Positions 1 through 64,000 of a stretch of DNA of 64,000 nucleotides are shown one piece after another. Numbering within the stretch: position 1 is the first letter of the stretch; every line of letters begins with the position of its first letter. The DNA comes from a virus. Lineage: Duplodnaviria; Caudoviricetes. Location of the stretch: the IMG/VR virus record IMGVR_UViG_3300028283_000231. One strand, written 5' to 3'. Position numbers and translations under genes: made by a program. The notes beneath the pieces are model-generated. The model ran no database searches. It was not told where the DNA came from and was given only the letters and a program-made list of their open reading frames with translations.

Positions 1-1294
1 GATCGTTTAAATGTCTATCGTCTAATTTTTCTTGTATATCTATGATTAATTCAGCTTTAGGATTTGATTTAATTATTTCTTGTGATTTATCTGAGCTACC
101 ACCGTCAATAACTACTATTTTATCTACCCCTATGAAATTAGAATAATAGTCGAGATAGAATGGTAACATTTGTTCCTCGTTGAAACAGCAGGAAAAAACT
201 AATATTTTAATGTCTTGTTTTTTAGCAAAAAGGAATTGCCACTCTTTTAATAATAATTCATATTTTTTATCTATTAGATATGGTATAACTAGATGGCCTT
301 TACCGATATAAGTTTCTTGATCAGCTATATCGTCTATTAGAACTAATGCTTTTGGTGTCAGGAATTTTTCTGCTTTTAAATATGCCTCTAAGTGCTTTTC
401 CTCTGATATTCTTTTGTCCTCTTCTGTTCCTCTATAATCCCAAGCGTCTAGATAAAGAAGATCTATATTATCTTCAAATGTGTCGAAAAATTCAATTCCG
501 TCTGCACAAACTAGATTTACTCTATCTGTGAGCATTCCTTTATTATTCAATTGAATTTTACCATTTTCTATATAAGTATTCTCGATGTCTATTGAATATA
601 ATTTACCTCCATACGTGTTAACAAACCAACTAAAAACACTAGTTGAACAACCATCTCCAGTATTATCGAAATTTCTTTGTGTTCCTATTTCAACTATAAC
701 TGGATTTTTAATATTATTTTCTTTTATATAATTAATAGCTGGTAAAAATCCACCTCTACCGTGTTCTGGTATTTCATTTAATTTATTATAAAAGTTCAAA
801 AGTTCATCTTTATTATTTGAAGTCATTACATGTATATTATTTTTTATCACTTCGTGTGGTAAATCCCACCATTTCAATTTTAATAAAATATCAACCACGT
901 CTTTACTGAACCTTGTGAATAAGAACTCTGCTGGATTTCCACCAACAACAGTATATGGTTTTACATTTTTAGTCACGTACGATTTAGCTGATATGATGGC
1001 ACCATCTCCTATCGTTACACCGTAAGCTATAGTTGCTCCGTCACCTATCCAAACATCGTTACCAACTGTTATTTTACCTCTTACTAAATGATCATTCACT
1101 GGAAACATATCTTTTGTTTCCGCCGTATGACCAAATGGGTAAGTAGAAAATAAATTTGTTTTATGCCCCCATAATATAAACTTAACGTCCTCAGCGATAG
1201 AGCAAAATTTACCAATTTTTAATATTCCCTCACCGTTTGTTCTTGGTACTCCATAAGAGTAATCACCGTATTCGTAATCTATTTTTGGTTGCAT
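1..1294 (-). CDS. Triple-domain fusion: hexapeptide-repeat (CatB/Vat-like) acetyltransferase + class I SAM methyltransferase + GT2-like glycosyltransferase; runs off the window's left edge; absent from the ORF track
   Basis: Manual translation from ATG at 1294 stays open to base 1: MQPKIDYEYGDYSYG...IGKFCSIA...VGNDVWIGDGATI...VVGGNPA...LKWWD, then VIVEIGTQR...LLYLDAWD...VLIDD, then CCFNEEQMLPFYLDYY...VVIDGGSSD. Confidence 0.85.
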   Translation of the reverse strand, partial: MQPKIDYEYGDYSYGVPRTNGEGILKIGKFCSIAEDVKFILWGHKTNLFSTYPFGHTAETKDMFPVNDHLVRGKITVGNDVWIGDGATIAYGVTIGDGAIISAKSYVTKNVKPYTVVGGNPAEFLFTRFSKDVVDILLKLKWWDLPHEVIKNNIHVMTSNNKDELLNFYNKLNEIPEHGRGGFLPAINYIKENNIKNPVIVEIGTQRNFDNTGDGCSTSVFSWFVNTYGGKLYSIDIENTYIENGKIQLNNKGMLTDRVNLVCADGIEFFDTFEDNIDLLYLDAWDYRGTEEDKRISEEKHLEAYLKAEKFLTPKALVLIDDIADQETYIGKGHLVIPYLIDKKYELLLKEWQFLFAKKQDIKILVFSCCFNEEQMLPFYLDYYSNFIGVDKIVVIDGGSSDKSQEIIKSNPKAELIIDIQEKLDDRHLND

Positions 1295-1303
1295 TAATCA
1301 TAA

Positions 1304-1991
1304 TCATTTTTTTGGAATTGATATGTAATCAATGTCATGCACTTGTTTAAGAGAATAGGATATACTTTTAAAAAATTTAACAATATCATCAGTAGATTTA
1401 TTATACATATTTAAATGTGCTTCAGCTATTTCAATCAAAATAATTGGTTTATTTCTTAATATTGTCCCCATCAAGTACAAATGGTTCGTAACCTTGTACG
1501 TCCATTTTAATTAAACTCACATTATCGTAACGCAAATCGTCTAATCTCACCTCATCCACTAATTCACCTTCGTTTGATATATGTGTATCACCTATATTTA
1601 ATAATCCATCCAAATAAAAATTCTGTCTTTCTATATGTGTTATACCATTCTTATCAGATAAGGCTTTATTAATAGCAATAATGTTATCAAATCCGTTTGC
1701 TATTATATTTGCACACAACTGGTAATAAACTATACGTTGTGGTTCGAACGCGTAGACTTTACCTTCTTCACCAACCATTTCTGCAAATTCAAGAGTATGA
1801 GCACCCAGATTAGCACCAATGTCTATTATATTGGTGCCCTTAAAATTATAATCTTTAATTGCTTCGTATAGATGAGGTTCCCATAATCTTCCTTCTCTTA
1901 TACAACTTGTTAATCCTATATCTTGTTTAAAAAGAAAATAATGTTTATCTCTAGATGAAACGTAGTCAATAGGTAATCTTTTCATAAACAA
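1304..1991 (-). pseudogene. FkbM-family methyltransferase with a frameshift near 1465
   Basis: IIDIGANLGAH, VYAFEPQ and IKMDVQGYE motifs; the frame ends DGDNIKK*, while the expected C-terminus (TILRNKPIILIEI...SIPKK*) continues in another frame to 1304. Confidence 0.8.
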
Positions 1992-2021
1992 TTTTGTTTT
2001 TTCGTTATATTATGTTTTAGT

Positions 2022-2888
2022 ATGAATGTTTTAATAATTAACATAGGGCCACATGGTGACGTATTGAGAACCACAATACTCTTGAACCAATTTAAACACG
2101 ATAATATATATTGGTTAACATCAGTCCGTAACAAAGATATTCTTAACTCTAAACTCATTAGAAAAATATTTTATATAGAAGAACTATCACATTATTATAA
2201 CATAACAAATTACGATCTAGTCATAAGTCTCAACGAAGAACACCCATTCGACGAGCGTCCTCTATATGGAAAACTTATTGGAATTGATAAACACGGAACA
2301 TATTCAATAGAAAGTAAATACTGGTTCGATATGTCTCTTATAAGTAATTACGGAGACTGTATCGCTAACAAATTAAAAAAAGAAAATAGAAAATCTTATA
2401 ACCAAATTCTTATAGAAATGGTTGGGGGAAAATGGGAAGAACAAGAATATATCCTTGATCACGAACCAATTAAGTCAAATAAAATAGGATTAATAAAAAC
2501 AGTTAACGGTGTTTGGAAAAGTAAACAATGGAACGGATTTGATGAATTATACAATTTACTTAAAAAAGATCACGATGTTAGTTTCTTAGATATTAAACCA
2601 ACAGTTAAAGAACATATAGATGATATAAATAATTGTGGATTAATAGTTTGTCCTGATACGTTTGGAATGCATATAGCTATAGCTCTTAAAAAGAAGGTGG
2701 TAGCTTTATTTAATAGTACTTCACCTCACGAGATATATGATTACGGAAGAATGATAAAGATAACTAGTCCGTTGCAAGATAAGTATTTTTATACTAAGGA
2801 TTACAATGAAGAATTGTGTGATTCCATAGATGTCAATTACGTTTATAAAAAAATAAAAGAATTATATGGGGAAATTAATATTTTATAA
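2022..2888 (+). CDS. GT9 (heptosyltransferase-like) glycosyltransferase
   Basis: IGPHGDVLRTT N-terminal motif and CPDTFGMHIAIALKKKVVALF C-terminal motif. Confidence 0.8.
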   Translation: MNVLIINIGPHGDVLRTTILLNQFKHDNIYWLTSVRNKDILNSKLIRKIFYIEELSHYYNITNYDLVISLNEEHPFDERPLYGKLIGIDKHGTYSIESKYWFDMSLISNYGDCIANKLKKENRKSYNQILIEMVGGKWEEQEYILDHEPIKSNKIGLIKTVNGVWKSKQWNGFDELYNLLKKDHDVSFLDIKPTVKEHIDDINNCGLIVCPDTFGMHIAIALKKKVVALFNSTSPHEIYDYGRMIKITSPLQDKYFYTKDYNEELCDSIDVNYVYKKIKELYGEINIL

Positions 2889-3975
2889 TTTATGGCATAA
2901 TGGTGATATTCATTTCACTAGGTCGTATATTAGAGATATAATGAAAAAAACAAATTTTGACGAATATCAATATTTGCATAACAATAATCCAGGTATATTA
3001 AGAGACATTCCTAATTTAGTATATGGTAAAACAAATGAATATTGTCAAGATACTACAATTGTATTAAGAGTTAATAACGATTTGTACATAAATGTTTGGA
3101 TAGGTTTTTATAATTCTTTATTTAACGAAGAAGTGGATTCACCGGTACGTACTGTATCTGGTGTTCTTTATAGATTTTTCACACACATATACGAAAAATT
3201 GGGAATAAAACTTGGAGACGAAAGAGATTACGTGCCTTTTATAGAATTTGATTCATTTGATAAAACTAAAATAGATACCTTTATTGAAACTAATAAATAT
3301 CCAAAAGTTCTTGTCGTAAACGGTCCTGTATTTGCCTACCAATCTGTGATAGAAATCAATTTCATGGATATAATAAACAGATTATCAGAAGATTATCCAT
3401 ATGTTCAATTTCTTTTAACTGAGCGAATAGCGTTAGATAAACCTAATGTTTTATTCACGTCGGATATAGCACCTGAGTTAATGGATATATCTTATTTATC
3501 GATGTTTTGTGACGTGATATTTGGGAGATCAACGGGTCCCTATGTTTTTAGTTGGATGGAAAAGAATTTAAAAGATACACAGAAAACTTACATTTGTGCT
3601 TCTTCAAAATTAAGGCATATAACTTGGGGGACTAAATCAAATTGTAAAAATGTTTGGATAGAAGATTATAATGAAATTTATAATATAGTTAAAGACGAGT
3701 TAAAATTTCTATCACCCATAACAGTAAATGATTTTACAATTAGATGTGTAGTTGATAGAATATATGTAAAGCCTAATATAGATATTACCCCGGAACACGA
3801 CGTGAGTTTTTATTTCTATACAGGAGATAGGAAAAATTGGGAACATAAGAATTACGTGGCATTAGCTGGAATGGAAAGCTGGTATATTCCTTATCACGGT
3901 TATAATTGTGAACATAATCGTATAAAAATGGAATTTAGAACCGCTAAAAATTTATTATTCTTTTTAGATTTATAA
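2866..3975 (+). CDS. Hypothetical protein, possibly GT-B glycosyltransferase-like
   Basis: 369-aa ORF in the sugar cluster; HNGDIHF N-terminus and CDVIFGRSTGP segment. Confidence 0.45.
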   Translation: MGKLIFYNLWHNGDIHFTRSYIRDIMKKTNFDEYQYLHNNNPGILRDIPNLVYGKTNEYCQDTTIVLRVNNDLYINVWIGFYNSLFNEEVDSPVRTVSGVLYRFFTHIYEKLGIKLGDERDYVPFIEFDSFDKTKIDTFIETNKYPKVLVVNGPVFAYQSVIEINFMDIINRLSEDYPYVQFLLTERIALDKPNVLFTSDIAPELMDISYLSMFCDVIFGRSTGPYVFSWMEKNLKDTQKTYICASSKLRHITWGTKSNCKNVWIEDYNEIYNIVKDELKFLSPITVNDFTIRCVVDRIYVKPNIDITPEHDVSFYFYTGDRKNWEHKNYVALAGMESWYIPYHGYNCEHNRIKMEFRTAKNLLFFLDL

Positions 3976-4605
3976 CTTCTTCAAGATGTAATTATTAAGA
4001 GTGCCAAGTGAATCGTAAATTTTTACCACTTTGCCTTCTACCATTTTATAATCGTAATAAATAGGTATATGTTGTTCCAAACTACCAATTATTTCGAACC
4101 CTTTAAAGTTATCTATATTTCTCATGTAGTCTACGGCTTTTTTAACATCGGGTGAATATTTATCCATGTAATCATCAAATACAATGTAACCACCAACTTC
4201 TACTAGCTCTTTATAAACAGAATAATCTTTAATAACGTCAAAATAGTTATGACTTCCGTCAATGAAAATCAAATCAAATTTGCCTTGAATTATTTCTAAA
4301 ATGGATTTATCAGTAGAATTAGTTTGAAATATACCAGCGTTGATTTTATATTTATCTAAATTTTTATATAATAATTCTCTCACTTTAATGTCTATACCAT
4401 ATACCTCTTTTACTTTTGGATGCTGAGCAACGTAACAAAAACTAGCACCGTCCCATAATCCAATTTCTAAATATCTTATATCTCTATCTAATTGATCTAT
4501 AAGATATTCTAAGATAAAATAATGTTCGTGGAATCTTTCTCCTTCGAAATCTTCGAGATATGGTTGCATTTTATCTAAATAATATTGTTGTTTTTCTTTA
4601 GTCAT
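3970..4605 (-). CDS. Class I SAM methyltransferase (Methyltransf_24-like)
   Basis: YLEIGLWDGAS, FDLIFIDGSHNY, GGYIVFDDY. Confidence 0.85.
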   Translation of the reverse strand: MTKEKQQYYLDKMQPYLEDFEGERFHEHYFILEYLIDQLDRDIRYLEIGLWDGASFCYVAQHPKVKEVYGIDIKVRELLYKNLDKYKINAGIFQTNSTDKSILEIIQGKFDLIFIDGSHNYFDVIKDYSVYKELVEVGGYIVFDDYMDKYSPDVKKAVDYMRNIDNFKGFEIIGSLEQHIPIYYDYKMVEGKVVKIYDSLGTLNNYILKKL

Positions 4606-5651
4606 TTTGCCTTTAAGTAATTTATTATATAATCTAAATCGCTATTGTTCATATCAGCATTCAAAGGGAAACAAACGATCTCTTCGTATAATTTATTAGA
4701 GTTAGTAAATCCGATTAAAGGTTCGTAATATTTCTTATATTCTACGTCTTTAATGTCTATTTCTTCTTTAAATGATTTGATAGGTAAACATGATATTAAA
4801 CTATTATCGTAAGGTTTAATTAATTCAAATCTAGTTTCTCTTAATCTGTTTTCGAAATATTTTGCCAATTCTTTATGAATATGATCAATGGCGTAAAAAT
4901 TGTCTAAATGTTGAAGAATGAAGGCAGCAGATATATCGCTCATTCTCCAGTTAGATCCGTGTACAGACCATTTCTTAATTGATTTAGTATATCCAAAATT
5001 TATTGATTTTCTAACATCTGCTTCGTATTCTCTATCAACTATAATAACTCCGCCTTCACCGAAACCGAGTGGTTTCGTGTGATGTAAACTAATTATAGAA
5101 CCAACTCCGAAATTATTTATATTTAAAAAATTGTAAAAAGTGTATGGGGCAGTAGCACTATCAAAGATAAGGTATTTATCGTTATCTACACTCCATTTAA
5201 TAAATTTTTCAACTTCACTAGCAAATCCAAACATATTAGTAACTATAACACCGTTAATGTTATCTTTGATATGTTCTAAAGAATTTAGATCTGGTGATAT
5301 ATCATTATAGTCTATATCTACTATAACAGAATTTCTCAGCACACCTTGAGCTGAAACTGGGAATGTATAATCTTGGGTCGCCCATCGTGTTTCAACTCCA
5401 AGTTTATTATTTATACCTGAAACAAGAGCGTGTAGTGCGGCGGTTCCGCTACAAGTTGGAATTACAACTTTACTGGAACTAATTTTTAATATAGATCTAA
5501 GTCTATCGCTTAGCATTTTTTGCAAAGGCCCGTCGTTACTAAATTGATTTTCTTTAATAGAAAATTCCATATAGTGTTTAACTCTATCCCAGTTTATTTC
5601 TTTCTTATTTACCCAATTTATTCTCATTTTGTCCAGTCTATTGTTGCACAA
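4602..5651 (-). CDS. DegT/DnrJ/EryC1/StrS PLP-dependent sugar aminotransferase (probable start at 5627)
   Basis: CSGTAALHAL, LIFDSATA, SLHHTKPLGFGEGG (PLP lysine), NWRMSDISAA. Confidence 0.9.
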   Translation of the reverse strand: MCNNRLDKMRINWVNKKEINWDRVKHYMEFSIKENQFSNDGPLQKMLSDRLRSILKISSSKVVIPTCSGTAALHALVSGINNKLGVETRWATQDYTFPVSAQGVLRNSVIVDIDYNDISPDLNSLEHIKDNINGVIVTNMFGFASEVEKFIKWSVDNDKYLIFDSATAPYTFYNFLNINNFGVGSIISLHHTKPLGFGEGGVIIVDREYEADVRKSINFGYTKSIKKWSVHGSNWRMSDISAAFILQHLDNFYAIDHIHKELAKYFENRLRETRFELIKPYDNSLISCLPIKSFKEEIDIKDVEYKKYYEPLIGFTNSNKLYEEIVCFPLNADMNNSDLDYIINYLKAK

Positions 5652-6340
5652 TATCCTTCAGCTAAATGATAAGCAGTAGCTTTGGGTATATGATAAGTAT
5701 CTAATTTGCCTTCTTTTACGTCTTTATATATTCTGTCCCAAAGATCAGCGTCAGAAGCTTTTTTCTCACCTTTATCTATCATATTAATATATCTATGTTT
5801 TATTTTACTTATATTAAAAGTTACAGTCTGGTGAATGACTTGTCTGCCTTTTGGAGGTAAATTGTTAATAACATCGTCAGTTAAATTAGGTGGGAAAAGG
5901 TTTTTAGGCCTTACGTAGTGAGCCTTTGAATAAACAAAAGATACTGTTGGATATTTAAGATAGGTTTTATTGTGTAGTTCAAGGTGATTAACTTCCCATT
6001 TGTCCTCGTAATCAAAATGAGCGTAATAATCTATTCCTTCTTTTTCTAATAACTCTATCCCTTTATTAAGAGCGTTTGTGCCACTACATAACCAAAGATC
6101 GTTACCAGTATAACGACTTCTTTCGTCTGCTACGGGTAAATTCACATATGTTATCATACTTGATGGAACGCGCGAAGTAATAAATTCTAGTTCTTCTGGT
6201 TTATCGTAATCGTCTCCAATTAGAAATAGTTTCCAATCAGAGTGTGTTTGCATCATTATATTTTGTATGGCTCTATATAAGAAGACTATTGTTTGTCCGT
6301 CTTTTCTATAATAAGTGGGTAGTACTATTCCGAATTTCAT
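5624..6340 (-). CDS. GT2-family glycosyltransferase
   Basis: IVLPTYYR...WKLFLIGDD...NALNKG...YYAHFDYED...DADLW. Confidence 0.75.
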   Translation of the reverse strand: MKFGIVLPTYYRKDGQTIVFLYRAIQNIMMQTHSDWKLFLIGDDYDKPEELEFITSRVPSSMITYVNLPVADERSRYTGNDLWLCSGTNALNKGIELLEKEGIDYYAHFDYEDKWEVNHLELHNKTYLKYPTVSFVYSKAHYVRPKNLFPPNLTDDVINNLPPKGRQVIHQTVTFNISKIKHRYINMIDKGEKKASDADLWDRIYKDVKEGKLDTYHIPKATAYHLAEGYCATIDWTK

Positions 6341-7071
6341 TGTTTAGTTAATTCAATTTTGATGAATATTTTATCCCCGTTATCGTTAATAAAATAAGCA
6401 TTTTTAAAATCCCCGTGCGATAAAGCCTTCAATTTAGTTATATGATTAAAAAATGTGTCTTTATCGTTTATATCAATCTTTCCAAGATCGTTAAAATCTT
6501 TCTTGTAATTTATATTTCCTTCATCTGGTATTCTAACGAAAGAATAATTCTTATTAATTATATCTATCAGATTTCTATCAAGGAGTTTCATTTCAACGTC
6601 AACTACTTTTTCGTAAACTGAAAGAGAAGTGTCGTGTGGTTCTATATATATTCGCTCTTGGGTTATAATGGGCCCGTGATCAATCTTATTATCTATTTCG
6701 TGTATAGTTACACCAAAAGGTAGTCCATTTAATATGGAAAACACTTGTGGGTACCATCCTCTATTATAAGGGTTATAACCTGGATGTATATTAATACATC
6801 TTACTTTTTCTATGAGTTCTTTTGGAAATAATTGTTTACAATGTAACGAGAAGATAATTTCGTATTTATATAAACTTTTATCTCTAACGTCAATTGGTTC
6901 AACTGGTTTGTACATCCAAGAGTTAAAAGATTTATGATAATCAGCACAAAAGTCGTAATTATTATAGCTCCAACCGTAATCAAAGTCTTCTCTAAGTTTT
7001 TTAGATACGACTATTTGATTAAATCTTGCTAATAATTCTATTTTATCCGTGATTAAAAGGAATTTTCTCAT
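6337..7071 (-). CDS. NDP-4-amino-4,6-dideoxyhexose N-formyltransferase (VioF/WbtJ-like)
   Basis: CINIHPGYNPYNRGWYPQVFSI, GVTIHEIDNKIDHGPII; two genes from a DegT aminotransferase. Confidence 0.85.
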   Translation of the reverse strand: MRKFLLITDKIELLARFNQIVVSKKLREDFDYGWSYNNYDFCADYHKSFNSWMYKPVEPIDVRDKSLYKYEIIFSLHCKQLFPKELIEKVRCINIHPGYNPYNRGWYPQVFSILNGLPFGVTIHEIDNKIDHGPIITQERIYIEPHDTSLSVYEKVVDVEMKLLDRNLIDIINKNYSFVRIPDEGNINYKKDFNDLGKIDINDKDTFFNHITKLKALSHGDFKNAYFINDNGDKIFIKIELTKQ

Positions 7072-7110
7072 TGATTAATATAATGAGAAAAGATTAAAAA
7101 GTTTATTCAA

Positions 7111-7905
7111 TTATCCTCTACGGTGCATTGATGGAGGTCCCGATTTTTTAAGAAAATCCTCTATTGTTTTATAAAATCCTTTCTTTTTAGGTTTTTCAGG
7201 TGGAGGGTTATGTCTTCTAGCTTGTTCTTCTTCGAAGTTTCTTCTATGTAAGGCTTCAATATTAGCTTCCCTACCTCTTTCGAATTCTCTGACTCTACGT
7301 TCCTGGTCTCTTTGTAACATTGCTATAACATCTGCTGGTGGTATATGACGATGAGCCATTCTTGCTCTACCAGCGTCTCTTACATCTGGTGCTGGAATAG
7401 GTTCTACCATATCATCTTCAACGTCCCAATCCTCTTCACCGTAGGCTGCTTCCACTGGATCTCTTTCTGGTTTTTTAACTTTTTCTGGGGTATCCCATAC
7501 TTCTTCACCATAAGGATCAACGTCTGCATGTACTTTTCTTTCTAAATCTTCGTGATAACGAGCACATATATTTAATATAACATCTAAATATTTAGTTCTA
7601 TTATAAATATCACTTTTAAATTTTCTACTATGTGTAGTATTACCTTGTTTGTCTTTTATTATCAATTCGTAAATCTCTGAAAATTCATCGGGACAAGTTT
7701 TAATTATTTCAAAATCGCAATAGGTGTCCTCACACGTGGCAGATTTATTGATGATAACAAACCCTTCATCTTCTAATAATTTCTTTTCTGCCAGTCCAAA
7801 ACTTTTTCCTTTTTCTGGATCAAAAGGCATAAAGGTATCGCCTATTTCGAAATTAGCAGGAGCTTTTCTTTTTAGTTCTTCAAATAATTTAAAACTCTTT
7901 ATCAT
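7111..7905 (-). CDS. Hypothetical late protein with a capsid-targeting-like leader and two DPYGEExW-type tags
   Basis: MIKSFKLFEE start; DVDPYGEEVWD and AAYGEEDWD; TTTAATATATA just upstream. Confidence 0.7.
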   Translation of the reverse strand: MIKSFKLFEELKRKAPANFEIGDTFMPFDPEKGKSFGLAEKKLLEDEGFVIINKSATCEDTYCDFEIIKTCPDEFSEIYELIIKDKQGNTTHSRKFKSDIYNRTKYLDVILNICARYHEDLERKVHADVDPYGEEVWDTPEKVKKPERDPVEAAYGEEDWDVEDDMVEPIPAPDVRDAGRARMAHRHIPPADVIAMLQRDQERRVREFERGREANIEALHRRNFEEEQARRHNPPPEKPKKKGFYKTIEDFLKKSGPPSMHRRG

Positions 7906-7913
7906 AGTAACTG

Positions 7914-7924
7914 TATATATTAAA
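7914..7924 (-). promoter_or_regulatory. Putative phage late promoter TTTAATATATA (representative copy)
   Basis: Exact copies upstream of genes at 7914(-), 17048(-), 24218(-), 32441(+), 42917(-), 50975(-), 51034(+), 54953(+), 58707(-), plus TTTTATATATA variants; analogous to the T4 late TATAAATA. Confidence 0.7.
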
Positions 7925-7986
7925 ATAAACTTTTAATATTTTTATCTATAAATAGTACAACACATTAAAAAATAATTGACTATGAA

Positions 7987-8238
7987 ATGAAAATTATAGA
8001 AATAAAGAACGGTGATGAATTATCAAAGTTTATAGAAGAGTATAAACAATTTCACTCTGAAAGAGGAATAGCTGAAAGTTCAAATATTTTAGTTGGAAAC
8101 TATAATCAAGATAAAGGTAAATTTCTTGTTGTTGATAAAAATGATGACTTGGTTTATGAAGTCAATAAAATATATATTTGTCGACATCAAAATACACACA
8201 TGTTAGATTATAAAATTGAATATTGTGAAATTGGATAA
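7987..8238 (+). CDS. Hypothetical protein
   Basis: 83-aa ORF with phage-like codon usage, behind an AAACTTT...TATAAA element. Confidence 0.6.
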   Translation: MKIIEIKNGDELSKFIEEYKQFHSERGIAESSNILVGNYNQDKGKFLVVDKNDDLVYEVNKIYICRHQNTHMLDYKIEYCEIG

Positions 8239-8300
8239 TTTACCATAAAATTTCTTGAAATGATTTCAAGTGTAAATATTCAAAAAGAATATTCCTATAA

Positions 8301-9374
8301 ATGGAATTTAAAAAGCAATTAGAATGTATGAAAAAAAGGGCGTTAATAACAGGTATAACAGGAATGGATGGTTCTCACTTATCAGAGCTTCTTTTAGAAA
8401 AAGGTTACGAAGTACACGGTATAATTAGACGTTCCAGTTCATTTAATACTGGAAGAATTGATCATATTTACCCCCAATTAAAACTTCATTACGGTGACGT
8501 TACTGATACTCTTTCAATAGAACACGTCATTCAAGACATTAAACCAGATGAATTATATAATCTGGCAGCCCAATCCCACGTAGCAGTTTCTTTTGAACTC
8601 CCTGAATATACAGGTCAAGTAGACGCATTAGGTGTACTTAGAATATTAGAAACAGTTAGACGTTACTCTCCACATACAAAGATATATCAAGCATCTACAT
8701 CAGAATTGTTTGGTAAAGTAGAAGAAGTACCACAAAAAGAAACAACACCATTCCATCCCAGATCTCCTTACGGTGTAGCTAAACTTTACGCTTACTGGAT
8801 TTGTAAAAATTACAGAGAAGCTTATAACTTATTCATCTCTAACGGTATATTATTTAATCACGAAGGCGAGCGTAGAGGTGAAACATTCGTAACAAGAAAA
8901 ATTACAAAAGGTTTGGTTGAGTGGACAAAAACAAAAACCCCTATACATTTAGGTAATTTAAATGCTAAAAGAGATTGGGGTTACGCTAAAGATTTTGTAT
9001 ATGGTATGTATCTCATGTTACAACAAGATAAACCAGATGATTTCGTTTTAGCTACAGGTGAAGCACATTCGAATAAAGAATTTATTGAAGAAGCTTGTAA
9101 ATACGTTAATATTGATATAGTATGGCGTGGAGAAGGAGTTAATGAAATTGGGGTAGATAAAAATTCTGGTGACGCTATTGTGATACAAGTTGATCCAAAA
9201 TATTTCAGACCAGCAGAAGTTGATCTTTTACTTGGTGATCCAACAAAGGCCAAGGAAGTTCTTGGTTGGGAAGCTAAAACTAAATTTAAAGATTTGGTTA
9301 AACTCATGATGGAAAGTGATTTAGATAAATATGGTGAAAAAAATCTATGGCAAAAATTTTTTAAGAAGGGATAA
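8301..9374 (+). CDS. gmd: GDP-mannose 4,6-dehydratase (probable start at 8328)
   Basis: ALITGITGMDGSHL, YNLAAQSHV, YQASTSELFG, PRSPYGVAKLY, NHEGERRGETFVTRKI, RDWGYAKD, FRPAEVD. Confidence 0.97.
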   Translation: MEFKKQLECMKKRALITGITGMDGSHLSELLLEKGYEVHGIIRRSSSFNTGRIDHIYPQLKLHYGDVTDTLSIEHVIQDIKPDELYNLAAQSHVAVSFELPEYTGQVDALGVLRILETVRRYSPHTKIYQASTSELFGKVEEVPQKETTPFHPRSPYGVAKLYAYWICKNYREAYNLFISNGILFNHEGERRGETFVTRKITKGLVEWTKTKTPIHLGNLNAKRDWGYAKDFVYGMYLMLQQDKPDDFVLATGEAHSNKEFIEEACKYVNIDIVWRGEGVNEIGVDKNSGDAIVIQVDPKYFRPAEVDLLLGDPTKAKEVLGWEAKTKFKDLVKLMMESDLDKYGEKNLWQKFFKKG

Positions 9375-10242
9375 GTTAATGAAAATACCAACCGAAAATG
9401 ATTTTTATGTTAGAATAGAAAAAGAGCCTAATAAGGTTATTATTAATTCTGTTAATTTAAATGACGCTGGTGGTAGTGAGCATTTAAATAAAATATTAAA
9501 AATAGATTTTATTTTAAATGGCAACATTTCTTATTCACTTTCATGTAATTTTTCTGATCCGAATATTAATCATTGGATAGTACCATATGGTTATTCAAAT
9601 GATAATGACGATTTAATATTAAATTTTTACGACGAATCTAGACATTTATTTGATATAAAAATTGATAAATTATATGGTAATCACATTTATAATAAAATAG
9701 ATGGTTGGTTTGATTTCCAAAGTGTTTATAAAGAAGCTGTTCAAAACGGAAAAGACGGAGATCATTTTGTTGAAATAGGTTCTTGGTTAGGGCGTTCTGG
9801 TTCTTTTATGGCGACTGAAATAAAAAATTCAGGCAAAAAAATAAAATTTGATTGTATAGACACTTGGCAAGGATCAGGTGAAGTATATCACGAAGAATAT
9901 TTGAAAGATAATAGTTTATACGATAATTTTTTAAAAAACATATCACCTTTAAAAGAGTACATAAATCCAATAGTAGAATATTCTTATATAGCTCCAAAAT
10001 ATTACGAAGATTTGTCTTTAGATTTTGTTTTTATAGACGCTGATCATAGTTACGAGATAGCTAAAAAAGATATAACAGAATGGTACCCAAAAGTAAAAAT
10101 AGGCGGAACAATCGCTGGTCACGATTATTATAATTCATGGCACGTTCAAAAAGCTGTGAATGAAATATTTGGAGAAAATATAACACAAAATAGATTATCA
10201 TGGATTCATAAAAAAGAGAGCGATCTCTTTCCACTAAATTGA
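9331..10242 (+). CDS. Unknown N-terminal domain + class I SAM methyltransferase (Methyltransf_24-like); probable start at 9379
   Basis: FVEIGSWLGRS, CIDTW, LDFVFIDADHSY, GGTIAGHDY. Confidence 0.85.
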   Translation: MVKKIYGKNFLRRDKLMKIPTENDFYVRIEKEPNKVIINSVNLNDAGGSEHLNKILKIDFILNGNISYSLSCNFSDPNINHWIVPYGYSNDNDDLILNFYDESRHLFDIKIDKLYGNHIYNKIDGWFDFQSVYKEAVQNGKDGDHFVEIGSWLGRSGSFMATEIKNSGKKIKFDCIDTWQGSGEVYHEEYLKDNSLYDNFLKNISPLKEYINPIVEYSYIAPKYYEDLSLDFVFIDADHSYEIAKKDITEWYPKVKIGGTIAGHDYYNSWHVQKAVNEIFGENITQNRLSWIHKKESDLFPLN

Positions 10243-10306
10243 TAATCAGTGTATTATAAATAACAAGATTAAAAATTTATATATAGGTAAAAAATATAAT
10301 ACGAAA

Positions 10307-10738
10307 ATGAAAAAGGTTTACGAGAATTTAACGAAGGAGAATATCAACAAGAATTTGTTTGATGTTGATTTTGAATTTGATGATTTGAATAGTATTGAAA
10401 AACAATTATTAAAGGATTATATAAATAAGATAACTGATAATATGATGGAGTTTGAACTTATGTCTGTTGATAAGACTGTTCAACCACTTGATATATTGAT
10501 CAGATTGAAGAATAATAAATTGACTGGTGATGTTTTGGTTAAAATGAAAGATAAGGATGATCATATTCTTGGTGTTTTTAAATTTAAGACATTAAAAGTG
10601 ACTGAAATTAATAATTTAATTGATTTTGATTTTGGTGAAGCTGATTTTAGAGGAAGTCAGAAGACTCTGACGATAAATTTTATCTACGATGATATTCTTT
10701 ATTCTAATGACGGAAAAGAATATGAGAAACTCACATAA
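10307..10738 (+). CDS. Hypothetical late protein, weakly tail-tube (gp19)-like
   Basis: C-terminal LIDFDFGEAD...LTINFIYD pattern; TATATA promoter at about 10276. Confidence 0.35.
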   Translation: MKKVYENLTKENINKNLFDVDFEFDDLNSIEKQLLKDYINKITDNMMEFELMSVDKTVQPLDILIRLKNNKLTGDVLVKMKDKDDHILGVFKFKTLKVTEINNLIDFDFGEADFRGSQKTLTINFIYDDILYSNDGKEYEKLT

Positions 10739-10797
10739 TTCGAATTTTTAAACTTAAAATTTATATTCACGTATAAATAAAAAAAGAATATTATTTT

Positions 10798-11325
10798 ATG
10801 CAAATACTCATTACACCCGAAGACATTATAAGACGTTGTTTATGGTTGGATTATAAAAGATTTTGTCTAAAGGAAAAAGGCGAAGAAGAATTAAGGAAAG
10901 TTATAGAAGAAAATAAACCAGTCGCTTTAAAGGAAGACGACGCCTATGTGATAGGTTTATTAAAGATTGTAGAAACTCCAAATCTAGTTCACAGACTAAA
11001 AGAGCACATGGATGAAGTATTAAAAATAAGAAGTAATATTTTCAATAATAAGTTGTTCATTATAAAATCAGTAGCTTTAAAAGAAATAGGACAATTCGTA
11101 CAAAGATTCCCAGAAGGTTTTAAAGCTCCTTTTGAATATAAAAAGGGGATAGAGGATTTGAAAGTTTTCTCTGAAAAAATATACGGTGAAGTGGATAGAT
11201 TACCAACTCAAACTTTCCAAAACGGTGATAAAACTTACACATATGTTTCATCTAATAGTGTTAAAAATATAGTGGATGAAAAAGATAAAGAGAAAGAAAA
11301 AGACAAGGTTGAAAAAATACTATAA
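10798..11325 (+). CDS. Hypothetical protein
   Basis: 175-aa ORF after an AAACTTA-N15-TATAAA element. Confidence 0.6.
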   Translation: MQILITPEDIIRRCLWLDYKRFCLKEKGEEELRKVIEENKPVALKEDDAYVIGLLKIVETPNLVHRLKEHMDEVLKIRSNIFNNKLFIIKSVALKEIGQFVQRFPEGFKAPFEYKKGIEDLKVFSEKIYGEVDRLPTQTFQNGDKTYTYVSSNSVKNIVDEKDKEKEKDKVEKIL

Positions 11326-11651
11326 TGGCTAGACTTTTCACATACGGTGAATTACAAAGGTCTGATGTTCAGATTAAAATTTTAGGTAAAGAGATTCCTG
11401 GAACATTTGACAGTATTAGTAATTGGATGGTACTGAACGATTTCGATAAAGGTAAATATTATTTACAATTAGCTAGTCAGCCAAGTGGAATAGTATTCGG
11501 TAAAATATTAGAATTAACAGACGAAGATATAAAAATCCTAGATAATTACGAAAAAAATTATTTCAGATACACCTTAAAAACAGATAATGACGTCACAGTC
11601 GAAACTTACGTCAAGAACAACGATAAATATAAAGATGATTACGCTTTTTAA
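11325..11651 (+). CDS. Gamma-glutamylcyclotransferase (AIG2-like) family protein
   Basis: LFTYGELQ and ILDNYE motifs. Confidence 0.75.
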   Translation: MARLFTYGELQRSDVQIKILGKEIPGTFDSISNWMVLNDFDKGKYYLQLASQPSGIVFGKILELTDEDIKILDNYEKNYFRYTLKTDNDVTVETYVKNNDKYKDDYAF

Positions 11652-12874
11652 ATAGTTCTAAATACTACAGCGTCTTTGAATTTCCAATAAACAATGATTC
11701 CTTGATCAAAAGAATATTTACCAGTCAATTCTTTTGAGTCTGATGCTCTTACTTTTGTTTTAGTTTTCAATAAATCTACATTCTCAATTTGTTCAACTGT
11801 TCTATATACTGGAAGTTCTTTGCCTATTTTATTAATAAGGAACTGATAATAAGATTCTATTATTTCTAATGTACCCAAGCTCCTCTCTAAGAAAGCTTTT
11901 TTCATTTTTGGATAATCTGGACTCTCAAGCGCCTTTTCGTATTTAGCTTTATTTGCCAATAAATCTTCGTGTGTAGATATTTTTTCCTCTAAAAGGAAAT
12001 CCTTATAAGAAAATTCTAAAAGATCCTCTTTCTTAAAAGGCACTACATTTTTTGCTATAACTACGTCTTCGTCGTCGTCCTCTTCTTCGCTAATTTCAAC
12101 TTTTGTATCACCTTCCTTTGGTCCATTTACTGGTATATTAAATCCAGCTTTCTTTTTAGCGTATTCAGATATTTTAATTTCACTAGCACTCATGTATATA
12201 CTAGTTGTAGTTCCATCCTCTTCAAGAAAATCTACCATACAACTATTATCGTTGTCCCATACATTAGTTACTTCACCAACTTTATTATAATATTCACTTG
12301 CTTGATCTACACATAAAACCTTATCACCCATGTTGAAAATAACATCAGCAGAAGGCTCGTCTGACGATGTAACAAATTCTTTTTTAACTAACATAGAATG
12401 CTTACTTTGATTTTTAGAATCATCTTCATCAAATTCAATAAGGTAAGCGTCTTTATTTACTTTCTTAACTGTTCCCTTGGCGTCTTTCCATTCAGTCTTG
12501 CCTTCTACGCCGTTCACAATGACTCTCTTACCTATACTGATATCGTCGTCTGATGTTTCAGTTTCTTTTTTAGGTTCTTTAGGTTTGAATTGATTTTCGA
12601 TATAACTTGATTGTTTTTTAGCTTCTGTTTCTACTGGTGCTGGTTCGTTTTCAAATCTTAATTCTGATTCTAATGCCATTATAGAAGCACCAGATGGAGT
12701 TTTGATACTGTACTCACCTTTGTTAGTTGAAAAAACAAATGCCACATCACATAAAGCGCCTTTATGTATATTATAATAAGATCTATTTGATAAAGGCGTG
12801 AATATAACCTTATCTCCTTTTTTAAATTTAGAGTCTTCTGTCGATTCTTTTATGTAATCAAAATATTTTAACAT
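11648..12874 (-). CDS. Multi-KOW/SH3-module protein with a capsid-targeting-like leader
   Basis: MLKYFDYIKES start; three GD/KRV..V modules; internal FSYKDFLLEE. Confidence 0.65.
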   Translation of the reverse strand: MLKYFDYIKESTEDSKFKKGDKVIFTPLSNRSYYNIHKGALCDVAFVFSTNKGEYSIKTPSGASIMALESELRFENEPAPVETEAKKQSSYIENQFKPKEPKKETETSDDDISIGKRVIVNGVEGKTEWKDAKGTVKKVNKDAYLIEFDEDDSKNQSKHSMLVKKEFVTSSDEPSADVIFNMGDKVLCVDQASEYYNKVGEVTNVWDNDNSCMVDFLEEDGTTTSIYMSASEIKISEYAKKKAGFNIPVNGPKEGDTKVEISEEEDDDEDVVIAKNVVPFKKEDLLEFSYKDFLLEEKISTHEDLLANKAKYEKALESPDYPKMKKAFLERSLGTLEIIESYYQFLINKIGKELPVYRTVEQIENVDLLKTKTKVRASDSKELTGKYSFDQGIIVYWKFKDAVVFRTI

Positions 12875-12876
12875 AC

Positions 12877-13764
12877 TTACAAATTTATTTTCCTTTTCAC
12901 ATTTAAAAATTTCAATATTATAGATTTTATTCCATCTATATTATATACCCAGTCCTTTTCCCACACATGTAACAATTTAATATTATTATCTTTACATCTA
13001 TTAGATTTATTATCGTGATAGTCCAGTTTTCTAAATTTTTCACTATGCCAATATGTTCCATTAAATTCAAATGCTATTTGTAATTCTGGTAAATAAATAT
13101 CTAACTCCAATGGTGGTATTATTTTTCTACTATTTAAAATTATTATACCATTATAATGTGTTTTTATAAAATCCTGCAGTTGTATTTCATATCCGCTTGT
13201 GTGATTATCAACTGGATTACAAACAGTGCACAATATAGTTTTATATTTATTTTTCCTTGTTATAAACACTTTTTTATTGATTCTATATATCGATCCACAT
13301 TTATCACACTTTAAAATATATTCATTTTTATCATAGTCAACATCAATTATATTTAGATTTGAATATTTATCGATCACGAATTTTTTAAAACTTGACCTCA
13401 AAAAACTTTCATTTCCATATCTTTCAGTATTGGTCTTTTTAATTTTTTCTTTTATTTCATCATTTTGAAAAACATTATCAAAACCATATATATGTTTTAC
13501 AGTTTTATCCATTTTGATTTTTTGACAATTCGAACAACAATAGTACCCACCGTTATTAAAACTCAATAAGTATCTTCTATATTGTAATTTTTTTTCTTTA
13601 CCGCAAATATCACATTTAACATTTATAATATGATGACTTGTTGGTAAAAGATGCTCTATCGGAACACTTATCACGTCGTGCTCTTTTACCACATAACCAA
13701 GATCTTTGTAATGTTTTATACAATAATTGTTTATATTAATATCTACGGTTTTATCTATTATCAT
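12877..13764 (-). CDS. Putative homing endonuclease (Zn ribbon + YG-x-x-N repeats + PD-(D/E)xK domain)
   Basis: CDICG...YCCSNC; ELDIYLPELQIAFEFNGTYWHS; KLLHVWEKDW. Confidence 0.8.
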   Translation of the reverse strand: MIIDKTVDININNYCIKHYKDLGYVVKEHDVISVPIEHLLPTSHHIINVKCDICGKEKKLQYRRYLLSFNNGGYYCCSNCQKIKMDKTVKHIYGFDNVFQNDEIKEKIKKTNTERYGNESFLRSSFKKFVIDKYSNLNIIDVDYDKNEYILKCDKCGSIYRINKKVFITRKNKYKTILCTVCNPVDNHTSGYEIQLQDFIKTHYNGIIILNSRKIIPPLELDIYLPELQIAFEFNGTYWHSEKFRKLDYHDNKSNRCKDNNIKLLHVWEKDWVYNIDGIKSIILKFLNVKRKINL

Positions 13765-15209
13765 ATATTAATTTTCCTTATTTGATTCATCATCATTACT
13801 TTTTTGTTAATCTCTTTTTCTTTTGGTTCTTGCTTTTCCTGTTGGTTCTCATTCCATATGAGATTTAGTTTCCATTTGATTCCGGTAATATCGTGTATAA
13901 TCCAATTCTTCATCAAATCCATAAACTTAAGACCGTAAAAAGTTCCTTGCTTTTCACATCTGCCTAACACGTTTGAAAGATTCCCTATTCCAGGGTGTCC
14001 TCCGCTTTTAGCTCCAGCATATTTGAAACCAAATTGTCTTGGTAAAACAAAATTCATTAAAAACCTCGTATATTTATCCAAATCATCTAACACTTCACCA
14101 CCTTTTAAAACTGGTAATTTTTCTGCTGCATCTATATTTCTGTAAGCAGCCAACTGTAAAGAAGCACCATAATCAAGAAGAATAAATTGAATATTCTTAT
14201 CGTGTTTACCAAGTGCCATTTCTATTAAAGCTCTTGCTCTCAAAGCGTTGGCCCAAGTTCCAACTGGTACATATACTAAATTCTTTATAACAACGAAACC
14301 GTCGAATTTAAATTTATTTTCTTCCATATTCCAGTAGAATGTTTCGAAATCTTCGATATTATATATTGTTGGTTTATCATATTGGCCAAGTGTTTTGCCC
14401 ATCATTTTACCTAGTCTTTCTGTTGAATCTGGCACAAATTCGGGTATTGCTTTTAATTCTTCGTCGTCTTCTAGAGGTATTCTGTTTAGTACTCTATGTC
14501 TTATATCTTCTTTATCTGCTCCTCTTTTTACTGATAGGTTATTCAAAGGATAAAGAATTTTAAATAATTTGAATATTTTATATATGGAAAGTGTGCCGTT
14601 GGCTACAACTTCTATAATAGTTCTATAATCACTTCTTTTAACTAATTGATTGAAAGCCCCAGCAAATACAAGTCTTGGGTCTTTTTCTTTCATTATATCT
14701 CTAAGATTAAAATTTAAAATCGTTTTAATATCAACGTTATATTCGTCATATTTTGCTGCGTCAATCATAGATATAACAGACAGAATGTATTTATCTGTTG
14801 GCATTCCAAGAACTCTTACTATTAAACCGTAACATGAGTCACTTTTCATTTTAATAGAAAATTCGCTTTTCTTATATAAATCGCCTTCTTCCATGTGGTG
14901 ATCTATATAGAGATCAAGGTCAGCGTTATCTTCAGCGTAATCAACACAAACATTTATATATGTTTTATCTATCGTTATATCTCTCCAGCCAGATTCGTAA
15001 TCCATTACACAATATCCGCATATAGTAAATCCTCTATTAGATAAATATTCTTTCATCGCTATCGCGCTGAATATGCCATCCATGTCATTGTGTGTGTAAA
15101 TTATAACATCCTTATCACGTTTGCCTTTCTTCTTCCAGTATCCCAAATCATTTGGAAATTTTACAGAAGCCTCTTCATTTAATATATATTCATTAAATTT
15201 TATTTTCAT
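13761..15209 (-). CDS. DHH-family phosphoesterase with a capsid-targeting-like leader
   Basis: YTHNDMDG, CVDYA, IDHH, GGHPGIG; N-terminus MKIKFNEYILNEE. Confidence 0.8.
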   Translation of the reverse strand: MKIKFNEYILNEEASVKFPNDLGYWKKKGKRDKDVIIYTHNDMDGIFSAIAMKEYLSNRGFTICGYCVMDYESGWRDITIDKTYINVCVDYAEDNADLDLYIDHHMEEGDLYKKSEFSIKMKSDSCYGLIVRVLGMPTDKYILSVISMIDAAKYDEYNVDIKTILNFNLRDIMKEKDPRLVFAGAFNQLVKRSDYRTIIEVVANGTLSIYKIFKLFKILYPLNNLSVKRGADKEDIRHRVLNRIPLEDDEELKAIPEFVPDSTERLGKMMGKTLGQYDKPTIYNIEDFETFYWNMEENKFKFDGFVVIKNLVYVPVGTWANALRARALIEMALGKHDKNIQFILLDYGASLQLAAYRNIDAAEKLPVLKGGEVLDDLDKYTRFLMNFVLPRQFGFKYAGAKSGGHPGIGNLSNVLGRCEKQGTFYGLKFMDLMKNWIIHDITGIKWKLNLIWNENQQEKQEPKEKEINKKVMMMNQIRKINI

Positions 15210-16104
15210 TTAATATATTTTTTATTTTGTTTTCTATATTTTCTTTATGATTTATTCTCACTAATCTGATGTTATTCTCTTTACAATAGATGTTTTTTAT
15301 TTCATCATGGTTTTTGATAATTTCAAAATATTTAGTTCCTCCAAATATCTTCACTGGTCTTGAATGTTGTTTACCATCAAACTCTATGCAGATATTTTGT
15401 TCTGGTAGATAAAAATCAAATGGTAATTTTAATTTATCTTTACATTTTTCAAAAGTATATTGTGAATGGTGTCTTATATTATATTTTTCTAATAACAACT
15501 TAACTTTATTTTCTCCTTTACTTTTTTTACAAAACGGACACCCTTTTCCATCGTATATATGAGAAGATGCAGTTTGCTCAAATGGTCCGTGTTTAGGACA
15601 AATAATTTTTACTTTTTTCTGCGAATTGATGTATTCCACTAAAGAGTAGTCATACTTATTATAATGAACTTTTTGTGATTTCCCGATAAATTCTTTATCA
15701 GTCAATTTTTTTGTCATAGAACATTTCGAACATCCACATCCTTTTAAATGATTACTTGGTGATTGCTCAAATATACCATGTTCGTTACAGACAATTTTTA
15801 CTTTTCTTTTATTGTTTCTATATTCAACGAAACAATAGTCATACTTGTTACCATGTATCTTTTGTGATTTCTCAATAAAATTAATAGTATTAGACTCATT
15901 ATATTTTATTTTTTCGTCACTACATTTTTTACAAGCGTGTCCATTCAAATGATGACTGGCTCTAATTTCAAATGGTCCGTGGTTAGGACAAATAATTTTA
16001 ACATTTTTTAAAGAACCAATATACTTTACCATAGAATAATCATACCAATCTCCGTGTATTTTTTTAGATTCTATAATAAATTCATGTGTATCGCTTTTAA
16101 TCAT
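15193..16104 (-). CDS. Putative homing endonuclease (three DUF723/CapR-like repeats + PD-(D/E)xK domain)
   Basis: Three repeats of H-x-x-x-YDY...V-KI-x-C-x-x-HG-x-F...H-x-x-G-x-x-C-x-x-C; LPFDFYLPEQNICIEFDGKQH. Confidence 0.85.
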   Translation of the reverse strand: MIKSDTHEFIIESKKIHGDWYDYSMVKYIGSLKNVKIICPNHGPFEIRASHHLNGHACKKCSDEKIKYNESNTINFIEKSQKIHGNKYDYCFVEYRNNKRKVKIVCNEHGIFEQSPSNHLKGCGCSKCSMTKKLTDKEFIGKSQKVHYNKYDYSLVEYINSQKKVKIICPKHGPFEQTASSHIYDGKGCPFCKKSKGENKVKLLLEKYNIRHHSQYTFEKCKDKLKLPFDFYLPEQNICIEFDGKQHSRPVKIFGGTKYFEIIKNHDEIKNIYCKENNIRLVRINHKENIENKIKNILNENKI

Positions 16105-16169
16105 TAAAAGTATTATTTTTTGTTATATATAAATTTTTTATTCTCGTTTTGTAATTTGCCTTTTTTGTA

Positions 16170-17042
16170 TCATCTTATTCTTTCTACTGGTTCTGGTTTA
16201 GAATACGTGCCCCCTTTTCTTTTAAATAATAAAAGTGTTTCAGGTACCCATTTAGTATTACCATCTTTGAATTTAATTCTATATTCTGTAACGTGCATAT
16301 ATGCTTTAAATTCTAATATTTCAACTTCTACTGCGTCAGGTATATATAAACATATATCACCATATTTAAATTTATCGTCTTTGCCTTCATTTAACAATTT
16401 ACCTTTTTTGTACCATCTTATTTTCACTGGTTTTTCTGGTTCTAAATCTTCCATGAAATAAAAATGTTTTCTAGCGTAAGAATCAACATGTCCGTTGTCC
16501 CATTTTATTGTATATGGGAGACCGTCGTATTCTTCCTCATCGTAAGGGTTATAATTTTGTATTACACCACAACCGCTATCTCCTCCTTTAAATCCATAGG
16601 CCTGATTTAGATAATCTTTTGGACAATCTTCTTTCATTTTTACTCTTTTACCAATAAACTCTTTAGATTCGTTTAATTTACCTTTTTTGTACCATCTTAC
16701 TCTTGTTGGTTTCTTATTATCATTGATATATTCATCAATAAAATCAACCCCTTCCATAAAATCGTAACTGTTATAATCATTACCTGGTCCTATTAAACCA
16801 CCTTTTCTACCGTACCCTAAAGCTCCTGGTTCGTGTAATATGAAGCAAAAATCGGGTGATTCATTTTTAAAACAATTATAATCTTTATTCAATGTCTTTA
16901 CTCTTTCTTCCCCCCACGTGAATCCCTCAAAATCCAAAAATTCGGCTATAACATTATAGTCTTCTATACTGTGAATACAAATAATTAATTTAGTTAAACC
17001 ATTTGATGATTCTTTAATATATGTCCAATAGTTTTTCAACAT
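16170..17042 (-). CDS. Three-module late protein with RWYKKGKL-(x)-NE linkers; a possible read-through extension ends at 16113
   Basis: MLKNYWTYIKES leader; two intact RWYKKGKL repeats; a third copy has TGA at the Trp position. Confidence 0.75.
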   Translation of the reverse strand: MLKNYWTYIKESSNGLTKLIICIHSIEDYNVIAEFLDFEGFTWGEERVKTLNKDYNCFKNESPDFCFILHEPGALGYGRKGGLIGPGNDYNSYDFMEGVDFIDEYINDNKKPTRVRWYKKGKLNESKEFIGKRVKMKEDCPKDYLNQAYGFKGGDSGCGVIQNYNPYDEEEYDGLPYTIKWDNGHVDSYARKHFYFMEDLEPEKPVKIRWYKKGKLLNEGKDDKFKYGDICLYIPDAVEVEILEFKAYMHVTEYRIKFKDGNTKWVPETLLLFKRKGGTYSKPEPVERIR

Positions 17043-17117
17043 AACGCTATATATTAAAATTTTTAAACAAAACTTTTAAGGAATAAATTCGTATAAAATA
17101 AAACATTAATTATTGAT

Positions 17118-17900
17118 ATGCCTGTCGTAGATAGAAATACAAATATTACATTCACAATATCAACCGATCAATTATCAAATCTTCTAAAGAAAATAAAAGA
17201 TTTGACTTCAATTGATCAACGTATAGTCATGAAAATAGACGCCAATAACGTTTTATTGTTCTCTTTTGTAGGTGAGACTTTCAAAAATATACACGCCTTC
17301 AAAAGTTACATCTTCTCTCTTGAGGAAGTTTTTACTATTAAAAAAGGCGAACTAGAAGAACCTCTTTTCTTTATAGCAAGAGACGGTAAGAAACTATACA
17401 GAATATTAGAAAATTTCCTTATCTATAAAGAAGAAATAAATTGTAAAATTTCAGCCAACGACGAAAACTACGTTAATTACATCGCTTTCGATACTAAAAA
17501 GATGAGCGAGAAAGTTATTGGTAGTGACCCTATTGCTATTGGTTCTCAGATTAGTATAGACGATATTAATTTCCTTATGAATATTGATAATTCTAAATTC
17601 AATTTCAGATTAGATAGAGCTGATTTCTTACAAATTAAAAAAAGAGGAGTCATAGAAAACGAACCAAAAAGTGTTCTATATATCAACGTAGTTAATAAGG
17701 CGTTAACTATTGGTGAAACCAAATGGCATCTAAACATTTTAGATGAAGTTGAAAGTGAAGATATTATGCTGTCTTTCCCCAAAGCGTATTTTAATACAAT
17801 AAATCCAACAGAGTATATACAGATATACGTATTTGAAGATTTCATACTCGCTAAGTATGACGATTACAATCTCATGATTATTTTAGAAACAACAATTTAA
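17118..17900 (+). CDS. Possible sliding-clamp-fold protein
   Basis: 260 aa with a repeated beta/alpha pattern and FPKAYF near the C-terminus; size fits T4 gp45-like clamps; by-eye only. Confidence 0.45.
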   Translation: MPVVDRNTNITFTISTDQLSNLLKKIKDLTSIDQRIVMKIDANNVLLFSFVGETFKNIHAFKSYIFSLEEVFTIKKGELEEPLFFIARDGKKLYRILENFLIYKEEINCKISANDENYVNYIAFDTKKMSEKVIGSDPIAIGSQISIDDINFLMNIDNSKFNFRLDRADFLQIKKRGVIENEPKSVLYINVVNKALTIGETKWHLNILDEVESEDIMLSFPKAYFNTINPTEYIQIYVFEDFILAKYDDYNLMIILETTI

Positions 17901-17947
17901 ATTTTCATTTTTCCATATTAATATATAGAAGAAAATAAGTTAGAGTT

Positions 17948-18556
17948 ATGACCAAGAATTATAAATCCTTTGTTGAAGCTGCTAAATGGTATAGTAGTCC
18001 TGAGGAATTAGACGCTGAAGAACGTAGAAATAGTTTTAGTGGTTATCACGATTACGATGAAGGTGGCGACGGTGGTGATTACTACGATGACGATGGTGAT
18101 CCCGATGAATATGGCAAAATTCAGGAGTTTCAAATACAATCCGGCAGAGAACCAGATGAAGATATGGAAGAAAGAGAACTTGATTTAGATATGGATTTTG
18201 ATAGAGATGAAGATCCTAAAACCCCAATAAATGTTGGAGAAGAAGTAGTTTATCTCGGTAATACTGGTGGCAGACGTTATCAATTAGGTTCAGTTCATAA
18301 ATTGAGAGAAGATGGTAAAATTGTAGTTAGGTTTGACGATAAGAAACTTGTTGCTGTGAGTAAACCACATCTAAGACATAAACTTAGCGAAGAAGAAATT
18401 GTGAAAAAGAAAGCTGAATTAGAAATAAAAAAACAAGAAAGAAAGACTAAAAGAGCTGAACAAGAAGCTAAGAGATTAGCACAAGAAGAAGAGGCTAAAA
18501 AGAATCCACCTCCAGTAACTGGCGCAAGATGGTGGGAAAAAAATAAAAAAGAATAA
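17948..18556 (+). CDS. Late protein: leader, acidic tract, KOW/SH3 module, coiled coil, RWW tail
   Basis: MTKNYKSFVEA; VGEEVVYLG...IVVRFDD; GARWWEKNKKE. Confidence 0.65.
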   Translation: MTKNYKSFVEAAKWYSSPEELDAEERRNSFSGYHDYDEGGDGGDYYDDDGDPDEYGKIQEFQIQSGREPDEDMEERELDLDMDFDRDEDPKTPINVGEEVVYLGNTGGRRYQLGSVHKLREDGKIVVRFDDKKLVAVSKPHLRHKLSEEEIVKKKAELEIKKQERKTKRAEQEAKRLAQEEEAKKNPPPVTGARWWEKNKKE

Positions 18557-19575
18557 TGGTAAAAAGATATAAACAATTCATCAACGAAGGAGTAGACGAA
18601 AAAGCAAAAATGGACGAACTCCTCGATAAAGGTTTAGAAAATTTAACACCAGATGAAAAGATACTCCTTGATAAACTTAGCAAAGGTGGTACTCTAGATC
18701 CAGATAATAAACCTGGTAATAGTCCTGTTCATCAAGATGATGATGATTTAGATTATCTTAATAAAATGTTAGGAAATCACGCTGATGAAGAAATTCCTGT
18801 TAAACCTGTGGTTAAAGGTGGACCAGTGAATGACGACGGACCAACAGAAGGCGATAGAATTGTTTATTATAAAGAAGGTTCAGAGCACGATGGTAAAACT
18901 GGTATTTTTGCTGGTATTAGAGAAGATGACGGTAAATATAGAATAGTCTTTGATGATAAGAAAAAATTAGCAGCCAACGCTAAAAATGTTTACGCTGCTG
19001 GTACACCAAGACCTGCACCAAAGAAAAAATTACCTGAGGGTTATCATGAAATTCCAGAAGAAAAATTGGGTAGAGCAGAATGGGGACCAGGTACATTCGA
19101 TGTACCAGATACATTCTACGGTGGTAAAGCACCTGAAAAACCAAAATCTAATTTCAAAAAAGGGGATAAAGTTTTATACAAGAACGATAAATCTGAGCAT
19201 AATAACAAACAAGCAACTTTTGTAGAACAAAAAGAAGACGGCAAATTATCAATCAGATTTGAAGGTGGTGGTAAATTGGCTTGTAATCCAAAGAACGTAG
19301 TTCCTTTCTCAATAGAATTACCTAAACAAGATTTTATTATTCGTCTTGGAACAATACCAGAGAATAATTCGATAGGTGCTGGGGTATTCCTTGATAGTGG
19401 TGAAATGTATGACGAACACATTCTAAATCAATACCCAGAGTTACAAAGAATGGGATTTGAAGAACCCGCTGAAGGTGATTTACGTTATAACGGAGATCTT
19501 GATATAGAAGAATTACACATCGAGTTACAAGAGAGAGATTTCAGAGTTGAAGTTGTTAACGGAAATTTATACTAA
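18556..19575 (+). CDS. Late protein: leader, DUF6576-like helical motif, two KOW/SH3 modules
   Basis: MVKRYKQFINEG; MDELLDKGLENLTPDEKILL; EGDRIVY and KGDKVLY modules. Confidence 0.65.
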   Translation: MVKRYKQFINEGVDEKAKMDELLDKGLENLTPDEKILLDKLSKGGTLDPDNKPGNSPVHQDDDDLDYLNKMLGNHADEEIPVKPVVKGGPVNDDGPTEGDRIVYYKEGSEHDGKTGIFAGIREDDGKYRIVFDDKKKLAANAKNVYAAGTPRPAPKKKLPEGYHEIPEEKLGRAEWGPGTFDVPDTFYGGKAPEKPKSNFKKGDKVLYKNDKSEHNNKQATFVEQKEDGKLSIRFEGGGKLACNPKNVVPFSIELPKQDFIIRLGTIPENNSIGAGVFLDSGEMYDEHILNQYPELQRMGFEEPAEGDLRYNGDLDIEELHIELQERDFRVEVVNGNLY

Positions 19576-19603
19576 AATATTTTTTTAGTAAATAAAACTT
19601 TCG

Positions 19604-19611
19604 TATCTTTG
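19604..19611 (+). promoter_or_regulatory. Bacteroidota-type housekeeping (-7 TAnnTTTG) promoter, probably phage early
   Basis: CGTATCTTTGTGTTA 18 nt before a run of small genes; the same element occurs on the - strand at 38105, 50988, 54909, 57498, 58679. Confidence 0.7.
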
Positions 19612-19629
19612 TGTTAGAAAAATACGAAT

Positions 19630-19947
19630 ATGAAAGTACAATCCTATATTATTAAGAAAGAAGTCCTTGTGGATTCAGAATACGAATTACTAACGAACGT
19701 TAGTGGTGCATTCAACGCGGAATCCCCCTTTGCAGTTAAAGTAGCAGATATTAAAGAATGTTTAGAAATTACCAACGATCTAAACACTGGTGAAGAAGTT
19801 ATGGATTGTGCTGGTAGGACATGGATTCCCGACTACGATGGCGATATTAACTTCATGACTAAAATCCTCAAAGAAGCTGAAGGTTGTGAATACATCATTG
19901 TTGAATTTGATAATTATTACGAACTATATACGATTGAAACAGATTAA
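19630..19947 (+). CDS. Hypothetical early protein
   Basis: 105-aa acidic ORF downstream of the TAnnTTTG promoter. Confidence 0.65.
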   Translation: MKVQSYIIKKEVLVDSEYELLTNVSGAFNAESPFAVKVADIKECLEITNDLNTGEEVMDCAGRTWIPDYDGDINFMTKILKEAEGCEYIIVEFDNYYELYTIETD

Positions 19948-19970
19948 TTAACCCCTTAACACTTAAACAA

Positions 19971-20081
19971 ATGGCAAACGAAAAAGTTTACATCGAGATT
20001 GATGGTGAAGTTATCTTTTTGAACCCCGATATGGAAGATGTTATCCGTTGGGCTAATAGTGATTATACAACTGAGGACTAA
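19971..20081 (+). CDS. Small hypothetical protein (36 aa, not in track)
   Basis: MANEKVYIEIDGEVIFLNPDMEDVIRWANSDYTTED; its TAA overlaps the next ATG. Confidence 0.55.
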   Translation: MANEKVYIEIDGEVIFLNPDMEDVIRWANSDYTTED

Positions 20082-20254
20082 TGGAATACATTAAGATTAA
20101 AACTGGTGACGATGTAATTCGTCTTGAGTTTGTTATGAGTGCTGAAGAAATGAAAGCAGTATATAATCTTCTTATAGAACAGCACAAAGATATGATTTCA
20201 TATAAGAAAGTAGCAAAAAGAATGGAAAAACAATTAAAGACTTTAGAAAAATGA
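20081..20254 (+). CDS. Small hypothetical protein (57 aa, not in track)
   Basis: MEYIKIKTGDDVIRLEF...KQLKTLEK; ATGA overlap with the next gene. Confidence 0.6.
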   Translation: MEYIKIKTGDDVIRLEFVMSAEEMKAVYNLLIEQHKDMISYKKVAKRMEKQLKTLEK

Positions 20255-20616
20255 AAAGAATTAAACTTTGCAATTTAGTATTTTTAGGACTTGTTGTCCT
20301 TTCAATGTTTGGATTATTTGCTTCTTGCACTGATCCTGGAACAACTGAAAAATTTACTGGATGTGGTAGTGATAGCGCTAAGATCAAACCTTGTATTATA
20401 AATGGTGACACTTTGGAACTTTATCAGTATTACTACGCCACTGGTTCAGCAATTTGGATTGCTAAATCTAAAAATTATTCTACCACAAATCTTACTTACA
20501 GAGTCGGTAAGCATGACGAATCTGTTATTATTCTGAATGGTGATCCTTATAGGAGAATTCAGGGAACTGTTATTATGGAAAATGATAGTATGGTTTTAAT
20601 CAAGAAAAAACTGTAA
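20251..20616 (+). CDS. Predicted lipoprotein
   Basis: Basic N-terminus, hydrophobic stretch, lipobox FASC. Confidence 0.65.
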   Translation: MKRIKLCNLVFLGLVVLSMFGLFASCTDPGTTEKFTGCGSDSAKIKPCIINGDTLELYQYYYATGSAIWIAKSKNYSTTNLTYRVGKHDESVIILNGDPYRRIQGTVIMENDSMVLIKKKL

Positions 20617-20617
20617 T

Positions 20618-20803
20618 ATGTTACATTGGGCATTCAAATATTTTACATTTTTTATTGACGCTTGTCTTTTGGGGATGGGGTTAGTTGTCCTAATCTTCGG
20701 AGCAAATGGTTACGCTAAACCATTAGGTATAATAGTAATAATCGCGTCAATCCTTATGATTTTATACGATATTAAATACGTTAAAGATAATAAAACTGAA
20801 TAA
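20618..20803 (+). CDS. Small two-TM membrane protein
   Basis: Two hydrophobic segments. Confidence 0.6.
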   Translation: MLHWAFKYFTFFIDACLLGMGLVVLIFGANGYAKPLGIIVIIASILMILYDIKYVKDNKTE

Positions 20804-20805
20804 CT

Positions 20806-20997
20806 ATGAACCAATTTTTAAAAGAAACATTCACCGCTATTGCCTGTTTCCCAGCTTTACTTTACGTATTATTTTCATTTGGAAACGGATCTTTTGATAT
20901 ATCAACATGGACTGAAGGAGCTAGAGGATCACTTGCTGCTTTTGGAGCACTTTTATCAGCCGTAATCACAATTATTCAGGGACTTAGATATTTTTAA
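20806..20997 (+). CDS. Small two-TM membrane protein
   Basis: Two hydrophobic segments separated by FDISTWTEGARG. Confidence 0.6.
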   Translation: MNQFLKETFTAIACFPALLYVLFSFGNGSFDISTWTEGARGSLAAFGALLSAVITIIQGLRYF

Positions 20998-21101
20998 TTT
21001 AACATTTTGTTAATCTTGAAACTTAAACTTCACCCCGTTTTCCTTAATATATATATATAATAGCAACCTTAGGCATTCTTTCTATAATCTTTTAAGCAAA
21101 A

Positions 21102-21126
21102 AAAATCCCAATTAAGTTGGGATTTT
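21102..21126. terminator. Hairpin terminator between convergent genes
   Basis: AAAATCCCAA-TTAAG-TTGGGATTTT. Confidence 0.75.
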
Positions 21127-21147
21127 CTGTTTAAAATAAGCCTTAAC

Positions 21148-21387
21148 TTATTTCTTCTTTCCTAATTTCTTCACAGGAAGCTTAGCAATTGAGTCAGCTT
21201 TCTTAATTGAGTCAGCTTTTGCAATTGAATCAGCTACTAATTGAGCGGCTTGAACTTTTGCGCAAGAATCAGCTACAAATGTTGAATCCTGAATTCTCTT
21301 AGCTTCAATTTCCTTAGCGGATGGACCACAAGATACAGCCAAAAATGTAACGGCTGCGATTACCAAAATACCAAATAATTTTTTCAT
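21148..21387 (-). CDS. Bacteroidota-style small lipoprotein with ADS repeats
   Basis: MKKLFGILVIAAVTFLAVSC lipobox; ADSIAKADSIKKADSIAK. Confidence 0.8.
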   Translation of the reverse strand: MKKLFGILVIAAVTFLAVSCGPSAKEIEAKRIQDSTFVADSCAKVQAAQLVADSIAKADSIKKADSIAKLPVKKLGKKK

Positions 21388-21537
21388 GTTTACTTTCTTT
21401 TATTTTTTAAAAATGTTATATTTCTTATCCCCCAATTTAATCAAAGTTTAAAAAAATTTTAACATTTTTTAACGATTTTATATATTCATTTAAAAAAGTC
21501 TATTTTTTCCAAATTGATTTTTTATATATAGAAAGGT

Positions 21538-22413
21538 ATGATAAATATAATAAAATATTCTTTATTTGAATCTAAGAAATATAAAAAGTATAACAATATG
21601 CTTAAGAATCTTGGTGTTATGGACGATAAAGGAGATATCAACCTTAAAGACATGACTGAGAAGATCAATCAGTTCCTTTCTAAAGACGGTAACAAGGATA
21701 AATTTATGAAAGATTACGACGATAAGATTTCTCCAGATGTTAAAGTGAAGAATGAAAAATTTAAAGCCATCGATTTAAAACCAAGTCAAACTGAAATATT
21801 CCTTGATCACGTTCTTTCCAGATTAGTTGTAAACGACGGTGATAGAAAACAAATACTTAAAGGTGGATTTAAAGATCACGATATTCTCATTAGCTCAGAC
21901 GGTCATATTATAGACGGACATCATAGATGGTTATGTGCCTTCATATTAAATCCAGAATGTGAATTAGATTGCACAGAAATAGAAATACCAATAGAATACG
22001 CTCTTCCTGTTATCAACGCCATAATAGAAGCTTCTGAAAAAGAAACAGATACTTTAAAAGATACTTATAAAATTAATATCTTTGACGCTATGGATTGGAA
22101 GAAGGAGAAGTTATTTAAGAAGATGAATTCGATTATTAAGAAGGCTATAAAGAGTGGAGTTGGTATAGGTGAAGAGAAGAAGAAATCTAATAAATATCCG
22201 AAAACAATTGAAGGTTTAGATAATATAAGTACAGACGTCACTAAACCTTTTTATAAGAAACTTAGAAAGAAATTAAAGTTACAGAATCATCCTCTTAAAC
22301 ACATAAGAGAGAATATGAAACAAATTCCGAAACCAAAGGAGTTATTTAGTGATAGAAAAGATATGCCACAATTAAAGAAGAAGGACGCTAAAAACTTTTA
22401 TGATACCTATTGA
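21538..22413 (+). CDS. ParB/sulfiredoxin-like domain protein
   Basis: LKPSQTEI...ILISSDGHIIDGHHRW; leader MINIIKYSLFES. Confidence 0.75.
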   Translation: MINIIKYSLFESKKYKKYNNMLKNLGVMDDKGDINLKDMTEKINQFLSKDGNKDKFMKDYDDKISPDVKVKNEKFKAIDLKPSQTEIFLDHVLSRLVVNDGDRKQILKGGFKDHDILISSDGHIIDGHHRWLCAFILNPECELDCTEIEIPIEYALPVINAIIEASEKETDTLKDTYKINIFDAMDWKKEKLFKKMNSIIKKAIKSGVGIGEEKKKSNKYPKTIEGLDNISTDVTKPFYKKLRKKLKLQNHPLKHIRENMKQIPKPKELFSDRKDMPQLKKKDAKNFYDTY

Positions 22414-22819
22414 AATTTTAAAGATTAAAGACGACCTAAGAAATGGTTATCATATTTTATGCCGTGTCCACATCAATGGTAAAGAATTTAGAATGCTTGT
22501 AGATACTGGTTCTTCTATGACTTTGTTTGATATGAAAAAACAAAAGGAAATAAGTCAGTACGAAGCAGAAAATAACGACCAACATATAGTAGCTGTTGGT
22601 AGTGGTAATATTAAAAGTAAATATATCGTTATAGATGAAATGAGAATAGGTAATGTAATCATAAGAGATTATAAAACTATGTTACTTAATTTAGAATTCA
22701 TTAACGAACATTTTAGAACTAATGGTAATCCAACGATTGATGGTATAATTGGCGGAGATATATTAGCTGATCATAAGGCTGTTATAGATTACGAAAAGCG
22801 TGAAATGAAGTTATCATAG
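22400..22819 (+). CDS. Retropepsin-like (clan AA) aspartyl protease
   Basis: MLVDTGSS catalytic motif and IDGIIGGDIL. Confidence 0.85.
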   Translation: MIPIEILKIKDDLRNGYHILCRVHINGKEFRMLVDTGSSMTLFDMKKQKEISQYEAENNDQHIVAVGSGNIKSKYIVIDEMRIGNVIIRDYKTMLLNLEFINEHFRTNGNPTIDGIIGGDILADHKAVIDYEKREMKLS

Positions 22820-24209
22820 ATTCGTTATATAATTTCCCCTTTTTGTACCATCTTACCTTACCAGCTTCTTCTTTTTCTTCTTTTTTTCTCGATAAATATC
22901 TCACATCACAAGGGTGATCGTTCCACTCGGGGTCGTCTAAAAATCTATAATGGACTGTTTCTGCGTCTCTTTGTTGTCTGGTTATCATAACCTCGGCACC
23001 AACTTTATCTTTGTAATTTTTTCCTTTATAAATTAGGATTTCACCAACTTTAAAAAAATCTCCTTTATCCTCGTTGATTTTATTTTCTTCCAACCAATCT
23101 TCTTCACCGTAAGGATCGTGATGTAAATGTAATTTATTTAATTCGTCTCTTTTTATTTTTAATAGATTCGGTCTATCTTTTACGTAGTTTTCAATATCTT
23201 TAAAATTATCAATAAATTCATCAACAGTTACAGTTACGTCATTATCTGCTGTTCTACTCTGGTAAATTCTTTTTCCATCGTTATCTATTCCTATACCAAC
23301 ATTATAATGTGGGCATAAATAACCTCTATAAGTTCCATCATGATACCAAGACGGAAACCATCTCTCAAGCTCTTCTCCGCCACCTCCCCAAACAAACCAA
23401 TTCTTTTTAAGGAAATTGATTAATTCGTGATATTTTTCTTTAGAATCTACTTTTACGTAAAGACTATCTATACTTAAATAACTTTCATTTATCTTACTTT
23501 CGTTTTCCCAGTCTTCTTCGCCATATGGATCTACGTCTTTAGTTTTGAGATATAGTTGTTTAAGTCTTCTTATTTCTTTTTTAGTTTTTCTAATTTTATC
23601 TACTTTTTTCAAATTCCCTCTTTCGAACCAAATACCATCTACTTGCCAATATCTATCATTATTTGGGTTCAGATTCACTTTAAATTGTGTTCTATTATTC
23701 CTAAAATCAGTGATAACTCCTACTCTACTATTATATCTATCTACGTATCCATGTATAATTTCAACATCATCACCAACATATAAATCTTTTTTACTTTCAT
23801 TGACTACACTTTCATATTCCCATTCTTCTTCACCGTATGGGTCCCAAGGTGATACAGGATCTGGTTTATCTTCGTAATATATTACATTTGTAACACCACT
23901 ACCTATATGTAATATAACATCATAATCATTATCAGCAACCATGTGAACTTTCTGATTTTCATCTAAATATATCTTAACAATCTTCCAATGTCCTGCTCCA
24001 TGTATTTCATTCCCACCATCTTTATTCTTACCTAAAACTGGGAAACTACACACCTTACCTATCAATCTCTTTTTAAGGTATTCAGTAAATCTTCCCCACA
24101 ATTCTTTACCGTCTCTTATTCTATCTATTCTTTGAATATCGTGTAAAATATTAAGAGGAACAATCTCCTTAATAATATATCCTTCGGGTGTGAATTTACT
24201 TATACGCAT
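22782..24209 (-). CDS. Four-module late protein punctuated by three DPYGEExW tags, one RWYKKGKL tag and (I/V/Y)NE sites
   Basis: DPYGEEEWEYESVVNES, DPYGEEDWENESKINES, DPYGEEDWLEENKINED, RWYKKGKLYNES. Confidence 0.75.
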   Translation of the reverse strand: MRISKFTPEGYIIKEIVPLNILHDIQRIDRIRDGKELWGRFTEYLKKRLIGKVCSFPVLGKNKDGGNEIHGAGHWKIVKIYLDENQKVHMVADNDYDVILHIGSGVTNVIYYEDKPDPVSPWDPYGEEEWEYESVVNESKKDLYVGDDVEIIHGYVDRYNSRVGVITDFRNNRTQFKVNLNPNNDRYWQVDGIWFERGNLKKVDKIRKTKKEIRRLKQLYLKTKDVDPYGEEDWENESKINESYLSIDSLYVKVDSKEKYHELINFLKKNWFVWGGGGEELERWFPSWYHDGTYRGYLCPHYNVGIGIDNDGKRIYQSRTADNDVTVTVDEFIDNFKDIENYVKDRPNLLKIKRDELNKLHLHHDPYGEEDWLEENKINEDKGDFFKVGEILIYKGKNYKDKVGAEVMITRQQRDAETVHYRFLDDPEWNDHPCDVRYLSRKKEEKEEAGKVRWYKKGKLYNESMITSFHAFRNL

Positions 24210-24295
24210 AACTCGACTATATATTAAAAATTAAAAACAATTTACTCGATATTGATTATATATGATAACAAACCTTAAAAAATAATAGCCTATGA

Positions 24296-24970
24296 ATGAT
24301 CAAAACAATTGCCCACTTCGCGGACATACACGTTTATAAGTCTTTAGATAGACACGATGAATACAGAAAAGTCTTACAACAAGTTTACAAGAAATTAGAA
24401 GAACAAAAACCCGATAGAATAATAGTCGCTGGTGATACATATAGTGATTATATCGACCTCGAAGGCGAAGCTCTCATTCTTATAGGTGAAATACTTAATC
24501 GCTTCGCTAAAATTGCTCCCGTTATTATTACACGAGGCAACCACGAAATTAGAAAGAAAAATAGAAGTAGAATAGATACAGTTAAAACTGTTACAGACCT
24601 CCTCCAAAACCCAAAAGTTACATATTATAACCAATCTGGTTTCTACCCAGACGATAACGTCATGTGGGTGGTATGGGACCACGTTGATCATAGATATAAC
24701 AACATTAACCCTTGGAAAAATATAACACATTCAAGAGATAAGAAACTTACTTATATAGATTTATACCACGATCCAATAGATGGTTGTGTATATCATAACG
24801 GTTACAATCCAGGTAATAGAACCTTTCCTAGTCCGTCAGATTTTAAAGGAGAATTTGGTTTCTTCGGTGATATTCATTTAAGACAATATTTTAATTTTAA
24901 AGAGGTTGAATTAGAAATAGATGAAGAAGATCTTGATAAATATCTAAAAGATGGATGGAAAATAGTTTAA
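24296..24970 (+). CDS. sbcD: Mre11/SbcD (T4 gp47-like) nuclease, N-terminal fragment
   Basis: All five phosphoesterase motifs: ADIH, GDTYSD, GNHE, YHDP, GDIH; ends before the capping domain. Confidence 0.9.
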   Translation: MIKTIAHFADIHVYKSLDRHDEYRKVLQQVYKKLEEQKPDRIIVAGDTYSDYIDLEGEALILIGEILNRFAKIAPVIITRGNHEIRKKNRSRIDTVKTVTDLLQNPKVTYYNQSGFYPDDNVMWVVWDHVDHRYNNINPWKNITHSRDKKLTYIDLYHDPIDGCVYHNGYNPGNRTFPSPSDFKGEFGFFGDIHLRQYFNFKEVELEIDEEDLDKYLKDGWKIV

Positions 24971-24981
24971 TTTCCCCTGTG

Positions 24982-25034
24982 TTTTTGTTGTTTTAGACAT
25001 TTAGATTTTTATATATACAATAAAACAACAAAAA
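24982..25034 (+). promoter_or_regulatory. 14-bp hairpin over the endonuclease translation-initiation region, with a late promoter in its loop
   Basis: TTTTTGTTGTTTTA (24982-24995) pairs perfectly with TAAAACAACAAAAA (25021-25034); TTTTTATATATAC in the loop; ATG at 25039. Confidence 0.75.
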
Positions 25035-25038
25035 TTAT

Positions 25039-25926
25039 ATGAAATGTTTAATTTGTGGAAAAGAACATAACAATAAGAAGTACTGTTCAGAACAATGTCA
25101 ATATGAAGCTTATAGAGTTAAGAAAGTGGAAAGAGTTAATATAAAGTGTTTAAATTGTGGCGAAGAATTTGAAATATTGAAAACTAAACAAAAAAAATAT
25201 TGTAGTAGAAAATGTGTAGATGAACATAAAAAGATAACATATTTAGGTGAAAATAACCCTATGTTCAATTATGATGTATCAGATGACACTAGAAAAAAAC
25301 ATTCTGAAGCGTCAAAAATGATGTGGAGAAATCAAGATGTGTCAGATAGAATAAAAAAAAGAATGAAAGAACATAATGAAAATAGTGAATATCCAAATGG
25401 ATGGTCTAATGAATCAAGGGAAAGAAGAATTAAAACTACTATCGAAAAATTTGGAGTAGTTCACAACTTCATGAACGAAGGAGTTAGAGATCAAGCGAAT
25501 AAAACATGTATGGAAAGATATGGGAAAATGTCATACGAACTGATGTTGGATGGATTACATAAAACTAATATAACATCAATAGAAAAAATATTTGAAAATT
25601 TCTTAATAATTAATGATATAAAATATGAAAAACAATTTAGAATATATTTTAAAAATGAAAAAAGTGAATTGAAATTCAGATCATATGATTTTTATTTAAT
25701 AGACAAAAAAACAATTGTTGAAATAGATGGTGATTATTGGCACGGTAATCCAATGTTTTTTAAGAAATTAAACGAAACTCAACTGAAAAATAAAGCCAAT
25801 GATATATTTAAAGATGAATTAGTTATAATTAAAAATTTAAATATCATAAGGTTTTGGGAAGTTGATATACATAATAACAACTACGAGCAAAAGATATTAA
25901 GTTTATATGGCAAAAATAAAGATTAA
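25039..25926 (+). CDS. Free-standing homing endonuclease (two Zn-binding repeats, NUMOD3-like segment, Vsr/DUF559-like nuclease)
   Basis: CLICG...YCSEQC, CLNCG...YCSRKC; YDFYLIDKKTIVEIDGDYWHGNP; IIRFWE. Confidence 0.85.
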   Translation: MKCLICGKEHNNKKYCSEQCQYEAYRVKKVERVNIKCLNCGEEFEILKTKQKKYCSRKCVDEHKKITYLGENNPMFNYDVSDDTRKKHSEASKMMWRNQDVSDRIKKRMKEHNENSEYPNGWSNESRERRIKTTIEKFGVVHNFMNEGVRDQANKTCMERYGKMSYELMLDGLHKTNITSIEKIFENFLIINDIKYEKQFRIYFKNEKSELKFRSYDFYLIDKKTIVEIDGDYWHGNPMFFKKLNETQLKNKANDIFKDELVIIKNLNIIRFWEVDIHNNNYEQKILSLYGKNKD

Positions 25927-28900
25927 GAAAAAAATCCCCAGCGCTGGATTCGCATCGTCGCTTATTCAACAGAACTTTGGTGAAGATCCATTCGGACATG
26001 GTTATCTTCTATGGAATATAGAAGAAGGAACGGTTCAAGATATTAACATTGATAACGAACATAGATTCATTAAATTTGAGATCAGTCCGAATACAGATTA
26101 CGATAAATTACATTTAATTTCTAAATACGTTGGTAAATACAACAAATTTAGAGTTGAATGGAACGAACACGCGGCTTTCATTACAAACGAAAATGAAACG
26201 AAAATAAAAAAATATCTTAAAGAAAAATACGGCGCAGAAGATATTGAAATTAAACCAAATAGAATTTATACAGATATTAAAGACGGTAAAATGCTGTCTG
26301 AAATTATTGATATAAATGATAAAGACGTACAACAAGGTATTATAAAACAATTCCTTAAAGAAAATAAATTTAAAGATGATTTTGTCAATCAGGTAATAGA
26401 AATAGATAACGTTATAAATGATAGATTACAATTAAGTGATACTAGAAATATTATTTGGAACATTGATAAGTTTTGGTTTAGTAATTTCAAATCCTACGGT
26501 GACGATAATATAATTGAATGGGATAACATAAATGGTGTTATTCAAATTGGCGGTGAGAACCAACAAGGTAAAACTACCATCATTGATGCGATATGTTTTA
26601 TACTTTACGGTACAACTATATCTACACAGAAAACAGAAAAGAACGGTAATAATAGATATATCAACAAAAATAGAAATAAGAATGCTTGTGACGGTGGTGC
26701 CGTCATAGATGTTAACGGTGAAAAGTACATAATGTACAGAAAAGTAGAAAGAGAATTTAAGAAGGGAAGAGAGATTAAATCTGTACCTATGACTCTTGAT
26801 TACTATAAGGGAACTGAAATGTCTGACGAAAATAAATTAACAGGTGAAAGAAAAGCGTCTACACAAAAATTACTGGACGAGGTACTTGGTAATTTTGATG
26901 ATTTTGTAAGATTGGCATTAACAAATGCTGATAACTTAAACTCTCTTCTTTCAATGGATAGAAGTGTTTTCATTGATTCTATCATAAAGGACGCTGGTTA
27001 CGATATATTTGAAAAGAAATTATCTGAATTTAAAGAATATAAAAAGGAATTAAATCTTGAGAAAATAAATGTTAACCAGATTGAATTACAAAACGAAATC
27101 AAAAAAATATCAGATGATTTAAAAGATAAAGAAGATTTTTTATCTGATACTAATATTGATATAGAAGATATAGATAAACAAATAGTAGATAATGTTAATG
27201 AAAAGGAAGACTGTTTAAGAAGATTACACAAGATGGACGAAACAGTAATGAATATTAATGTGAACGACGTTAAAACACAAATAAGAGTATCTAAAACAGA
27301 AAAGGAAGAGATAAGAAAAGAAATTGACGAATTGGAAAAGGACATAACTCTTTTACCAGAAGAATTCGATTATGATAACTTTGAAAAATTAACAGGCCAA
27401 CACGAAAAATATGTTACAGAGAAGAATAAAAGAGATATCGAACTATTACAGTTGAAGAATGTTTTTAAACAGAACGAAGAGAAAATTCTCAACGTTGATA
27501 AGGATATTAACATTGAAAAAACAAAGTATGTTGATTATTTAAGGAATAATATTGCTGGTTTGAGAATTGAATTAAGGGAAACTATTAACGAGATAAATAA
27601 TAATTCCAACGTTAAAAGAAATGAGTTAGAAAATCAAAAGAATAAATATAGAAATGAATTAAATCTTCTTAAGCAAAATGGTATTGACGAAAAACAAAAA
27701 ATCGTTGATTATACAAACATGCTTAATGGTGATAATCAAATCTGTGTTACCTGTAATCAACCTATTGTTACAAAGGACGAAGAACATATGAACGGACTTA
27801 TAACAGATAGTAAAAAGAAAATAGAAGATATTACTAAAACTGGTAAACAGAAACTTGATTTCTTAAATGAATGCAATACAAAATTAGAAGCCTTATCTAC
27901 TCTTTCAGATAAATTAATTGATGAAAAAACTATCGAATTTACAGATAAAATAAAGGAGATTCAAAACAAAGTAGATAACTTCAACATCGCCTATATACAA
28001 GATCGAATTGAAGAAGTGATGAAAAATAAAGAGAAAGCAGAACTCGAAAACGTTTCTTACGATACAAAAATAGAAGAGAGAAAGAAATACGTTTCTAAAC
28101 TAGACACAGAAATTAAAAGACTATCTCTCACTATAACCAGTCTTAAAGTAGACAAGGCTCTCTTCGAAAAATGTAGAACTTTAACTCATAAGAGAGATCT
28201 ATTAACTTCACAATATAAAGACGCTCAAAGATCTTTCGATGATAACACTAAATTATTAAATGAATATCTTAAAAACGAAGCTCTTATAACTGAGAACGAA
28301 CGCATCAACACCTCACTAAAATCTATTAAAGAACAGATTGATACGCTCACTTCTAAGAGGAGCGAACTTTTAGATGATAAACTATCTTATTCTAATGAGA
28401 TCACTCTGTCTAAGAAGGTTATAGTAGATTTAAAGGATAAATTAGAGCGTTATATTGAGCAGGAAAAGAGAGAAGAACTTCATAACGTTTATTTAAAATT
28501 AATGCACAGAACAGGTCTTCCTACTTATCTTTTAACAAAGAATATTGATATATTGAACGAAGAGTTGAACTCCTTGTTAACAAACATTAATTTCACTTTA
28601 TTCTTTGACGAGGATCTGAATTTGAAGTTACAACACGATGGGTTAGATGATATTATAAATGTTATTGAAACATCTGGTATGGAAAGAACATTTAGTGCTA
28701 TTATTTTGAAGATGGTTTTAAGAATTATAAACTTTAAGAGTAAACCTAACTTTATGTTTTTAGACGAGGTTATCAATAGACTTGTGAATAAGTCAGTAGA
28801 TAAGTTTATGGAATTGCTTGAGGTATTGAAAAATAAAATTGATAAATTAATAGTCATCGAACACGATAATGAAATAGCTAGTGATATGATTATCAATGTA

Positions 28901-28942
28901 GTTAAGAGTGAAAATGGTATAAGTAGTTTTGAAATAATATAG
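25907..28942 (+). CDS. sbcC: Rad50/SbcC (gp46-like) ATPase carrying the C-terminal part of the Mre11/SbcD nuclease at its N-terminus
   Basis: N-terminal FASSLIQQNFGE...HGYLLWN; Walker A GENQQGKTT; coiled coil with CVTC zinc hook; TSGMER, MFLDEV, VIEHD. Confidence 0.92.
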   Translation: MAKIKIKKKIPSAGFASSLIQQNFGEDPFGHGYLLWNIEEGTVQDINIDNEHRFIKFEISPNTDYDKLHLISKYVGKYNKFRVEWNEHAAFITNENETKIKKYLKEKYGAEDIEIKPNRIYTDIKDGKMLSEIIDINDKDVQQGIIKQFLKENKFKDDFVNQVIEIDNVINDRLQLSDTRNIIWNIDKFWFSNFKSYGDDNIIEWDNINGVIQIGGENQQGKTTIIDAICFILYGTTISTQKTEKNGNNRYINKNRNKNACDGGAVIDVNGEKYIMYRKVEREFKKGREIKSVPMTLDYYKGTEMSDENKLTGERKASTQKLLDEVLGNFDDFVRLALTNADNLNSLLSMDRSVFIDSIIKDAGYDIFEKKLSEFKEYKKELNLEKINVNQIELQNEIKKISDDLKDKEDFLSDTNIDIEDIDKQIVDNVNEKEDCLRRLHKMDETVMNINVNDVKTQIRVSKTEKEEIRKEIDELEKDITLLPEEFDYDNFEKLTGQHEKYVTEKNKRDIELLQLKNVFKQNEEKILNVDKDINIEKTKYVDYLRNNIAGLRIELRETINEINNNSNVKRNELENQKNKYRNELNLLKQNGIDEKQKIVDYTNMLNGDNQICVTCNQPIVTKDEEHMNGLITDSKKKIEDITKTGKQKLDFLNECNTKLEALSTLSDKLIDEKTIEFTDKIKEIQNKVDNFNIAYIQDRIEEVMKNKEKAELENVSYDTKIEERKKYVSKLDTEIKRLSLTITSLKVDKALFEKCRTLTHKRDLLTSQYKDAQRSFDDNTKLLNEYLKNEALITENERINTSLKSIKEQIDTLTSKRSELLDDKLSYSNEITLSKKVIVDLKDKLERYIEQEKREELHNVYLKLMHRTGLPTYLLTKNIDILNEELNSLLTNINFTLFFDEDLNLKLQHDGLDDIINVIETSGMERTFSAIILKMVLRIINFKSKPNFMFLDEVINRLVNKSVDKFMELLEVLKNKIDKLIVIEHDNEIASDMIINVVKSENGISSFEII

Positions 28943-28948
28943 AATATT

Positions 28949-29149
28949 ATGTTAAACATAGATAAATTAACTAGGGATGAACTACAAAAAGAATTTTTTG
29001 AATTTGAAGGGGATCACCCAGGAAATTGGGAGAAATGGATCAAATGTTTATTAAGTAAGGAGTATTTCAAGGATAGTAGTTTTTATAATTATCTTCTTAA
29101 TAAGGAAAGAACAGAATTAATTGATAAAACATTAAATGATAATAACTGA
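28949..29149 (+). CDS. Small protein with C-terminal R-x-x-LID tag (array member 1)
   Basis: ...KERTELIDKTLND. Confidence 0.7.
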   Translation: MLNIDKLTRDELQKEFFEFEGDHPGNWEKWIKCLLSKEYFKDSSFYNYLLNKERTELIDKTLNDNN

Positions 29150-29447
29150 TACATACGAAGATAAAGCTGGATATAGCGTGACAATTGGAGATATACAACA
29201 ATGTTGTCCTAAATGTGGGAAACACGAAATGTTTCATCTCATTTGTAAAGGTAAGGATGATAGAGGATTTAGAAATGGTATGTCCTTTATAAAATGTCAA
29301 GAATGTAACTGGAGAGGACTTAGTAAGTATTTAGTAGATCCTTATGAATTTAAAGTTAAAAAGAGAACAGAATTAATCGATAGGATGATTTATGAAGGGA
29401 AAATGGAAAAAAATATGGAACGACGACTTACCAGGATTTCACGATAG
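29136..29447 (+). CDS. Zn-ribbon protein with R-x-x-LID tag (member 2)
   Basis: CPKC...CQEC; KKRTELIDRMIYE. Confidence 0.75.
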   Translation: MIITDTYEDKAGYSVTIGDIQQCCPKCGKHEMFHLICKGKDDRGFRNGMSFIKCQECNWRGLSKYLVDPYEFKVKKRTELIDRMIYEGKMEKNMERRLTRISR

Positions 29448-29661
29448 ATTTCACTGTCCAGAATGTTTTGGTTTTGAATTATTTATAGGAAAAGATCACG
29501 TTCAATATTATCATTATCAACAACCAACAGTAGTAAATAATACTCCATCTAGAATGAAATGTAAATGTGGATGGACAGGATTATCGACAGAGTTATTAGA
29601 CAAAGATGAAATGAAGAACACTAAAAGGGTAAAATTAATTGATGAAATGTGCAAAGAATAG
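29392..29661 (+). CDS. Zn-ribbon protein with tag (member 3)
   Basis: CPEC...CKCG; TKRVKLIDEMC. Confidence 0.75.
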   Translation: MKGKWKKIWNDDLPGFHDRFHCPECFGFELFIGKDHVQYYHYQQPTVVNNTPSRMKCKCGWTGLSTELLDKDEMKNTKRVKLIDEMCKE

Positions 29662-29891
29662 AAACTATATACAAAGGGGAAGAATTAATAATTGAAGTAT
29701 CTGATGGTGCAAGATCTATTGGTAGCGGTTCAAATTTTGGAATAAACGGAGTTCAAATAAATTTTCATAAAGGCATCTTTGACGAAGATACAAATTCTTT
29801 TGTTGAAGATATTTTATGCGAAAGAATCAATATCAATAGAAACAAATTAATTGACGATATACTATATGGGAAGAAAGAAACTAAAATTTAA
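29649..29891 (+). CDS. Small protein with tag (member 4)
   Basis: INRNKLIDDILY. Confidence 0.65.
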   Translation: MQRIETIYKGEELIIEVSDGARSIGSGSNFGINGVQINFHKGIFDEDTNSFVEDILCERININRNKLIDDILYGKKETKI

Positions 29892-30192
29892 AACTAAACA
29901 TAGATGTCCCAAAAGCACTTGGGGTGGTTATATAGAAGGAAGATTGTTCGATTACGATTATACTAAATGGCCTGGTTGGATGCCTGATTATTATAAACTA
30001 TATCTCGATATGGAAGAAATAGAAGAACTAGGCAAAAAAGAAGATATAGACGAATTCTCATTGGAAATGGCTAAATTAATCAGAAACAAAGAAGAGATAG
30101 ATTTCCCAGTAGCCGTAAACTTTACAGAAGACGAATTCAAAAACTTTAGAAGAATGGTCCTAATGGATAATATGCTCAATTGTCAGAAATGA
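29851..30192 (+). CDS. Small protein with tag (member 5); probable start at MGRKK
   Basis: FRRMVLMDNMLN. Confidence 0.65.
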   Translation: MTIYYMGRKKLKFKTKHRCPKSTWGGYIEGRLFDYDYTKWPGWMPDYYKLYLDMEEIEELGKKEDIDEFSLEMAKLIRNKEEIDFPVAVNFTEDEFKNFRRMVLMDNMLNCQK

Positions 30193-30238
30193 TAAAAATG
30201 ACAATATTTATATTAATATATACAAATAAAAAAGAGTT

Positions 30239-30370
30239 ATGAATTTAATAATAGATAAAAACAGAGTATTTTACCATAGTTCTATTAGTAGAGCTAGATG
30301 TGGTAAATGGGTACATGTAAGTAATAGTGATCCAAAACTAAAGAATCAAAAGGAATCAGGAATCTTATAG
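30239..30370 (+). CDS. Small basic protein (43 aa, not in track) behind a TATATA promoter
   Basis: MNLIIDKNRVFYHSSISRARCGKWVHVSNSDPKLKNQKESGIL. Confidence 0.45.
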   Translation: MNLIIDKNRVFYHSSISRARCGKWVHVSNSDPKLKNQKESGIL

Positions 30371-30380
30371 TAGTGGTATT

Positions 30381-30614
30381 CTACCAGATTACGCTGAAAT
30401 GGAAAGAGAAGACATTATGCCAAGTTTGTTGACTGGTGTTATCGTACCAATCTGTTACTGTTATATTTATATGTCTATTAACTATTTCCATAATTACCTT
30501 ATCAAGAGTATCTTTATCTTGTGTCGGGTATTTATATATCGACCCTTTCTCTTTTTTCCCAAAAGTATATCTGGGACTTTTTTCAAGTTTAGTAGAATAT
30601 TTATCTGGTTTCAT
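30381..30614 (-). CDS. Hypothetical protein ending the minus-strand array
   Basis: 77 aa; its start overlaps the tag-encoding end of the upstream gene. Confidence 0.6.
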   Translation of the reverse strand: MKPDKYSTKLEKSPRYTFGKKEKGSIYKYPTQDKDTLDKVIMEIVNRHINITVTDWYDNTSQQTWHNVFSFHFSVIW

Positions 30615-30873
30615 TTAAAGATCTATCAATTATTTTTATTCTCTTATAGTTCTTTGCTTCGTATTCATCTAACGTCTTATTCCAATCACCCATCCATCCA
30701 CAAGATTTACATTTTGGAAGAATGGCTCTATTATCTTTTGTGACTTCATATCCTAATATATCGTAACAAACTGGACAATAATCATAATGAATTAGTCTAG
30801 CCTGTTGTTCAGCTCTGTCTAATTGATATTTAAGGGTTTCTATAAATTCTTGTTCCTTTTCTATGCTATTCAT
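30601..30873 (-). CDS. Zn-ribbon protein with tag (member 6)
   Basis: CPVC...CKSC; YKRIKIIDRSLNE. Confidence 0.75.
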   Translation of the reverse strand: MNSIEKEQEFIETLKYQLDRAEQQARLIHYDYCPVCYDILGYEVTKDNRAILPKCKSCGWMGDWNKTLDEYEAKNYKRIKIIDRSLNETR

Positions 30874-31102
30874 TTAACATTTCGTCAATTAATTTTGTTC
30901 TTTTTAAATTTTTCCATTCTTCTTGGACATAAAATTTATCATGAAAATCTTCTAATTTCAATAATGTATTAAATGGGGCTTTTATCGGCGCTTCAACATG
31001 CACTAATCCTTTTAGTATTACGAAACTATACCATTTATTTTTTTCATAACAATTGGAGTTCTTATTAAAACTTTCTTTAGCTTTTTCTATTTTATTTTTC
31101 AT
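30866..31102 (-). CDS. Small protein with tag (member 7)
   Basis: LKRTKLIDEMLNE. Confidence 0.7.
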   Translation of the reverse strand: MKNKIEKAKESFNKNSNCYEKNKWYSFVILKGLVHVEAPIKAPFNTLLKLEDFHDKFYVQEEWKNLKRTKLIDEMLNE

Positions 31103-31373
31103 TTAACATTTCGTCCATTAGTTTTGTTCTTTGCCAATTTTTATATTCTTCTTTTGTAAATTCCACGATATAAGTATCATCGCCCATCATTTCTTTTCCA
31201 CCAAGTTTATATTTATCGTTATCTTCTTTACTCACACAACCAACATATTCTTTAAATTCAGACATACTATGATATATTATCCACCCGCCCTCTTTTCTGG
31301 TATGTATCCATTTTCTTCCATCAATATCAATAATATCATACTTGCCCTTCCACTTATTATCTATCACATTCAT
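31092..31373 (-). CDS. Small protein with tag (member 8)
   Basis: WQRTKLMDEMLNE. Confidence 0.7.
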   Translation of the reverse strand: MNVIDNKWKGKYDIIDIDGRKWIHTRKEGGWIIYHSMSEFKEYVGCVSKEDNDKYKLGGKEMMGDDTYIVEFTKEEYKNWQRTKLMDEMLNEK

Positions 31374-31692
31374 TTAACATTTTATCTATTAATTCTATTC
31401 TTTCGTTACACTTAATTTCATTCTTATCAAAATAAAAACGCTTTTTATCATAACCAAAAGCACATTCTACTCCATAAATAGTAATTTCATCGCTCCCATT
31501 GGCTTTATTTATAAGGTAAATGCCATCATAGTATTCACCCTCTTTAAAATTAGAACCTGGTCCTACATATTTCCCACTTACTGTATATCTATCAGGTGTT
31601 GAAAAATCCTTTATACAAAGTACTTTTATTTTTTCATAATAACAAGTCGGATATACTTCAGCGTCGGGATAATCGTCAATTACTCTCTTCAT
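31357..31692 (-). CDS. Small protein with tag (member 9)
   Basis: NERIELIDKMLNE. Confidence 0.7.
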   Translation of the reverse strand: MKRVIDDYPDAEVYPTCYYEKIKVLCIKDFSTPDRYTVSGKYVGPGSNFKEGEYYDGIYLINKANGSDEITIYGVECAFGYDKKRFYFDKNEIKCNERIELIDKMLNECDR

Positions 31693-32344
31693 TATACCAC
31701 ATTACTTCTTTTCTATTATGCTTCTGCCCTTTTAAATCTACCAGATCCTCAAATGGAAGCCAATCAGCCCCAGCATTTTCACAAACTATAACTTGTCCAC
31801 TTCTATCTATACACCAAGCACCAAGTGAAGTATAATCAATCTTATTGTTGGTGTAATACTTACCACCATTACCAGAGTAAGGCGGATCTACAAACCAAGT
31901 GGCTTTCATATTTAACGCGTTTTCATAACTCTCGTTCTTTATGGTCCAATGTTTTACCTTATATAACTCTTCTGATAAAAGTTTGCGATGTTTTTCATCC
32001 CAGTCACAAAAATTACCTGGGGATTTCTTAGGAACAGAAGAACCAGGATTCAAATATAAACCAATTGTCCACTTCTCGGGATCACTCAGATAATTAAACT
32101 CTTCATTATTAAGGCATTGTCCCTTTACTAAAAGAGGTAGTCCAAGTATATCTTTAGGTGACGCATCTTGTAAGTATGTCCAAACAGAGTATATTTTATT
32201 ATTTATTTCGTATAGAATAACGTCTTTTTCGAAATATTCCATAGCGTAGGCTGCTGAGCCAGCGAAAGGTTCTATAATTGTATCGTATTGAGGAACAGGG
32301 TAATATTTAACTATTCTCTTTTTTCTTCCGTAGTAGTAAAACAT
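31676..32344 (-). CDS. D12-class DNA adenine methyltransferase (short type)
   Basis: YYGRK, IEPFAGSA (motif I), FVDPPY (motif IV). Confidence 0.85.
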   Translation of the reverse strand: MFYYYGRKKRIVKYYPVPQYDTIIEPFAGSAAYAMEYFEKDVILYEINNKIYSVWTYLQDASPKDILGLPLLVKGQCLNNEEFNYLSDPEKWTIGLYLNPGSSVPKKSPGNFCDWDEKHRKLLSEELYKVKHWTIKNESYENALNMKATWFVDPPYSGNGGKYYTNNKIDYTSLGAWCIDRSGQVIVCENAGADWLPFEDLVDLKGQKHNRKEVMWYNEESN

Positions 32345-32476
32345 AAGTTTTTTTATTTTGATATATCAAAAATTTATGATATAGTTTTCATTAAAGCGTA
32401 AGTGTTAAAAAATTTTACACTCGTTTTTTCAAATTTTGAATTTAATATATAAGACAAACAAAAACTACATTTTACT

Positions 32477-33250
32477 ATGGACGAGATAATTAAAGAGTTT
32501 GTTCAATGGATGTTAAAGAATTATCCTATTATGCTTATAATCATTGGTGTTGTGATAGTGTCTCTGTACATCTTAAAGGAAATAAAGGAGATATTTTTCA
32601 ATAGAGATCACGATGGTAAAAGCTTTGGTAGTTATTTATATCATACTGTATTTTTTTGGCTACCTAAGAGTAAGAGGGTAATAGAACTAAAACACGTTCA
32701 ATACACATCAGAAGAAAGAGAAAAAATAGTAGATAAATTACTTGTTCATAATTTCTTTATTTCTATTACTAATATTAAGACGCAAATACCAGCAATGCAA
32801 TTCGGTAGCGAAAAGAAAAATGCTGTATTAAGAGATGTTATAAAAATATACGTTGAAGTAATTGAAAAGTACGCAATATCAATATTAAAGAATTATAAAT
32901 TGGATGAATTACTTTGTGCTAAATTAAATGAGATTCTTTTACAGGAGATAGATAAAGCTCATATTGAAATATATAGCAAAATGAAAGATAGGTTGGGTGA
33001 GGCTTTGTATATAAAATTAATTGAAGATCCAGTAAGAGGTTTTAAAGCACGTAATTCTATATTCAGAGAAATTTTTATAAACGGTATTACATTAATATCA
33101 ACACAGTCTATGTCTGTATATAATTATGATAACTATGAAAGAGCAAGTGAAATATTAACATCTATGTATGTTTCATTGAATGTTATCGTGAAGAATTTTG
33201 AAAAGGTATTCAAAGATTATAACGGTGAATTAGATAAATATTTATTATAA
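32477..33250 (+). CDS. Membrane-anchored late protein
   Basis: N-terminal TM (IMLIIIGVVIVSLYIL); TTTAATATATA at 32441. Confidence 0.65.
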   Translation: MDEIIKEFVQWMLKNYPIMLIIIGVVIVSLYILKEIKEIFFNRDHDGKSFGSYLYHTVFFWLPKSKRVIELKHVQYTSEEREKIVDKLLVHNFFISITNIKTQIPAMQFGSEKKNAVLRDVIKIYVEVIEKYAISILKNYKLDELLCAKLNEILLQEIDKAHIEIYSKMKDRLGEALYIKLIEDPVRGFKARNSIFREIFINGITLISTQSMSVYNYDNYERASEILTSMYVSLNVIVKNFEKVFKDYNGELDKYLL

Positions 33251-33277
33251 AATTATGAAAATAAAAAACAAAATTAT

Positions 33278-33317
33278 AAAAATAGGATAGTTAATTAAAC
33301 TTAATTATCCTATTTTT
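33278..33317. terminator. AT-rich hairpin terminator
   Basis: AAAAATAGGATAGTTAA ... TTAATTATCCTATTTTT. Confidence 0.6.
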
Positions 33318-33321
33318 TTGT

Positions 33322-33501
33322 ATGAACATGAAACTATATCAAAAATTAAAGGAACGTGAATTGGTAGAAGATTTTAAAGAATTCCGTGAACTCATTTGGT
33401 TAAGAGCCATAAAAGTTAACGGAAAACACGTTGATAATCCAAATCACGAACTCGGCGAATCGGATAAAGATATACAAGTTGGTATCTTATCTTTAGATTA
33501 A
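33322..33501 (+). CDS. S4-like RNA-binding miniprotein (59 aa, not in track)
   Basis: FRELIWLRAIKVNGKHVDNPNHEL...IQVG resembles the S4 core. Confidence 0.5.
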   Translation: MNMKLYQKLKERELVEDFKEFRELIWLRAIKVNGKHVDNPNHELGESDKDIQVGILSLD

Positions 33502-33561
33502 ATTCCCAATCAACTTAAATTCTACCTTACTATGAAGTAGCGGTATTACTAATCTTTTTTC

Positions 33562-34029
33562 TTAACCTATCTCACTAGCATCTTTCTTCACAGTTTTAAC
33601 AGGTTTTGGCACCTCTGTTGTAGCAGTCATATTAACTGGTATATTATAATCATCGTTACTATGCCCTGAACTATGTGTATCATATCCACCAACAGTTCCA
33701 CCATATCCTCCACCACCGTATTCACCACCGTAACCTCCTTGTTGATTGCCTATAATTGTTCCCAATCCACCAGCACCACCGTGTTGTTGCTGGTAATAAG
33801 AATCTGGAATTTGTGTTGGTTTTAAAGATTCACCTAATACATATACGTACAATGGTGTATTAGACATAGCTAGAAATACACCTAAAGCTGTTAAATCAGC
33901 ACCAAGTATCATTCCTATTATTCCCAATACGAAATTAACAATTATTACAGCAACTGAAAATTTCAATCTGGTTCTTGGTGTTATAGTTTTAAATAACGGC
34001 TCGCCTTTTTTATTAACTATTTTTACCAT
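33562..34029 (-). CDS. Membrane protein with a Gly/Tyr-rich C-terminal tail (holin-like topology)
   Basis: Two to three hydrophobic helices, then GGAGG/GGYGG repeats. Confidence 0.55.
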   Translation of the reverse strand: MVKIVNKKGEPLFKTITPRTRLKFSVAVIIVNFVLGIIGMILGADLTALGVFLAMSNTPLYVYVLGESLKPTQIPDSYYQQQHGGAGGLGTIIGNQQGGYGGEYGGGGYGGTVGGYDTHSSGHSNDDYNIPVNMTATTEVPKPVKTVKKDASEIG

Positions 34030-34044
34030 ACTATTCTTTTATTT

Positions 34045-34911
34045 TTAAATTTTATCGTAATTCGGATTATCCTGTTTAAAATTTCCACCAGTCGTGAAAT
34101 CCTCAATATCAGTCGTTGTTCTTGGATCTGATTGCTGATAAGTCGGATCATTCACATTTTCTGGAACTATTTTCTCTCTGAATTTTTCCATATCATGTAT
34201 GTAGTATTGCCAGTAAACACGTTTAATGTTTTCAAATTCTTCATTGTAACATTCTACATTATCAGTATCAACAGTCCATACTGGATAATACCCCCTTACA
34301 GTCAATGGGAATTTTATTGTGTACTTCTTATCATTAGTGAAATCACCTTCTTGTGGAATTTCAACTGTCTTATCGTCAGGTAGTTGTAAGACTAAATCTA
34401 TTTTAATACCAAAATAATCCATATTAAAGAAGAAGTAATTGAAGAGTAACATTATAATTTTTTCAGAACAAACCCAAACATCTCTAACATCATCCATAGT
34501 TATTTCAACGTCGTAATTCATTTGCATTGGAATAGCTTTGACTTTGGTTATAATTCTTTTCCATTCATTTTTAATTTTACAATCTTTTGGTATATAAATA
34601 TTTGGATTAGCAAACTCGTCGCTAACAGAAGCAAAAGAAGTTAATGTGATACAACCTCTTGGTATTTGATCTGTATTTAATTCTACTCTGCTATCTACAA
34701 TATCATCTAAATAAGAATCTAGTAAGAAACGTTCTTTACCGTACATTCTATAATTGAATGGAAGAGTTATACATCTTTTTTCGTCAGAAAAGTAATTTAT
34801 CCAACGAATTGATCTATTTAGAGTTTTACCTAAAGCAACTGTAACCATTCTTAAATAAACATTATCGAAATTATATTGATGTCCGATACTTCTAATTGTT
34901 TCACCTGGCAT
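34045..34911 (-). CDS. gp15: T4 gp15-like tail sheath terminator/stabilizer
   Basis: FDNVYLR...ERFLLD...NTDQIPRG.ITL...KAIPMQMNYDVEI...KI; late promoter at about 34929. Confidence 0.7.
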   Translation of the reverse strand: MPGETIRSIGHQYNFDNVYLRMVTVALGKTLNRSIRWINYFSDEKRCITLPFNYRMYGKERFLLDSYLDDIVDSRVELNTDQIPRGCITLTSFASVSDEFANPNIYIPKDCKIKNEWKRIITKVKAIPMQMNYDVEITMDDVRDVWVCSEKIIMLLFNYFFFNMDYFGIKIDLVLQLPDDKTVEIPQEGDFTNDKKYTIKFPLTVRGYYPVWTVDTDNVECYNEEFENIKRVYWQYYIHDMEKFREKIVPENVNDPTYQQSDPRTTTDIEDFTTGGNFKQDNPNYDKI

Positions 34912-34975
34912 AAATTAGCTTTTTATTTATATATTAATTTTGTTCTCTCCTAAATTCTTCTTATTTTTGTGTATT

Positions 34976-35003
34976 AAACTTTTCACGATTTTACTCATAT
35001 AAT
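34976..35003 (+). promoter_or_regulatory. Second phage promoter class, AAACTTT-N15-TATAWW (representative copy)
   Basis: 15-nt spacer at 10750(+), 17070(+), 34976(+), 39699(+), 7098-7104(-); 13-nt spacer at 7927(+). Confidence 0.6.
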
Positions 35004-35011
35004 ATCGTATC

Positions 35012-35872
35012 ATGAAGCATTTCAGAATATTACACTATTTATTGAAAGATAAGAAGAATTATCATAAGGACGAAGAGCTGGCAAGATCTTGGGACACCTA
35101 TCTTTACTACCTAGGTGAAGTTAGAAAGATGAGTTCCTTTCTTATAAAACAGAAATTTTTATATTTTATAAAGTTCAAAAAATTATACATAACAAAAGTT
35201 TTTCTTTTCTTTGCTATACTTTTTGGTAGTGCTTTTTACGGTGGTAAATATATATTAGAACACAATAGTTTTTTTGAAGTAAAAAGAATAGTTACAAGCG
35301 CCCCAATAGATACTCTATATTGTCCAGATTCAATCCCTATTGATAATTACGTAGAAAGAACAGCAAGAATAGCTGGTGTAACAAAAGATAAAATATTTAA
35401 AAAAGTTTATTTCGTTACGTTCTACTCAGAAGATACTCTTAAAACACCAGAGAAATGGCTAAAAGCTCTAGCAGAACTTGAATCAAGACAAAATTTCAAA
35501 GCTGAAAACGGTCAGTATTGGGGGGCATGGCAAATGGGACAAGGAGCTAGATCATCAGTTGGGTTCGGCGGGGTTTCCAAAAAAGAATTTCTTGGTTCTC
35601 AAGACGTTCAAAAAGCTGCAGTTATAATTTACCTTAAAAACAATTACAGAGTTCTCAGACCATATCTGGAAAGGTACAATAATAAAATTATTAGAGGGTA
35701 CCACTTAACTCTAAGTGGAATGTTAGCGATGTCGCATAATTGTGGAACACAAGGACTCATAACATTTTTAAATAGTAATTGTACTGTGGTACCACATGAC
35801 GGGAATATACCATCATCTAATTATCTCACTTTGGGTAATTACAACATAAAAGAATTATTAACAGACAAATGA
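35012..35872 (+). CDS. Lysozyme/lytic-transglycosylase-like protein with a TM segment (candidate endolysin)
   Basis: LAELESRQNF...YWGAWQMG...SGMLAMSH..G; upstream hydrophobic helix. Confidence 0.7.
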   Translation: MKHFRILHYLLKDKKNYHKDEELARSWDTYLYYLGEVRKMSSFLIKQKFLYFIKFKKLYITKVFLFFAILFGSAFYGGKYILEHNSFFEVKRIVTSAPIDTLYCPDSIPIDNYVERTARIAGVTKDKIFKKVYFVTFYSEDTLKTPEKWLKALAELESRQNFKAENGQYWGAWQMGQGARSSVGFGGVSKKEFLGSQDVQKAAVIIYLKNNYRVLRPYLERYNNKIIRGYHLTLSGMLAMSHNCGTQGLITFLNSNCTVVPHDGNIPSSNYLTLGNYNIKELLTDK

Positions 35873-36135
35873 GCAACATAATATCACCTGGCAGCAAAGT
35901 AGAAAAAGTTTTGATTTGGAAAGACGAATCAGAACACGGTTATCAATATAATAATATGGTATTGGAGTGCCATTTATATTTTGATAACGGGAAAGAAGTT
36001 GTCTACGAACTTAAAAGTTTGTGGTCTTCTAAACAAAATAAGTACATAACTTGCCCTTTAGAAGATGTTAAGTACTCAAGGGGAATATATGAATACAAGA
36101 ACGACGAATATATTCAAATAGAAAATTGGGATTAA
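35869..36135 (+). CDS. Hypothetical protein
   Basis: 88 aa; ATGA overlap with the lysozyme-like gene. Confidence 0.6.
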   Translation: MSNIISPGSKVEKVLIWKDESEHGYQYNNMVLECHLYFDNGKEVVYELKSLWSSKQNKYITCPLEDVKYSRGIYEYKNDEYIQIENWD

Positions 36136-36211
36136 AAAATGAACATTTTTTAAAACATGTAAATTTTTTTTTCATATAAGAATGTATTAACAAAAAAAAT
36201 AAATAAAAACT

Positions 36212-36571
36212 ATGAGAAAATTTATTGCATTACTAACAGTAGTTTTTGTTGCTTTTACCTTAGTTTTCACAAGTTGTACTAAACCAAAAGGTGATTTCAA
36301 CCTCGACAACTCCGTAGAGTACTCTATGAGTGCAGATTGGTGTGGTTACAGTATGAGCGTTGGAGCTTACGGTTACAATTCTTACACAGTGGACGCTGGT
36401 GGTGGAACTGTTGAAGTTTACGCTAACGGTTATGGTTACTGGGGAAGTATGTACTTCACAGTACCAGAAGGTGGATCTAATACACTTTACACGTATTGGG
36501 ATAAGAAGAAATCCACATCTACAGCAGGTTTGACTACGGTTAAACCATACGATGTTAAACCTACAAAGTAA
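36212..36571 (+). CDS. Predicted lipoprotein
   Basis: MRKFIALLTVVFVAFTLVFTSC lipobox. Confidence 0.75.
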   Translation: MRKFIALLTVVFVAFTLVFTSCTKPKGDFNLDNSVEYSMSADWCGYSMSVGAYGYNSYTVDAGGGTVEVYANGYGYWGSMYFTVPEGGSNTLYTYWDKKKSTSTAGLTTVKPYDVKPTK

Positions 36572-36589
36572 CAAAAAAGACAAGATTCA

Positions 36590-36620
36590 AAGGGTGGTCG
36601 AGAGACTGCCCTTTTTTCTT
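36590..36620 (+). terminator. Intrinsic terminator
   Basis: AAGGGTGGTC-GAGA-GACTGCCCTT followed by a T-tract. Confidence 0.8.
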
Positions 36621-36636
36621 TTAAAAATTTAAAACT

Positions 36637-36930
36637 ATGAAATATATAATCACATTATTACTATCCATCTTTCTTTTAGTTTCGTGTAATCACGAAGAAA
36701 ATAAAAAATTTGTTCCTAATCCAAAATACGATGTTGGTGAGTTGATATATCTGAAACCAGATTCAACATTAGCTTACGTTAAATTCTATTCTGTTTTAGT
36801 TGATAATAAAACTAATTCATCCACATATTTCTATGGTATAGAATATAAAGATAACATAGGAAAGTTTCACAGGAGGATAATCGGAGATAAAGAAATTTAT
36901 GGATTACAAACAAAAAAAGAGGACTTATAG
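36637..36930 (+). CDS. Predicted lipoprotein with an SH3-like domain
   Basis: MKYIITLLLSIFLLVSC; PKYDVGELIYLK. Confidence 0.7.
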   Translation: MKYIITLLLSIFLLVSCNHEENKKFVPNPKYDVGELIYLKPDSTLAYVKFYSVLVDNKTNSSTYFYGIEYKDNIGKFHRRIIGDKEIYGLQTKKEDL

Positions 36931-36941
36931 TCCTCTTTTTT
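36913..36941. terminator. Bidirectional terminator
   Basis: AAAAAAGAGGAC-TTATA-GTCCTCTTTTTT. Confidence 0.8.
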
Positions 36942-37623
36942 ATTGAAAGTCTTTGACTATTAATGATATGGTGCTTTTTGAAGATTTAAAATATTTAGCT
37001 ATATCTGATTGATTTACACCATTATCATACATGTATCTAATTTTTTCTCTATCCAGTTTAGGCTGGGCGGTCATTAGGTTATTCATTTTAGAATATATTA
37101 ATTCCTTATTATCCTCAAAAAATCTTGTATCTGAATGTAAATATTTATGGCAGTTTTTACACAATACCACACACTTATTTAATTCATTTTCTATAATTTC
37201 TTTAACGTCTTCAATATTATTTAAGTGCATTATAGATGATAATCTGAAATCCTTATCTTTTGGATCAATATGATGAAAGTCAAGAGATGCCAAACACTCA
37301 TCATATCCACAATCTTCACATAGTAATTCCCCTTTAAAATTTAAAAGAATTCTTTTTTCTTTTCTTTCTTTCACACCGTAATGTAATTTCATATGGCAAT
37401 TAAAACACAATAAATCACATTTATCTAATTCTATTCTAACTAAATTCCACCTTTTACCAAACATTAAACTTAATTTTTCATCTTTAAGTTTAGATTCTCT
37501 GTGGTGGAAACACAATTTAAATTGTTCATTTTCACCACAATCCATACACTTACCACCCAAATATTCTATAGCTTTTAATTTCTTGATGTAGTAATATATT
37601 CTATTTAGAAATGGTTTGTTCAT
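36940..37623 (-). CDS. Tandem-HNH homing endonuclease with a C-terminal HTH
   Basis: CMDCG...FHH...CDLLCFNCH and CEDCG...LDFHH...CVVLCKNCH; SDIAKYFKSSKSTIS. Confidence 0.88.
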   Translation of the reverse strand: MNKPFLNRIYYYIKKLKAIEYLGGKCMDCGENEQFKLCFHHRESKLKDEKLSLMFGKRWNLVRIELDKCDLLCFNCHMKLHYGVKERKEKRILLNFKGELLCEDCGYDECLASLDFHHIDPKDKDFRLSSIMHLNNIEDVKEIIENELNKCVVLCKNCHKYLHSDTRFFEDNKELIYSKMNNLMTAQPKLDREKIRYMYDNGVNQSDIAKYFKSSKSTISLIVKDFQ

Positions 37624-37665
37624 AAGTTCGATTTTTAATCATATATATTAATGTGTAAAAACCGA

Positions 37666-37706
37666 ATTAAAAAAAAGAGAATCAGAAATCTGATTCTCTT
37701 TTTTTT
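37666..37706. terminator. Perfect bidirectional terminator closing the tRNA-like transcript
   Basis: AAAAAAAGAGAATCAG-AAAT-CTGATTCTCTTTTTTT. Confidence 0.85.
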
Positions 37707-37711
37707 CCTTG

Positions 37712-37792
37712 TAGCCCTAGCCGGATTCGAACCGACGTTGCAAGTACACTTGTGTCCTTACCCCCGAAGGGGTGTCCCCTAGACGATAGGGC
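37712..37792 (-). ncRNA. tRNA-Glu-like RNA with a collapsed anticodon arm and a UUCG hairpin inserted in the D-loop
   Basis: GGCCCTA/TAGGGCT acceptor, GTCT/GGAC D-stem, insert ACCCC-TTCG-GGGGT, anticodon arm CAAG-TGTA-CTTG, T-arm GTCGG-TTCGAAT-CCGGC; no CCA encoded. Confidence 0.8.
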
Positions 37793-37898
37793 CGGTAGGT
37801 TTCCCAATCTATGTGGTATCCCTAGATTTTAAAGAATATCAGGACTTTCACCTGATATATCCAACCATTTTACTGGTGACTTTATTTGTATTCTTCTG

Positions 37899-37967
37899 TA
37901 GCCCGTAAGAGATTCGAACTCCTGTCACTGGAATAATCCAGTGTCCTTTCCGCTAGACTAACGGGCC
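37899..37967 (-). ncRNA. tRNA-Glu-like RNA lacking exactly the anticodon triplet
   Basis: GGCCCGT/ACGGGCT acceptor, GTCT/GGAC D-stem, anticodon stem CTGGA/TCCAG with a 4-nt loop TTAT, T-arm AGGAG-TTCGAAT-CTCTT; 69 nt; no CCA encoded. Confidence 0.85.
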
Positions 37968-38104
37968 GTTATTTGTCCTTAATTTTCTTCTAATTGGTCT
38001 ATTGTATCTATATTAATATCACCCTAATTTATTATTATCTAAAATTCTAATTTATCTATATAATATATTAAGGACAAATAATTCTCATTTGTAATTTGAT
38101 AACA

Positions 38105-38112
38105 CAAAAATA
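38105..38112 (-). promoter_or_regulatory. Bacteroidota-type promoter upstream of the tRNA-like RNAs
   Basis: CGTATTTTTGTGTTATCAAATTA, nearly identical to CGTATCTTTGTGTTATCAAATTA at about 57485-57507. Confidence 0.6.
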
Positions 38113-38153
38113 CGGAAATTCTGGGAAACAAAAAAATTTCTGGTGAAAATTTC

Positions 38154-38804
38154 TTATTTAATTTCGATCTTGAAATTCTGTTTACTCTTATCCTCGATAG
38201 GCTTTTTAGTCAAATATACTGATAAAATTCCATCCTTATATTCACTAGATATTTTATTTAAGTCTATATTATAATGAGTTATATCATATTTCTTATTAAA
38301 TACATCACCTATTTCTATATCTATTCTCTCGTACTTTCTTTCCCCTAATGAAGAAAGACTCATATTATACCAAGGCATCCCTTTTACACAAAGGAAAGTT
38401 TTATTTTCTACTGTCTCAATAGTAATATCTAATTGTTGTTTATTAATACCAGGACAAATAACATCAATCACAATAGTATTACCAACGACTTCGTAAACAT
38501 TAGTTAAAGGATAATCAACTATTTTCTTAGGTACAAATGCAGATACTGGTTTCTTAACAACATTGATGATATCGTCGTATAGTTTATAAACATCTGATTC
38601 AAAATTGGCTTTGCCGTGTTGTTCGTATAGTTCGTCCATGAGTTTCTTTGTCTTCTCTTCGTTGAGAGGAAAGTTCTCTTTTAGAAAGTCTTTTAATTTA
38701 CCGTCAATTTTAATATTAAATGTTTTCTTTTCCATATCATTATTATTTTCTTTAAATGGGTACATCTCCTCAAAGAATGCGCCGCCAGGATAACCTACTC
38801 CCAT
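38154..38804 (-). CDS. Small heat-shock protein (Hsp20/alpha-crystallin domain)
   Basis: IVIDVICPGINKQQLDITIE...ISSEYKDGILSVYLTKK. Confidence 0.8.
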   Translation of the reverse strand: MGVGYPGGAFFEEMYPFKENNNDMEKKTFNIKIDGKLKDFLKENFPLNEEKTKKLMDELYEQHGKANFESDVYKLYDDIINVVKKPVSAFVPKKIVDYPLTNVYEVVGNTIVIDVICPGINKQQLDITIETVENKTFLCVKGMPWYNMSLSSLGERKYERIDIEIGDVFNKKYDITHYNIDLNKISSEYKDGILSVYLTKKPIEDKSKQNFKIEIK

Positions 38805-38810
38805 AATATT

Positions 38811-39152
38811 TTATTCTTTTTCTATTATTCCACCAAGATATAAATCGAATGAATTATCTGTGTAATAATTTAATTCAAATTCACCATCGTATAACTTATT
38901 AATATTGAAATTCTCTATTTCTAATCCCGACACGTCATTAATACTTAACGGAAACTTATCTTCAATTAATTGTTCCAATATCTCAAGATTCTTCTTAGAT
39001 AAACTTCTTTTATATATCTTATGTAAATGTAATTTATATCCGTTGCTATCAATAACTTTAAACTTACTAGTGAAGTTGAAAGTTATATCCACGTCCAATT
39101 CCTTAGGCTCAAACCCAAAAAATTCATCGTCATCTATATAATTATTAGCCAT
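38811..39152 (-). CDS. Hypothetical protein
   Basis: 113-aa acidic ORF. Confidence 0.6.
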   Translation of the reverse strand: MANNYIDDDEFFGFEPKELDVDITFNFTSKFKVIDSNGYKLHLHKIYKRSLSKKNLEILEQLIEDKFPLSINDVSGLEIENFNINKLYDGEFELNYYTDNSFDLYLGGIIEKE

Positions 39153-39201
39153 ATCTCTTTCATTTTTTATTATATCAAAAAAATGAGCGGTTGTTTAAAA
39201 A

Positions 39202-39426
39202 TTATGATAGTAACAAACCAGGTGATTGCCAACGCTTATCAGAAAAAATCTCTTTCAATTGATCCTCATTCAAATTATTAGGATCCCACCCCTTACTCCT
39301 AGCATATTGAACCTTAAATTTTTCTCTTAAATCATGCATTTCACTCTCACTTAAAGCGGAATCTTTTACCATAGGCGTTCCAGGTGCTACTATCCTACCC
39401 ATCCCATTTTGATTCAATGTTATCAT
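39202..39426 (-). CDS. Small hypothetical late protein
   Basis: KVQYARSKGWDPNNLNEDQLKEI; TATATA promoter upstream. Confidence 0.65.
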   Translation of the reverse strand: MITLNQNGMGRIVAPGTPMVKDSALSESEMHDLREKFKVQYARSKGWDPNNLNEDQLKEIFSDKRWQSPGLLLS

Positions 39427-39530
39427 ATCAGTAACTTATTTTTTCTTATATATTAATTAAAATTTGTCATTTTTGTCATTTTTAAAACTAAAAACTATTT
39501 ATAATATATAATGAAAAAACATTGAAGTTT

Positions 39531-39698
39531 ATGAACAATAAGAAATTTGTTGAGTTTTTAGAATTTGTTGATAGTGGTAAAGTGAAATTATTCACGATGA
39601 AAGACTTTGAAGAAATGGAAAAGATCAGAAGAGATTACGGTGATGGTAAAGACATCACTGATGTAGTAGATGAGTTCATAGAAAATTTTTCAAAATAA
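39531..39698 (+). CDS. Small hypothetical protein (55 aa, not in track)
   Basis: MNNKKFVEFLEFVDSGK...VVDEFIENFSK. Confidence 0.55.
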   Translation: MNNKKFVEFLEFVDSGKVKLFTMKDFEEMEKIRRDYGDGKDITDVVDEFIENFSK

Positions 39699-39730
39699 AA
39701 ACTTTCGTTTTTATAATTCATATATAATTT

Positions 39731-40870
39731 ATGAATAATAATGAAGGCAAATTAGATATAGACTATATAGAAAGTGTAGTTCAAAAGATACTGGATAAAG
39801 CTCATACCGACCCCGAAAAAAGGGAAATCAAACGTTATCCAAGTAATCAAAATCCAACCAAATTAAATTTCGCTTGTCCCATTTGTGGTGATAGCCACTC
39901 TAAAATGAGCATGAAAAGAGGCCACTTACACCTCAAAAATCTCTATTACGTTTGTTATAACGAAAGAGAAACAGATTCTATGTTCTTTTCTAAATTTTGT
40001 AAAATGTTCAACGTCGAACTTGATATGGAAAAGAAAATGGAAATCTATAAATATCTCGATAGTAATTGGACATATACAAAGAAAGATGATTTTGCCATAA
40101 CAAACATGGACAAACTTCTTGATTTAGAAGATTTTAAAAATCATATAACCGAACACCCAACTTATCTTCTCAACTTCAAACCTATTACTAAAGGTGGAGT
40201 TCAATGGAGATATTTAGCAGATAGAAAAATATTCAATCACGATAATATTTGGGAAGGAATATATAAAATCACAGATACTTGGTTTGAACCAGTTATTGTT
40301 ATTCTAAATAGAAGCGGTGATAAACTTCTTGGAATGCAACTTAGAAACTTAAAGGCTGAAAAAGGTAAACGTATTTATAAATTCATTGATTTTCAAGAAC
40401 TATACAATATGCGTCACCCAGATGATACCTTAGATGAAATGGAAGCAGTACCTTATAACAAAATATCAGCCATATTCAATTTCTTAAATGTTGATTACGA
40501 TAGACCAGTTTACGTCTTTGAAGGTTATTTAGATAGTGTATTCTTTCCCAACTCAATAGCACTCGTTGGATTAGATACTGATATATCAATGTTCAGTGAC
40601 GAAAACGTAGATATAAAATTTGTACTTGATAACGACGACGCAGGTCAACGTAAAGCAAAACAAATGATTGATATAAACCATTCAGTTTTCCTTTGGAAAA
40701 AATTAATAAACCATTTATCAAAAGGTAAAGGTGGTAAGTACAAACACCACATGGAAGATTGTAAAGATATAAATAAACTTGTTGAATTTTACGAAGATCC
40801 TAATATCTACTATAAACTCGAACTTGAGAAGTTCTTCGCTAAGGATCAATTCGATTTAATTGATATGTAA
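39731..40870 (+). CDS. gp61: DNA primase (T4 gp61-like)
   Basis: NFACPICGDS zinc finger; TOPRIM VFEGYLDS and LDNDDAG; KDIN. Confidence 0.9.
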   Translation: MNNNEGKLDIDYIESVVQKILDKAHTDPEKREIKRYPSNQNPTKLNFACPICGDSHSKMSMKRGHLHLKNLYYVCYNERETDSMFFSKFCKMFNVELDMEKKMEIYKYLDSNWTYTKKDDFAITNMDKLLDLEDFKNHITEHPTYLLNFKPITKGGVQWRYLADRKIFNHDNIWEGIYKITDTWFEPVIVILNRSGDKLLGMQLRNLKAEKGKRIYKFIDFQELYNMRHPDDTLDEMEAVPYNKISAIFNFLNVDYDRPVYVFEGYLDSVFFPNSIALVGLDTDISMFSDENVDIKFVLDNDDAGQRKAKQMIDINHSVFLWKKLINHLSKGKGGKYKHHMEDCKDINKLVEFYEDPNIYYKLELEKFFAKDQFDLIDM

Positions 40871-40873
40871 TTT

Positions 40874-41053
40874 TTATTGAAGATTAACATTACCACCAAG
40901 GGTTTCGATACCTTTTAATATCGCATCCAATTTAGCATCCATCGATTTCAATTTGGATTTAACCTCACATAACATACCATATTCACCACTACCTTCATTT
41001 AGAACTTCATCGTCATATAACATTTCAGTAAATGTTTTTACTTTTTCTTCCAT
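40874..41053 (-). CDS. Small protein with leader and LNE site (59 aa, not in track)
   Basis: MEEKVKTFTEMLYDDEVLNEG...coiled segment. Confidence 0.6.
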   Translation of the reverse strand: MEEKVKTFTEMLYDDEVLNEGSGEYGMLCEVKSKLKSMDAKLDAILKGIETLGGNVNLQ

Positions 41054-41059
41054 TTAATT

Positions 41060-41176
41060 TTAATAATTTTTTTGATAATGTTGCTTTTCACCGTAAGCTG
41101 GGCATTTAGTTGAAGCACAAGATGCTACTAAAAATGATACCGCTATAATTAATATTAAAATAATTTTCTTTTTCAT
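41060..41176 (-). CDS. 38-aa lipoprotein with a CPAY motif (not in track)
   Basis: MKKKIILILIIAVSFLVASCASTKCPAYGEKQHYQKNY. Confidence 0.7.
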   Translation of the reverse strand: MKKKIILILIIAVSFLVASCASTKCPAYGEKQHYQKNY

Positions 41177-41517
41177 TATTCTCTCTCTTTAGTTATGTGA
41201 ATCATACCTGGATAACCAGCGTCTTTTGAAGATGACCAAGCGTCTTTAAATTTCTTGTACTCTTCGTATTTTTGAAAAAATTCTTCATCAGTTAACTTCT
41301 TATATATTTGAGCGTTTTTTAAGATAGACGCCCAACCAAAATTGGTCATGTATTTTAAATCAACTCCACATTCTTCTAAAAAATCATCTACTGTGAGTTC
41401 AGATCCTTCGGGTAATGTTCTTAGTTTATATTCTAGTTCCATAGGAATATCAACTTCTACACCATTTTCTTTGGTTTCTTTAATGTAGTCTTTTAATTTT
41501 GTTTTTAAGTTTTTCAT
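41176..41517 (-). CDS. Hypothetical late protein with leader
   Basis: MKNLKTKLKDYIKE. Confidence 0.65.
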   Translation of the reverse strand: MKNLKTKLKDYIKETKENGVEVDIPMELEYKLRTLPEGSELTVDDFLEECGVDLKYMTNFGWASILKNAQIYKKLTDEEFFQKYEEYKKFKDAWSSSKDAGYPGMIHITKERE

Positions 41518-42203
41518 TTTCCAACGTAATTTTTTAGTTTATCATACATGTCTGTTAATTTATCACTGTGGAGTTTTTTACTTTCGTGCCATAGTTCGTC
41601 AAATGTAATAAATAGATTATAAGTTTCCTTATCAAGAATCATACCTTTATCAAACTTCTTATTATTACTTTTCCATAACTCATCTGGTGATAAAGCGGCT
41701 TCACCTTTTGGTACTATGAATCCACCAAATTCTTTACCAACTGAATAAGTTTTCCAAATTATTAATTCTTTATCTTTACCGTAAACGTAGTATGTTTTAT
41801 GATCGTCTCCAATATCCCAATATATTCTACCGTTAATATTTTGTACCTTTTTACTTCCTTTGCCTTTAGATGTTAAGAAAGGAACACCAGGTATAAGAGT
41901 GTCTTTATCCAATCTGATAGGAATTCCAAAATTATCTAATTCGTGGTCACCAGTGACTTTATTCCTCTTGTAAACAGGTTTATCGAGACTTAGTTCACCT
42001 TTTTTAGCGTCATTAAAAATTTCTACTTCTTGTTTAGTAAGAGAGTTCTGTCCGTATTTTCTAATCTTATCTATGTAGTAGTTGATGATTTTATCAGAAG
42101 TAGCAGTTCTTTCATCAGTATCATATGCTTCGTAAAAATCATATACACCTTCATTTATAGGTTTAACTTCTTCCTTAACAACTTTATTTCTTTTCTTTCT
42201 CAT
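41514..42203 (-). CDS. DUF6576-like motif protein, tandem paralog A
   Basis: IDKIRKYGQNSLTKQE; shares SPDELW...FDKGMILD...F with 42208-42894. Confidence 0.65.
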   Translation of the reverse strand: MRKKRNKVVKEEVKPINEGVYDFYEAYDTDERTATSDKIINYYIDKIRKYGQNSLTKQEVEIFNDAKKGELSLDKPVYKRNKVTGDHELDNFGIPIRLDKDTLIPGVPFLTSKGKGSKKVQNINGRIYWDIGDDHKTYYVYGKDKELIIWKTYSVGKEFGGFIVPKGEAALSPDELWKSNNKKFDKGMILDKETYNLFITFDELWHESKKLHSDKLTDMYDKLKNYVGK

Positions 42204-42207
42204 ATTT

Positions 42208-42894
42208 TTACAATAATTTTAGGAATCTTAATCTTAACTTATTCAAGACGTCAATGTTCCTTCTTTGATTTTCTTTATATAATTCTACGAAATTTATAAA
42301 GTCTTCATATAAATCTTCATCTAAAACCATACCGTAATCAAAAGTAAAATCTAATTCACCCCATAATTGTTCTGGGGACATTTTTTTATAAAAAGCGTAT
42401 TTCTGAGCGTTAGTATCTAAAAATTGACCAAATGGATATTTATCCCCGCCACCTGTTCTGTAAATAATCCAATCGTTTGCTTTTGTACCACTATCAGTTT
42501 CTATTGTAGTATATACATATATTCTTCTTTCTTCGTTATCTTTATTCCTGTAAACTCTTGCGTCCATTATATCTTTAGTGGACAATTTATCTGCGCCTTT
42601 TTGTTTACCTTTAACTGTTACAAATTCTTGTCCTGGTTTCTCGGGCTCTTCGTCAGTAAGTACGTTACCTTCATCATCAAATAAATATCCTCCGCCAGTC
42701 TTATGTGTTTGAAGAATAGGTCTATCATCAGGATCATCTGGGAGAGAACCTCCTTTACTTAGATTAACAAGAAGTTCGTGCTCTTCTGTTGTGAGTTTAC
42801 GCTTCTTCATTATCTCTAAGAGTTCGTCTATCTTTTGTTGCTCACGTTTACCCTCGTTTATAAATGATCTATATGATTTTACTATTTTATCCAT
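42208..42894 (-). CDS. DUF6576-like motif protein, tandem paralog B
   Basis: MDKIVKSYRSFINEG; IDELLEIMKKRKLTTEE; SPEQLW...FDYGMVLD. Confidence 0.65.
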   Translation of the reverse strand: MDKIVKSYRSFINEGKREQQKIDELLEIMKKRKLTTEEHELLVNLSKGGSLPDDPDDRPILQTHKTGGGYLFDDEGNVLTDEEPEKPGQEFVTVKGKQKGADKLSTKDIMDARVYRNKDNEERRIYVYTTIETDSGTKANDWIIYRTGGGDKYPFGQFLDTNAQKYAFYKKMSPEQLWGELDFTFDYGMVLDEDLYEDFINFVELYKENQRRNIDVLNKLRLRFLKLL

Positions 42895-42941
42895 GAAGAT
42901 ATTATTCCTTTTTGCTTATATATTAAATTTTAATTTCTATT

Positions 42942-43814
42942 TTATAACTCGTCAGATATAATTTTTGCCCCGTAAGGTGCCAAATGTAAATCTCTTAATT
43001 TTCTATTTCCATTACATTTAAAGATAGGTACAGAAGCAGGTCCGTTCTTTAAAGTCTTTATATCGTTATTAGAACAATCATAAGTTCCACCAATCATATC
43101 AGGACCGTCCTTTAAATCATCCAATAAATTAAAACTACAATCGAAATTACCAACCAATAAATCTGGTGATCCTTCCAATGAAACTAATAAACAATTATCC
43201 ACGTAATAAGATCCATTTACTATTTTTGGTCCACCAATTAAATCAGGCATACTATTATAACTAGCCATAAAATCCTTTTGAATCTTTTCTGGAGCACCAG
43301 CTAAATCATTTAAACCACTCTGTCTCACATCATAATTACCACCAACAACAGAAGGACCACCTTTTAAACTACCTAATCTATTATTAGTACAAATAAAATT
43401 TCCCTCTACAACATCAGGACACCCCTTCAAATTAACCAACCCACAAGAAGAAGCGTCAAAATCTCCCATCACGTAATCAAATTTAACTGGAATAGTAGCT
43501 AACGGCATTCTAATCTTTACACTCTCTAAAGCATCTACCGTGTAATCGTCATTAATCTTATATTTTCTAAGACCAATTACATTTAAAAATTTTATAATCT
43601 TATCCTTCTGATTATCTTTAATGTAGTACATAATATTGTGGTAATCAGCGTCTTGAAAAGTCATACATCTTAATCTTGGGTGATAGATAAGCATTTCTGC
43701 TTCGTTTAGAATTTCGAATTGTTGCGTAGTGATCTCAAGGTACTCTCCACTTGGTATTCCAACGATACCAATTATTGCAGGACTTGATTCGTACAATTTA
43801 AATTTCTTTATCAT
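42942..43814 (-). CDS. LRR-like solenoid protein (array gene 5)
   Basis: PSGE N-terminal domain + about 22-aa repeats GxFxCxxNxLxxLxGxPxxV. Confidence 0.8.
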   Translation of the reverse strand: MIKKFKLYESSPAIIGIVGIPSGEYLEITTQQFEILNEAEMLIYHPRLRCMTFQDADYHNIMYYIKDNQKDKIIKFLNVIGLRKYKINDDYTVDALESVKIRMPLATIPVKFDYVMGDFDASSCGLVNLKGCPDVVEGNFICTNNRLGSLKGGPSVVGGNYDVRQSGLNDLAGAPEKIQKDFMASYNSMPDLIGGPKIVNGSYYVDNCLLVSLEGSPDLLVGNFDCSFNLLDDLKDGPDMIGGTYDCSNNDIKTLKNGPASVPIFKCNGNRKLRDLHLAPYGAKIISDEL

Positions 43815-44185
43815 ATCGCGTAACTCTCAATTTGCCATCTATCTTCTTCATCGAAGAAATAGTAATTTTTTGCTTTATTGTATTTAATGATACTTGACAT
43901 CGCTAAATTCATGGCGTCTTCTTCTGGTACATTTAAAACCTCACCAGATGATACCTCAATTAGTTCTTCAACTTTGATTATATTGGTATAATAAAAAGAC
44001 ACTAATTCATTGTTATAATCTAACATTATTCTCACGTCACCGTTATCTGATCCGCTAGTATTTACATTTATAATTTTACCAGATTGCATGTAATGTTTAG
44101 AATCTCTATATTTAATGATAACTTTATCACCAGTATTAAGATTGGTATCCCTCAAAGATTTATAACTTTCAAATTTCTTTATCAT
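43811..44185 (-). CDS. KOW + PSGE-type domain protein without LRR (array gene 4)
   Basis: TGDKVIIK; VSSGEVLNV. Confidence 0.65.
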   Translation of the reverse strand: MIKKFESYKSLRDTNLNTGDKVIIKYRDSKHYMQSGKIINVNTSGSDNGDVRIMLDYNNELVSFYYTNIIKVEELIEVSSGEVLNVPEEDAMNLAMSSIIKYNKAKNYYFFDEEDRWQIESYAI

Positions 44186-44900
44186 TGAATAAGTTATTAT
44201 TTTTTATGAAGTTACCCTTTACAACTGGAGCGTCATTAATATTTTTCAAAAGATTATTACTACAATTAAAGTCAGTTAATTTTATAGGTGATCCAGTTAA
44301 AGACGTAAGTTTATTATGACTACAATTATATAATCTAGACACTAATCTTGGACCATCATGTAAATCTTCTAAATGATTATAACTACAATCAAATCTACCG
44401 TGTACTGTTCTAGGTGTATTCTCTAATGTTTCAAGTAAATTATAAGAGCAATTGAAATCACTGGAACATCTATTGAATTTAACTGGAATTCTTGTGAGTT
44501 TTTTATAAGCCATATTGACTGGTCCCATAGCGTCAACACTAAAGTCTGGAAGAATTGAAAATTGATCCTTCAATAAACCACAATCTAAAAGAAATTCTAT
44601 GATTAAACTTTTTGTTAAAGCGTGTCTTTCGTCTCCAATTTTAGGAAGTATGCTTTTTATTTTTCTTTTATTGGCTAGATAATCTTTCACTTTAGGGGCA
44701 AGGAAATCACTACATACCCATCTATATAAGTTCAGCATCTTACCCCTATCGTCGTCGTAGAATATATAATTTCTTTTAACTAAAGGTTCGATATCATCGT
44801 CTGAAAAGTATATAACTTCTCCACTTGGAACACAAACTAAATAGTTTTCTTTCCATTCAATAGATTCGTTATATTTTATAAAATTAGTTACCATGACCAA
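44169..44900 (-). CDS. LRR-like solenoid protein (array gene 3)
   Basis: VPSGEVIY; FNCSYNLLETLE, FDCSYNHLEDL, YNCSHNKLTSL. Confidence 0.8.
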   Translation of the reverse strand: MVMVTNFIKYNESIEWKENYLVCVPSGEVIYFSDDDIEPLVKRNYIFYDDDRGKMLNLYRWVCSDFLAPKVKDYLANKRKIKSILPKIGDERHALTKSLIIEFLLDCGLLKDQFSILPDFSVDAMGPVNMAYKKLTRIPVKFNRCSSDFNCSYNLLETLENTPRTVHGRFDCSYNHLEDLHDGPRLVSRLYNCSHNKLTSLTGSPIKLTDFNCSNNLLKNINDAPVVKGNFIKNNNLFNDKEI

Positions 44901-45739
44901 CTCCCGTCCCCCTCGTCTCTTAATTGATGATTACCAAAGGTTTTTATTTTATTTTTCTTTAAAGCGCTCTGCATAGCAACCACAGGATCAACTTTTCCAC
45001 CCTTTCCACCCATTATATGCAAACAATCTGGCGCACCTTCCATAGATTTCAATGAATTTAAACTACAATCAAAATAACCCTTAACTTTCTTGGGTCCACC
45101 CTTTAAATTCATAAGTAAATTATCAGAGCAATTAAAATCACTTCTTATAATTTCTGGTGATCCATCCAATGATAATAATACATTTAAACTACAATCATAT
45201 AAAGTACCTACATATTTAGGACCACCCGTTAAATCAGATAAATTATTATTACTAACTATAAAAGAACCACCCACTTCATTTGGTGCGCCTTCTAATGTTT
45301 CTAATTTCGAATCCCTCCAAATGAAATCACCACTCACTTTATTGAATTTCATCGGTATCTTTTTAAGACTAGAATTACTTACATATATATCACCTGAAAC
45401 CTCTACCCCTTTAGCAGTCAACATATAAGTTCTAACTCTCTTCTGTTCGTCAAAGAACATAGTTAATTTATTCATGTAATCATCACTATAAGATATACTC
45501 ACGTCTTCTACTTCTGGTTCATTTTTTACTTTTCTTTTTAAGTACCTGAGAACTTTTTCGTAATCTTCGTCTTTGAAGATATAGGACATAAGATTATTAT
45601 GATAAGAAATATATCCTTCTTGTTTAAGGTTATTGATTTCTTTGTAATAAATATCAATAATCTGTCCACTAGGAAGACCTATCAAATATTCAGTATTTAT
45701 TTCAAACTGTTTATATTCTTTAATCATAGTCAACCTCAT
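44888..45739 (-). CDS. LRR-like solenoid protein (array gene 2)
   Basis: GLPSGQIIDI; FNCSDNLLMNLKGGP. Confidence 0.8.
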   Translation of the reverse strand: MRLTMIKEYKQFEINTEYLIGLPSGQIIDIYYKEINNLKQEGYISYHNNLMSYIFKDEDYEKVLRYLKRKVKNEPEVEDVSISYSDDYMNKLTMFFDEQKRVRTYMLTAKGVEVSGDIYVSNSSLKKIPMKFNKVSGDFIWRDSKLETLEGAPNEVGGSFIVSNNNLSDLTGGPKYVGTLYDCSLNVLLSLDGSPEIIRSDFNCSDNLLMNLKGGPKKVKGYFDCSLNSLKSMEGAPDCLHIMGGKGGKVDPVVAMQSALKKNKIKTFGNHQLRDEGDGSWSW

Positions 45740-46589
45740 CTATTTCGTTTCCTTCGTTAAATATAATCTTATTACACGAAGGCATTCCCATTAAATTAAA
45801 AAGTCTATTAAAAGTACAATTAAAATTGCCTGTAACCTCTTTTGGTCCGTTTGTTAAAGTTGTTATAGTGTTATGACTACAATCAAAATTCATTGTCTTT
45901 CTCGATGAGTGGAATAAATTAGTTAATCTATTATAAGACACATTGAAAAACCTAACGTCTATTATTTTTTCTGGCATCCCTTTCAATGTTTTTATATTAT
46001 TCCTTTCACAATCAAATACTACTTGACAGTAATTTGGAAACCCATGCAAATCTTCCAAATTATTATCCATACAATAATATCCACCAGCTACAAACTTAGG
46101 ACCACCTATCAATGTATAAATTTGATTTGAACAACAATCAAAAAATCCACCAATTTGATTTGGAGTATTTGTTAAGTTGTTCAGTTTATTCATACTACAA
46201 TCGAAATTGCCAGTTACTTGTCTGAACTTAATAGGTATCTTTTGTAAGGATTTACCACTTATATCAACGTCCCCTTTAACATCTACACTTAAATCAGCGT
46301 TAACTGTGTAATTACTTATTTTGAAACTCTCCATACAATAATGTATGTATTGGATTTTCATTGGATCCTGTGTGAGCTTCTTTACCATTAAATAATTCTC
46401 ATCAAGAAAAGTAAAATACATACCGCCCTTGTTATATCTGATGAGTCTTTGTTTTTTCAAATTTATAAATTGGTCGTCTGTAATATCTATAACTTCACCA
46501 CTTGGCATACCGACAACGTAACTTGTTATAACACCAGGTAAAGGAGTGTCACCGTCAAGTGTCTCATATAGTTGGAAAGTCTTAATCAC
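45720..46589 (-). CDS. LRR-like solenoid protein (array gene 1)
   Basis: GMPSGEVIDI; FDCSMNKLNNL, FDCSHNTITTL. Confidence 0.8.
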   Translation of the reverse strand: MIKTFQLYETLDGDTPLPGVITSYVVGMPSGEVIDITDDQFINLKKQRLIRYNKGGMYFTFLDENYLMVKKLTQDPMKIQYIHYCMESFKISNYTVNADLSVDVKGDVDISGKSLQKIPIKFRQVTGNFDCSMNKLNNLTNTPNQIGGFFDCCSNQIYTLIGGPKFVAGGYYCMDNNLEDLHGFPNYCQVVFDCERNNIKTLKGMPEKIIDVRFFNVSYNRLTNLFHSSRKTMNFDCSHNTITTLTNGPKEVTGNFNCTFNRLFNLMGMPSCNKIIFNEGNEIDEVDYD

Positions 46590-46678
46590 TAAAAGGCAGT
46601 TTTTTATTTATATATAAAAATTAGGTTCTAAAATTTAATAGAAAAATTAAAGCAAATATATGAAAAAATTGTCTAATA

Positions 46679-47587
46679 TTAAATAATATCTTTAAATTTA
46701 TCATAATTTTTATCCATTATTATCAAATATTCATATCCCTGATTTCTAGTTTCTTCTTCTTTTGTTTTATTTAATTCTAAATATCTATTATAATAAAAAG
46801 TAGATTTTATTTCTATTACCATATTTTTTTCCTTTATATAAAAATCACTATGATATACTTTATTTTTGCCTTCAAATTTAAATTTTATAGTAGGTCCTTT
46901 CCCGACGTCAATTTTATTATTATAACAATAATCTAAAAAATCTTTTTCGTAGGTGCCCCTATATAATAAATCCATATTTTCATGTAATATCATCTTTTTA
47001 CCTGATATTTGTGATTTTTCAAATAAAAAATTAGATTGAGTAGGATTTTCTACTCCCCAATTTATCAAAGTTGTTTCAATTTTCTTCTTTTTAAATTCAT
47101 TAAATTTAGATGGGTTATCAACATTGTATTTTTCCATACAGGTATCTTTAACCCTTTTCTTATATTCTAATGTTTTTGTATAACTAACAAATCCATAATT
47201 TTTTAAACATGTTTCCTTTTTTTTATCCTTCACTTCTTTTACATCAGATATGTTATCAACACCATATTTTTCATTTAAAGTTTTAGTTGATTTTTTGAAT
47301 ATATCCGCGTTTTGTTGGGGGAAATCCACGCCATATCTTATTTGGTTAGTAATCTTATTTTTTTCGATGGAACATTTAGCACAACAATAATATCCACCTC
47401 TTTTTAATTGATTTAGATAATTTTGATACTTAATTGAATTTTCCACTCCACAAGATTCACAGATTGCTACAACTCTAATGGTAGAACAATCACTGAGATC
47501 TTCAATTTTTATCATAATAATATCATTCTTATTATATGGTCCGTACTTATGTAAATATTTTTTATAGGTGGATGATGATATTTTCAT
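46679..47587 (-). CDS. Putative homing endonuclease (Zn ribbon + YGV repeats + TnsA-like PD-(D/E)xK domain)
   Basis: CESCG...YCCAKC; YGVD/YGFV/WGVE repeats; YHSDFYIKEKNMVIEIKST. Confidence 0.8.
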   Translation of the reverse strand: MKISSSTYKKYLHKYGPYNKNDIIMIKIEDLSDCSTIRVVAICESCGVENSIKYQNYLNQLKRGGYYCCAKCSIEKNKITNQIRYGVDFPQQNADIFKKSTKTLNEKYGVDNISDVKEVKDKKKETCLKNYGFVSYTKTLEYKKRVKDTCMEKYNVDNPSKFNEFKKKKIETTLINWGVENPTQSNFLFEKSQISGKKMILHENMDLLYRGTYEKDFLDYCYNNKIDVGKGPTIKFKFEGKNKVYHSDFYIKEKNMVIEIKSTFYYNRYLELNKTKEEETRNQGYEYLIIMDKNYDKFKDII

Positions 47588-47725
47588 TTCTACTGTCGTT
47601 TTTTAACATCTTATAAATTATTATTTTTTTTGATACATCTAAATCAAATGTATAGTATTATATATAAATGTTTAAAAATGGAAAAATGAAAATAATATAT
47701 AATATAAAATAAATGATTTTTATAT

Positions 47726-48583
47726 ATGATTAAACTATTTGAGGATTTTGAACGAAATATAGAAAAAAAATTAATTTATATGGCGTTCGATATAGACGAT
47801 AATTTATTATACATGCCAACAAGGATTCATATGGATCATTTAGTTAACGGCACTTGGATTACAGAACCAGTAGACACAGAAACCTTCGCTAAAATCAGAC
47901 AAGATAAAGTAAATTGGAGATATAAATCCGAACACGAAGGCGACGCATCCTTTGTTGAGTTTCGTGATTGGGGACCAGACGGTAAAGATACATTTTTAAA
48001 TGGATTTAAATACGCTGTTCTTCATAAAAGATTTGGTCCTTCTTGGACAAAATTCATAGAATGCTTAGTTAATGGTAATATTTTCTCAATAATAACATCA
48101 AGAGGTCACTCACCCGAGAATGTTAGAAGAGCATTTGAATGGTTGATATATGAATACGGTTTAGACAATTTTAAAAACCTACATATTAAAAATGTAGATA
48201 AATACGAATCGTTTGAAGATCAAATGATTCAAAACCTATTGAGATATCACGAGATATTCGGATCTGAACCTGATTACGTTATAGATGAGTACCTTGATGT
48301 TTGTCCTATCTACACTATATCATCACCTTATTTCAAAGAGAAGTTTGGCAAAATGGGTCCAGATGACGCTAAGAAAGTATCTTTACAAGATTTCAATGAA
48401 ATAGTTAAAACTTACGCCAAGAAACTTGGAGTTAAGGCTAAATATGGTTTCTCAGATGACGATCCAAAATTTGTTAAAGCCGCGGTTGATCAATTTAGAG
48501 AATTGAAAGATAAAGATCATAAATATGTTAAGTATTCTGTATTTGATACAGGGGATAAAAAAATGAAGAAATTAGATATATGA
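47726..48583 (+). CDS. HAD-superfamily phosphatase-like protein
   Basis: AFDIDDNL (motif I), ITSRGH (motif II), GFSDDD (motif IV); leader MIKLFEDFE. Confidence 0.75.
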   Translation: MIKLFEDFERNIEKKLIYMAFDIDDNLLYMPTRIHMDHLVNGTWITEPVDTETFAKIRQDKVNWRYKSEHEGDASFVEFRDWGPDGKDTFLNGFKYAVLHKRFGPSWTKFIECLVNGNIFSIITSRGHSPENVRRAFEWLIYEYGLDNFKNLHIKNVDKYESFEDQMIQNLLRYHEIFGSEPDYVIDEYLDVCPIYTISSPYFKEKFGKMGPDDAKKVSLQDFNEIVKTYAKKLGVKAKYGFSDDDPKFVKAAVDQFRELKDKDHKYVKYSVFDTGDKKMKKLDI

Positions 48584-49572
48584 AAAACTTTACAAGATTT
48601 ATCAATGAAAATCTAGGAGAGAAGGATGATTTCTCTGGTGTACTATCAGCAATGATGGAACTACCAACAGAAGAAATTTTAAGATTTCGTGACGAACTAA
48701 AAAGTTCTCTAAACGAAAGTGCTCTCAACGAAGCGTACTCCATAGATTTCTTTACTGGTTTAAAAGCTAAATTTAGAAGATGGTTTACTGATAAACTTTT
48801 CAACTTCTTGATCAACAGGAAGAAAGAATATTACGAAAAGTTAATTGATAAATTGGCTATATTTGATTTAACACAAATAGATGACGTTTACAAGGCTTTC
48901 CCAGCTTTTCAATTGAAATCCATGTACCTTGCTGGTGGTATGGACGCTGCTAAAAAAGGTGGCAAAGTTGGTTGGAGAAATTTAGTAGAATACGAACTCG
49001 AAGTTAATCACCCAGGTAATAAAAAGAATTGTCCAGAAGTCACGATATACCTTGGTCCTGAAGGGGACGAAGAAGTTGTAGTTAAACCATCATATTGTAT
49101 TGACGGTCCTATGTTGGATTTATTCATTACCAATCCAAAGAAATGTTTAAATTTATATAACTATCCAGCTTTATTAAACCCAGTTAGAAAAGAAGTTGAT
49201 AGAAATAAAATGGATTTTGATACCTACATTGGCGCACTAAAAAGCGCTAAATCAAATCAACAAGAAATAGAAGACGCTATCAGATTCTTTAGAGAAACAG
49301 TATCTAAAAGAATAGCTTACGAAGACGAATTAATCATAAATAAATCAGACGCTATATTCTTGGGACTCAATCCTGTAGCTGGTGCTGGAACTTACGCTGA
49401 GCTTCAGTTGCTTAGTTTCATAGAAAAACCGCTCTTCTGTACACTTGTAGAAGGATATGAGAATATGGTTGGTGGGTTTAAATTATGGAACATGCCACAA
49501 CTTTGTAAGATGACAAGAAATGAAAAAGAAATGTTAACACTGGTAGATACTCTATATGAGGCTGCTCATTAA
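48580..49572 (+). CDS. Nucleoside 2-deoxyribosyltransferase-like domain protein with leader
   Basis: MKNFTRFINE; MYLAGGM...GWR; LNP; KSDAI...AGTYAE. Confidence 0.6.
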   Translation: MKNFTRFINENLGEKDDFSGVLSAMMELPTEEILRFRDELKSSLNESALNEAYSIDFFTGLKAKFRRWFTDKLFNFLINRKKEYYEKLIDKLAIFDLTQIDDVYKAFPAFQLKSMYLAGGMDAAKKGGKVGWRNLVEYELEVNHPGNKKNCPEVTIYLGPEGDEEVVVKPSYCIDGPMLDLFITNPKKCLNLYNYPALLNPVRKEVDRNKMDFDTYIGALKSAKSNQQEIEDAIRFFRETVSKRIAYEDELIINKSDAIFLGLNPVAGAGTYAELQLLSFIEKPLFCTLVEGYENMVGGFKLWNMPQLCKMTRNEKEMLTLVDTLYEAAH

Positions 49573-49772
49573 AGAATATCAAACCAAACGCTGTGTTCAG
49601 TGCTAAAATGAGATTTAAACTCATTAATAGTCTTTTCTAACAATTCGTTATCGCCAGACATTTCAATCTCTGTGATGTTAATAATACTCTCAATGGTATC
49701 TTTACCATAATGTTTGATTCTGACTTCGTTCTCAAGCCAGTTAATCAATTCGAGTGTTTTTACTGCTTTCAT
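49569..49772 (-). CDS. Hypothetical protein
   Basis: 67 aa, in the operon below the 50988 promoter. Confidence 0.6.
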   Translation of the reverse strand: MKAVKTLELINWLENEVRIKHYGKDTIESIINITEIEMSGDNELLEKTINEFKSHFSTEHSVWFDIL

Positions 49773-49774
49773 AA

Positions 49775-50290
49775 TTATTCGGGTTCGTAATAAAAATTTT
49801 TTGTGTTCTCAATAACTTTAATGAGTTCCAAAACCTTTGGCCCACTAACCTCAAAAACGCTAACATAACGCATACCGTTACGTCTACTCATATATATATT
49901 AAGAGTGTGATGGTCATGGGTCTTTTGGTGATGTATTCTAAAACAAATACTCACCGCCTCAGCTAATTTGTGTGTGAAAAGATACTGTGTATAAGTGGTA
50001 TAGTTCCTTCTTTCCCACATATAGGTACTAGTCTCATTTGTGGCCCTAATCAACTGATCAACAGCAACATCCTTAGTGATGTCTAGATTATTTGGAACTT
50101 CAAACATTACTTGGTCTTTAAGAAACTTTTCAACAATCAATAAATCGGTGTTATCCCATCCACCTAACTGGTTAAGTAACTTGGTGGCATCTGTATCACC
50201 ACTCTTTAAGAATTCATTAACGATGTTCAAATGCCTTTGTGTGCAATGAGTTACACCTAATTGCGTGAGCAAACTTTCTGATGTCTTCAT
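49775..50290 (-). CDS. Hypothetical protein
   Basis: 171 aa, same operon. Confidence 0.65.
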   Translation of the reverse strand: MKTSESLLTQLGVTHCTQRHLNIVNEFLKSGDTDATKLLNQLGGWDNTDLLIVEKFLKDQVMFEVPNNLDITKDVAVDQLIRATNETSTYMWERRNYTTYTQYLFTHKLAEAVSICFRIHHQKTHDHHTLNIYMSRRNGMRYVSVFEVSGPKVLELIKVIENTKNFYYEPE

Positions 50291-50308
50291 ATATTTATAA
50301 ATTTAATA

Positions 50309-50953
50309 TTACCAATCAATTCTAATTGAATATTCACCAGCGTCAATCAATCCCTTCATATATAGGTCGTTAGCTACTGTGTGAATACTTGGATAAAAAT
50401 TTCTGTCCCACCACAAATCGGATTATTCAAGCACGGAAATAATATTACGAAGTAATGGTAAAAATCCTTTACTGTATGTAAAACTTGCGAACAACTCGAT
50501 TTTTAATTTTTTCCCAACTCCTGCTTTTGACCCGTTCACTTTTTTCGGTTTTTGCAAGACTCTCCCATTTGGAAGAAATTTCACGAACTTCTTCCATGGT
50601 TACGGATAGTTTTCCGCGTCCGAGCGTGGTCTTTGGAGCGAATATTTTTAAATCGGTCATATTACCATGATTTTTGGGGATGTCCATTCTTTAGTGTCAC
50701 GTTCTAACCATTTTTGAAATTTAACACCCATAACTTCACCGTTAATGATTTCTGGGATTTCATCGTGCATTTCATCTTCCTGTTCGTCAGCCCAATCACA
50801 AGGTACTTCTAAATTAACAATTCCTCTAGATTGGCAACCATCTTGTTGCTGAAAACAATAAGGTTTATCGTAAGTACTTGATACTAAATTGTCCCAATCC
50901 TGACAGTCAATCATTTTTACGTTCTTTATCCTTAGTTTTTTAACATGTGCCAT
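50309..50953 (-). pseudogene. Phage hypothetical gene interrupted by a GC-rich insertion of about 235 bp
   Basis: 5' part ...FQQQDGC...GVKFQKWLERD; a plausible C-terminus (DLWWDRNFYPSIHTVANDLYMKGLIDAGEYSIRIDW*) resumes at about 50420. Confidence 0.7.
50422..50656. other. Foreign-looking insert bounded by a 7-bp direct repeat (AAATCGG on +)
   Basis: Repeat at 50415-50421 and 50650-50656; 56 of 120 bases are G/C in 50521-50640. Confidence 0.65.
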
Positions 50954-51062
50954 ATATCGATCTATTTTTTCTTTTATATATTAAATACAAAGATAATAAA
51001 ATTATTCAACATAAAAAATTACGGTTTTAAAAATTTAATATATAAAGAAAAAATCTTTAACC

Positions 51063-51272
51063 ATGAAGAATGTTTTCATTGTAGAAAAAGACGATTCTAT
51101 CGTTATTACAGGTAAAGAAGGAACTAAAACCTATAAATTAAATGGTATCTTTACACAATTTAGTGATAAGAGTAAAAATAGACCATATTATACAGAAGAA
51201 GAATATAAAGTACATCTTGAAGAATTGAAAAATAGAAAACCAGGAATAGAAACCAACGAACATAATGGATAA
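51063..51272 (+). CDS. Stand-alone fragment resembling the N-terminus of a T4 gp21-type prohead protease
   Basis: YKLNGIFTQF...NRPYYTEEEYKVHLEELK; 69 aa; late promoter at 51034. Confidence 0.5.
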   Translation: MKNVFIVEKDDSIVITGKEGTKTYKLNGIFTQFSDKSKNRPYYTEEEYKVHLEELKNRKPGIETNEHNG

Positions 51273-52665
51273 ATTTACTAACAAATATATAGGACACTTC
51301 GATATTCTGAAAAAATCAATACTCGGTTTCGAATTTGAATTTTACACAGATAGAAGTTACTACAAACTATTAGAACTACTTAACAGAGAACTTGCCCCTA
51401 TCAAAGTCTGGGGTAAGAGAAAATATCACTCCGACCAAGAAGTTGATGAATATAATTTCAAAATCGAACCTGATCTCTCTGGTGGTCCTAATATGGTAGA
51501 ACTTATCACTGGTCCTATGCCCTATAACAACGCTAAACTTATATTACTCAAAATTTTAAGTATATTACAAACCTACGCTAAAACTGACGATAAAACATCC
51601 ATTCACATTAATATATCTTTTGATAAAGATCTTAGTGATAAGACACTAGATCACCTTAATAAACTTAAACTCATCTTAAATACAGATGAAGAACTCATTT
51701 TTAAATTCTTCCCAACAAGAAAAGATAACTTCTACTCAAAAAGTGTGAAAAGACTTATTCCATTCAAAGGATACGACTACGTTAATGATGCTATTAATAT
51801 TCTTGTAAACAATATACAATTACCTGATACTAAATATTATGGTATAAATATCAAGGAAGCGTATAACGGACGTCTTGAATTTAGATATATTGGTGATAAA
51901 GATTACCAGTTCAAAACCAGAGAGATAATGGAATTAATGGATTATTTTATTTCATTGACTTGGAATAGTATAGATGAAGAACTTGACGACGAAGATATCG
52001 AGAAGTTAAGAAAATTCTTGGAAGAAAATATAAATAATTTCAAGAACTTTACTAAACTCGAAAATTTTATAGCTGAATTTCCTACAATCCAACTGGAGGT
52101 GGATAAAGATGAAAGTTTTGTAGTCGTAAAATCTTATTATTCGAATATATACACAAAGATATATGATTTAGTAAAGAACATTTACAATTTGAATAACTGT
52201 TTAATAAATTGGGACACTGATAGTAAGATGTTGGAGTTGGTAGATGCTGATTTTCAGACTATATTTGATTTAAGTAATATAGGTATTATAGACAGTAATG
52301 CTGGTGGAGGAACTTATAATAATTGTACTTTTATAAACTGCGAGGTTAAAAATGCTCATTTACATAATTGTACTTTATTGAGTTGTGATGTTTATAATTG
52401 TAAGATGGAGAACACTGATGTGGATCAATCTTGTGTGTTAAAAAATTGTTATTTCTACGGTGGTAAGATGGATGGCGAATTTGTTTCTGGCGTCTTCCGT
52501 TCAGGAAAAGTTGGTGAATTCGGGGTGGTTTCCGATGACGTGAGAATAGTAACAGATATGGATAGTTACTTTAATACTTCCATTGAACAGGAAAATCCAG
52601 AACAGAAGAAAGGTGTATCTAAACCGAAGAAACTTAACCCTTATAACAATCCAAGAAAATTTTAA
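51265..52665 (+). CDS. Putative amidoligase (COOH-NH2 ligase, Amidoligase_2-like) with a C-terminal beta-helix
   Basis: LGFEFEF, IEPD, ELITGP, TSIHINISF, KYYGIN, GRLEFRY; then NCTFINCEV pentapeptide-like repeats. Confidence 0.8.
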   Translation: MDKFTNKYIGHFDILKKSILGFEFEFYTDRSYYKLLELLNRELAPIKVWGKRKYHSDQEVDEYNFKIEPDLSGGPNMVELITGPMPYNNAKLILLKILSILQTYAKTDDKTSIHINISFDKDLSDKTLDHLNKLKLILNTDEELIFKFFPTRKDNFYSKSVKRLIPFKGYDYVNDAINILVNNIQLPDTKYYGINIKEAYNGRLEFRYIGDKDYQFKTREIMELMDYFISLTWNSIDEELDDEDIEKLRKFLEENINNFKNFTKLENFIAEFPTIQLEVDKDESFVVVKSYYSNIYTKIYDLVKNIYNLNNCLINWDTDSKMLELVDADFQTIFDLSNIGIIDSNAGGGTYNNCTFINCEVKNAHLHNCTLLSCDVYNCKMENTDVDQSCVLKNCYFYGGKMDGEFVSGVFRSGKVGEFGVVSDDVRIVTDMDSYFNTSIEQENPEQKKGVSKPKKLNPYNNPRKF

Positions 52666-53530
52666 ATTCGGAATAATTTTTATCTATTATAAATAAAAAT
52701 TTATGTCCTCTGTTTAAACAAGATTTCTGTTTTTCTAAATTTTTATTTATATCTAATTCGTACCATATTTTACTTTTTATCTCTATGATCAAATTATACT
52801 GAGGTAAATAGAAATCTGGGTAATATTTTCTGATTTTATCATTTAATTTGTAGTCAATTGAAAATCCTCTTTCTATTTGAAAATAATTATAAAAATTATC
52901 TAGAAAGTCCTTTTCATATGATGATTGATAATATAAATCTGTATTTTTATATTTGTTTTCTTTACGAAGCGATCTAAATCTAGATTGCATCATTTTTTCT
53001 TTTACAAATTCATTATTTAATGGATTTTCACATCCATATCTTTGTAAATTTGTTATTTTAATTTTATTTTTAACCCCTTCACATTGAAAAACATTTTCAC
53101 AATCATATTTCACAATATTTGTGTTATTTCTTTTTTCTATAACTATGGGACTTGATAATCCCCAGTCGGTGCCCCAATGTTTTCTATTAGTTTCAATTTT
53201 TTTATTTTTTATTTCTCTGGATTTAGACACGTTATCAACATTATATCTATCCATAATAGTGTTCTTAGATTTCAATTTAATATCATCATTTTCAAATACG
53301 TTTTTACAACCATATCTTTCTAAATTAGTTTTATCTATTTTCACTGTTTTACATTTCACACAAGTACATATCTCCCCTTTTTGTATATACGACATGTACC
53401 TCCTATATTCCATTTTATAATGTTTTCTACAAATATCACATATTACTTCAACTTCAATATGACTACCAACTGATAAGTCTGAGACATTTATTTCTTTTCC
53501 CCTAAATTTAACTTTTTCTGTTATTATCAT
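52634..53530 (-). CDS. Putative homing endonuclease, paralog of 46679-47587
   Basis: CDIC...CTCVKC; YGC/YNV repeats; YYPDFYLPQYNLIIEIKS. Confidence 0.8.
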   Translation of the reverse strand: MIITEKVKFRGKEINVSDLSVGSHIEVEVICDICRKHYKMEYRRYMSYIQKGEICTCVKCKTVKIDKTNLERYGCKNVFENDDIKLKSKNTIMDRYNVDNVSKSREIKNKKIETNRKHWGTDWGLSSPIVIEKRNNTNIVKYDCENVFQCEGVKNKIKITNLQRYGCENPLNNEFVKEKMMQSRFRSLRKENKYKNTDLYYQSSYEKDFLDNFYNYFQIERGFSIDYKLNDKIRKYYPDFYLPQYNLIIEIKSKIWYELDINKNLEKQKSCLNRGHKFLFIIDKNYSEFKIFLDCYKG

Positions 53531-53759
53531 AACTTTATATATTTCTTTTACATAGGTATATATAAAAATATTTTAGTCATATTTTTCTACTTTTTCTACA
53601 AAATGGAAAAATATGACTTTTTTAACTTAATATATACGATTAAAAACAACATGGAAGAAATTACTTATAAGATAGAGATTATTGAACCTTTAACATTTGA
53701 TGTTAAATTTGGTAAACCTTTTTATAATTTTAGTATAGATATAATAAAAATTAAAGACA

Positions 53760-53939
53760 ATGGCAGCGAAGAAGAAGAATGTAAAAGTCTTTTTTACAAT
53801 GGATGAAGAAATTTACAAAGATTTCGAAAAATATATAGAAGAGAATATTATTGATAAATCAAAGCTTTTAGAGAAGTTGATTATTAAGTATTTAGAAGAA
53901 AACAAAAAAATAATAAAACAATATGGATCCAATATTTAA
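53760..53939 (+). CDS. Ribbon-helix-helix DNA-binding protein (59 aa, not in track)
   Basis: MAAKKKNVKVFFTMDEEIYKDFEKYIEENIIDKSKLLEKLIIKYLEEN. Confidence 0.7.
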   Translation: MAAKKKNVKVFFTMDEEIYKDFEKYIEENIIDKSKLLEKLIIKYLEENKKIIKQYGSNI

Positions 53940-54544
53940 ATGGACTGGTGGAAAAAGAAAAGAAATAAAAACGTTTGGAAAATATTATCCAGATTTTGTT
54001 AAGAATAAAGAAAAGTATCTATATGTAGAACCGTTCTTTGGAGGAGGAGCAGTTTATTGGGATTTGGAAAATGATATGAACATTATAAATGACGTGGATT
54101 TTGATCTTATAAGTTTTCTAATGACATTAAAAAAACAACCTGATGAGATATCATCTATTATAGATGATATTGTTCCTAAAATTGAAGATATAACAAATAA
54201 GGAGAAACAAGGTATTATAGATTGAAATATTTTCTGGTAATTATAAAGATATTATGATTAATAATGATAACGATAATGTCTTTATGTATTTAGATCCACC
54301 ATATACTAGGGATTTTAAAGAATATAGTCACGGTAATGTTTTCGATGATGATTCACAAAAAGAATTATCAAAAGTCTTTAAAAGTATCAAAAAAGGAAAA
54401 GTAATGTTGATAATCAATAAAGACGAATTCACAACATCACTTTATAAAGATTACATTAAAGATGAATATGATTTAAAATATGCTACTAATATAAAGAATA
54501 GATATGATAATAATGTTAAACATTTAATAATAACTAATTATTAA
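53923..54544 (+). pseudogene. Dam-like adenine methyltransferase with an internal deletion and frameshift
   Basis: FKWTGGK and VEPFFGGGAV in fragment 1; MYLDPPY in fragment 2 (different frame); the intervening target-recognition domain is absent. Confidence 0.8.
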
Positions 54545-54884
54545 ATGGTATTCAATTTTTTGGATATTACTGAGAGAACTCTTTTAATATTTTCTTCTTG
54601 ATCAACTTTCTTAATATTTGCTATATGATCGAAATCTAAATCAAGAATTTTCGAAATTTCTCTACCTGTTCTTAACGAGAAATCTTTTCTATTTGTTTTA
54701 ATAGATGAATATTTTAAATCTGAACATCTCCATAAAACTAATCCGAAATCAACGTCTTTGAATCTTTATTGCCATTCCAACTATCACAGAGTCCGGTGAC
54801 ATGTAACATGTTTGTTACTGAGTTGTAATCTCCCCTCATTCCTGTGTTTAGAACTATTTTAATTCCACCTAATATTGTAGCCAT
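54541..54884 (-). pseudogene. Small gene with an apparent 1-nt loss in an A-run near 54765
   Basis: MATILGGIKIVLNTG...WNGNK continues in the -1 frame as RFKDVDFGLVLWRCSDLK...SKKLNTI*. Confidence 0.5.
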
Positions 54885-54968
54885 TTTTTTTTATTTTTTA
54901 AATTTTTACAAATATACTAAAATTATTTAAATTAAAAAACTTAATTCATCATTTTAATATATAGGATT

Positions 54969-55637
54969 ATGATAAAAGTATTTGAACAGTTTAATGAAAA
55001 TGATCCTTATGGCGAAGAAAATTGGGATATTCCAATAACTTTGGATAATTATTTAGAAATTATTAGAAATAATATAGATGGAGATGCTACAATAAAAGAA
55101 ACGAGAATAGGATTGCATTTTGTAGAATTTGATATAATGAATAATCTTCCTAATAATATTAAAAAGAAACTAACTTTTCATTTACATCATATTGGTGGAG
55201 GTATATTTGGATTATTATTAATAAACGACAATAGTGAAATAAATTTAGATCCAATTGGACCAGATGATATTTTTAGTGATTTAGATGAAAAGATTGATAA
55301 ATTGATCCACTGTTTTTTTTATGAACCAAGTGACCCTTTCAAAGTAAAAAAAATATTTGAACAATTTAATGAGAATGATCCTTATAATGAAGAAGAATGG
55401 GGAGATAATGAAGAATTTGAGAAAGATGATTTATTAATAGCTAAAAAAAGTCAATTCAAAAGAAGAAAGTCTGGTATAGTTGAACGTATTGTTCAAGGTG
55501 AAATATATAGAGTAAGAAATGTTATTTATGCTGGCGGTTCAGGAACAAAATATCATACTATAATCGTCCCAGGTATCCTTACTCCAGTTGCCGTTTTTGG
55601 TATTGAACAAATGAAAGAATTTTTTGAAAAAAAGTAA
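54969..55637 (+). CDS. Fused two-unit late protein; each unit begins FEQFNENDPY(G/N)EExW
   Basis: MIKVFEQFNENDPYGEENW and VKKIFEQFNENDPYNEEEW; promoter at 54953. Confidence 0.75.
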   Translation: MIKVFEQFNENDPYGEENWDIPITLDNYLEIIRNNIDGDATIKETRIGLHFVEFDIMNNLPNNIKKKLTFHLHHIGGGIFGLLLINDNSEINLDPIGPDDIFSDLDEKIDKLIHCFFYEPSDPFKVKKIFEQFNENDPYNEEEWGDNEEFEKDDLLIAKKSQFKRRKSGIVERIVQGEIYRVRNVIYAGGSGTKYHTIIVPGILTPVAVFGIEQMKEFFEKK

Positions 55638-55645
55638 AATAAAAT

Positions 55646-55927
55646 ATGGCATCAGTAAAAGAATGTTTAAGAAGATTAACAGAGCAGAATATAGATATGA
55701 GCGTTAATAAGCACGTTAAATACCTTATAGAAAACGTAGAAGAACCACAACTTCTATTTAAATTATCTTCTCACTCTGGTATAAAGATAGATAATAATAT
55801 AATTAATCTATGGTACAATCCAGGTGTGGGTTTCCAATGTGATAATATGTTCAGAGAACGTTACGGAAGATTACCTCTTTGTAATTATATTGAAAGGTTC
55901 CTTAACGAAGAAATAAGAAAACTTTAA
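55646..55927 (+). CDS. Hypothetical protein
   Basis: 93 aa, co-oriented with the preceding gene. Confidence 0.6.
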   Translation: MASVKECLRRLTEQNIDMSVNKHVKYLIENVEEPQLLFKLSSHSGIKIDNNIINLWYNPGVGFQCDNMFRERYGRLPLCNYIERFLNEEIRKL

Positions 55928-55967
55928 CCTCCTCTTTATTAATATATAGGAAGAAAACAGGTTAAAT

Positions 55968-56263
55968 TTGTCCCCAATATTCAAGTGTGTTTTAATGAGT
56001 GGTTCAACTGTTCTTCATTTAACTGAAATGGAGGAAGTTACTACTGGTAAAACTGCTGTAGAGCATAATGTTTATTTAACAGATCCAAGTATAGTATATA
56101 CTGAATGTGCAGACACAGGTCCTTATTTTGCGTCAACTGGAGTAAAGCAGTTATAACAAACACTGCAGATCCGTTGAATAATTGGCAATTATTCAACGGA
56201 CTAGACTCAAATGGTTATCCCACAGCAACTTGGCCAGTTACTCCTATTTATAGTATTCCTTAA
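55968..56263 (+). pseudogene. Small late gene with an apparent 1-nt loss in a T-run near 56127
   Basis: ...DTGPYF continues in the -1 frame as CVNWSKAVITNTADPLNNWQLFNG...PIYSIP*. Confidence 0.45.
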
Positions 56264-56991
56264 CCTCTTGTTGAGGTTGTATTTATTGCTTCACGTGTGT
56301 CCCACCAGTTAGGTTCATCTGGTGGCATTTCCCTGGAAACTTCAACTGGTTCTTCTATCACTTGATCCCCCATGTCTTCAATCTCTCGTGTATCGTAACC
56401 AACAGTATCATATCTTTGGGATACTTTCAATTTGGCTTCAGCGTATGGGTTTTTTGAAGACTTCTTTGGTTTATCCTGTTCAAATCCCTTAAAATCCTTG
56501 AATTTTTCCCTGAATTCTGAAAATTCGTTTTCAAATACGTCAATAGGAATCTGGTGAGTTAAGTCAGGATAAAGTTTAATTTGTGCGTCTTCATATTTAA
56601 AATCTTTCAACATTTTGATACACCTCTTAACATCTACTTCTTCGTCTTTCACGGAAAAAATAAACTGTTTCTGGTAATCATCATTGTTAGTGGAATTACT
56701 ATTGGGTTTAAGTTCTCCACCACTTTTCGAGAAAAAAGCTGGATTAATCAATAAGGCTGGACAACGAACAATATTGGAGATATGAAATCCCAAATATCCA
56801 CCAAGAGAAGTACCTACTATTAAAGTAGGATTGTTACTACCAAATAATTCGTTGGCATAGGAACTAATCAAGTTTCTGTGATTAGTATAATCGATATCGG
56901 GGAAATATACTTCGTCACCAAACTTTGAAAGTATTTTATACTTGGCGTCGTTAAAATGTCCACCCCAACCGTGAAAATAAGCTATTCTCAT
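56260..56991 (-). CDS. YqiA/UPF0227-like alpha/beta hydrolase
   Basis: YFHGW, VGTSLGG nucleophile elbow, LINPA, DEEVD, LTH. Confidence 0.85.
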   Translation of the reverse strand: MRIAYFHGWGGHFNDAKYKILSKFGDEVYFPDIDYTNHRNLISSYANELFGSNNPTLIVGTSLGGYLGFHISNIVRCPALLINPAFFSKSGGELKPNSNSTNNDDYQKQFIFSVKDEEVDVKRCIKMLKDFKYEDAQIKLYPDLTHQIPIDVFENEFSEFREKFKDFKGFEQDKPKKSSKNPYAEAKLKVSQRYDTVGYDTREIEDMGDQVIEEPVEVSREMPPDEPNWWDTREAINTTSTRG

Positions 56992-57000
56992 ATTGTGTTT

Positions 57001-57189
57001 TTAAATTTTATTAAGGATTGAATCTACTGTACCTAAATCGTAATCTGAAAGAGAGTTAAACCAATCATCTTCACAATCATCAAGAGACACTCCGCATTTC
57101 TTATCTGACCTTCCGTTCTTTAACAGAGGGTAAACCATTTTAGTTTTCGAATCGATTGAACAACCAACAGAATTTAATTTGTAAACCAT
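57001..57189 (-). CDS. Hypothetical protein (start more likely at ATG 57189 than GTG 57255)
   Basis: MVYKLNSVG...DDWFNSLS; the upstream extension runs through a GC-rich hairpin region. Confidence 0.55.
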   Translation of the reverse strand: MVYKLNSVGCSIDSKTKMVYPLLKNGRSDKKCGVSLDDCEDDWFNSLSDYDLGTVDSILNKI

Positions 57190-57279
57190 ATCTTTTTGTT
57201 TTAAACTGTTAATATCGGACGAGTTACCGAGTGCTTCTCTGGGGAGGGCTCTCACCCCTATCGTTACAACGTCATATTT

Positions 57280-57453
57280 TTAGAAAACAACTTTTTTGTT
57301 ATCTTTTCTGTTATAAGCTTTCTTGTTTTTGAAAACTTTGTGGGTTGCAACAAAACCATTACCTAACCCCATTTCTCTATCGGCAATTTTCACGGCTTTG
57401 ATGTAATCCATTACACCGAAGGTGACTTTGTTGGTATTTTTAGTGTTTTTCAT
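57280..57453 (-). CDS. Small basic early protein with an ArfA-like tail (57 aa, not in track)
   Basis: MKNTKNTNKVTFGVMDYIKAVKIADREMGLGNGFVATHKVFKNKKAYNRKDNKKVVF; TATCTTTG promoter at 57498. Confidence 0.6.
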   Translation of the reverse strand: MKNTKNTNKVTFGVMDYIKAVKIADREMGLGNGFVATHKVFKNKKAYNRKDNKKVVF

Positions 57454-57608
57454 TGTCGTAAGTTTTTTAATAGGGTTATTGTCTTAATTTGATAACACAA
57501 AGATACGACAATCCCGTTAGATAAAAAAATAATTTGAAAAATTTTCAAACTTTTTATTTCACCGTAATCCCTTATATATATGAAAAATTTATTTGTTTTT
57601 TTCTATTT

Positions 57609-58676
57609 TTATCTCGCCCACCTTGGCGTTCCAATAGGTCCCTCCTTTGGTTTAGATTTAGGCTTCTTACCCTTTTCTGATATAGTATGAACTTTATACA
57701 TCAGATCATTTAACTCTTCTATCGACGTTGCTTTCTTACAATCTTCGTAAGCGTCATAAACCTCAGCAAACCTGTCTTCCCAGTCTATTGAATTAGGCAT
57801 TTCCCTTATCATGCCTTTAATTGCATCCAATGTGTATCTCCTGTAATCCTCTAAATCATTAGCCACAAGAAGTTCATGACTCTTTGGTTTCTCTTCAATA
57901 ATTTTATTAAAATCTATTAAATCATTAATACTTGGTCGAGTGAGGAACGGTGATTCAAATTTTCTGCCTAGATATTTCTTATTTAATTTTTGAATAAGAG
58001 CAATAAGTGCTGGATATTCTTTTAGAGATATACTTCTGATTACTGTTGTATTATGTGATATATTGCCAGTTTTATTTTCAGTTTTGAGTAGCACTCTAAG
58101 TATATTATCTTCTTTAATCTCTGATTCGTCGCAAGATCTAACAGAAAAAACCATCCCTTTAAGTTTTGTTAAAGCGTGTTTACAAATGAAAGTAGCAACG
58201 TGCTTATCATGATAAGTATCTTCCCAGTTTAACTTACCTTCTTCTGTATGTTTAGTGAGCAGGGACAAGAGTTTCAGATTTTTTAATTTCTCTGAACGTT
58301 CTTTGCCTTCTGCGTCGTTTGTAAAAAATTCGTTCAAAACGCTTTCATTTAAATACTTAACATCTCCATCTCTGTGTTTTTTATTAAGAGCGTCAATGAG
58401 ATCGTAAAGTAAAGGTTGAGTTCTAATTGTTAAAAGTGATACTAATGTTTCTAATTTGTTTTCACCAGTGGGGCCAAATGTTATAGATAAATCAGATTGA
58501 TACTTCTCTCTTTTTGATGTTACTGTGAATATAAGATTCTTTTTATCTGTGACTTTTTTAATGTATTTGAAAACTAATTTATCACTAGTCTCAATAGTAT
58601 TCCACCACCTAATCTCTCTCGATTCAGTCTTTAATAGTAACTCTCTTACAACCTGTCTAGTATTTTCAATTGGCAT
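57609..58676 (-). CDS. Hypothetical protein with an internally duplicated domain and an LNE linker
   Basis: Two copies of LL-x-KT-x-x-x-x-I/L-x-W-x-x-T...F...K...F-x-V-x-S...; YLNESVLNEF between them. Confidence 0.65.
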   Translation of the reverse strand: MPIENTRQVVRELLLKTESREIRWWNTIETSDKLVFKYIKKVTDKKNLIFTVTSKREKYQSDLSITFGPTGENKLETLVSLLTIRTQPLLYDLIDALNKKHRDGDVKYLNESVLNEFFTNDAEGKERSEKLKNLKLLSLLTKHTEEGKLNWEDTYHDKHVATFICKHALTKLKGMVFSVRSCDESEIKEDNILRVLLKTENKTGNISHNTTVIRSISLKEYPALIALIQKLNKKYLGRKFESPFLTRPSINDLIDFNKIIEEKPKSHELLVANDLEDYRRYTLDAIKGMIREMPNSIDWEDRFAEVYDAYEDCKKATSIEELNDLMYKVHTISEKGKKPKSKPKEGPIGTPRWAR

Positions 58677-58689
58677 AGCAAAGATATAT

Positions 58690-58810
58690 GTGAACTATTT
58701 TTCAATTATATATTAAAATATAATATTCAAATATCAACTTTCATAGACTCATCTATTGATGACGCCTCCAGTTGTTTTTGTTTATAGACCGATTGCATTC
58801 CACAACCAGT
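58690..58810 (-). ncRNA. Predicted TnpB omega-RNA scaffold / right end
   Basis: GGTTGTGGAATGCAATCGG...CAACT..AGTTG pairing, TCATC/GATGA hairpin, terminal TAGTTCAC at 58690-58697. Confidence 0.55.
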
Positions 58811-59989
58811 CTCAAGTTCTTTTAAGAAATATTGATAACCTATATTTCTTATATTTATTGATGCGTTATAATCTCTATCATGTTTCGTTCCACACCTAGG
58901 ACATAACCATTCTCTAATATCAAGAGTTAAATTTTGATTTATCCATCCACATTTCGAACACATTTTACTACTTGGGAACCATCTATTTATATAAACTATA
59001 TTTCTCCCATACCATTTAGCTTTATATTCCAAGAAATTAGTAAATTTACTCCAAGAAACATCTGAAATCGATTGCGCCAATTTATGATTTTTCATAATCC
59101 CTTCCACATTAAGATCTTCAAGACATATAACTTGGTTTTCGTTAATAAGTCTTATAGACAATTGATGTAGAAAATTTAATCTCTTGTTCTTTATTTTTTC
59201 ATGTAAAGATACAAAATTTAATCTTTTATTATAATATTTTTTAGATTTTTTATTTTTTATTTTTGATAATTTTTTTTGTCTATATTTTATTTTTTTTAAA
59301 CTTTTTTTGAGAAATTTAGGGTTTTCAATTATTTGTTTATCAGATATCACTGCAAAATTTTTAACTCCTAAATCTATCCCTATCACATTATTATTTTTTA
59401 TTAATTCATTTATAAATACTTTCATATTTAGTGATATAAACCATTTTCCATTTGAATTTTTAGATATGTTTAAAGATATTATATCGCCTTCAATTTTTCT
59501 ATGGGGGTTGAATCTAATACCATCCTTAAACTTAGGAAAAGATATCTTATTTTCTTGAACTTTTATAGATATGTATCCATTCACGCTTTGTTGAGGAGAT
59601 TTAAAAGACCCCCCATTTTTTTTAGATTTAAATTTAGGAAAACGATTTTGCTTTCTGAAAAATCGGAGATATGCTGCGTCTAAATTTTTTAAAGACCATT
59701 GTATTGATTGACTATTTACTTCATTTAGCCAATCGTATCTCTCATCTTTTTTCAATTCTGTTAACATTTTCGATGTTTGAATATATGAAATGTTATCTTT
59801 TGAACTTAAATATCTGTCTTTTTTAAGATTTAAAAAATAATTATATATGAATCTAACACACCCTATATGTTTATTCAGAACAATTTCTTGTTCTTTAGTT
59901 GGATATAATCTAAATTTATAAGATTTTATAATCTCTTTCATTGAAAATATCTTAATCTTTATTATTATATATAATAATAAAAAAGTCAT
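58727..59989 (-). mobile_element. tnpB: TnpB (IS200/IS605 or IS607-type RNA-guided nuclease) without a cognate transposase; probable start at 59941
   Basis: SYKFRLYPT HTH, IGIDLG, CLEDL, CSKCG/CPRCG zinc ribbon, HDRDYNAS; all three RuvC acidic residues present. Confidence 0.93.
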
Positions 59990-60025
59990 TTTTATCCATT
60001 TAGAATAAAAAAGTAAAAATAATTG

Positions 60026-63000
60026 TTAGTATTTTATTATATAAAATCTTCCATCCGCTATTATATAATAACCATAATTATCAGTCACGTATCTATAATT
60101 TACACCAGAGAAATTATTATTAATCAATATGAAATTCCTACCTTCATTGTAATTAAACAACTTGTTATTAGTATAACCTAAACCAAACTCGTTAAACGAT
60201 TGAGTTTCAATATACATATAAGGATCAATATTCATATCTACGTTAAAACTATAAGATAACATATCAGTCTTATATAAATCAATATATTGCACTGGTTCCA
60301 ACTCTTGTGTAGATTCATTTAAATGGAAAGTCTTAATCTTTGCTGTCCAAGATTCTGGCATTGTTGACCCACTTGTTAGATAGAAATTAATAGTAAATAA
60401 ATAATTACTGTCTATATTCAATGTCTGTATGTAATCAAAATTAATAACTGTATTTTCTTGATTAACAACAATCTTCTTAGCGTAATTGGCTGCGTTATAA
60501 TTAACGTACATTGAAGTACCAGCGTAAGCTAAACCTGTTATATCTAAAATATTGGCAGATAACGGTATAATGTGTTTTCTTAACCAATATACCATTTTAG
60601 TCAATTTTATTTGAACTTCCGCCAAAGAATACATATCAATATAATTTCCATCAAAATCAGTAATCTTGTAAGTTAAGTTAAATAAATTAGTCTTTAGATA
60701 ATTAACGTTATCAAACTCTGGCTCACTCCATCCTGGTATTTCGTTTACAAAAATATCCTGTATGAGAACTCTTTGTAATTTACCGTAAAGAGGTGAAGCT
60801 GGTTTAATACATCTATAATATTCGTACAGATCTAAATCGTTATAACCAAAGAAATTAATAGAGTTGATAAGAGCCTTGTAAGATCCTATGAAATTATAAA
60901 TCTCTGGATACATTGATAATAACTCTTTTCTTTTTCTGTTTAAAATAGTATAATCAATGCCTACTTCGTTAATATCAGATTCTTTGAATATAGGTTGAAC
61001 GTCAGTATCAATGTTAGCACCAAGAAGTTTTAAATGTTGCACAAATCTATCGTCTTCTATTTCAGTTTGTCCGTATAAGTTTATTGTTGCAATTCTATCT
61101 GGTTCTGTTTTAATTGTGAAATCATATGTTTTACCACTGGCTGAACTATCAAAAGGTAATAATATATCAGATACAGTTATTCTATTATTTGTAACATCAG
61201 TAACTACGTAAGTACCGTAATTACCAAATATAGTATGACCAGTAACGGTGTTCTCTGAGAAATTAAGTGATATATGTTGATGTGTTGCAAATCCTAAATT
61301 TGAAAAATTAAAATAAGTATCAGATGTAATATAATCAATATAAGATACCATATCTGATGTATCACCTGTGGTTATAGTAAAATTATTTATAAGAGTTGTA
61401 GTGCCAGTGACGTTGCTTGTAGTTCCTGAAAATACTATATTTTCAATTTTTTCAAGTATTAAATTATTTTGGGTCACTCCTTCTAGTTTTGAGTTGAAAC
61501 CAATAAATACCTGTAAAGGAACTGGAACGTAATTATAATTAACTGATGAATTAAGACGTTCTAGTGTATATGTTAAACTATCAAATACAGTTTGTTGAAA
61601 CTCTGGATCACTAACTCTATCTATATTAGTATTTGGATCAGTATTTAAGAAAACAAGATTATTAGTTGTACTGTTCCATAAAGGTTTTTGTCCTTGATAA
61701 GTTAATTCTCCATTTGGTTGTAATTGTGTGCCAGAATAGTCGTAATAGAATATATCTGGTGATACCTGTGGTGTGTTACCTTCGATCGGATCCCAAGAGA
61801 ATTTATAATAAACATCCCTGTCGTAATATCCACGAGGGGATCTTAAGAAACTACTTATTGAAACTGTTAAATTACTAGCGTACTCGTAAAAGAAAGGTCC
61901 TTGATAAGATAATTGAATTATATCAGGAGTTATCCTTAATATGTTAAACTGTTTATTATTCAAAGTGTGTGTACATCCACATATATCAATAATCATACCC
62001 GTCGCCAACTCGTAATTGTAAAGACTGTTATTAGTATTAACAAGATATAATTCACTACTGTCTATTACAATAGAATGGTTATTAATTCTTTGTATAAAGG
62101 CGTAATGTGAATATGAATTAATTTTCACCTCAACGTCGTAAAGGGTTATATTTGGTTGTTGTCCCTCTATAAACATAGTATAACCAGTATGACCCCCACT
62201 ATATGTATAACCACTATAAACACTAATTCCTTTATTATCAAGTATTTGATAATATTTATTAATAAAACTATTAATCGTGTTTAAAGTAAAATTAGATTTA
62301 TTGTTAATTGACCATGTGCAATAATTTCCAATGCCTGTACTGACTAAAGATGATATAACGAAAGCTCCGCTATTAAAATCATAAGATATAACAGTTGCTG
62401 TGAACTTATTATAAGTATCATGTACCACGTCAATTTCTTGCCCTGATACATAAGATAAAGATGTTCCACCTGTTAGATATATCGTTGTACCACTTGTTGT
62501 TGGTATATTTATACAGGTATTAGATGTTGTTGTGTTGTAGCTCAGAGGTATATAATAATCTATACCGTTAAGATTGATATTAAAACCGTAACCACTTGAA
62601 TCTCTTTGTATATCAAAATATATTTCAGTTAAGAAATTTTTGGCTAGTTTTGCGTCTTCGTAGTGGAAGACTTTTTCATAGGCTTTAAATTTCTCGTACA
62701 TACTGAAATAGAATACATCAGAGTCTTGTACAGTTGAAGCTGTTGTTAAATAAGTGAATCCTGTGGCAACTGGTAAATATGTTGAGCCGATATTTGCTGT
62801 AGCTCCACTATAATAAGGTTGATAATTATAATCAAGTCCGTCAAAAACTAAATAGTTATCGTTACCGTAATGATAATGATAAAGATTTAAACCATATCTA
62901 TCTAAAAGAGTTCTGTATTTATTTCTCATTGAAGATATAGTGTTCTCGTAGAAATAAGTAGATGTGCCAGAAGGCACAATGTCTTGTGTTAATGTTATGA

Positions 63001-64000
63001 GGTTACTTGTTGAGTAACAGACTGTATAACCACTAAATGTAGTTGGAGGAAGTACTGCAGATTGTTGGCAGTATAGTTTCCTTATTTTCTTTTTATTAAT
63101 AACTTTATTTATAGTGTAGGTATAACCAGTTTCAGGAATAATATATTCCCTAACTTGTATTTTATTATCAGTTACGTTTAAAACCTGAAATTGACGTTTA
63201 TCATGCAAAGTTCCTCCTGTAACATAAGGTGTAGCTAGTACTTCAATATAATCGTTATAAGTTAATCCAGTATATGTTATCGCAGAACATGTTTGTATGG
63301 TATTTATATCTTGATTTAAATAAAAATTAACAGTATCTACTGCAACTAGTTCTCTATCAATGAATCCTGTAATAGTAAAGGTTGGATCGTTAGCGTCGAT
63401 TGGGCTACCGTCTGCTTTTTCGAATATAATAGTTTGACCAGTTGAAACAAAATCAATATTTGTATTGATATAATTATAAAATTCAATTATGGTACCAGTT
63501 GGAGTATAATCTGTATATGTTATTTTAATGTCGCCTTCGTAAAGCTCTGGTCTTTGGGTCATTAAAAGAAAATCTAATTCTATTGTTGATCCAGTGACGT
63601 AAGTTGGGTTTTGTGGCAACGTAAAGTCGTAGACTTTTGTTTTCAATATATTATAATCGTCGTAAGTATAGACCCCGTCGTTATATGAACTACCAGCCAC
63701 GCTAACTTTTTTACCTCTATAATAGTTTAGGTTATTCATATCCACCAGTCCTTGGTGTCCGTAGTCTGGTGATTTAAAAACATTCACAGAAGAAACTGTA
63801 CCTCCAGAAAAAACAAAATTAAAATCTCTGTTATTAGTATAAGTAGTTATAAGAAAAGCACCTTTTTTAGTACCAAGCACGTTGTAGTAGGTAGTGCCGC
63901 TACCGTGAAAATTATTAAGATTTATATTTGTTGAACCTGTAATATCGTTAAAACAAACTGATGTACCAACTGGAAATTTTCTATCAAAATTATCACCGTA
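60026..64000 (-). CDS. Large virion structural protein (baseplate/tail-associated-like), 5'-truncated by the window edge
   Basis: Frame open from 64000 to 60026; T/S/G/Y-rich beta domains; C-terminal GQTEIEDDRF...RKRKELL...IGSYKALINSINFFGY. Confidence 0.7.
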   Translation of the reverse strand, partial: YGDNFDRKFPVGTSVCFNDITGSTNINLNNFHGSGTTYYNVLGTKKGAFLITTYTNNRDFNFVFSGGTVSSVNVFKSPDYGHQGLVDMNNLNYYRGKKVSVAGSSYNDGVYTYDDYNILKTKVYDFTLPQNPTYVTGSTIELDFLLMTQRPELYEGDIKITYTDYTPTGTIIEFYNYINTNIDFVSTGQTIIFEKADGSPIDANDPTFTITGFIDRELVAVDTVNFYLNQDINTIQTCSAITYTGLTYNDYIEVLATPYVTGGTLHDKRQFQVLNVTDNKIQVREYIIPETGYTYTINKVINKKKIRKLYCQQSAVLPPTTFSGYTVCYSTSNLITLTQDIVPSGTSTYFYENTISSMRNKYRTLLDRYGLNLYHYHYGNDNYLVFDGLDYNYQPYYSGATANIGSTYLPVATGFTYLTTASTVQDSDVFYFSMYEKFKAYEKVFHYEDAKLAKNFLTEIYFDIQRDSSGYGFNINLNGIDYYIPLSYNTTTSNTCINIPTTSGTTIYLTGGTSLSYVSGQEIDVVHDTYNKFTATVISYDFNSGAFVISSLVSTGIGNYCTWSINNKSNFTLNTINSFINKYYQILDNKGISVYSGYTYSGGHTGYTMFIEGQQPNITLYDVEVKINSYSHYAFIQRINNHSIVIDSSELYLVNTNNSLYNYELATGMIIDICGCTHTLNNKQFNILRITPDIIQLSYQGPFFYEYASNLTVSISSFLRSPRGYYDRDVYYKFSWDPIEGNTPQVSPDIFYYDYSGTQLQPNGELTYQGQKPLWNSTTNNLVFLNTDPNTNIDRVSDPEFQQTVFDSLTYTLERLNSSVNYNYVPVPLQVFIGFNSKLEGVTQNNLILEKIENIVFSGTTSNVTGTTTLINNFTITTGDTSDMVSYIDYITSDTYFNFSNLGFATHQHISLNFSENTVTGHTIFGNYGTYVVTDVTNNRITVSDILLPFDSSASGKTYDFTIKTEPDRIATINLYGQTEIEDDRFVQHLKLLGANIDTDVQPIFKESDINEVGIDYTILNRKRKELLSMYPEIYNFIGSYKALINSINFFGYNDLDLYEYYRCIKPASPLYGKLQRVLIQDIFVNEIPGWSEPEFDNVNYLKTNLFNLTYKITDFDGNYIDMYSLAEVQIKLTKMVYWLRKHIIPLSANILDITGLAYAGTSMYVNYNAANYAKKIVVNQENTVINFDYIQTLNIDSNYLFTINFYLTSGSTMPESWTAKIKTFHLNESTQELEPVQYIDLYKTDMLSYSFNVDMNIDPYMYIETQSFNEFGLGYTNNKLFNYNEGRNFILINNNFSGVNYRYVTDNYGYYIIADGRFYIIKY

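Follow-up and report, generated by a model that had tools for sequence, protein, structure and literature searches.

The prohead core of phage T4 consists of the gp21 protease and the gp22 scaffold, along with gp67 and gp68, and gp21 cuts this core to short peptides. Encapsulin cargo-loading peptides are usually C-terminal, bind the shell protein directly and are not removed by a protease. The T4 capsid-targeting sequence (CTS), carried by the internal proteins IPII and IPIII (MKTYQEFIAE) and IPI (MKTFKEF...), is removed by the gp21 prohead protease (PMC8442874, PMC5694885), the same enzyme that dices the proteins of the prohead core (PMC5694885). In the phiKZ-like giant phages phiKZ, 201phi2-1 and SPN3US, a gp21-related protease processes many head proteins after Glu (PMC5694885).

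The window analyzed here is a 64,000-nt stretch of the virus IMGVR_UViG_3300028283_000231, with 96 ORFs surveyed for leaders. It is a piece of a huge Bacteroidetes phage with a genome G+C content of 30% and is about 88% identical to a relative, the 735-kb uncultured "Mahaphage" LR756501. A literature search found no paper describing the megaphage leader presented below, and a search for a cultured clade member or a virion proteome returned nothing.

Tagged genes in the window

A preliminary description of this DNA claimed that about 20 late genes share a T4 CTS-like N-terminal leader. Translation of the window ORFs recovers all 14 N-termini it quoted and adds four candidates (21538–22413, 39522–39698, 43811–44185 and 44169–44900). 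The shared leader therefore stands, while the number becomes about 18 genes with paralogs counted in. Four or five carriers (42942, 43811, 44169, 44888 and 45720) are paralogs of one family, A, and two (18556 and 42208) of another, B; once paralogs are merged by all-against-all BLASTP, about 12–13 unrelated bodies remain. For the ORF placed at 45739 the second Met (ATG 45727), which is the start of its LR756501 ortholog, is the most likely start, and the ORF at 46589 begins with GTG. The leaders are 9–14 residues long and lie at the extreme N-terminus, all 18 candidates beginning at the first start codon of their ORF (the second for 45727). TATATA boxes at fixed distances of 5 or 19–22 nt upstream support the chosen starts. 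The tagged genes are:

7111–7905, minus strand: 264 aa; short-type leader MIKSFKLFE (7879–7905); internal DPYGEEVW at residue 130; TATATA box at 7914–7919
11648–12874, minus strand: 408 aa; leader MLKYFDYIKE (12845–12874), then STEDSK; final gene in the unit headed at 16104
13761–15209, minus strand: 482 aa; leader MKIKFNEYILNE (15174–15209); DHH-type phosphoesterase domain from residue 35
16170–17042, minus strand: 290 aa; leader MLKNYWTYIKE (17010–17042); modules joined by RWYKKGKL-x-NE linkers; TATATA box at 17048–17053, only 5 nt before the ATG
17948–18556, plus strand: 202 aa; leader MTKNYKSFVE (17948–17977), then AAKWYS; TATATA box at 17922–17927, 20 nt before the ATG
18556–19575, plus strand: 339 aa; leader MVKRYKQFINE (18556–18588), then GVDEKA; family B; second gene of the unit starting at 17948
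21538–22413, plus strand: 291 aa; additional candidate MINIIKYSLFE; TATATA box 7–9 nt before the ATG
39522–39698, plus strand: 58 aa, TTG start; additional candidate MKFMNNKKFVEFLE; TATATA box 11 nt upstream
41176–41517, minus strand: 113 aa; leader of the long type, MKNLKTKLKDYIKE; closes the unit headed at 42894
42208–42894, minus strand: 228 aa; leader MDKIVKSYRSFINE (42853–42894); family B; TATATA box at 42917–42922, 22 nt before the ATG
42942–43814, minus strand: 290 aa; leader MIKKFKLYE; family A; part of the unit headed at 46589
43811–44185, minus strand: 124 aa; weak candidate MIKKFESYK, with no Glu past the second aromatic residue; family A by the all-against-all comparison
44169–44900, minus strand: 243 aa, TTG start; additional candidate MVMVTNFIKYNE; family A
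44888–45727, minus strand: 279 aa from the second Met; leader MIKEYKQFE (45701–45727); family A
45720–46589, minus strand: 289 aa, GTG start; leader (V/M)IKTFQLYE; family A; heads a five-gene unit; TATATA box at 46609–46616, 19–21 nt upstream
47726–48583, plus strand: 285 aa; leader MIKLFEDFE; TATATA boxes directly upstream
48580–49572, plus strand: 330 aa; leader MKNFTRFINE (48580–48609), then NLGEKD; second gene of the unit starting at 47726
54969–55637, plus strand: 222 aa; leader MIKVFEQFNE abutting DPYGEENW without a gap; TATATA box at 54958–54963, 5 nt before the ATG

The pattern K.[FYW]..[FYW].{0,2}E occurs within the first 10 residues of 12 of the 96 window ORFs, against 0.46 expected from its internal rate; in 500 shuffles of each N-terminus it turns up in 0.4 ORFs on average and never in more than 3. 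The a-priori T4 pattern [FYW]..[FYW][ILVM].E heads five of the 96, where 0.2–0.3 are expected. In LR756501 the tag heads 57–87 or more of 1036 ORFs (5–8%); the 57 compare with 2.9–4.5 expected.

Eight long-type leaders in the window fit M-K-x-[YF]-x-x-F-[IL]-x-E, with F, Y or W at both aromatic positions. The short type (MIKKFKLFE) fits the T4 CTS pattern only with two residues dropped and often lacks I or L at P3 (QFE, DFE). In 48 of 87 cases the leader Glu is followed by A, S, G or N, and such a small residue would fit a cleavage site. No depletion of the extended motif is seen in the mature bodies of tagged proteins (5 observed, 4.7 expected).

A portable peptide on unrelated proteins

The leader is a portable module on otherwise unrelated proteins. 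Tagged bodies in LR756501 include, by Pfam tally, PPK2, DeoC, a SAM methyltransferase and a nucleotidyltransferase; in its tagged enzymes the tag and a linker precede the enzyme domain, and a second PPK2 copy has no tag. In the window, the DHH assignment of 13761–15209 scores 27.7 bits in Pfam, just below the cut-off of 28.1, and Atlas points to DHH/DHHA1. The body of 11648–12874 looks like three small beta-barrel (SH3/Tudor-like) modules, judging from its sequence, and that of 48580 weakly resembles YtoQ or a nucleoside deoxyribosyltransferase. An AF2 model of the latter protein (pLDDT 80) gives the leader as a short low-confidence helix (residues 4–10), followed by a linker (8–15) and a body from residue 19. 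Carriers have a median length of 214 aa; enzymes are among them, and a basic, DNA-binding character is not obvious.

Leader and body can be conserved to different degrees. The 7111–7905 leader is identical to that of its ortholog at 10 of 10 positions and the body at only 57%, and the 18556 leader matches its LR756501 ortholog at 11 of 11. Between 47726 and its LR756501 ortholog the bodies are 97% identical while the ortholog begins with another leader (MKKLSNIKNFELFLNE). Homologs of 48580 at 22–48% identity retain the leader pattern while its x positions vary freely. In leaders, synonymous codons are used at genome-average frequencies, and leaders compared with each other have a same-codon fraction of 0.579, where 0.591 is expected. 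Together with the pattern kept in distant homologs, this shows that selection acts on the leader peptide and not on the DNA.

DPYGEE-x-W is a second abundant tag that co-occurs with the leader (odds ratio 4.0, p 5e-6). In the protein at 54969–55637, leader and tag recur together internally (KKIFEQFNENDPYNEEEW), near residue 150.

Promoters

The association with TATATA promoters is borne out, as all 18 tagged genes lie within nine window transcription units headed by a TATATA box. In LR756501 the box precedes 26 of 27 tagged unit-heading genes and 154 of 323 others (p 2e-7); the LR756501 portal and protease-scaffold genes are also preceded by one. A separate, host-like promoter class is present (TATCTTTG). 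We infer late expression of the tagged genes only from the promoter class they share, and this class is no proof of late timing because about half of all transcription units carry it.

The head module and its scaffold repeats

The head module is seen in LR756501 and is absent from the window, so it is predicted for the window's own genome. The LR756501 module has its genes in T4 order: a portal (PF07230, E 8e-71), a protease-scaffold (phrog_207, E 5e-27) whose His and Ser motifs align with those of T4 gp21, and a gp23-type capsid protein (PF07068, E 2e-25). The protease scores 22.9–24.7 bits against PF03420, under the Pfam cut-off of 27, so its assignment relies on PHROGs and the aligned catalytic motifs. 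Four tagged paralogs lie directly upstream of the module. The scaffold contains 12 tandem 14-residue repeats, I-K-Y-S-E-Y-I-A-E-N, a near-copy of the T4 CTS K-T-Y-Q-E-F-I-A-E. The protease-scaffold has 1621 database homologs, and all 120 homologs examined carry 7–15 copies of the scaffold core motif, 117 of them at least 10.

A profile built from these repeats alone was scored on T4, KVP40 and megaphage proteins. In the T4 proteome it ranks the CTSs of IPII and IPIII first and second of 51,657 positions, the best site reaching 13.9 bits, and within gp23 the true maturation site is the second-best match. The best KVP40 match falls within the ORF immediately after the protease gene. Megaphage N-termini are picked 6–18 times more often than internal sites, and in LR756501, 11 N-termini reach 10 bits or more where 0.86 would be expected. 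In the window alone only three N-terminal matches reach at least 8 bits (0.37 expected), and the leaders of 11648–12874 and 41176–41517 score 8.6 and 8.5 bits.

Used on the 301 T4 ORFs, the leader regular expression finds IPII and IPIII plus one or two others. Such N-termini number 3–4 in T4, about 4 in KVP40 and about 5–7 in P-SSM2; KVP40 and P-SSM2 both carry this protease family. Phage G, equally AT-rich and without such a protease, shows no enrichment (0–1 leaders, 1.2 expected).

Comparison with known systems

The resemblance to the T4 CTS is real and specific, and it has support from context: the T4 CTS is the repeat profile's top T4 site, and LR756501 has a T4-type head module with a scaffold of CTS-like repeats. 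Both leaders directly follow the start Met, the megaphage one spanning 9–14 residues, share K-x-[YF]-x-x-[FY]-[IL]-x-E followed by a small residue, and sit on otherwise unrelated proteins, and the megaphage lineage has portal, protease, scaffold and capsid genes in T4 order. They differ in number, T4 having 3–4 carriers (about 1% of genes) against 5–8% in LR756501 and about 18 of 96 in the window, and in kind, the megaphage carriers being larger. Megaphages also have the second, shorter leader type, and their P2 is mostly N or K, where the scaffold repeats and the T4 CTS have A.

The two prohead cores show a similar mixture. The protease domains are homologous (phrog_207), with 26% identity to gp21 and aligned GE(L/F)(N/D)HP and VSSR motifs, and the megaphage scaffold has many (I/L)-A-E sites and a weak alignment with gp22. 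However, protease and scaffold are fused in one 807-residue megaphage protein, its 12 repeats are regular and CTS-like whereas the sites in gp22 are only scattered, and a second, stand-alone protease paralog ends in DPYGEENW.

Phages of the phiKZ type likewise have a diverged protease paralog (PMC5694885), but they use (S/A/G)-x-E sites and long, dissimilar propeptides with no single shared short leader. In SPN3US, eight of about 50 head proteins are processed. Processing in these phages was shown by mass spectrometry, whereas that of the megaphage leaders is predicted. Encapsulins offer an analogy only, in that a short portable peptide sends unrelated enzymes inside an HK97-fold shell; their cargo-loading peptide is unrelated in sequence to the megaphage leader.

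A probable capsid-targeting propeptide and its alternatives

We favor, with a probability of about 0.6, a model in which the leader is the megaphage version of the T4 CTS, an N-terminal propeptide that mimics one unit of the scaffold repeat. The leader would constitute an extended gp21-type protease site, with aromatic residues at P7 and P4, I, L or V at P3, Glu at P1 and a small residue thereafter. Tagged genes and head genes would be transcribed from the phage-specific TATATA class; the amphipathic leader would then co-assemble with the repeat region of the protease-scaffold core, and the shell would form around it. The protease would cut the scaffold to peptides of about 14 residues and clip each cargo's leader after Glu, and the cargo would be retained in the head and enter the host with the DNA. 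Scaffold binding, leader cleavage, virion retention and injection are steps that we infer. The cargo reading of the preliminary description has partial support: it gains from the CTS likeness, the TATATA link and the T4-type head module of LR756501, and loses in that its "about 20" counts paralogs.

It is unlikely, yet worth some weight, that the leader is a real portable tag for a non-capsid destination or process (for example, to dock proteins to a different phage assembly or compartment, to engage a common chaperone or to time their degradation) and that its resemblance to the T4 CTS is convergent, both being short amphipathic helices that end in Glu. The share of tagged genes is large for capsid cargo, the leader co-occurs with DPYGEE-x-W, and the metabolic enzymes PPK2 and DeoC are carriers. 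Against this stand a head scaffold that repeats the leader motif 12 times beside a gp21-type protease, a repeat profile whose top T4 match is a genuine CTS, an enrichment that tracks phages with this protease family, and a small residue after Glu that suits a cleavage site. It is improbable that the leader brings proteins into the prohead and is cleaved there, but that most of these proteins serve only transiently as accessories of the core or scaffold and are degraded or expelled, as T4 gp67 and gp68 are, with no injected arsenal. Many carriers are indeed small, acidic or low-complexity ORFans, repeated linkers hold further x-N-E sites, tagged paralogs adjoin the LR756501 head module, and gp21 dices T4 core proteins (PMC5694885). 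Folded enzymes (PPK2, DeoC, DHH-like, YtoQ-like), however, make little sense as scaffold filler, and in T4, proteins bearing exactly this leader are retained and cut once only (PMC8442874).

A leader with no shared function, arising from AT-rich composition, an mRNA translation-start effect, common descent or a spreading DNA cassette of promoter plus first codons, is already disfavored and very improbable. The genome is AT-rich, Lys, Ile, Phe and Tyr occur often near gene starts, and some carriers are paralogous, but shuffles within N-termini never reach the observed counts, phage G has the same G+C content without enrichment, codon choice follows genome usage with the same-codon fraction at expectation, and the bodies, mostly unrelated, represent different enzyme folds among others.

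Several observations count against the capsid-targeting propeptide: the P3 lapses of the short type, the P2 mismatch, the undepleted bodies, a head module seen in the relative and not in the window's genome, the PF03420 score below cut-off, the few repeat-profile matches in the window and the breadth of the TATATA class. The scale also counts against it, as 60–90 or more packaged species would, to our knowledge, lie far beyond any known phage. On the sequence evidence, an unusually large set of proteins is probably loaded into the head of this phage. If this is true, the tag on 5–8% of genes would correspond to those 60–90 or more packaged protein species.

Leader Peptides in the Window and Its Relative

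All 14 N-termini quoted in the preliminary description are present in the window, and four more similar starts were found, which puts the number of leader genes at about 18, slightly below the 20 or so originally claimed. BLASTP places four or five of these carriers in one family and two in another, while the others share only the leader detectably. Counting matches within the first 10 residues, the pattern K.[FYW]..[FYW].{0,2}E heads 12 of the 96 window ORFs, against 0.46 expected from its internal rate and a mean of 0.4 (maximum 3) in 500 within-N-terminus shuffles. A second pattern, [FYW]..[FYW][ILVM].E, taken a priori from T4, heads 5/96 against 0.2–0.3 expected.

The window has a G+C content of 29–32%, with coding sequence packed densely on either strand. 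Some 54 kb aligns to LR756501.1, the 735,411 bp genome of an uncultured phage, at ~72–92% nucleotide identity (mostly 83–92%), collinear for the most part with one rearrangement. LR756501.1 is the largest genome of the "Mahaphage" clade, whose members above 634 kb have Bacteroidetes as predicted hosts (Al-Shayeb et al. 2020, PMC7162821). The gene content of the window (GDP-mannose dehydratase, SbcD/SbcC-like nuclease genes, a TnpB-like IS605 OrfB gene, and many ORFans) is not that of a structural module, and genome-wide tests were run on the whole of LR756501. There, of 1036 ORFs, 57 begin with the first leader pattern and 53 with the second, against 3–4.5 expected, and combined the patterns mark 87 ORFs.

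Non-structural genes of the window

24296–24970: SbcD-like metallophosphatase
25907–28942: SMC/Rad50-like ATPase, 1011 residues
58727–59989, minus strand: IS605 OrfB/TnpB-like gene in a phage genome, with Cas12f1-like TNB, OrfB_IS605, and HTH domains

The first two probably correspond to the gp47/gp46 recombination nuclease of T4.

Promoters

The leader genes had been described as lying mostly behind TATATA promoters or in operons headed by them; all 18 tagged genes of the window do so, in nine TATATA-headed units. The window box is TTAATATATA(G/A), as at 17048–17053, 54958–54963, and 7914–7919. The association holds genome-wide: among LR756501 ORFs whose upstream spacer is 40 nt or longer, the box precedes 26 of 27 tagged ORFs and 154 of the 323 untagged ones (odds ratio 28.5, p 2e-7). 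The form TT(A/T)A-TATATA-(A/G) occurs within 70 nt upstream of 286/1036 ORFs in this genome and ends exactly 5 nt or 19–22 nt before the ATG; the 5-nt spacing implies mRNAs that would be leaderless or nearly so. Since this promoter class is very common, its link to the leader is no proof of late timing. The portal and protease-scaffold genes also have the box upstream, as does an operon of four tagged paralogs by the head module, and the nine TATATA-headed units of the window support co-regulation of tagged genes with head genes. Units of LR756501 devoid of the TATATA box are enriched for TATCTTTG, which we take to resemble the Bacteroidetes TAnnTTTG element. This Bacteroidetes-like element forms a second promoter class in the window, where host-like boxes lie upstream of 19630 and 57453.

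The Head Module and Its Scaffold Repeats

LR756501 carries three adjacent head genes whose order is that of T4 genes 20, 21, 22, and 23.

Head genes of LR756501

71969–73795: T4-type portal (PF07230, E 8e-71)
73913–76336: protease-scaffold protein of 807 residues, the N-terminal 250 matching head maturation protease phrog_207 (E 5e-27)
directly after the protease-scaffold gene: gp23-type major capsid protein (PF07068, E 2e-25)

The protease-scaffold protein scores 22.9 bits against PF03420, under the cut-off of 27; its protease part is 26% identical to T4 gp21, with GEFDHP aligned to GELNHP and VSSRAAG to VSSRGLG. Residues 319–486 consist of 12 tandem 14-residue repeats with the consensus N-I-K-Y-S-E-Y-I-A-E-N-L-D-K. 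The core of this repeat, Y-S-E-Y-I-A-E, is nearly that of the T4 CTS, Y-Q-E-F-I-A-E (PMC8442874). Among the best 120 of 1621 database matches, whose protease domains are 63% or more identical, the repeat core is present in 7–15 copies in 120/120 and in at least 10 copies in 117/120, mostly at a spacing of 14 residues. These best 120 homologs share one repeat consensus, which leaves no variation in the repeat to set against that of the leader across lineages.

Just upstream of the portal/protease-scaffold/capsid module, a single TATATA-headed operon (LR756501 61904–66169) encodes four paralogs of ~350 residues with leader-like starts such as MSTLSHYKNFVNE and MALYNYNGFLFE; their products are candidate major core or internal proteins. 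In the window, a 74-residue ORF behind a TATATA box (39202–39426, minus strand) has the N-terminus MITLNQNGMGRIVAP, 11 of whose 13 residues match residues 74–86 of the relative's major capsid protein, just past the predicted maturation site QMNE/NVGYATLNQNGMGRVLAP. This ORF may be a mimic or derivative of the capsid N-arm.

A 10-column profile was built from 512 distinct scaffold-repeat units, leaders excluded. Among the 51,657 positions of T4, its two best sites are the IPII and IPIII CTS (13.9 bits), and gp22 is also among the top five; the genuine maturation cleavage site of gp23, FGSFLTE/A, ranks second within that protein. In KVP40, the profile scores highest in the ORF that immediately follows the protease gene. 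At LR756501 N-termini, 11 sites reach at least 10 bits against 0.86 expected and 21 reach at least 8 bits against 3.6, and the signal is weaker at window N-termini alone (3 against 0.37). The common motif can be read as an extended gp21-type site with aromatic residues at P7 and P4, I/L/V at P3, and Glu at P1. The residue after the leader Glu, A/S/G/N in 48/87 cases, is consistent with this reading. Over the ten residues that come next, E, D, P, and A are enriched. Inside tagged proteins the extended motif showed no depletion (5 observed, 4.7 expected), counts too low to mean much.

Origin of the Leader

Four other causes of a shared N-terminus were weighed: base composition, a signal at the mRNA level, a spreading DNA cassette, and paralogy of the carriers. 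The window carriers include the two paralog families, and BLASTP of the bodies rejects paralogy for the remainder. Synonymous codon frequencies are the same in leaders as in gene bodies. Where two leaders have the same amino acid at a position, the codon is identical in 57.9% of pairs, compared with 59.1% predicted from codon usage, a result that excludes both a signal in the mRNA and the spread of a cassette. Selection on the leaders acts on the peptide. Composition is rejected by the shuffles and by phage controls, for which the ORF caller and patterns were identical throughout.

Phage controls with a T4-type protease

T4: PF03420 protease is gene 21; N-terminal matches 3–4/301, including IPII and IPIII
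KVP40: G+C 43%; PF03420 protease present; N-terminal matches ~4/392
P-SSM2: G+C 36%; PF03420 protease present; N-terminal matches ~5–7/331

No PF03420 protease was found in the 400 kb sampled of Bacillus phage G (G+C 30.0%), and the two patterns gave 1 and 0 N-terminal matches in 533 ORFs, against 1.2 expected. Occurrence of the tag thus tracks the T4-type head system and not AT-richness; its expansion in the megaphage is about five-fold in relative terms. T4 IPI has a variant leader, MKTFKEF. Outside the known internal-protein genes, the 54-residue hypothetical T4 gp61.1 (gene 61.1, AF158101 18966–19130) has a CTS-like N-terminus, MKTFKEFIKE.

Modularity of the Tagged Proteins

Nearly all homologs of the protein encoded at 48580–49572 (22–48% identity) keep an N-terminal aromatic-x-x-aromatic-[ILV]-N-E-[SN], the x positions varying. 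In its AlphaFold2 model (mean pLDDT 80, pTM 0.79) the leader is a short low-confidence helix (residues 4–10) followed by a flexible stretch, and the folded body starts at about residue 19 with a helical N-domain and then a Rossmann-like domain. The latter bears YLAGG...GWR and AGAGT.ELQ motifs, which we take to resemble those of nucleoside 2-deoxyribosyltransferase-like enzymes. Foldseek against the PDB gave a weak match to YtoQ (8of6; probability 0.99, TM 0.64 by target, E 0.07). Judged from its motifs, the product may be a nucleotide-processing enzyme.

Only ~10 of 86 tagged LR756501 proteins have Pfam domains, including PPK2, DeoC, SAM methyltransferase, and nucleotidyltransferase. The enzyme domains of PPK2 and DeoC come after the tag and a linker; a second PPK2 gene is untagged. 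A Pfam search of 20 window carriers gave almost nothing apart from a near-threshold DHH phosphoesterase domain, which begins at residue 35, after the leader, and a PDB sequence search with that protein gave no match.

The bodies of 47726–48583 and LR756501 237854–238744 are 97% identical and their leaders are MIKLFEDFE and MKKLSNIKNFELFLNE, respectively; the N-terminal 15–26 residues of this ortholog pair have been exchanged. In another pair, the leader is 10/10 identical and the body 57% identical. Apart from these two pairs, the overall identities of 93% for leaders and 88% for bodies are uninformative because the genomes are too close.

A second portable peptide, DPYGEE-x-W, is even more stereotyped than the leader. 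The 106 copies in LR756501 are spread over 91 proteins; 39 copies close the protein at its very C-terminus, 21 follow the N-terminal leader directly, and 46 are internal. A second prohead-protease paralog, which stands alone, ends in one of these copies. The peptide is associated with the leader (21/87 tagged proteins, 70/949 others; odds ratio 4.0, p 5e-6) and shows a weak trend toward TATATA promoters (p 0.09). No mention of it turned up in a search of the phage literature; it may serve as a second docking tag.

DPYGEE-x-W in the window

7111–7905: one copy, residue 130
22782–24209: three copies, residues 123, 227, and 365
54969–55637: one copy, residue 12, and a degenerate copy, DPYNEEEW, near residue 160

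The genes at 16170–17042 and 22782–24209 have a polyprotein-like build, in which stereotyped linkers connect small beta-barrel-like modules. The linker is RWYKKGKL-x-NE or else DPYGEE-x-W with x-x-S-x-(I/V)-N-E behind it, and in all cases it ends with a protease-like (I/V/L)-N-E site. The C-terminal end of 22782–24209 is a leader-like stub, MITSFHAF. The leader and tag of 54969–55637 (MIKVFEQFNENDPYGEENW) are repeated internally near residue 150 as KKIFEQFNENDPYNEEEW, and the gene looks like an in-frame fusion of two tagged genes.

A Proposed Route into the Head

The internal head proteins of T4 all join the core via the CTS. We regard as most economical, and give a probability of roughly 60% to, the reading that the megaphage leader is a T4-type CTS, a scaffold-like propeptide that would bring cargo proteins into the assembling core and be removed after its Glu by a gp21-type protease. 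The regular CTS-like repeats of the megaphage scaffold suggest a targeting route, in which the leader would co-assemble with the scaffold repeats as like helices. Reservations are that the implied cargo of 60–90 species is unprecedented, that the P3 residue is often absent from the short leader type, and that the head module is seen only in the relative LR756501. A literature search gave no paper that connects capsid targeting with huge phages.

A broader proposal, which we hold only tentatively and consider less likely than not, makes the scaffold-repeat unit a universal tag, by which ~60–100 proteins (5–10% of coding capacity) would be loaded into the prohead, clipped by a gp21-type protease, and delivered with the DNA. 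This cargo would include PPK2, DeoC, the DHH-type phosphoesterase, and the YtoQ-like protein. Extended to T4, the proposal would make the classic CTS a scaffold mimic too. We know of no receptor for the T4 CTS after 30 years, and mimicry would explain how it works without one.

To our knowledge, the mechanism of capsid targeting is still missing for T4, whose CTS is already in use for packaging foreign proteins. The scaffold repeats offer a concrete and testable one: leader-scaffold co-assembly, then cleavage. Should the tag function as it does in T4, the injected proteome of huge phages would exceed by far that known for any other phage. This would help explain how a 600–735-kb genome takes over the cell ahead of its own gene expression, and the injected arsenal of uncultured phages could be listed from sequence only.

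Follow-up and report, generated by a model that had tools for sequence, protein, structure and literature searches.

A common C-terminal tag at the gene junctions of small-gene arrays in Mahaphage-type huge phages

Nine small genes of a lake-water huge phage end in a common tag of about 20 residues, and in eight of them the start codon of the next gene lies within or just after the DNA that encodes this tag. The window, i.e., the whole stretch of 64,000 nt analysed here (IMG/VR record IMGVR_UViG_3300028283_000231), holds these nine tagged ORFs (66-113 aa) at 28949-30192 on the + strand and at 30601-31692 on the - strand, as a preliminary description of the DNA had reported. Judging from sequence comparison, we see about an even chance that the tag is a portable docking or assembly helix within a standardised gene junction. 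A close relative is LR756501 (735 kb), a member of the Mahaphage clade, and the predicted host of phages of the LR756501 type belongs to the Bacteroidetes (PMC7162821). The features of the region, in window coordinates, are as follows.

25907..28942, + strand: ORF for a Rad50-type ATPase (1011 aa), first in the + operon, with its stop 7 nt ahead of gene 1
28949..29149, + strand: gene 1 (66 aa), helical body; tag 29081-29140 (..ERTELIDKTL)
29136..29447, + strand: gene 2 (103 aa), zinc ribbon and tag (29337-29396)
29392..29661, + strand: gene 3 (89 aa), zinc ribbon and tag (29599-29658); missing in LR756501
29649..29891, + strand: gene 4 (80 aa), GTG start within the gene 3 tag; own tag 29811-29870
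29866..30192, + strand: gene 5 (108 aa from ATG 29866), divergent tag 30124-30183 (RRMVLMDNML); last gene of the + array
30239..30370, + strand: what an inversion left (43 aa) of an untagged gene of 85 aa (L002 10370-10627)
30405..30407, no strand: inversion joint relative to LR756501, with L002 10564 joined to L001 6213
30381..30614, - strand: gene 10 (77 aa), N-terminal part of a 146-aa tagged gene of LR756501 (L001 5985-6425)
30601..30873, - strand: gene 6 (90 aa), N-terminal helix, zinc ribbon and tag (30610-30669)
30866..31102, - strand: gene 7 (78 aa), body without a BLAST match; tag 30869-30928, the most canonical
31092..31373, - strand: gene 8 (93 aa), distantly paralogous to gene 5, with a body rich in beta structure; tag 31098-31157
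31357..31692, - strand: gene 9 (111 aa), with its tag at 31369-31428; the first 17 nt of the gene lie within the methyltransferase gene
31676..32344, - strand: Dam-type adenine methyltransferase, heading the - operon (TIGR00571, E 4e-7, below the cut-off)

The orthologue of gene 1 is L002 9344-9544 (85% identity), and the start position of gene 4 is the same in the database relatives P0012 and P0014. Gene 2 carries an 18-aa tail behind its tag, which is a read-through across the start of gene 3. The homologues of the methyltransferase at 31676..32344 match MethyltransfD12, and Dam methyltransferases adjoin arrays in two lineages. More generally, the arrays immediately follow genes of DNA metabolism (Mre11-Rad50, Dam, topoisomerase II), with frames that overlap or nearly abut; in L005, L009 and L015 a Metallophos and AAA_23 fusion of 1197-1201 aa occupies the position of the Rad50-type ORF and is followed by a tagged array. 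This overlap or abutment with Rad50, Dam and topoisomerase genes suggests that the arrays are expressed early or in the middle of infection.

Within the window the consensus reads [DE]-E-aromatic-K-N-x-[KR]-R-x-[KE]-L-[IM]-D-x-M-L. The tag is longer than first described, since its roughly 20 residues begin with a [ST]-x-E-E helix cap that is followed by aromatic-K-N-x-K-R-T-[KE]-L-I-D-K-[MI]-L. In all nine ORFs the motif lies 2-18 residues from the stop, and over 155 sequences the tag ends 0-18 residues ahead of it, with a distance of 1 being the commonest. Nine C-terminal matches compare with a mean of 0.06 and a maximum of 2 in 200 second-order Markov simulations of 64 kb, and a loose regular expression run over all six frames of the 64 kb gave just two extra matches, both within large proteins. 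More than 100 tag copies are known to us, all of them in-frame C-terminal extensions and none untranslated. The tagged ORFs of LR756501 number about 32 and form three arrays, and a profile search of all six of its frames placed every site in a small ORF (open frames of 51-200 aa, none above about 240 aa); one of these ORFs bears an internal tag, 84 residues ahead of the stop.

A profile search returned 218 representatives at E<=1e-3 among 1.84 billion, nearly all of them unnamed metagenomic proteins of 55-120 aa, and the motif is present in about 150 of the matches listed. The commonest architecture among these representatives is a zinc ribbon followed by the tag. Other tagged bodies comprise a MORN variant and at least ten further types, which gives at least 12 classes kept separate by BLAST, and tagged arrays occur on additional metagenome contigs as well. 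The bodies in the window were at first taken to be unrelated, which holds for most of them; the exceptions are the zinc-ribbon paralogues (genes 2, 3 and 6) and the pair of genes 5 and 8, which can be aligned across 96 aa (E 2e-8). A few members open with short collagen-like G-X-Y runs (P0101, P0140 and L011 4304-4558). The front half of the tag changes with the class of body, the variants IDEMT, IERML and ILDEIL are lineage-wide across body classes with synonymous sites free, and the copies on one contig all carry the same variant. Scans of the nine window proteins against Pfam, PHROGs and NCBIfam gave nothing above threshold, and Foldseek searches with the gene 6 model (PDB, AlphaFold DB clusters, BFVD) gave generic Rpb9/TFIIS-type zinc ribbons and weak Lar-like rows only. 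A sequence profile search of the PDB matched zinc fingers and zinc ribbons to the body and nothing to the tag, the ESM Atlas held unnamed clusters only, a strict DNA pattern found just two chance matches in IMG/VR, and a full-text search for the motif letters led to no paper or other published description of the tag. As far as found, and within the searches made, this multigene family is confined to Mahaphage-type huge phages.

The AlphaFold model of gene 6 (pLDDT 90.4) renders the tag as a single helix over residues 70-89 with a pLDDT of about 90; that of gene 8 has a helix at 74-91 within a model that is weak overall (pLDDT 58). In the 5′ half of the tag and at its invariant D, the synonymous codons of E, K, N and D stand at background ratios, and the invariant R is coded variously by AGA, CGA and AGG. 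Because synonymous usage in the 5′ half and at the invariant R and D is that of the background, selection there acts on the protein. Replacements are conservative yet demand several base changes, as in F/W/Y, LI to IL, or DK to ER with R being AGA or AGG; one column interchanges aromatic and aliphatic residues, and two core columns admit L, I or M only. The codon comparison thus establishes protein-level selection on the predicted helix, and the background usage of E, K, N, R and D, the conservative replacements and the 218 distant representatives together dispose of the possibility, raised at the outset, that the motif is conserved at the DNA level alone. Identity among close orthologues is 83% in the tag vs. 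77% in the body, a difference that is not significant (p 0.11). Conserved positions span about two thirds of the helix circumference (about 240 degrees), and such a surface fits a helix bundle, i.e., self-assembly, equally well as a partner groove.

At seven junctions the next ATG stands 2 nt past the last Leu codon of the tag (29136, 29392, 29866, 31373, 31102, 30873 and 30614), and at one a GTG lies inside its M-C codons (29649), so that the next start falls within or just after the tag in eight of nine cases, as had been claimed. Gene 5 has a tag with no overlapping downstream gene and no ATG at that point. Most lineages use an ATGA stop/start overlap and the lineage of the window the ATG 2 nt past the Leu codon; the next ATG keeps a fixed distance from the tag, whereas the stop may follow the tag after anything between 0 and 18 residues. 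The 3′ half of the tag prefers A-ending codons (ACA in 78 of 88 cases vs. a background of 0.44, p 2e-18; AAA in 52 of 53 and 53 of 54; TTA in 83 of 95), and the junction RNA is nearly unstructured, with a mean of -1.5 kcal/mol per 60 nt vs. -5.3 in coding sequence. Bacteroidetes start translation without a Shine-Dalgarno sequence and avoid nearby AUGs in their leaders (PMC6847099). In this genome, whose DNA is at 30% GC, the leaders of 49 long ORFs hold 50-70% A at -19..-8 and a Shine-Dalgarno-like motif in only seven. Ordinary leaders are A-rich without sequence conservation, and untagged genes of the same operons couple via the same ATGA overlaps. On this comparison the last nine codons of the tag are constrained as RNA too, apparently as an A-rich, unstructured leader of the next gene that lacks a Shine-Dalgarno sequence, and selection on protein and on RNA cannot be cleanly separated in them because synonymous sites are conserved like the amino acids. 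The fixed start distance, the A-ending codons, the unstructured RNA and the A-rich leaders lend indirect support to the proposed translational junction. Neither Rfam (28500-32500, E<=1) nor a scan for terminator-like sites (28500-32600) yielded a match, and contigs from RNA libraries, which may contain DNA, cover the arrays.

Comparison with LR756501 also bears out the tag as a recombination handle. Two gene-sized indels between the window and this relative have their crossover within the tag: gene 3 is missing from LR756501, where the gene 2 tag (L002) is a hybrid with that of gene 3, and an extra gene at L001 6906-7106 goes back to a crossover at the gene 8 tag. Two other indels, beside untagged genes, occurred at AT-rich microhomology. 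As reconstructed from these alignments, unequal crossover at the repeats of about 30 nt removes or inserts whole genes, and array content, which could have proved fixed among relatives, varies in every one examined. The two convergent arrays of the preliminary description are there, and this layout is a genuine inversion relative to LR756501 rather than an array design, its joint having a 3-nt microhomology outside any tag. Misassembly is ruled out because contigs of three other runs bridge the joint. The inversion also removed the tag of gene 10, which survives as a truncated tenth ORF beside the nine tagged genes; its full-length counterpart in LR756501 has the tag.

Since such small bodies expose a strongly conserved surface of hydrophobic and charged residues, docking seems a plausible role for the tag. 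Degradation, which the preliminary description had named beside docking, finds no support in the analysis, and the bodies are at most putative effectors. Each small domain carries at its C-terminus the same portable alpha-helix of about 20 residues, whose universal core R-T-x-L-I-D-x-hydrophobic-L may form an exposed docking surface and whose front half, varying by body class, may pack against its own body. The helix would then bring many different small domains to one common phage or host partner in early or middle infection. As a crossover anywhere in the junction preserves the upstream helix and the downstream leader, the junction would work as a standard connector. More tentatively, and somewhat doubtfully, the 60-nt unit in huge Bacteroidetes phages may be a ‘plug’ that combines a docking helix for a single hub, a leader and homology for cassette exchange; if so, the lineage-wide helix shifts (DK to ER, LI to IL) would record co-evolution with the hub. 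Alternatively, the tag may be a self-assembly helix by which family members join into homo- or hetero-oligomers, with a C-terminal bundle that displays the varied domains on a common stalk and no separate partner. The 240-degree conserved face, the single variant per contig expected of co-assembling subunits, and the invariant R and D at i, i+5, which by our own reading of the geometry resemble inter-helix salt bridges, would suit such a bundle, as would the collagen-like starts of some members; collagen-like runs usually require an adjoining trimerisation element. The helix, however, has just about 2.5 heptads, its would-be core holds T, N and E, and the Gly-rich N-termini are few and short, and we regard self-assembly as unlikely.

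The strong synonymous constraint on the last nine codons, the fixed start distance, the A-rich, unstructured junction and the crossovers inside the tag raise the question of whether the tag is mainly a nucleic-acid device, i.e., a leader and recombination handle spread with its cassettes, the peptide being tolerated and not functional; the favoured K, T, K, L, I, D and K indeed have A-rich codons. We find this improbable, since none of the more than 100 copies of the tag is untranslated or out of frame, its 5′ half is conserved as amino acids at background codon usage, and its conservative replacements cost several base changes. Moreover, the M codon of the tag places an additional AUG 5-7 nt ahead of the true start, contrary to the habit of Bacteroidetes leaders (PMC6847099), untagged genes of these operons have the same overlaps, and ordinary leaders are A-rich without a conserved sequence. 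Less credible by far is an action of the tag peptide in the ribosome tunnel, by which the ribosome would be held at termination until it re-initiates on the overlapping start, a way to couple genes in a host without Shine-Dalgarno pairing. The tag always lies within about 20 residues of the stop, an overlapping start follows nearly every tagged gene, and the length and spacing of the invariant residues are like those of known arrest peptides, but the fixed spacing is to the next ATG and not to the stop, ATGA coupling also serves untagged genes, gene 5 is tagged without a downstream overlap, and the front half of the tag follows body class. Also hard to credit is that the zinc-ribbon members are distant Lar-type restriction-alleviation proteins, the family an anti-restriction arsenal and the tag the end of that family, later fused elsewhere. 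Weak matches to PF14354 (Lar_restr_allev) occur in 16 of 94 members, one at 29.3 bits vs. a cut-off of 28.6, ‘restriction alleviation protein’ models are among the structural matches, and Dam methyltransferases stand beside the arrays in two lineages. Those structural matches, however, have E values of 0.1-0.4, the sequence matches cover no more than the generic zinc ribbon (6-43 of the 58 profile positions), for which many other zinc-ribbon families compete, genes 2, 3 and 6 have no Lar match at E<=1, and the profile has no counterpart of the tag.

Returning to the docking or assembly helix, huge phages have hundreds of small genes whose function is not known, and an address label common to over 30 of these per genome would offer one experimental handle; finding the reader of the tag would reveal the destination of the whole gene class. 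The junction is a compact natural case of triple coding, for a peptide, a translation leader and a recombination site, and it hints at how arrays get expressed and reshuffled in hosts without Shine-Dalgarno pairing. The tag is also a sensitive metagenome marker for this phage clade, and at the arrays it breaks short-read assemblies.

Several known systems resemble parts of this arrangement. The Lar family (PF14354) comprises small zinc-ribbon proteins (60-90 aa) of phages and prophages that have a C-terminal helix, and it is weakly similar in sequence and fold, but the resemblance is that of a generic zinc ribbon, the tag lies outside the profile and most carriers fall below threshold; no window protein matches it at E<=1, and the best relative does so partially (6-43/58). 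Integron cassettes each end at the 3′ side in an attC site, an imperfect inverted repeat that forms a hairpin, and the junctions here are essentially unstructured and translated; arrest peptides keep a fixed spacing to the stalled codon, and the distance to the stop here is 0-18 residues. C-terminal peptides that bind a hub are found in the clamp-binding tails of the T4/RB69 polymerase, gp33 and gp55 and in the C-terminal tips of SSB, where a short conserved peptide at or near the C-terminus lets different proteins share one partner. Those peptides sit on large replication and transcription proteins, whereas the tag is a long, N-capped helix with about 30 or more carriers per genome. Identity with a clamp-binding tail was considered and rejected because no large ORF of LR756501 carries the tag. 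The internal-protein loci of T4 are polymorphic and differ in content between close relatives, and the phage arrays do likewise. The T4 capsid targeting sequence (CTS) on the internal proteins IPI-III and Alt is also a short peptide common to unrelated small proteins (PMC3012670), and it addresses its cargo to one destination, as the tag may do. It differs in being N-terminal, about 10 residues long, cut by the prohead protease and borne by late, virion-packaged proteins (PMC3012670), while the tag is a C-terminal 20-residue helix, with copies 0-18 residues from the C-terminus and no cleavage motif evident nearby, in operons headed by DNA-metabolism genes. The PeSL (promoter-early stem-loop) cassettes of T4-type phages share other traits: in the hyperplastic regions that separate core genes, small novel genes lie between short conserved repeats, the insertions, deletions and replacements that set close relatives apart are put down to recombination at these repeats, and the repeat carries the expression signals of the next gene (PMC2839356, PMC4122927). 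PeSLs, however, are intergenic promoter-terminator hairpins with a promoter of sigma-70 type (PMC2839356, PMC4122927), and the tag is an in-frame coding repeat for a selected peptide, with unstructured RNA that apparently acts as a translation leader, not a promoter, and has no stem-loop terminator. Just as in the PeSL cassettes, whole genes come and go by recombination between the copies, here through two crossovers within the tag itself.

Ten small ORFs lie in the region between a Rad50-type ATPase gene (25907-28942) and a Dam-type methyltransferase gene (31676-32344), and nine of the ten carry a common end motif placed 2-18 residues before the stop codon. The nine are divided between two convergent arrays:

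28949-30192, plus strand: five tagged ORFs (genes 1-5)
30601-31692, minus strand: four tagged ORFs (genes 6-9)

The aligned shared part, termed here the tag, covers about 20 residues (x-x-[DE]-E-hydrophobic-K-N-x-[KR]-R-x-[KE]-L-[IM]-D-x-M-L-N-E) with an invariant R and D. A loose regular expression run over all six frames of the 64 kb matched only two further sites, both within large proteins, and 200 second-order Markov simulations gave an expected 0.06 C-terminal matches per window (maximum 2). With nine tags against 0.06, the preliminary description was correct in seeing a shared C-terminus, which is far beyond chance. In seven junctions the ATG of the next gene lies 2 nt past the last Leu codon (TTA-AAT-G.. 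or xTA-TAT-G..), in one a GTG start lies within the tag, and gene 5, the last of the plus-strand array, has no start at its tag junction.

Once the tag is removed, 53 carriers from the window and its relatives fall into at least 12 groups without BLAST connection. Zinc ribbons make up the dominant group; the others include a MORN-variant group (H-R-x-D-G-P-A), a beta-rich one to which gene 8 belongs, a recurrent one with the ending ..F-Y-S-P-E-E-T, and several found in just one or two places. The bodies, first described as unrelated, are thus mostly so; the exceptions within the window are three zinc-ribbon paralogues (genes 2, 3 and 6) and the pair of genes 5 and 8, whose sequence similarity (E 2e-8 over 96 aa) makes them probable distant paralogues. 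Different body classes have different front halves of the tag (E-E-Y-K-N-I-K-R after zinc ribbons, P-E-E-T-x-N-I-L-R after the F-Y-S group), whereas the core R-T-x-L-I-D-x-hydrophobic-L is universal across classes. An AlphaFold2 model of gene 6, built on the zinc-ribbon alignment (mean pLDDT 90.4), starts with a helix, continues with a zinc ribbon and ends in one helix, residues 70-89, that corresponds to the tag; the gene 8 model is weak overall and places its terminal helix at 74-91. The consensus [ST]-x-E-E just ahead of the aromatic position resembles a helix capping box. Some zinc-ribbon carriers, namely the database proteins P0101, P0140 and P0152 and an ORF of a relative (L011 4304-4558), have short collagen-like G-X-Y or Gly-rich starts, which may hint at trimeric assembly.

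The Rad50-type ORF beside the plus-strand array is 93% identical in protein sequence to that of an uncultured 735,411-bp phage (LR756501/LR756503), and the window stretch occurs in runs from lake-water metagenomes and metatranscriptomes. When the nine tags were made into a 20-position profile, LR756501 showed about 32 sites, every one in an open frame of 51-200 aa; the sites form three clusters (215.8-223.5 kb, 274.3-278.2 kb and 672.7-674.5 kb) plus three singletons. Searching 1.84 billion representatives with a profile of zinc-ribbon carriers and tag pieces gave 218 matches at E<=1e-3 and 44 at E<=1e-10. Nearly all of the matches listed are 55-120 aa long with two CxxC knuckles and end in ..[DE]-L-L-[TS]-x-E-E-[YWF]-K-N-x-K-R-T-[KE]-L-I-D-K-[MI]-L, most commonly with one further residue to the stop, and none of those listed bears an informative name. 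LR756501/3 are the only GenBank phages with the family. Among 185,579 prokaryote species, each represented by one genome, the canonical tag DNA pattern was not found. IMG/VR has a single occurrence, and ten JGI metagenome contigs (25-30% GC) carry the pattern, usually in several copies per contig. Full-text literature search did not find the motif in any paper, and no Pfam, PHROG or NCBIfam model for the tag was found; we regard it as a real feature for which we found no published description. In a 23.6% GC relative (L016 7503-11274), 14 consecutive tagged genes with ATGA overlaps at almost every joint are flanked by a topoisomerase II fusion and an SbcC-like ATPase. A 200-aa open frame of LR756501 (L014 1298-1900, about 565.3-565.9 kb) has a good internal tag copy 84 residues from the stop; it may be a tagged gene fused with its downstream neighbour by stop loss.

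Each array examined has at its head a DNA-metabolism gene that it overlaps or almost touches (Mre11-Rad50, Dam methyltransferase or topoisomerase II fusion), or has an SbcC-like ATPase at its far end. The window's arrays contain no terminator-like sites, and contigs of two metatranscriptome libraries span most of them, compatible with their transcription; from the T4 homologues of the neighbouring genes we infer early or middle expression. In three relatives Mre11 and Rad50 are fused in one protein of 1197-1201 aa with Metallophos and AAA_23 domains (L005 5612-9205, L009 4361-7954, L015 4548-8153). The window ORF (25907-28942) is 1011 aa and starts later, thus the gene appears split here. Directly after a five-gene tagged array in one of these relatives, a gene (L015 10664-11122) carries D-P-Y-G-E-E-N-W; extensive peptide tagging may be a habit of the clade.

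The preliminary description had set protein-level against DNA-level conservation of the tag. Codon counts from 103 distinct tag DNAs of several lineages, and from a 42-copy version, divide the answer: the tag is constrained both as protein and as nucleic acid, in different halves. Over the seven codons that precede the invariant R, the choice of synonyms keeps to background ratios, as expected of protein-level conservation (GAA/GAG 75:11 against 0.82; AAA/AAG 48:22 against 0.79), and it does so too at the invariant D (GAT/GAC 78:15 against 0.77), and the R itself is written AGA, CGA or AGG. Variable columns show conservative replacements reached by several base changes; one mixes F, W, Y, I and M, and two core columns hold L, I or M only. 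Codons +1 to +8, the 25 nt preceding the next start, strongly favour A-ending synonyms: ACA 78/88 against 0.44 (p 2e-18), TTA 83/95 against 0.50, ATA 74/92 against 0.53, and AAA 52/53 and 53/54.

This A-biased stretch resembles the leaders of the 49 window ORFs of at least 150 aa, which are 50-70% A at -19 to -8 and have a Shine-Dalgarno-like motif in 7 of 49, in agreement with a predicted Bacteroidetes host; the same leaders favour T at -1 (67%). Bacteroidetes initiation proceeds without Shine-Dalgarno pairing and relies on unstructured leaders and upstream adenines (PMC6847099), and the 3′ half of the tag fits such initiation, the folding energy of the eight junction windows averaging -1.5 kcal/mol per 60 nt compared with -5.3 in the Rad50 coding sequence. 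The tag M codon is an extra AUG 5-7 nt upstream of the true start, of a kind that Bacteroidetes leaders avoid (PMC6847099); replacement by isoleucine is common (33/103), and in our reading the demands of the protein here outweigh those of an optimal leader. In other lineages tagged genes usually end in ..M-L-[K/E]-TGA, with stop and next start overlapping as ATGA. In the window's lineage, the ATG stands 2 nt past the Leu codon and the upstream frame continues 2-18 residues into the next gene, hence the variable tails after the tag. The fixed quantity is therefore the distance from tag to start, not from tag to stop.

The convergent layout derives from an inversion of about 55 kb relative to LR756501, in which the two arrays lie on the same strand 55 kb apart. 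The window is colinear with one LR756501 array to 30407 and with the other from 30405, and this tail-to-tail joint (30405-30407, within 30193-30614) has 3 nt of microhomology and cuts short two genes, one of 85 aa and a tagged one of 146 aa. Misassembly is ruled out as its source, since the joint is crossed, with no differences, by contigs from another DNA run and from two RNA-library runs; the inversion is real in the population.

Array turnover among relatives, predicted from the cassette reading, was borne out in every comparison made. Compared with the window, the LR756501 array after Rad50 carries one more zinc-ribbon gene and no gene 3, and the array after Dam carries two additional genes. 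In a third relative the gene 8 homologue follows Dam immediately, and on a more distant contig five zinc-ribbon carriers follow the Mre11-Rad50 fusion. The suggestion that the tag acts as a recombination handle also gained support: in three-way alignments, parentage switches within the tag at both indels that have tags on each side. The hybrid tag in LR756501 (L002) is gene 2-like up to the core ..AATTAAT.GAT and gene 3-like after it, and the window's gene 8 tag resembles the LR756501 gene 8 tag (L001) upstream, then the tag and downstream flank of the extra gene. Two indels adjoining untagged genes show short AT-rich microhomology instead. Lineage-specific variants tend to be shared by the copies on one contig regardless of body: I-D-E-M-T in 5/5, I-E-R-M-L in 11/14 (with R as AGA or AGG in about equal numbers) and [FL]-K-I-L-D-E-I-L in five or six. 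Such concerted change would come from repeated tag crossovers, co-evolution with a partner, or both. Separately, Logan contigs of the likely source run end exactly at a tag copy (30608-30638) repeated elsewhere in the genome; tags thus fragment short-read assemblies of arrays.

The module is established to be portable and under selection at the peptide level, with an RNA-level constraint on its 3′ half, a constant spacing to the next start, and crossovers within it. We propose that the exposed L-I-x-x-M-L patch with the invariant R and D, borne on bodies of 40-90 residues, would let the carriers dock on one common partner; the helix would be seated on its own body by the front half of the tag, and the junction would serve as a standard connector, so that gene shuffling seldom breaks either neighbour. 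Self-assembly through the C-terminal helices is a rival to docking. So is a Lar-like anti-restriction family: weak matches to the Pfam Lar family (PF14354) occur in 16 of 94 relatives, confined to the ribbon part, and fold and sequence searches recognised only a generic zinc ribbon; the resemblance is a lead and not membership. A mainly nucleic-acid device would draw on the constraint of the 3′ half; in its nucleic-acid-only form it fits the data worst, together with a nascent-peptide coupling device of the arrest-peptide type.

The anatomy and evolutionary mechanism of the tag are well supported, and docking is its putative, unproven molecular function. Although the system belongs to neither, as the T4 capsid targeting sequence (CTS) lies at the N-terminus and is cleaved, and promoter-early stem-loop (PeSL) cassettes are intergenic promoter-terminator hairpins, its logic is closest to that of the CTS on variable internal proteins (PMC3012670) and of PeSL-mediated modular shuffling in T4-type hyperplastic regions (PMC2839356).
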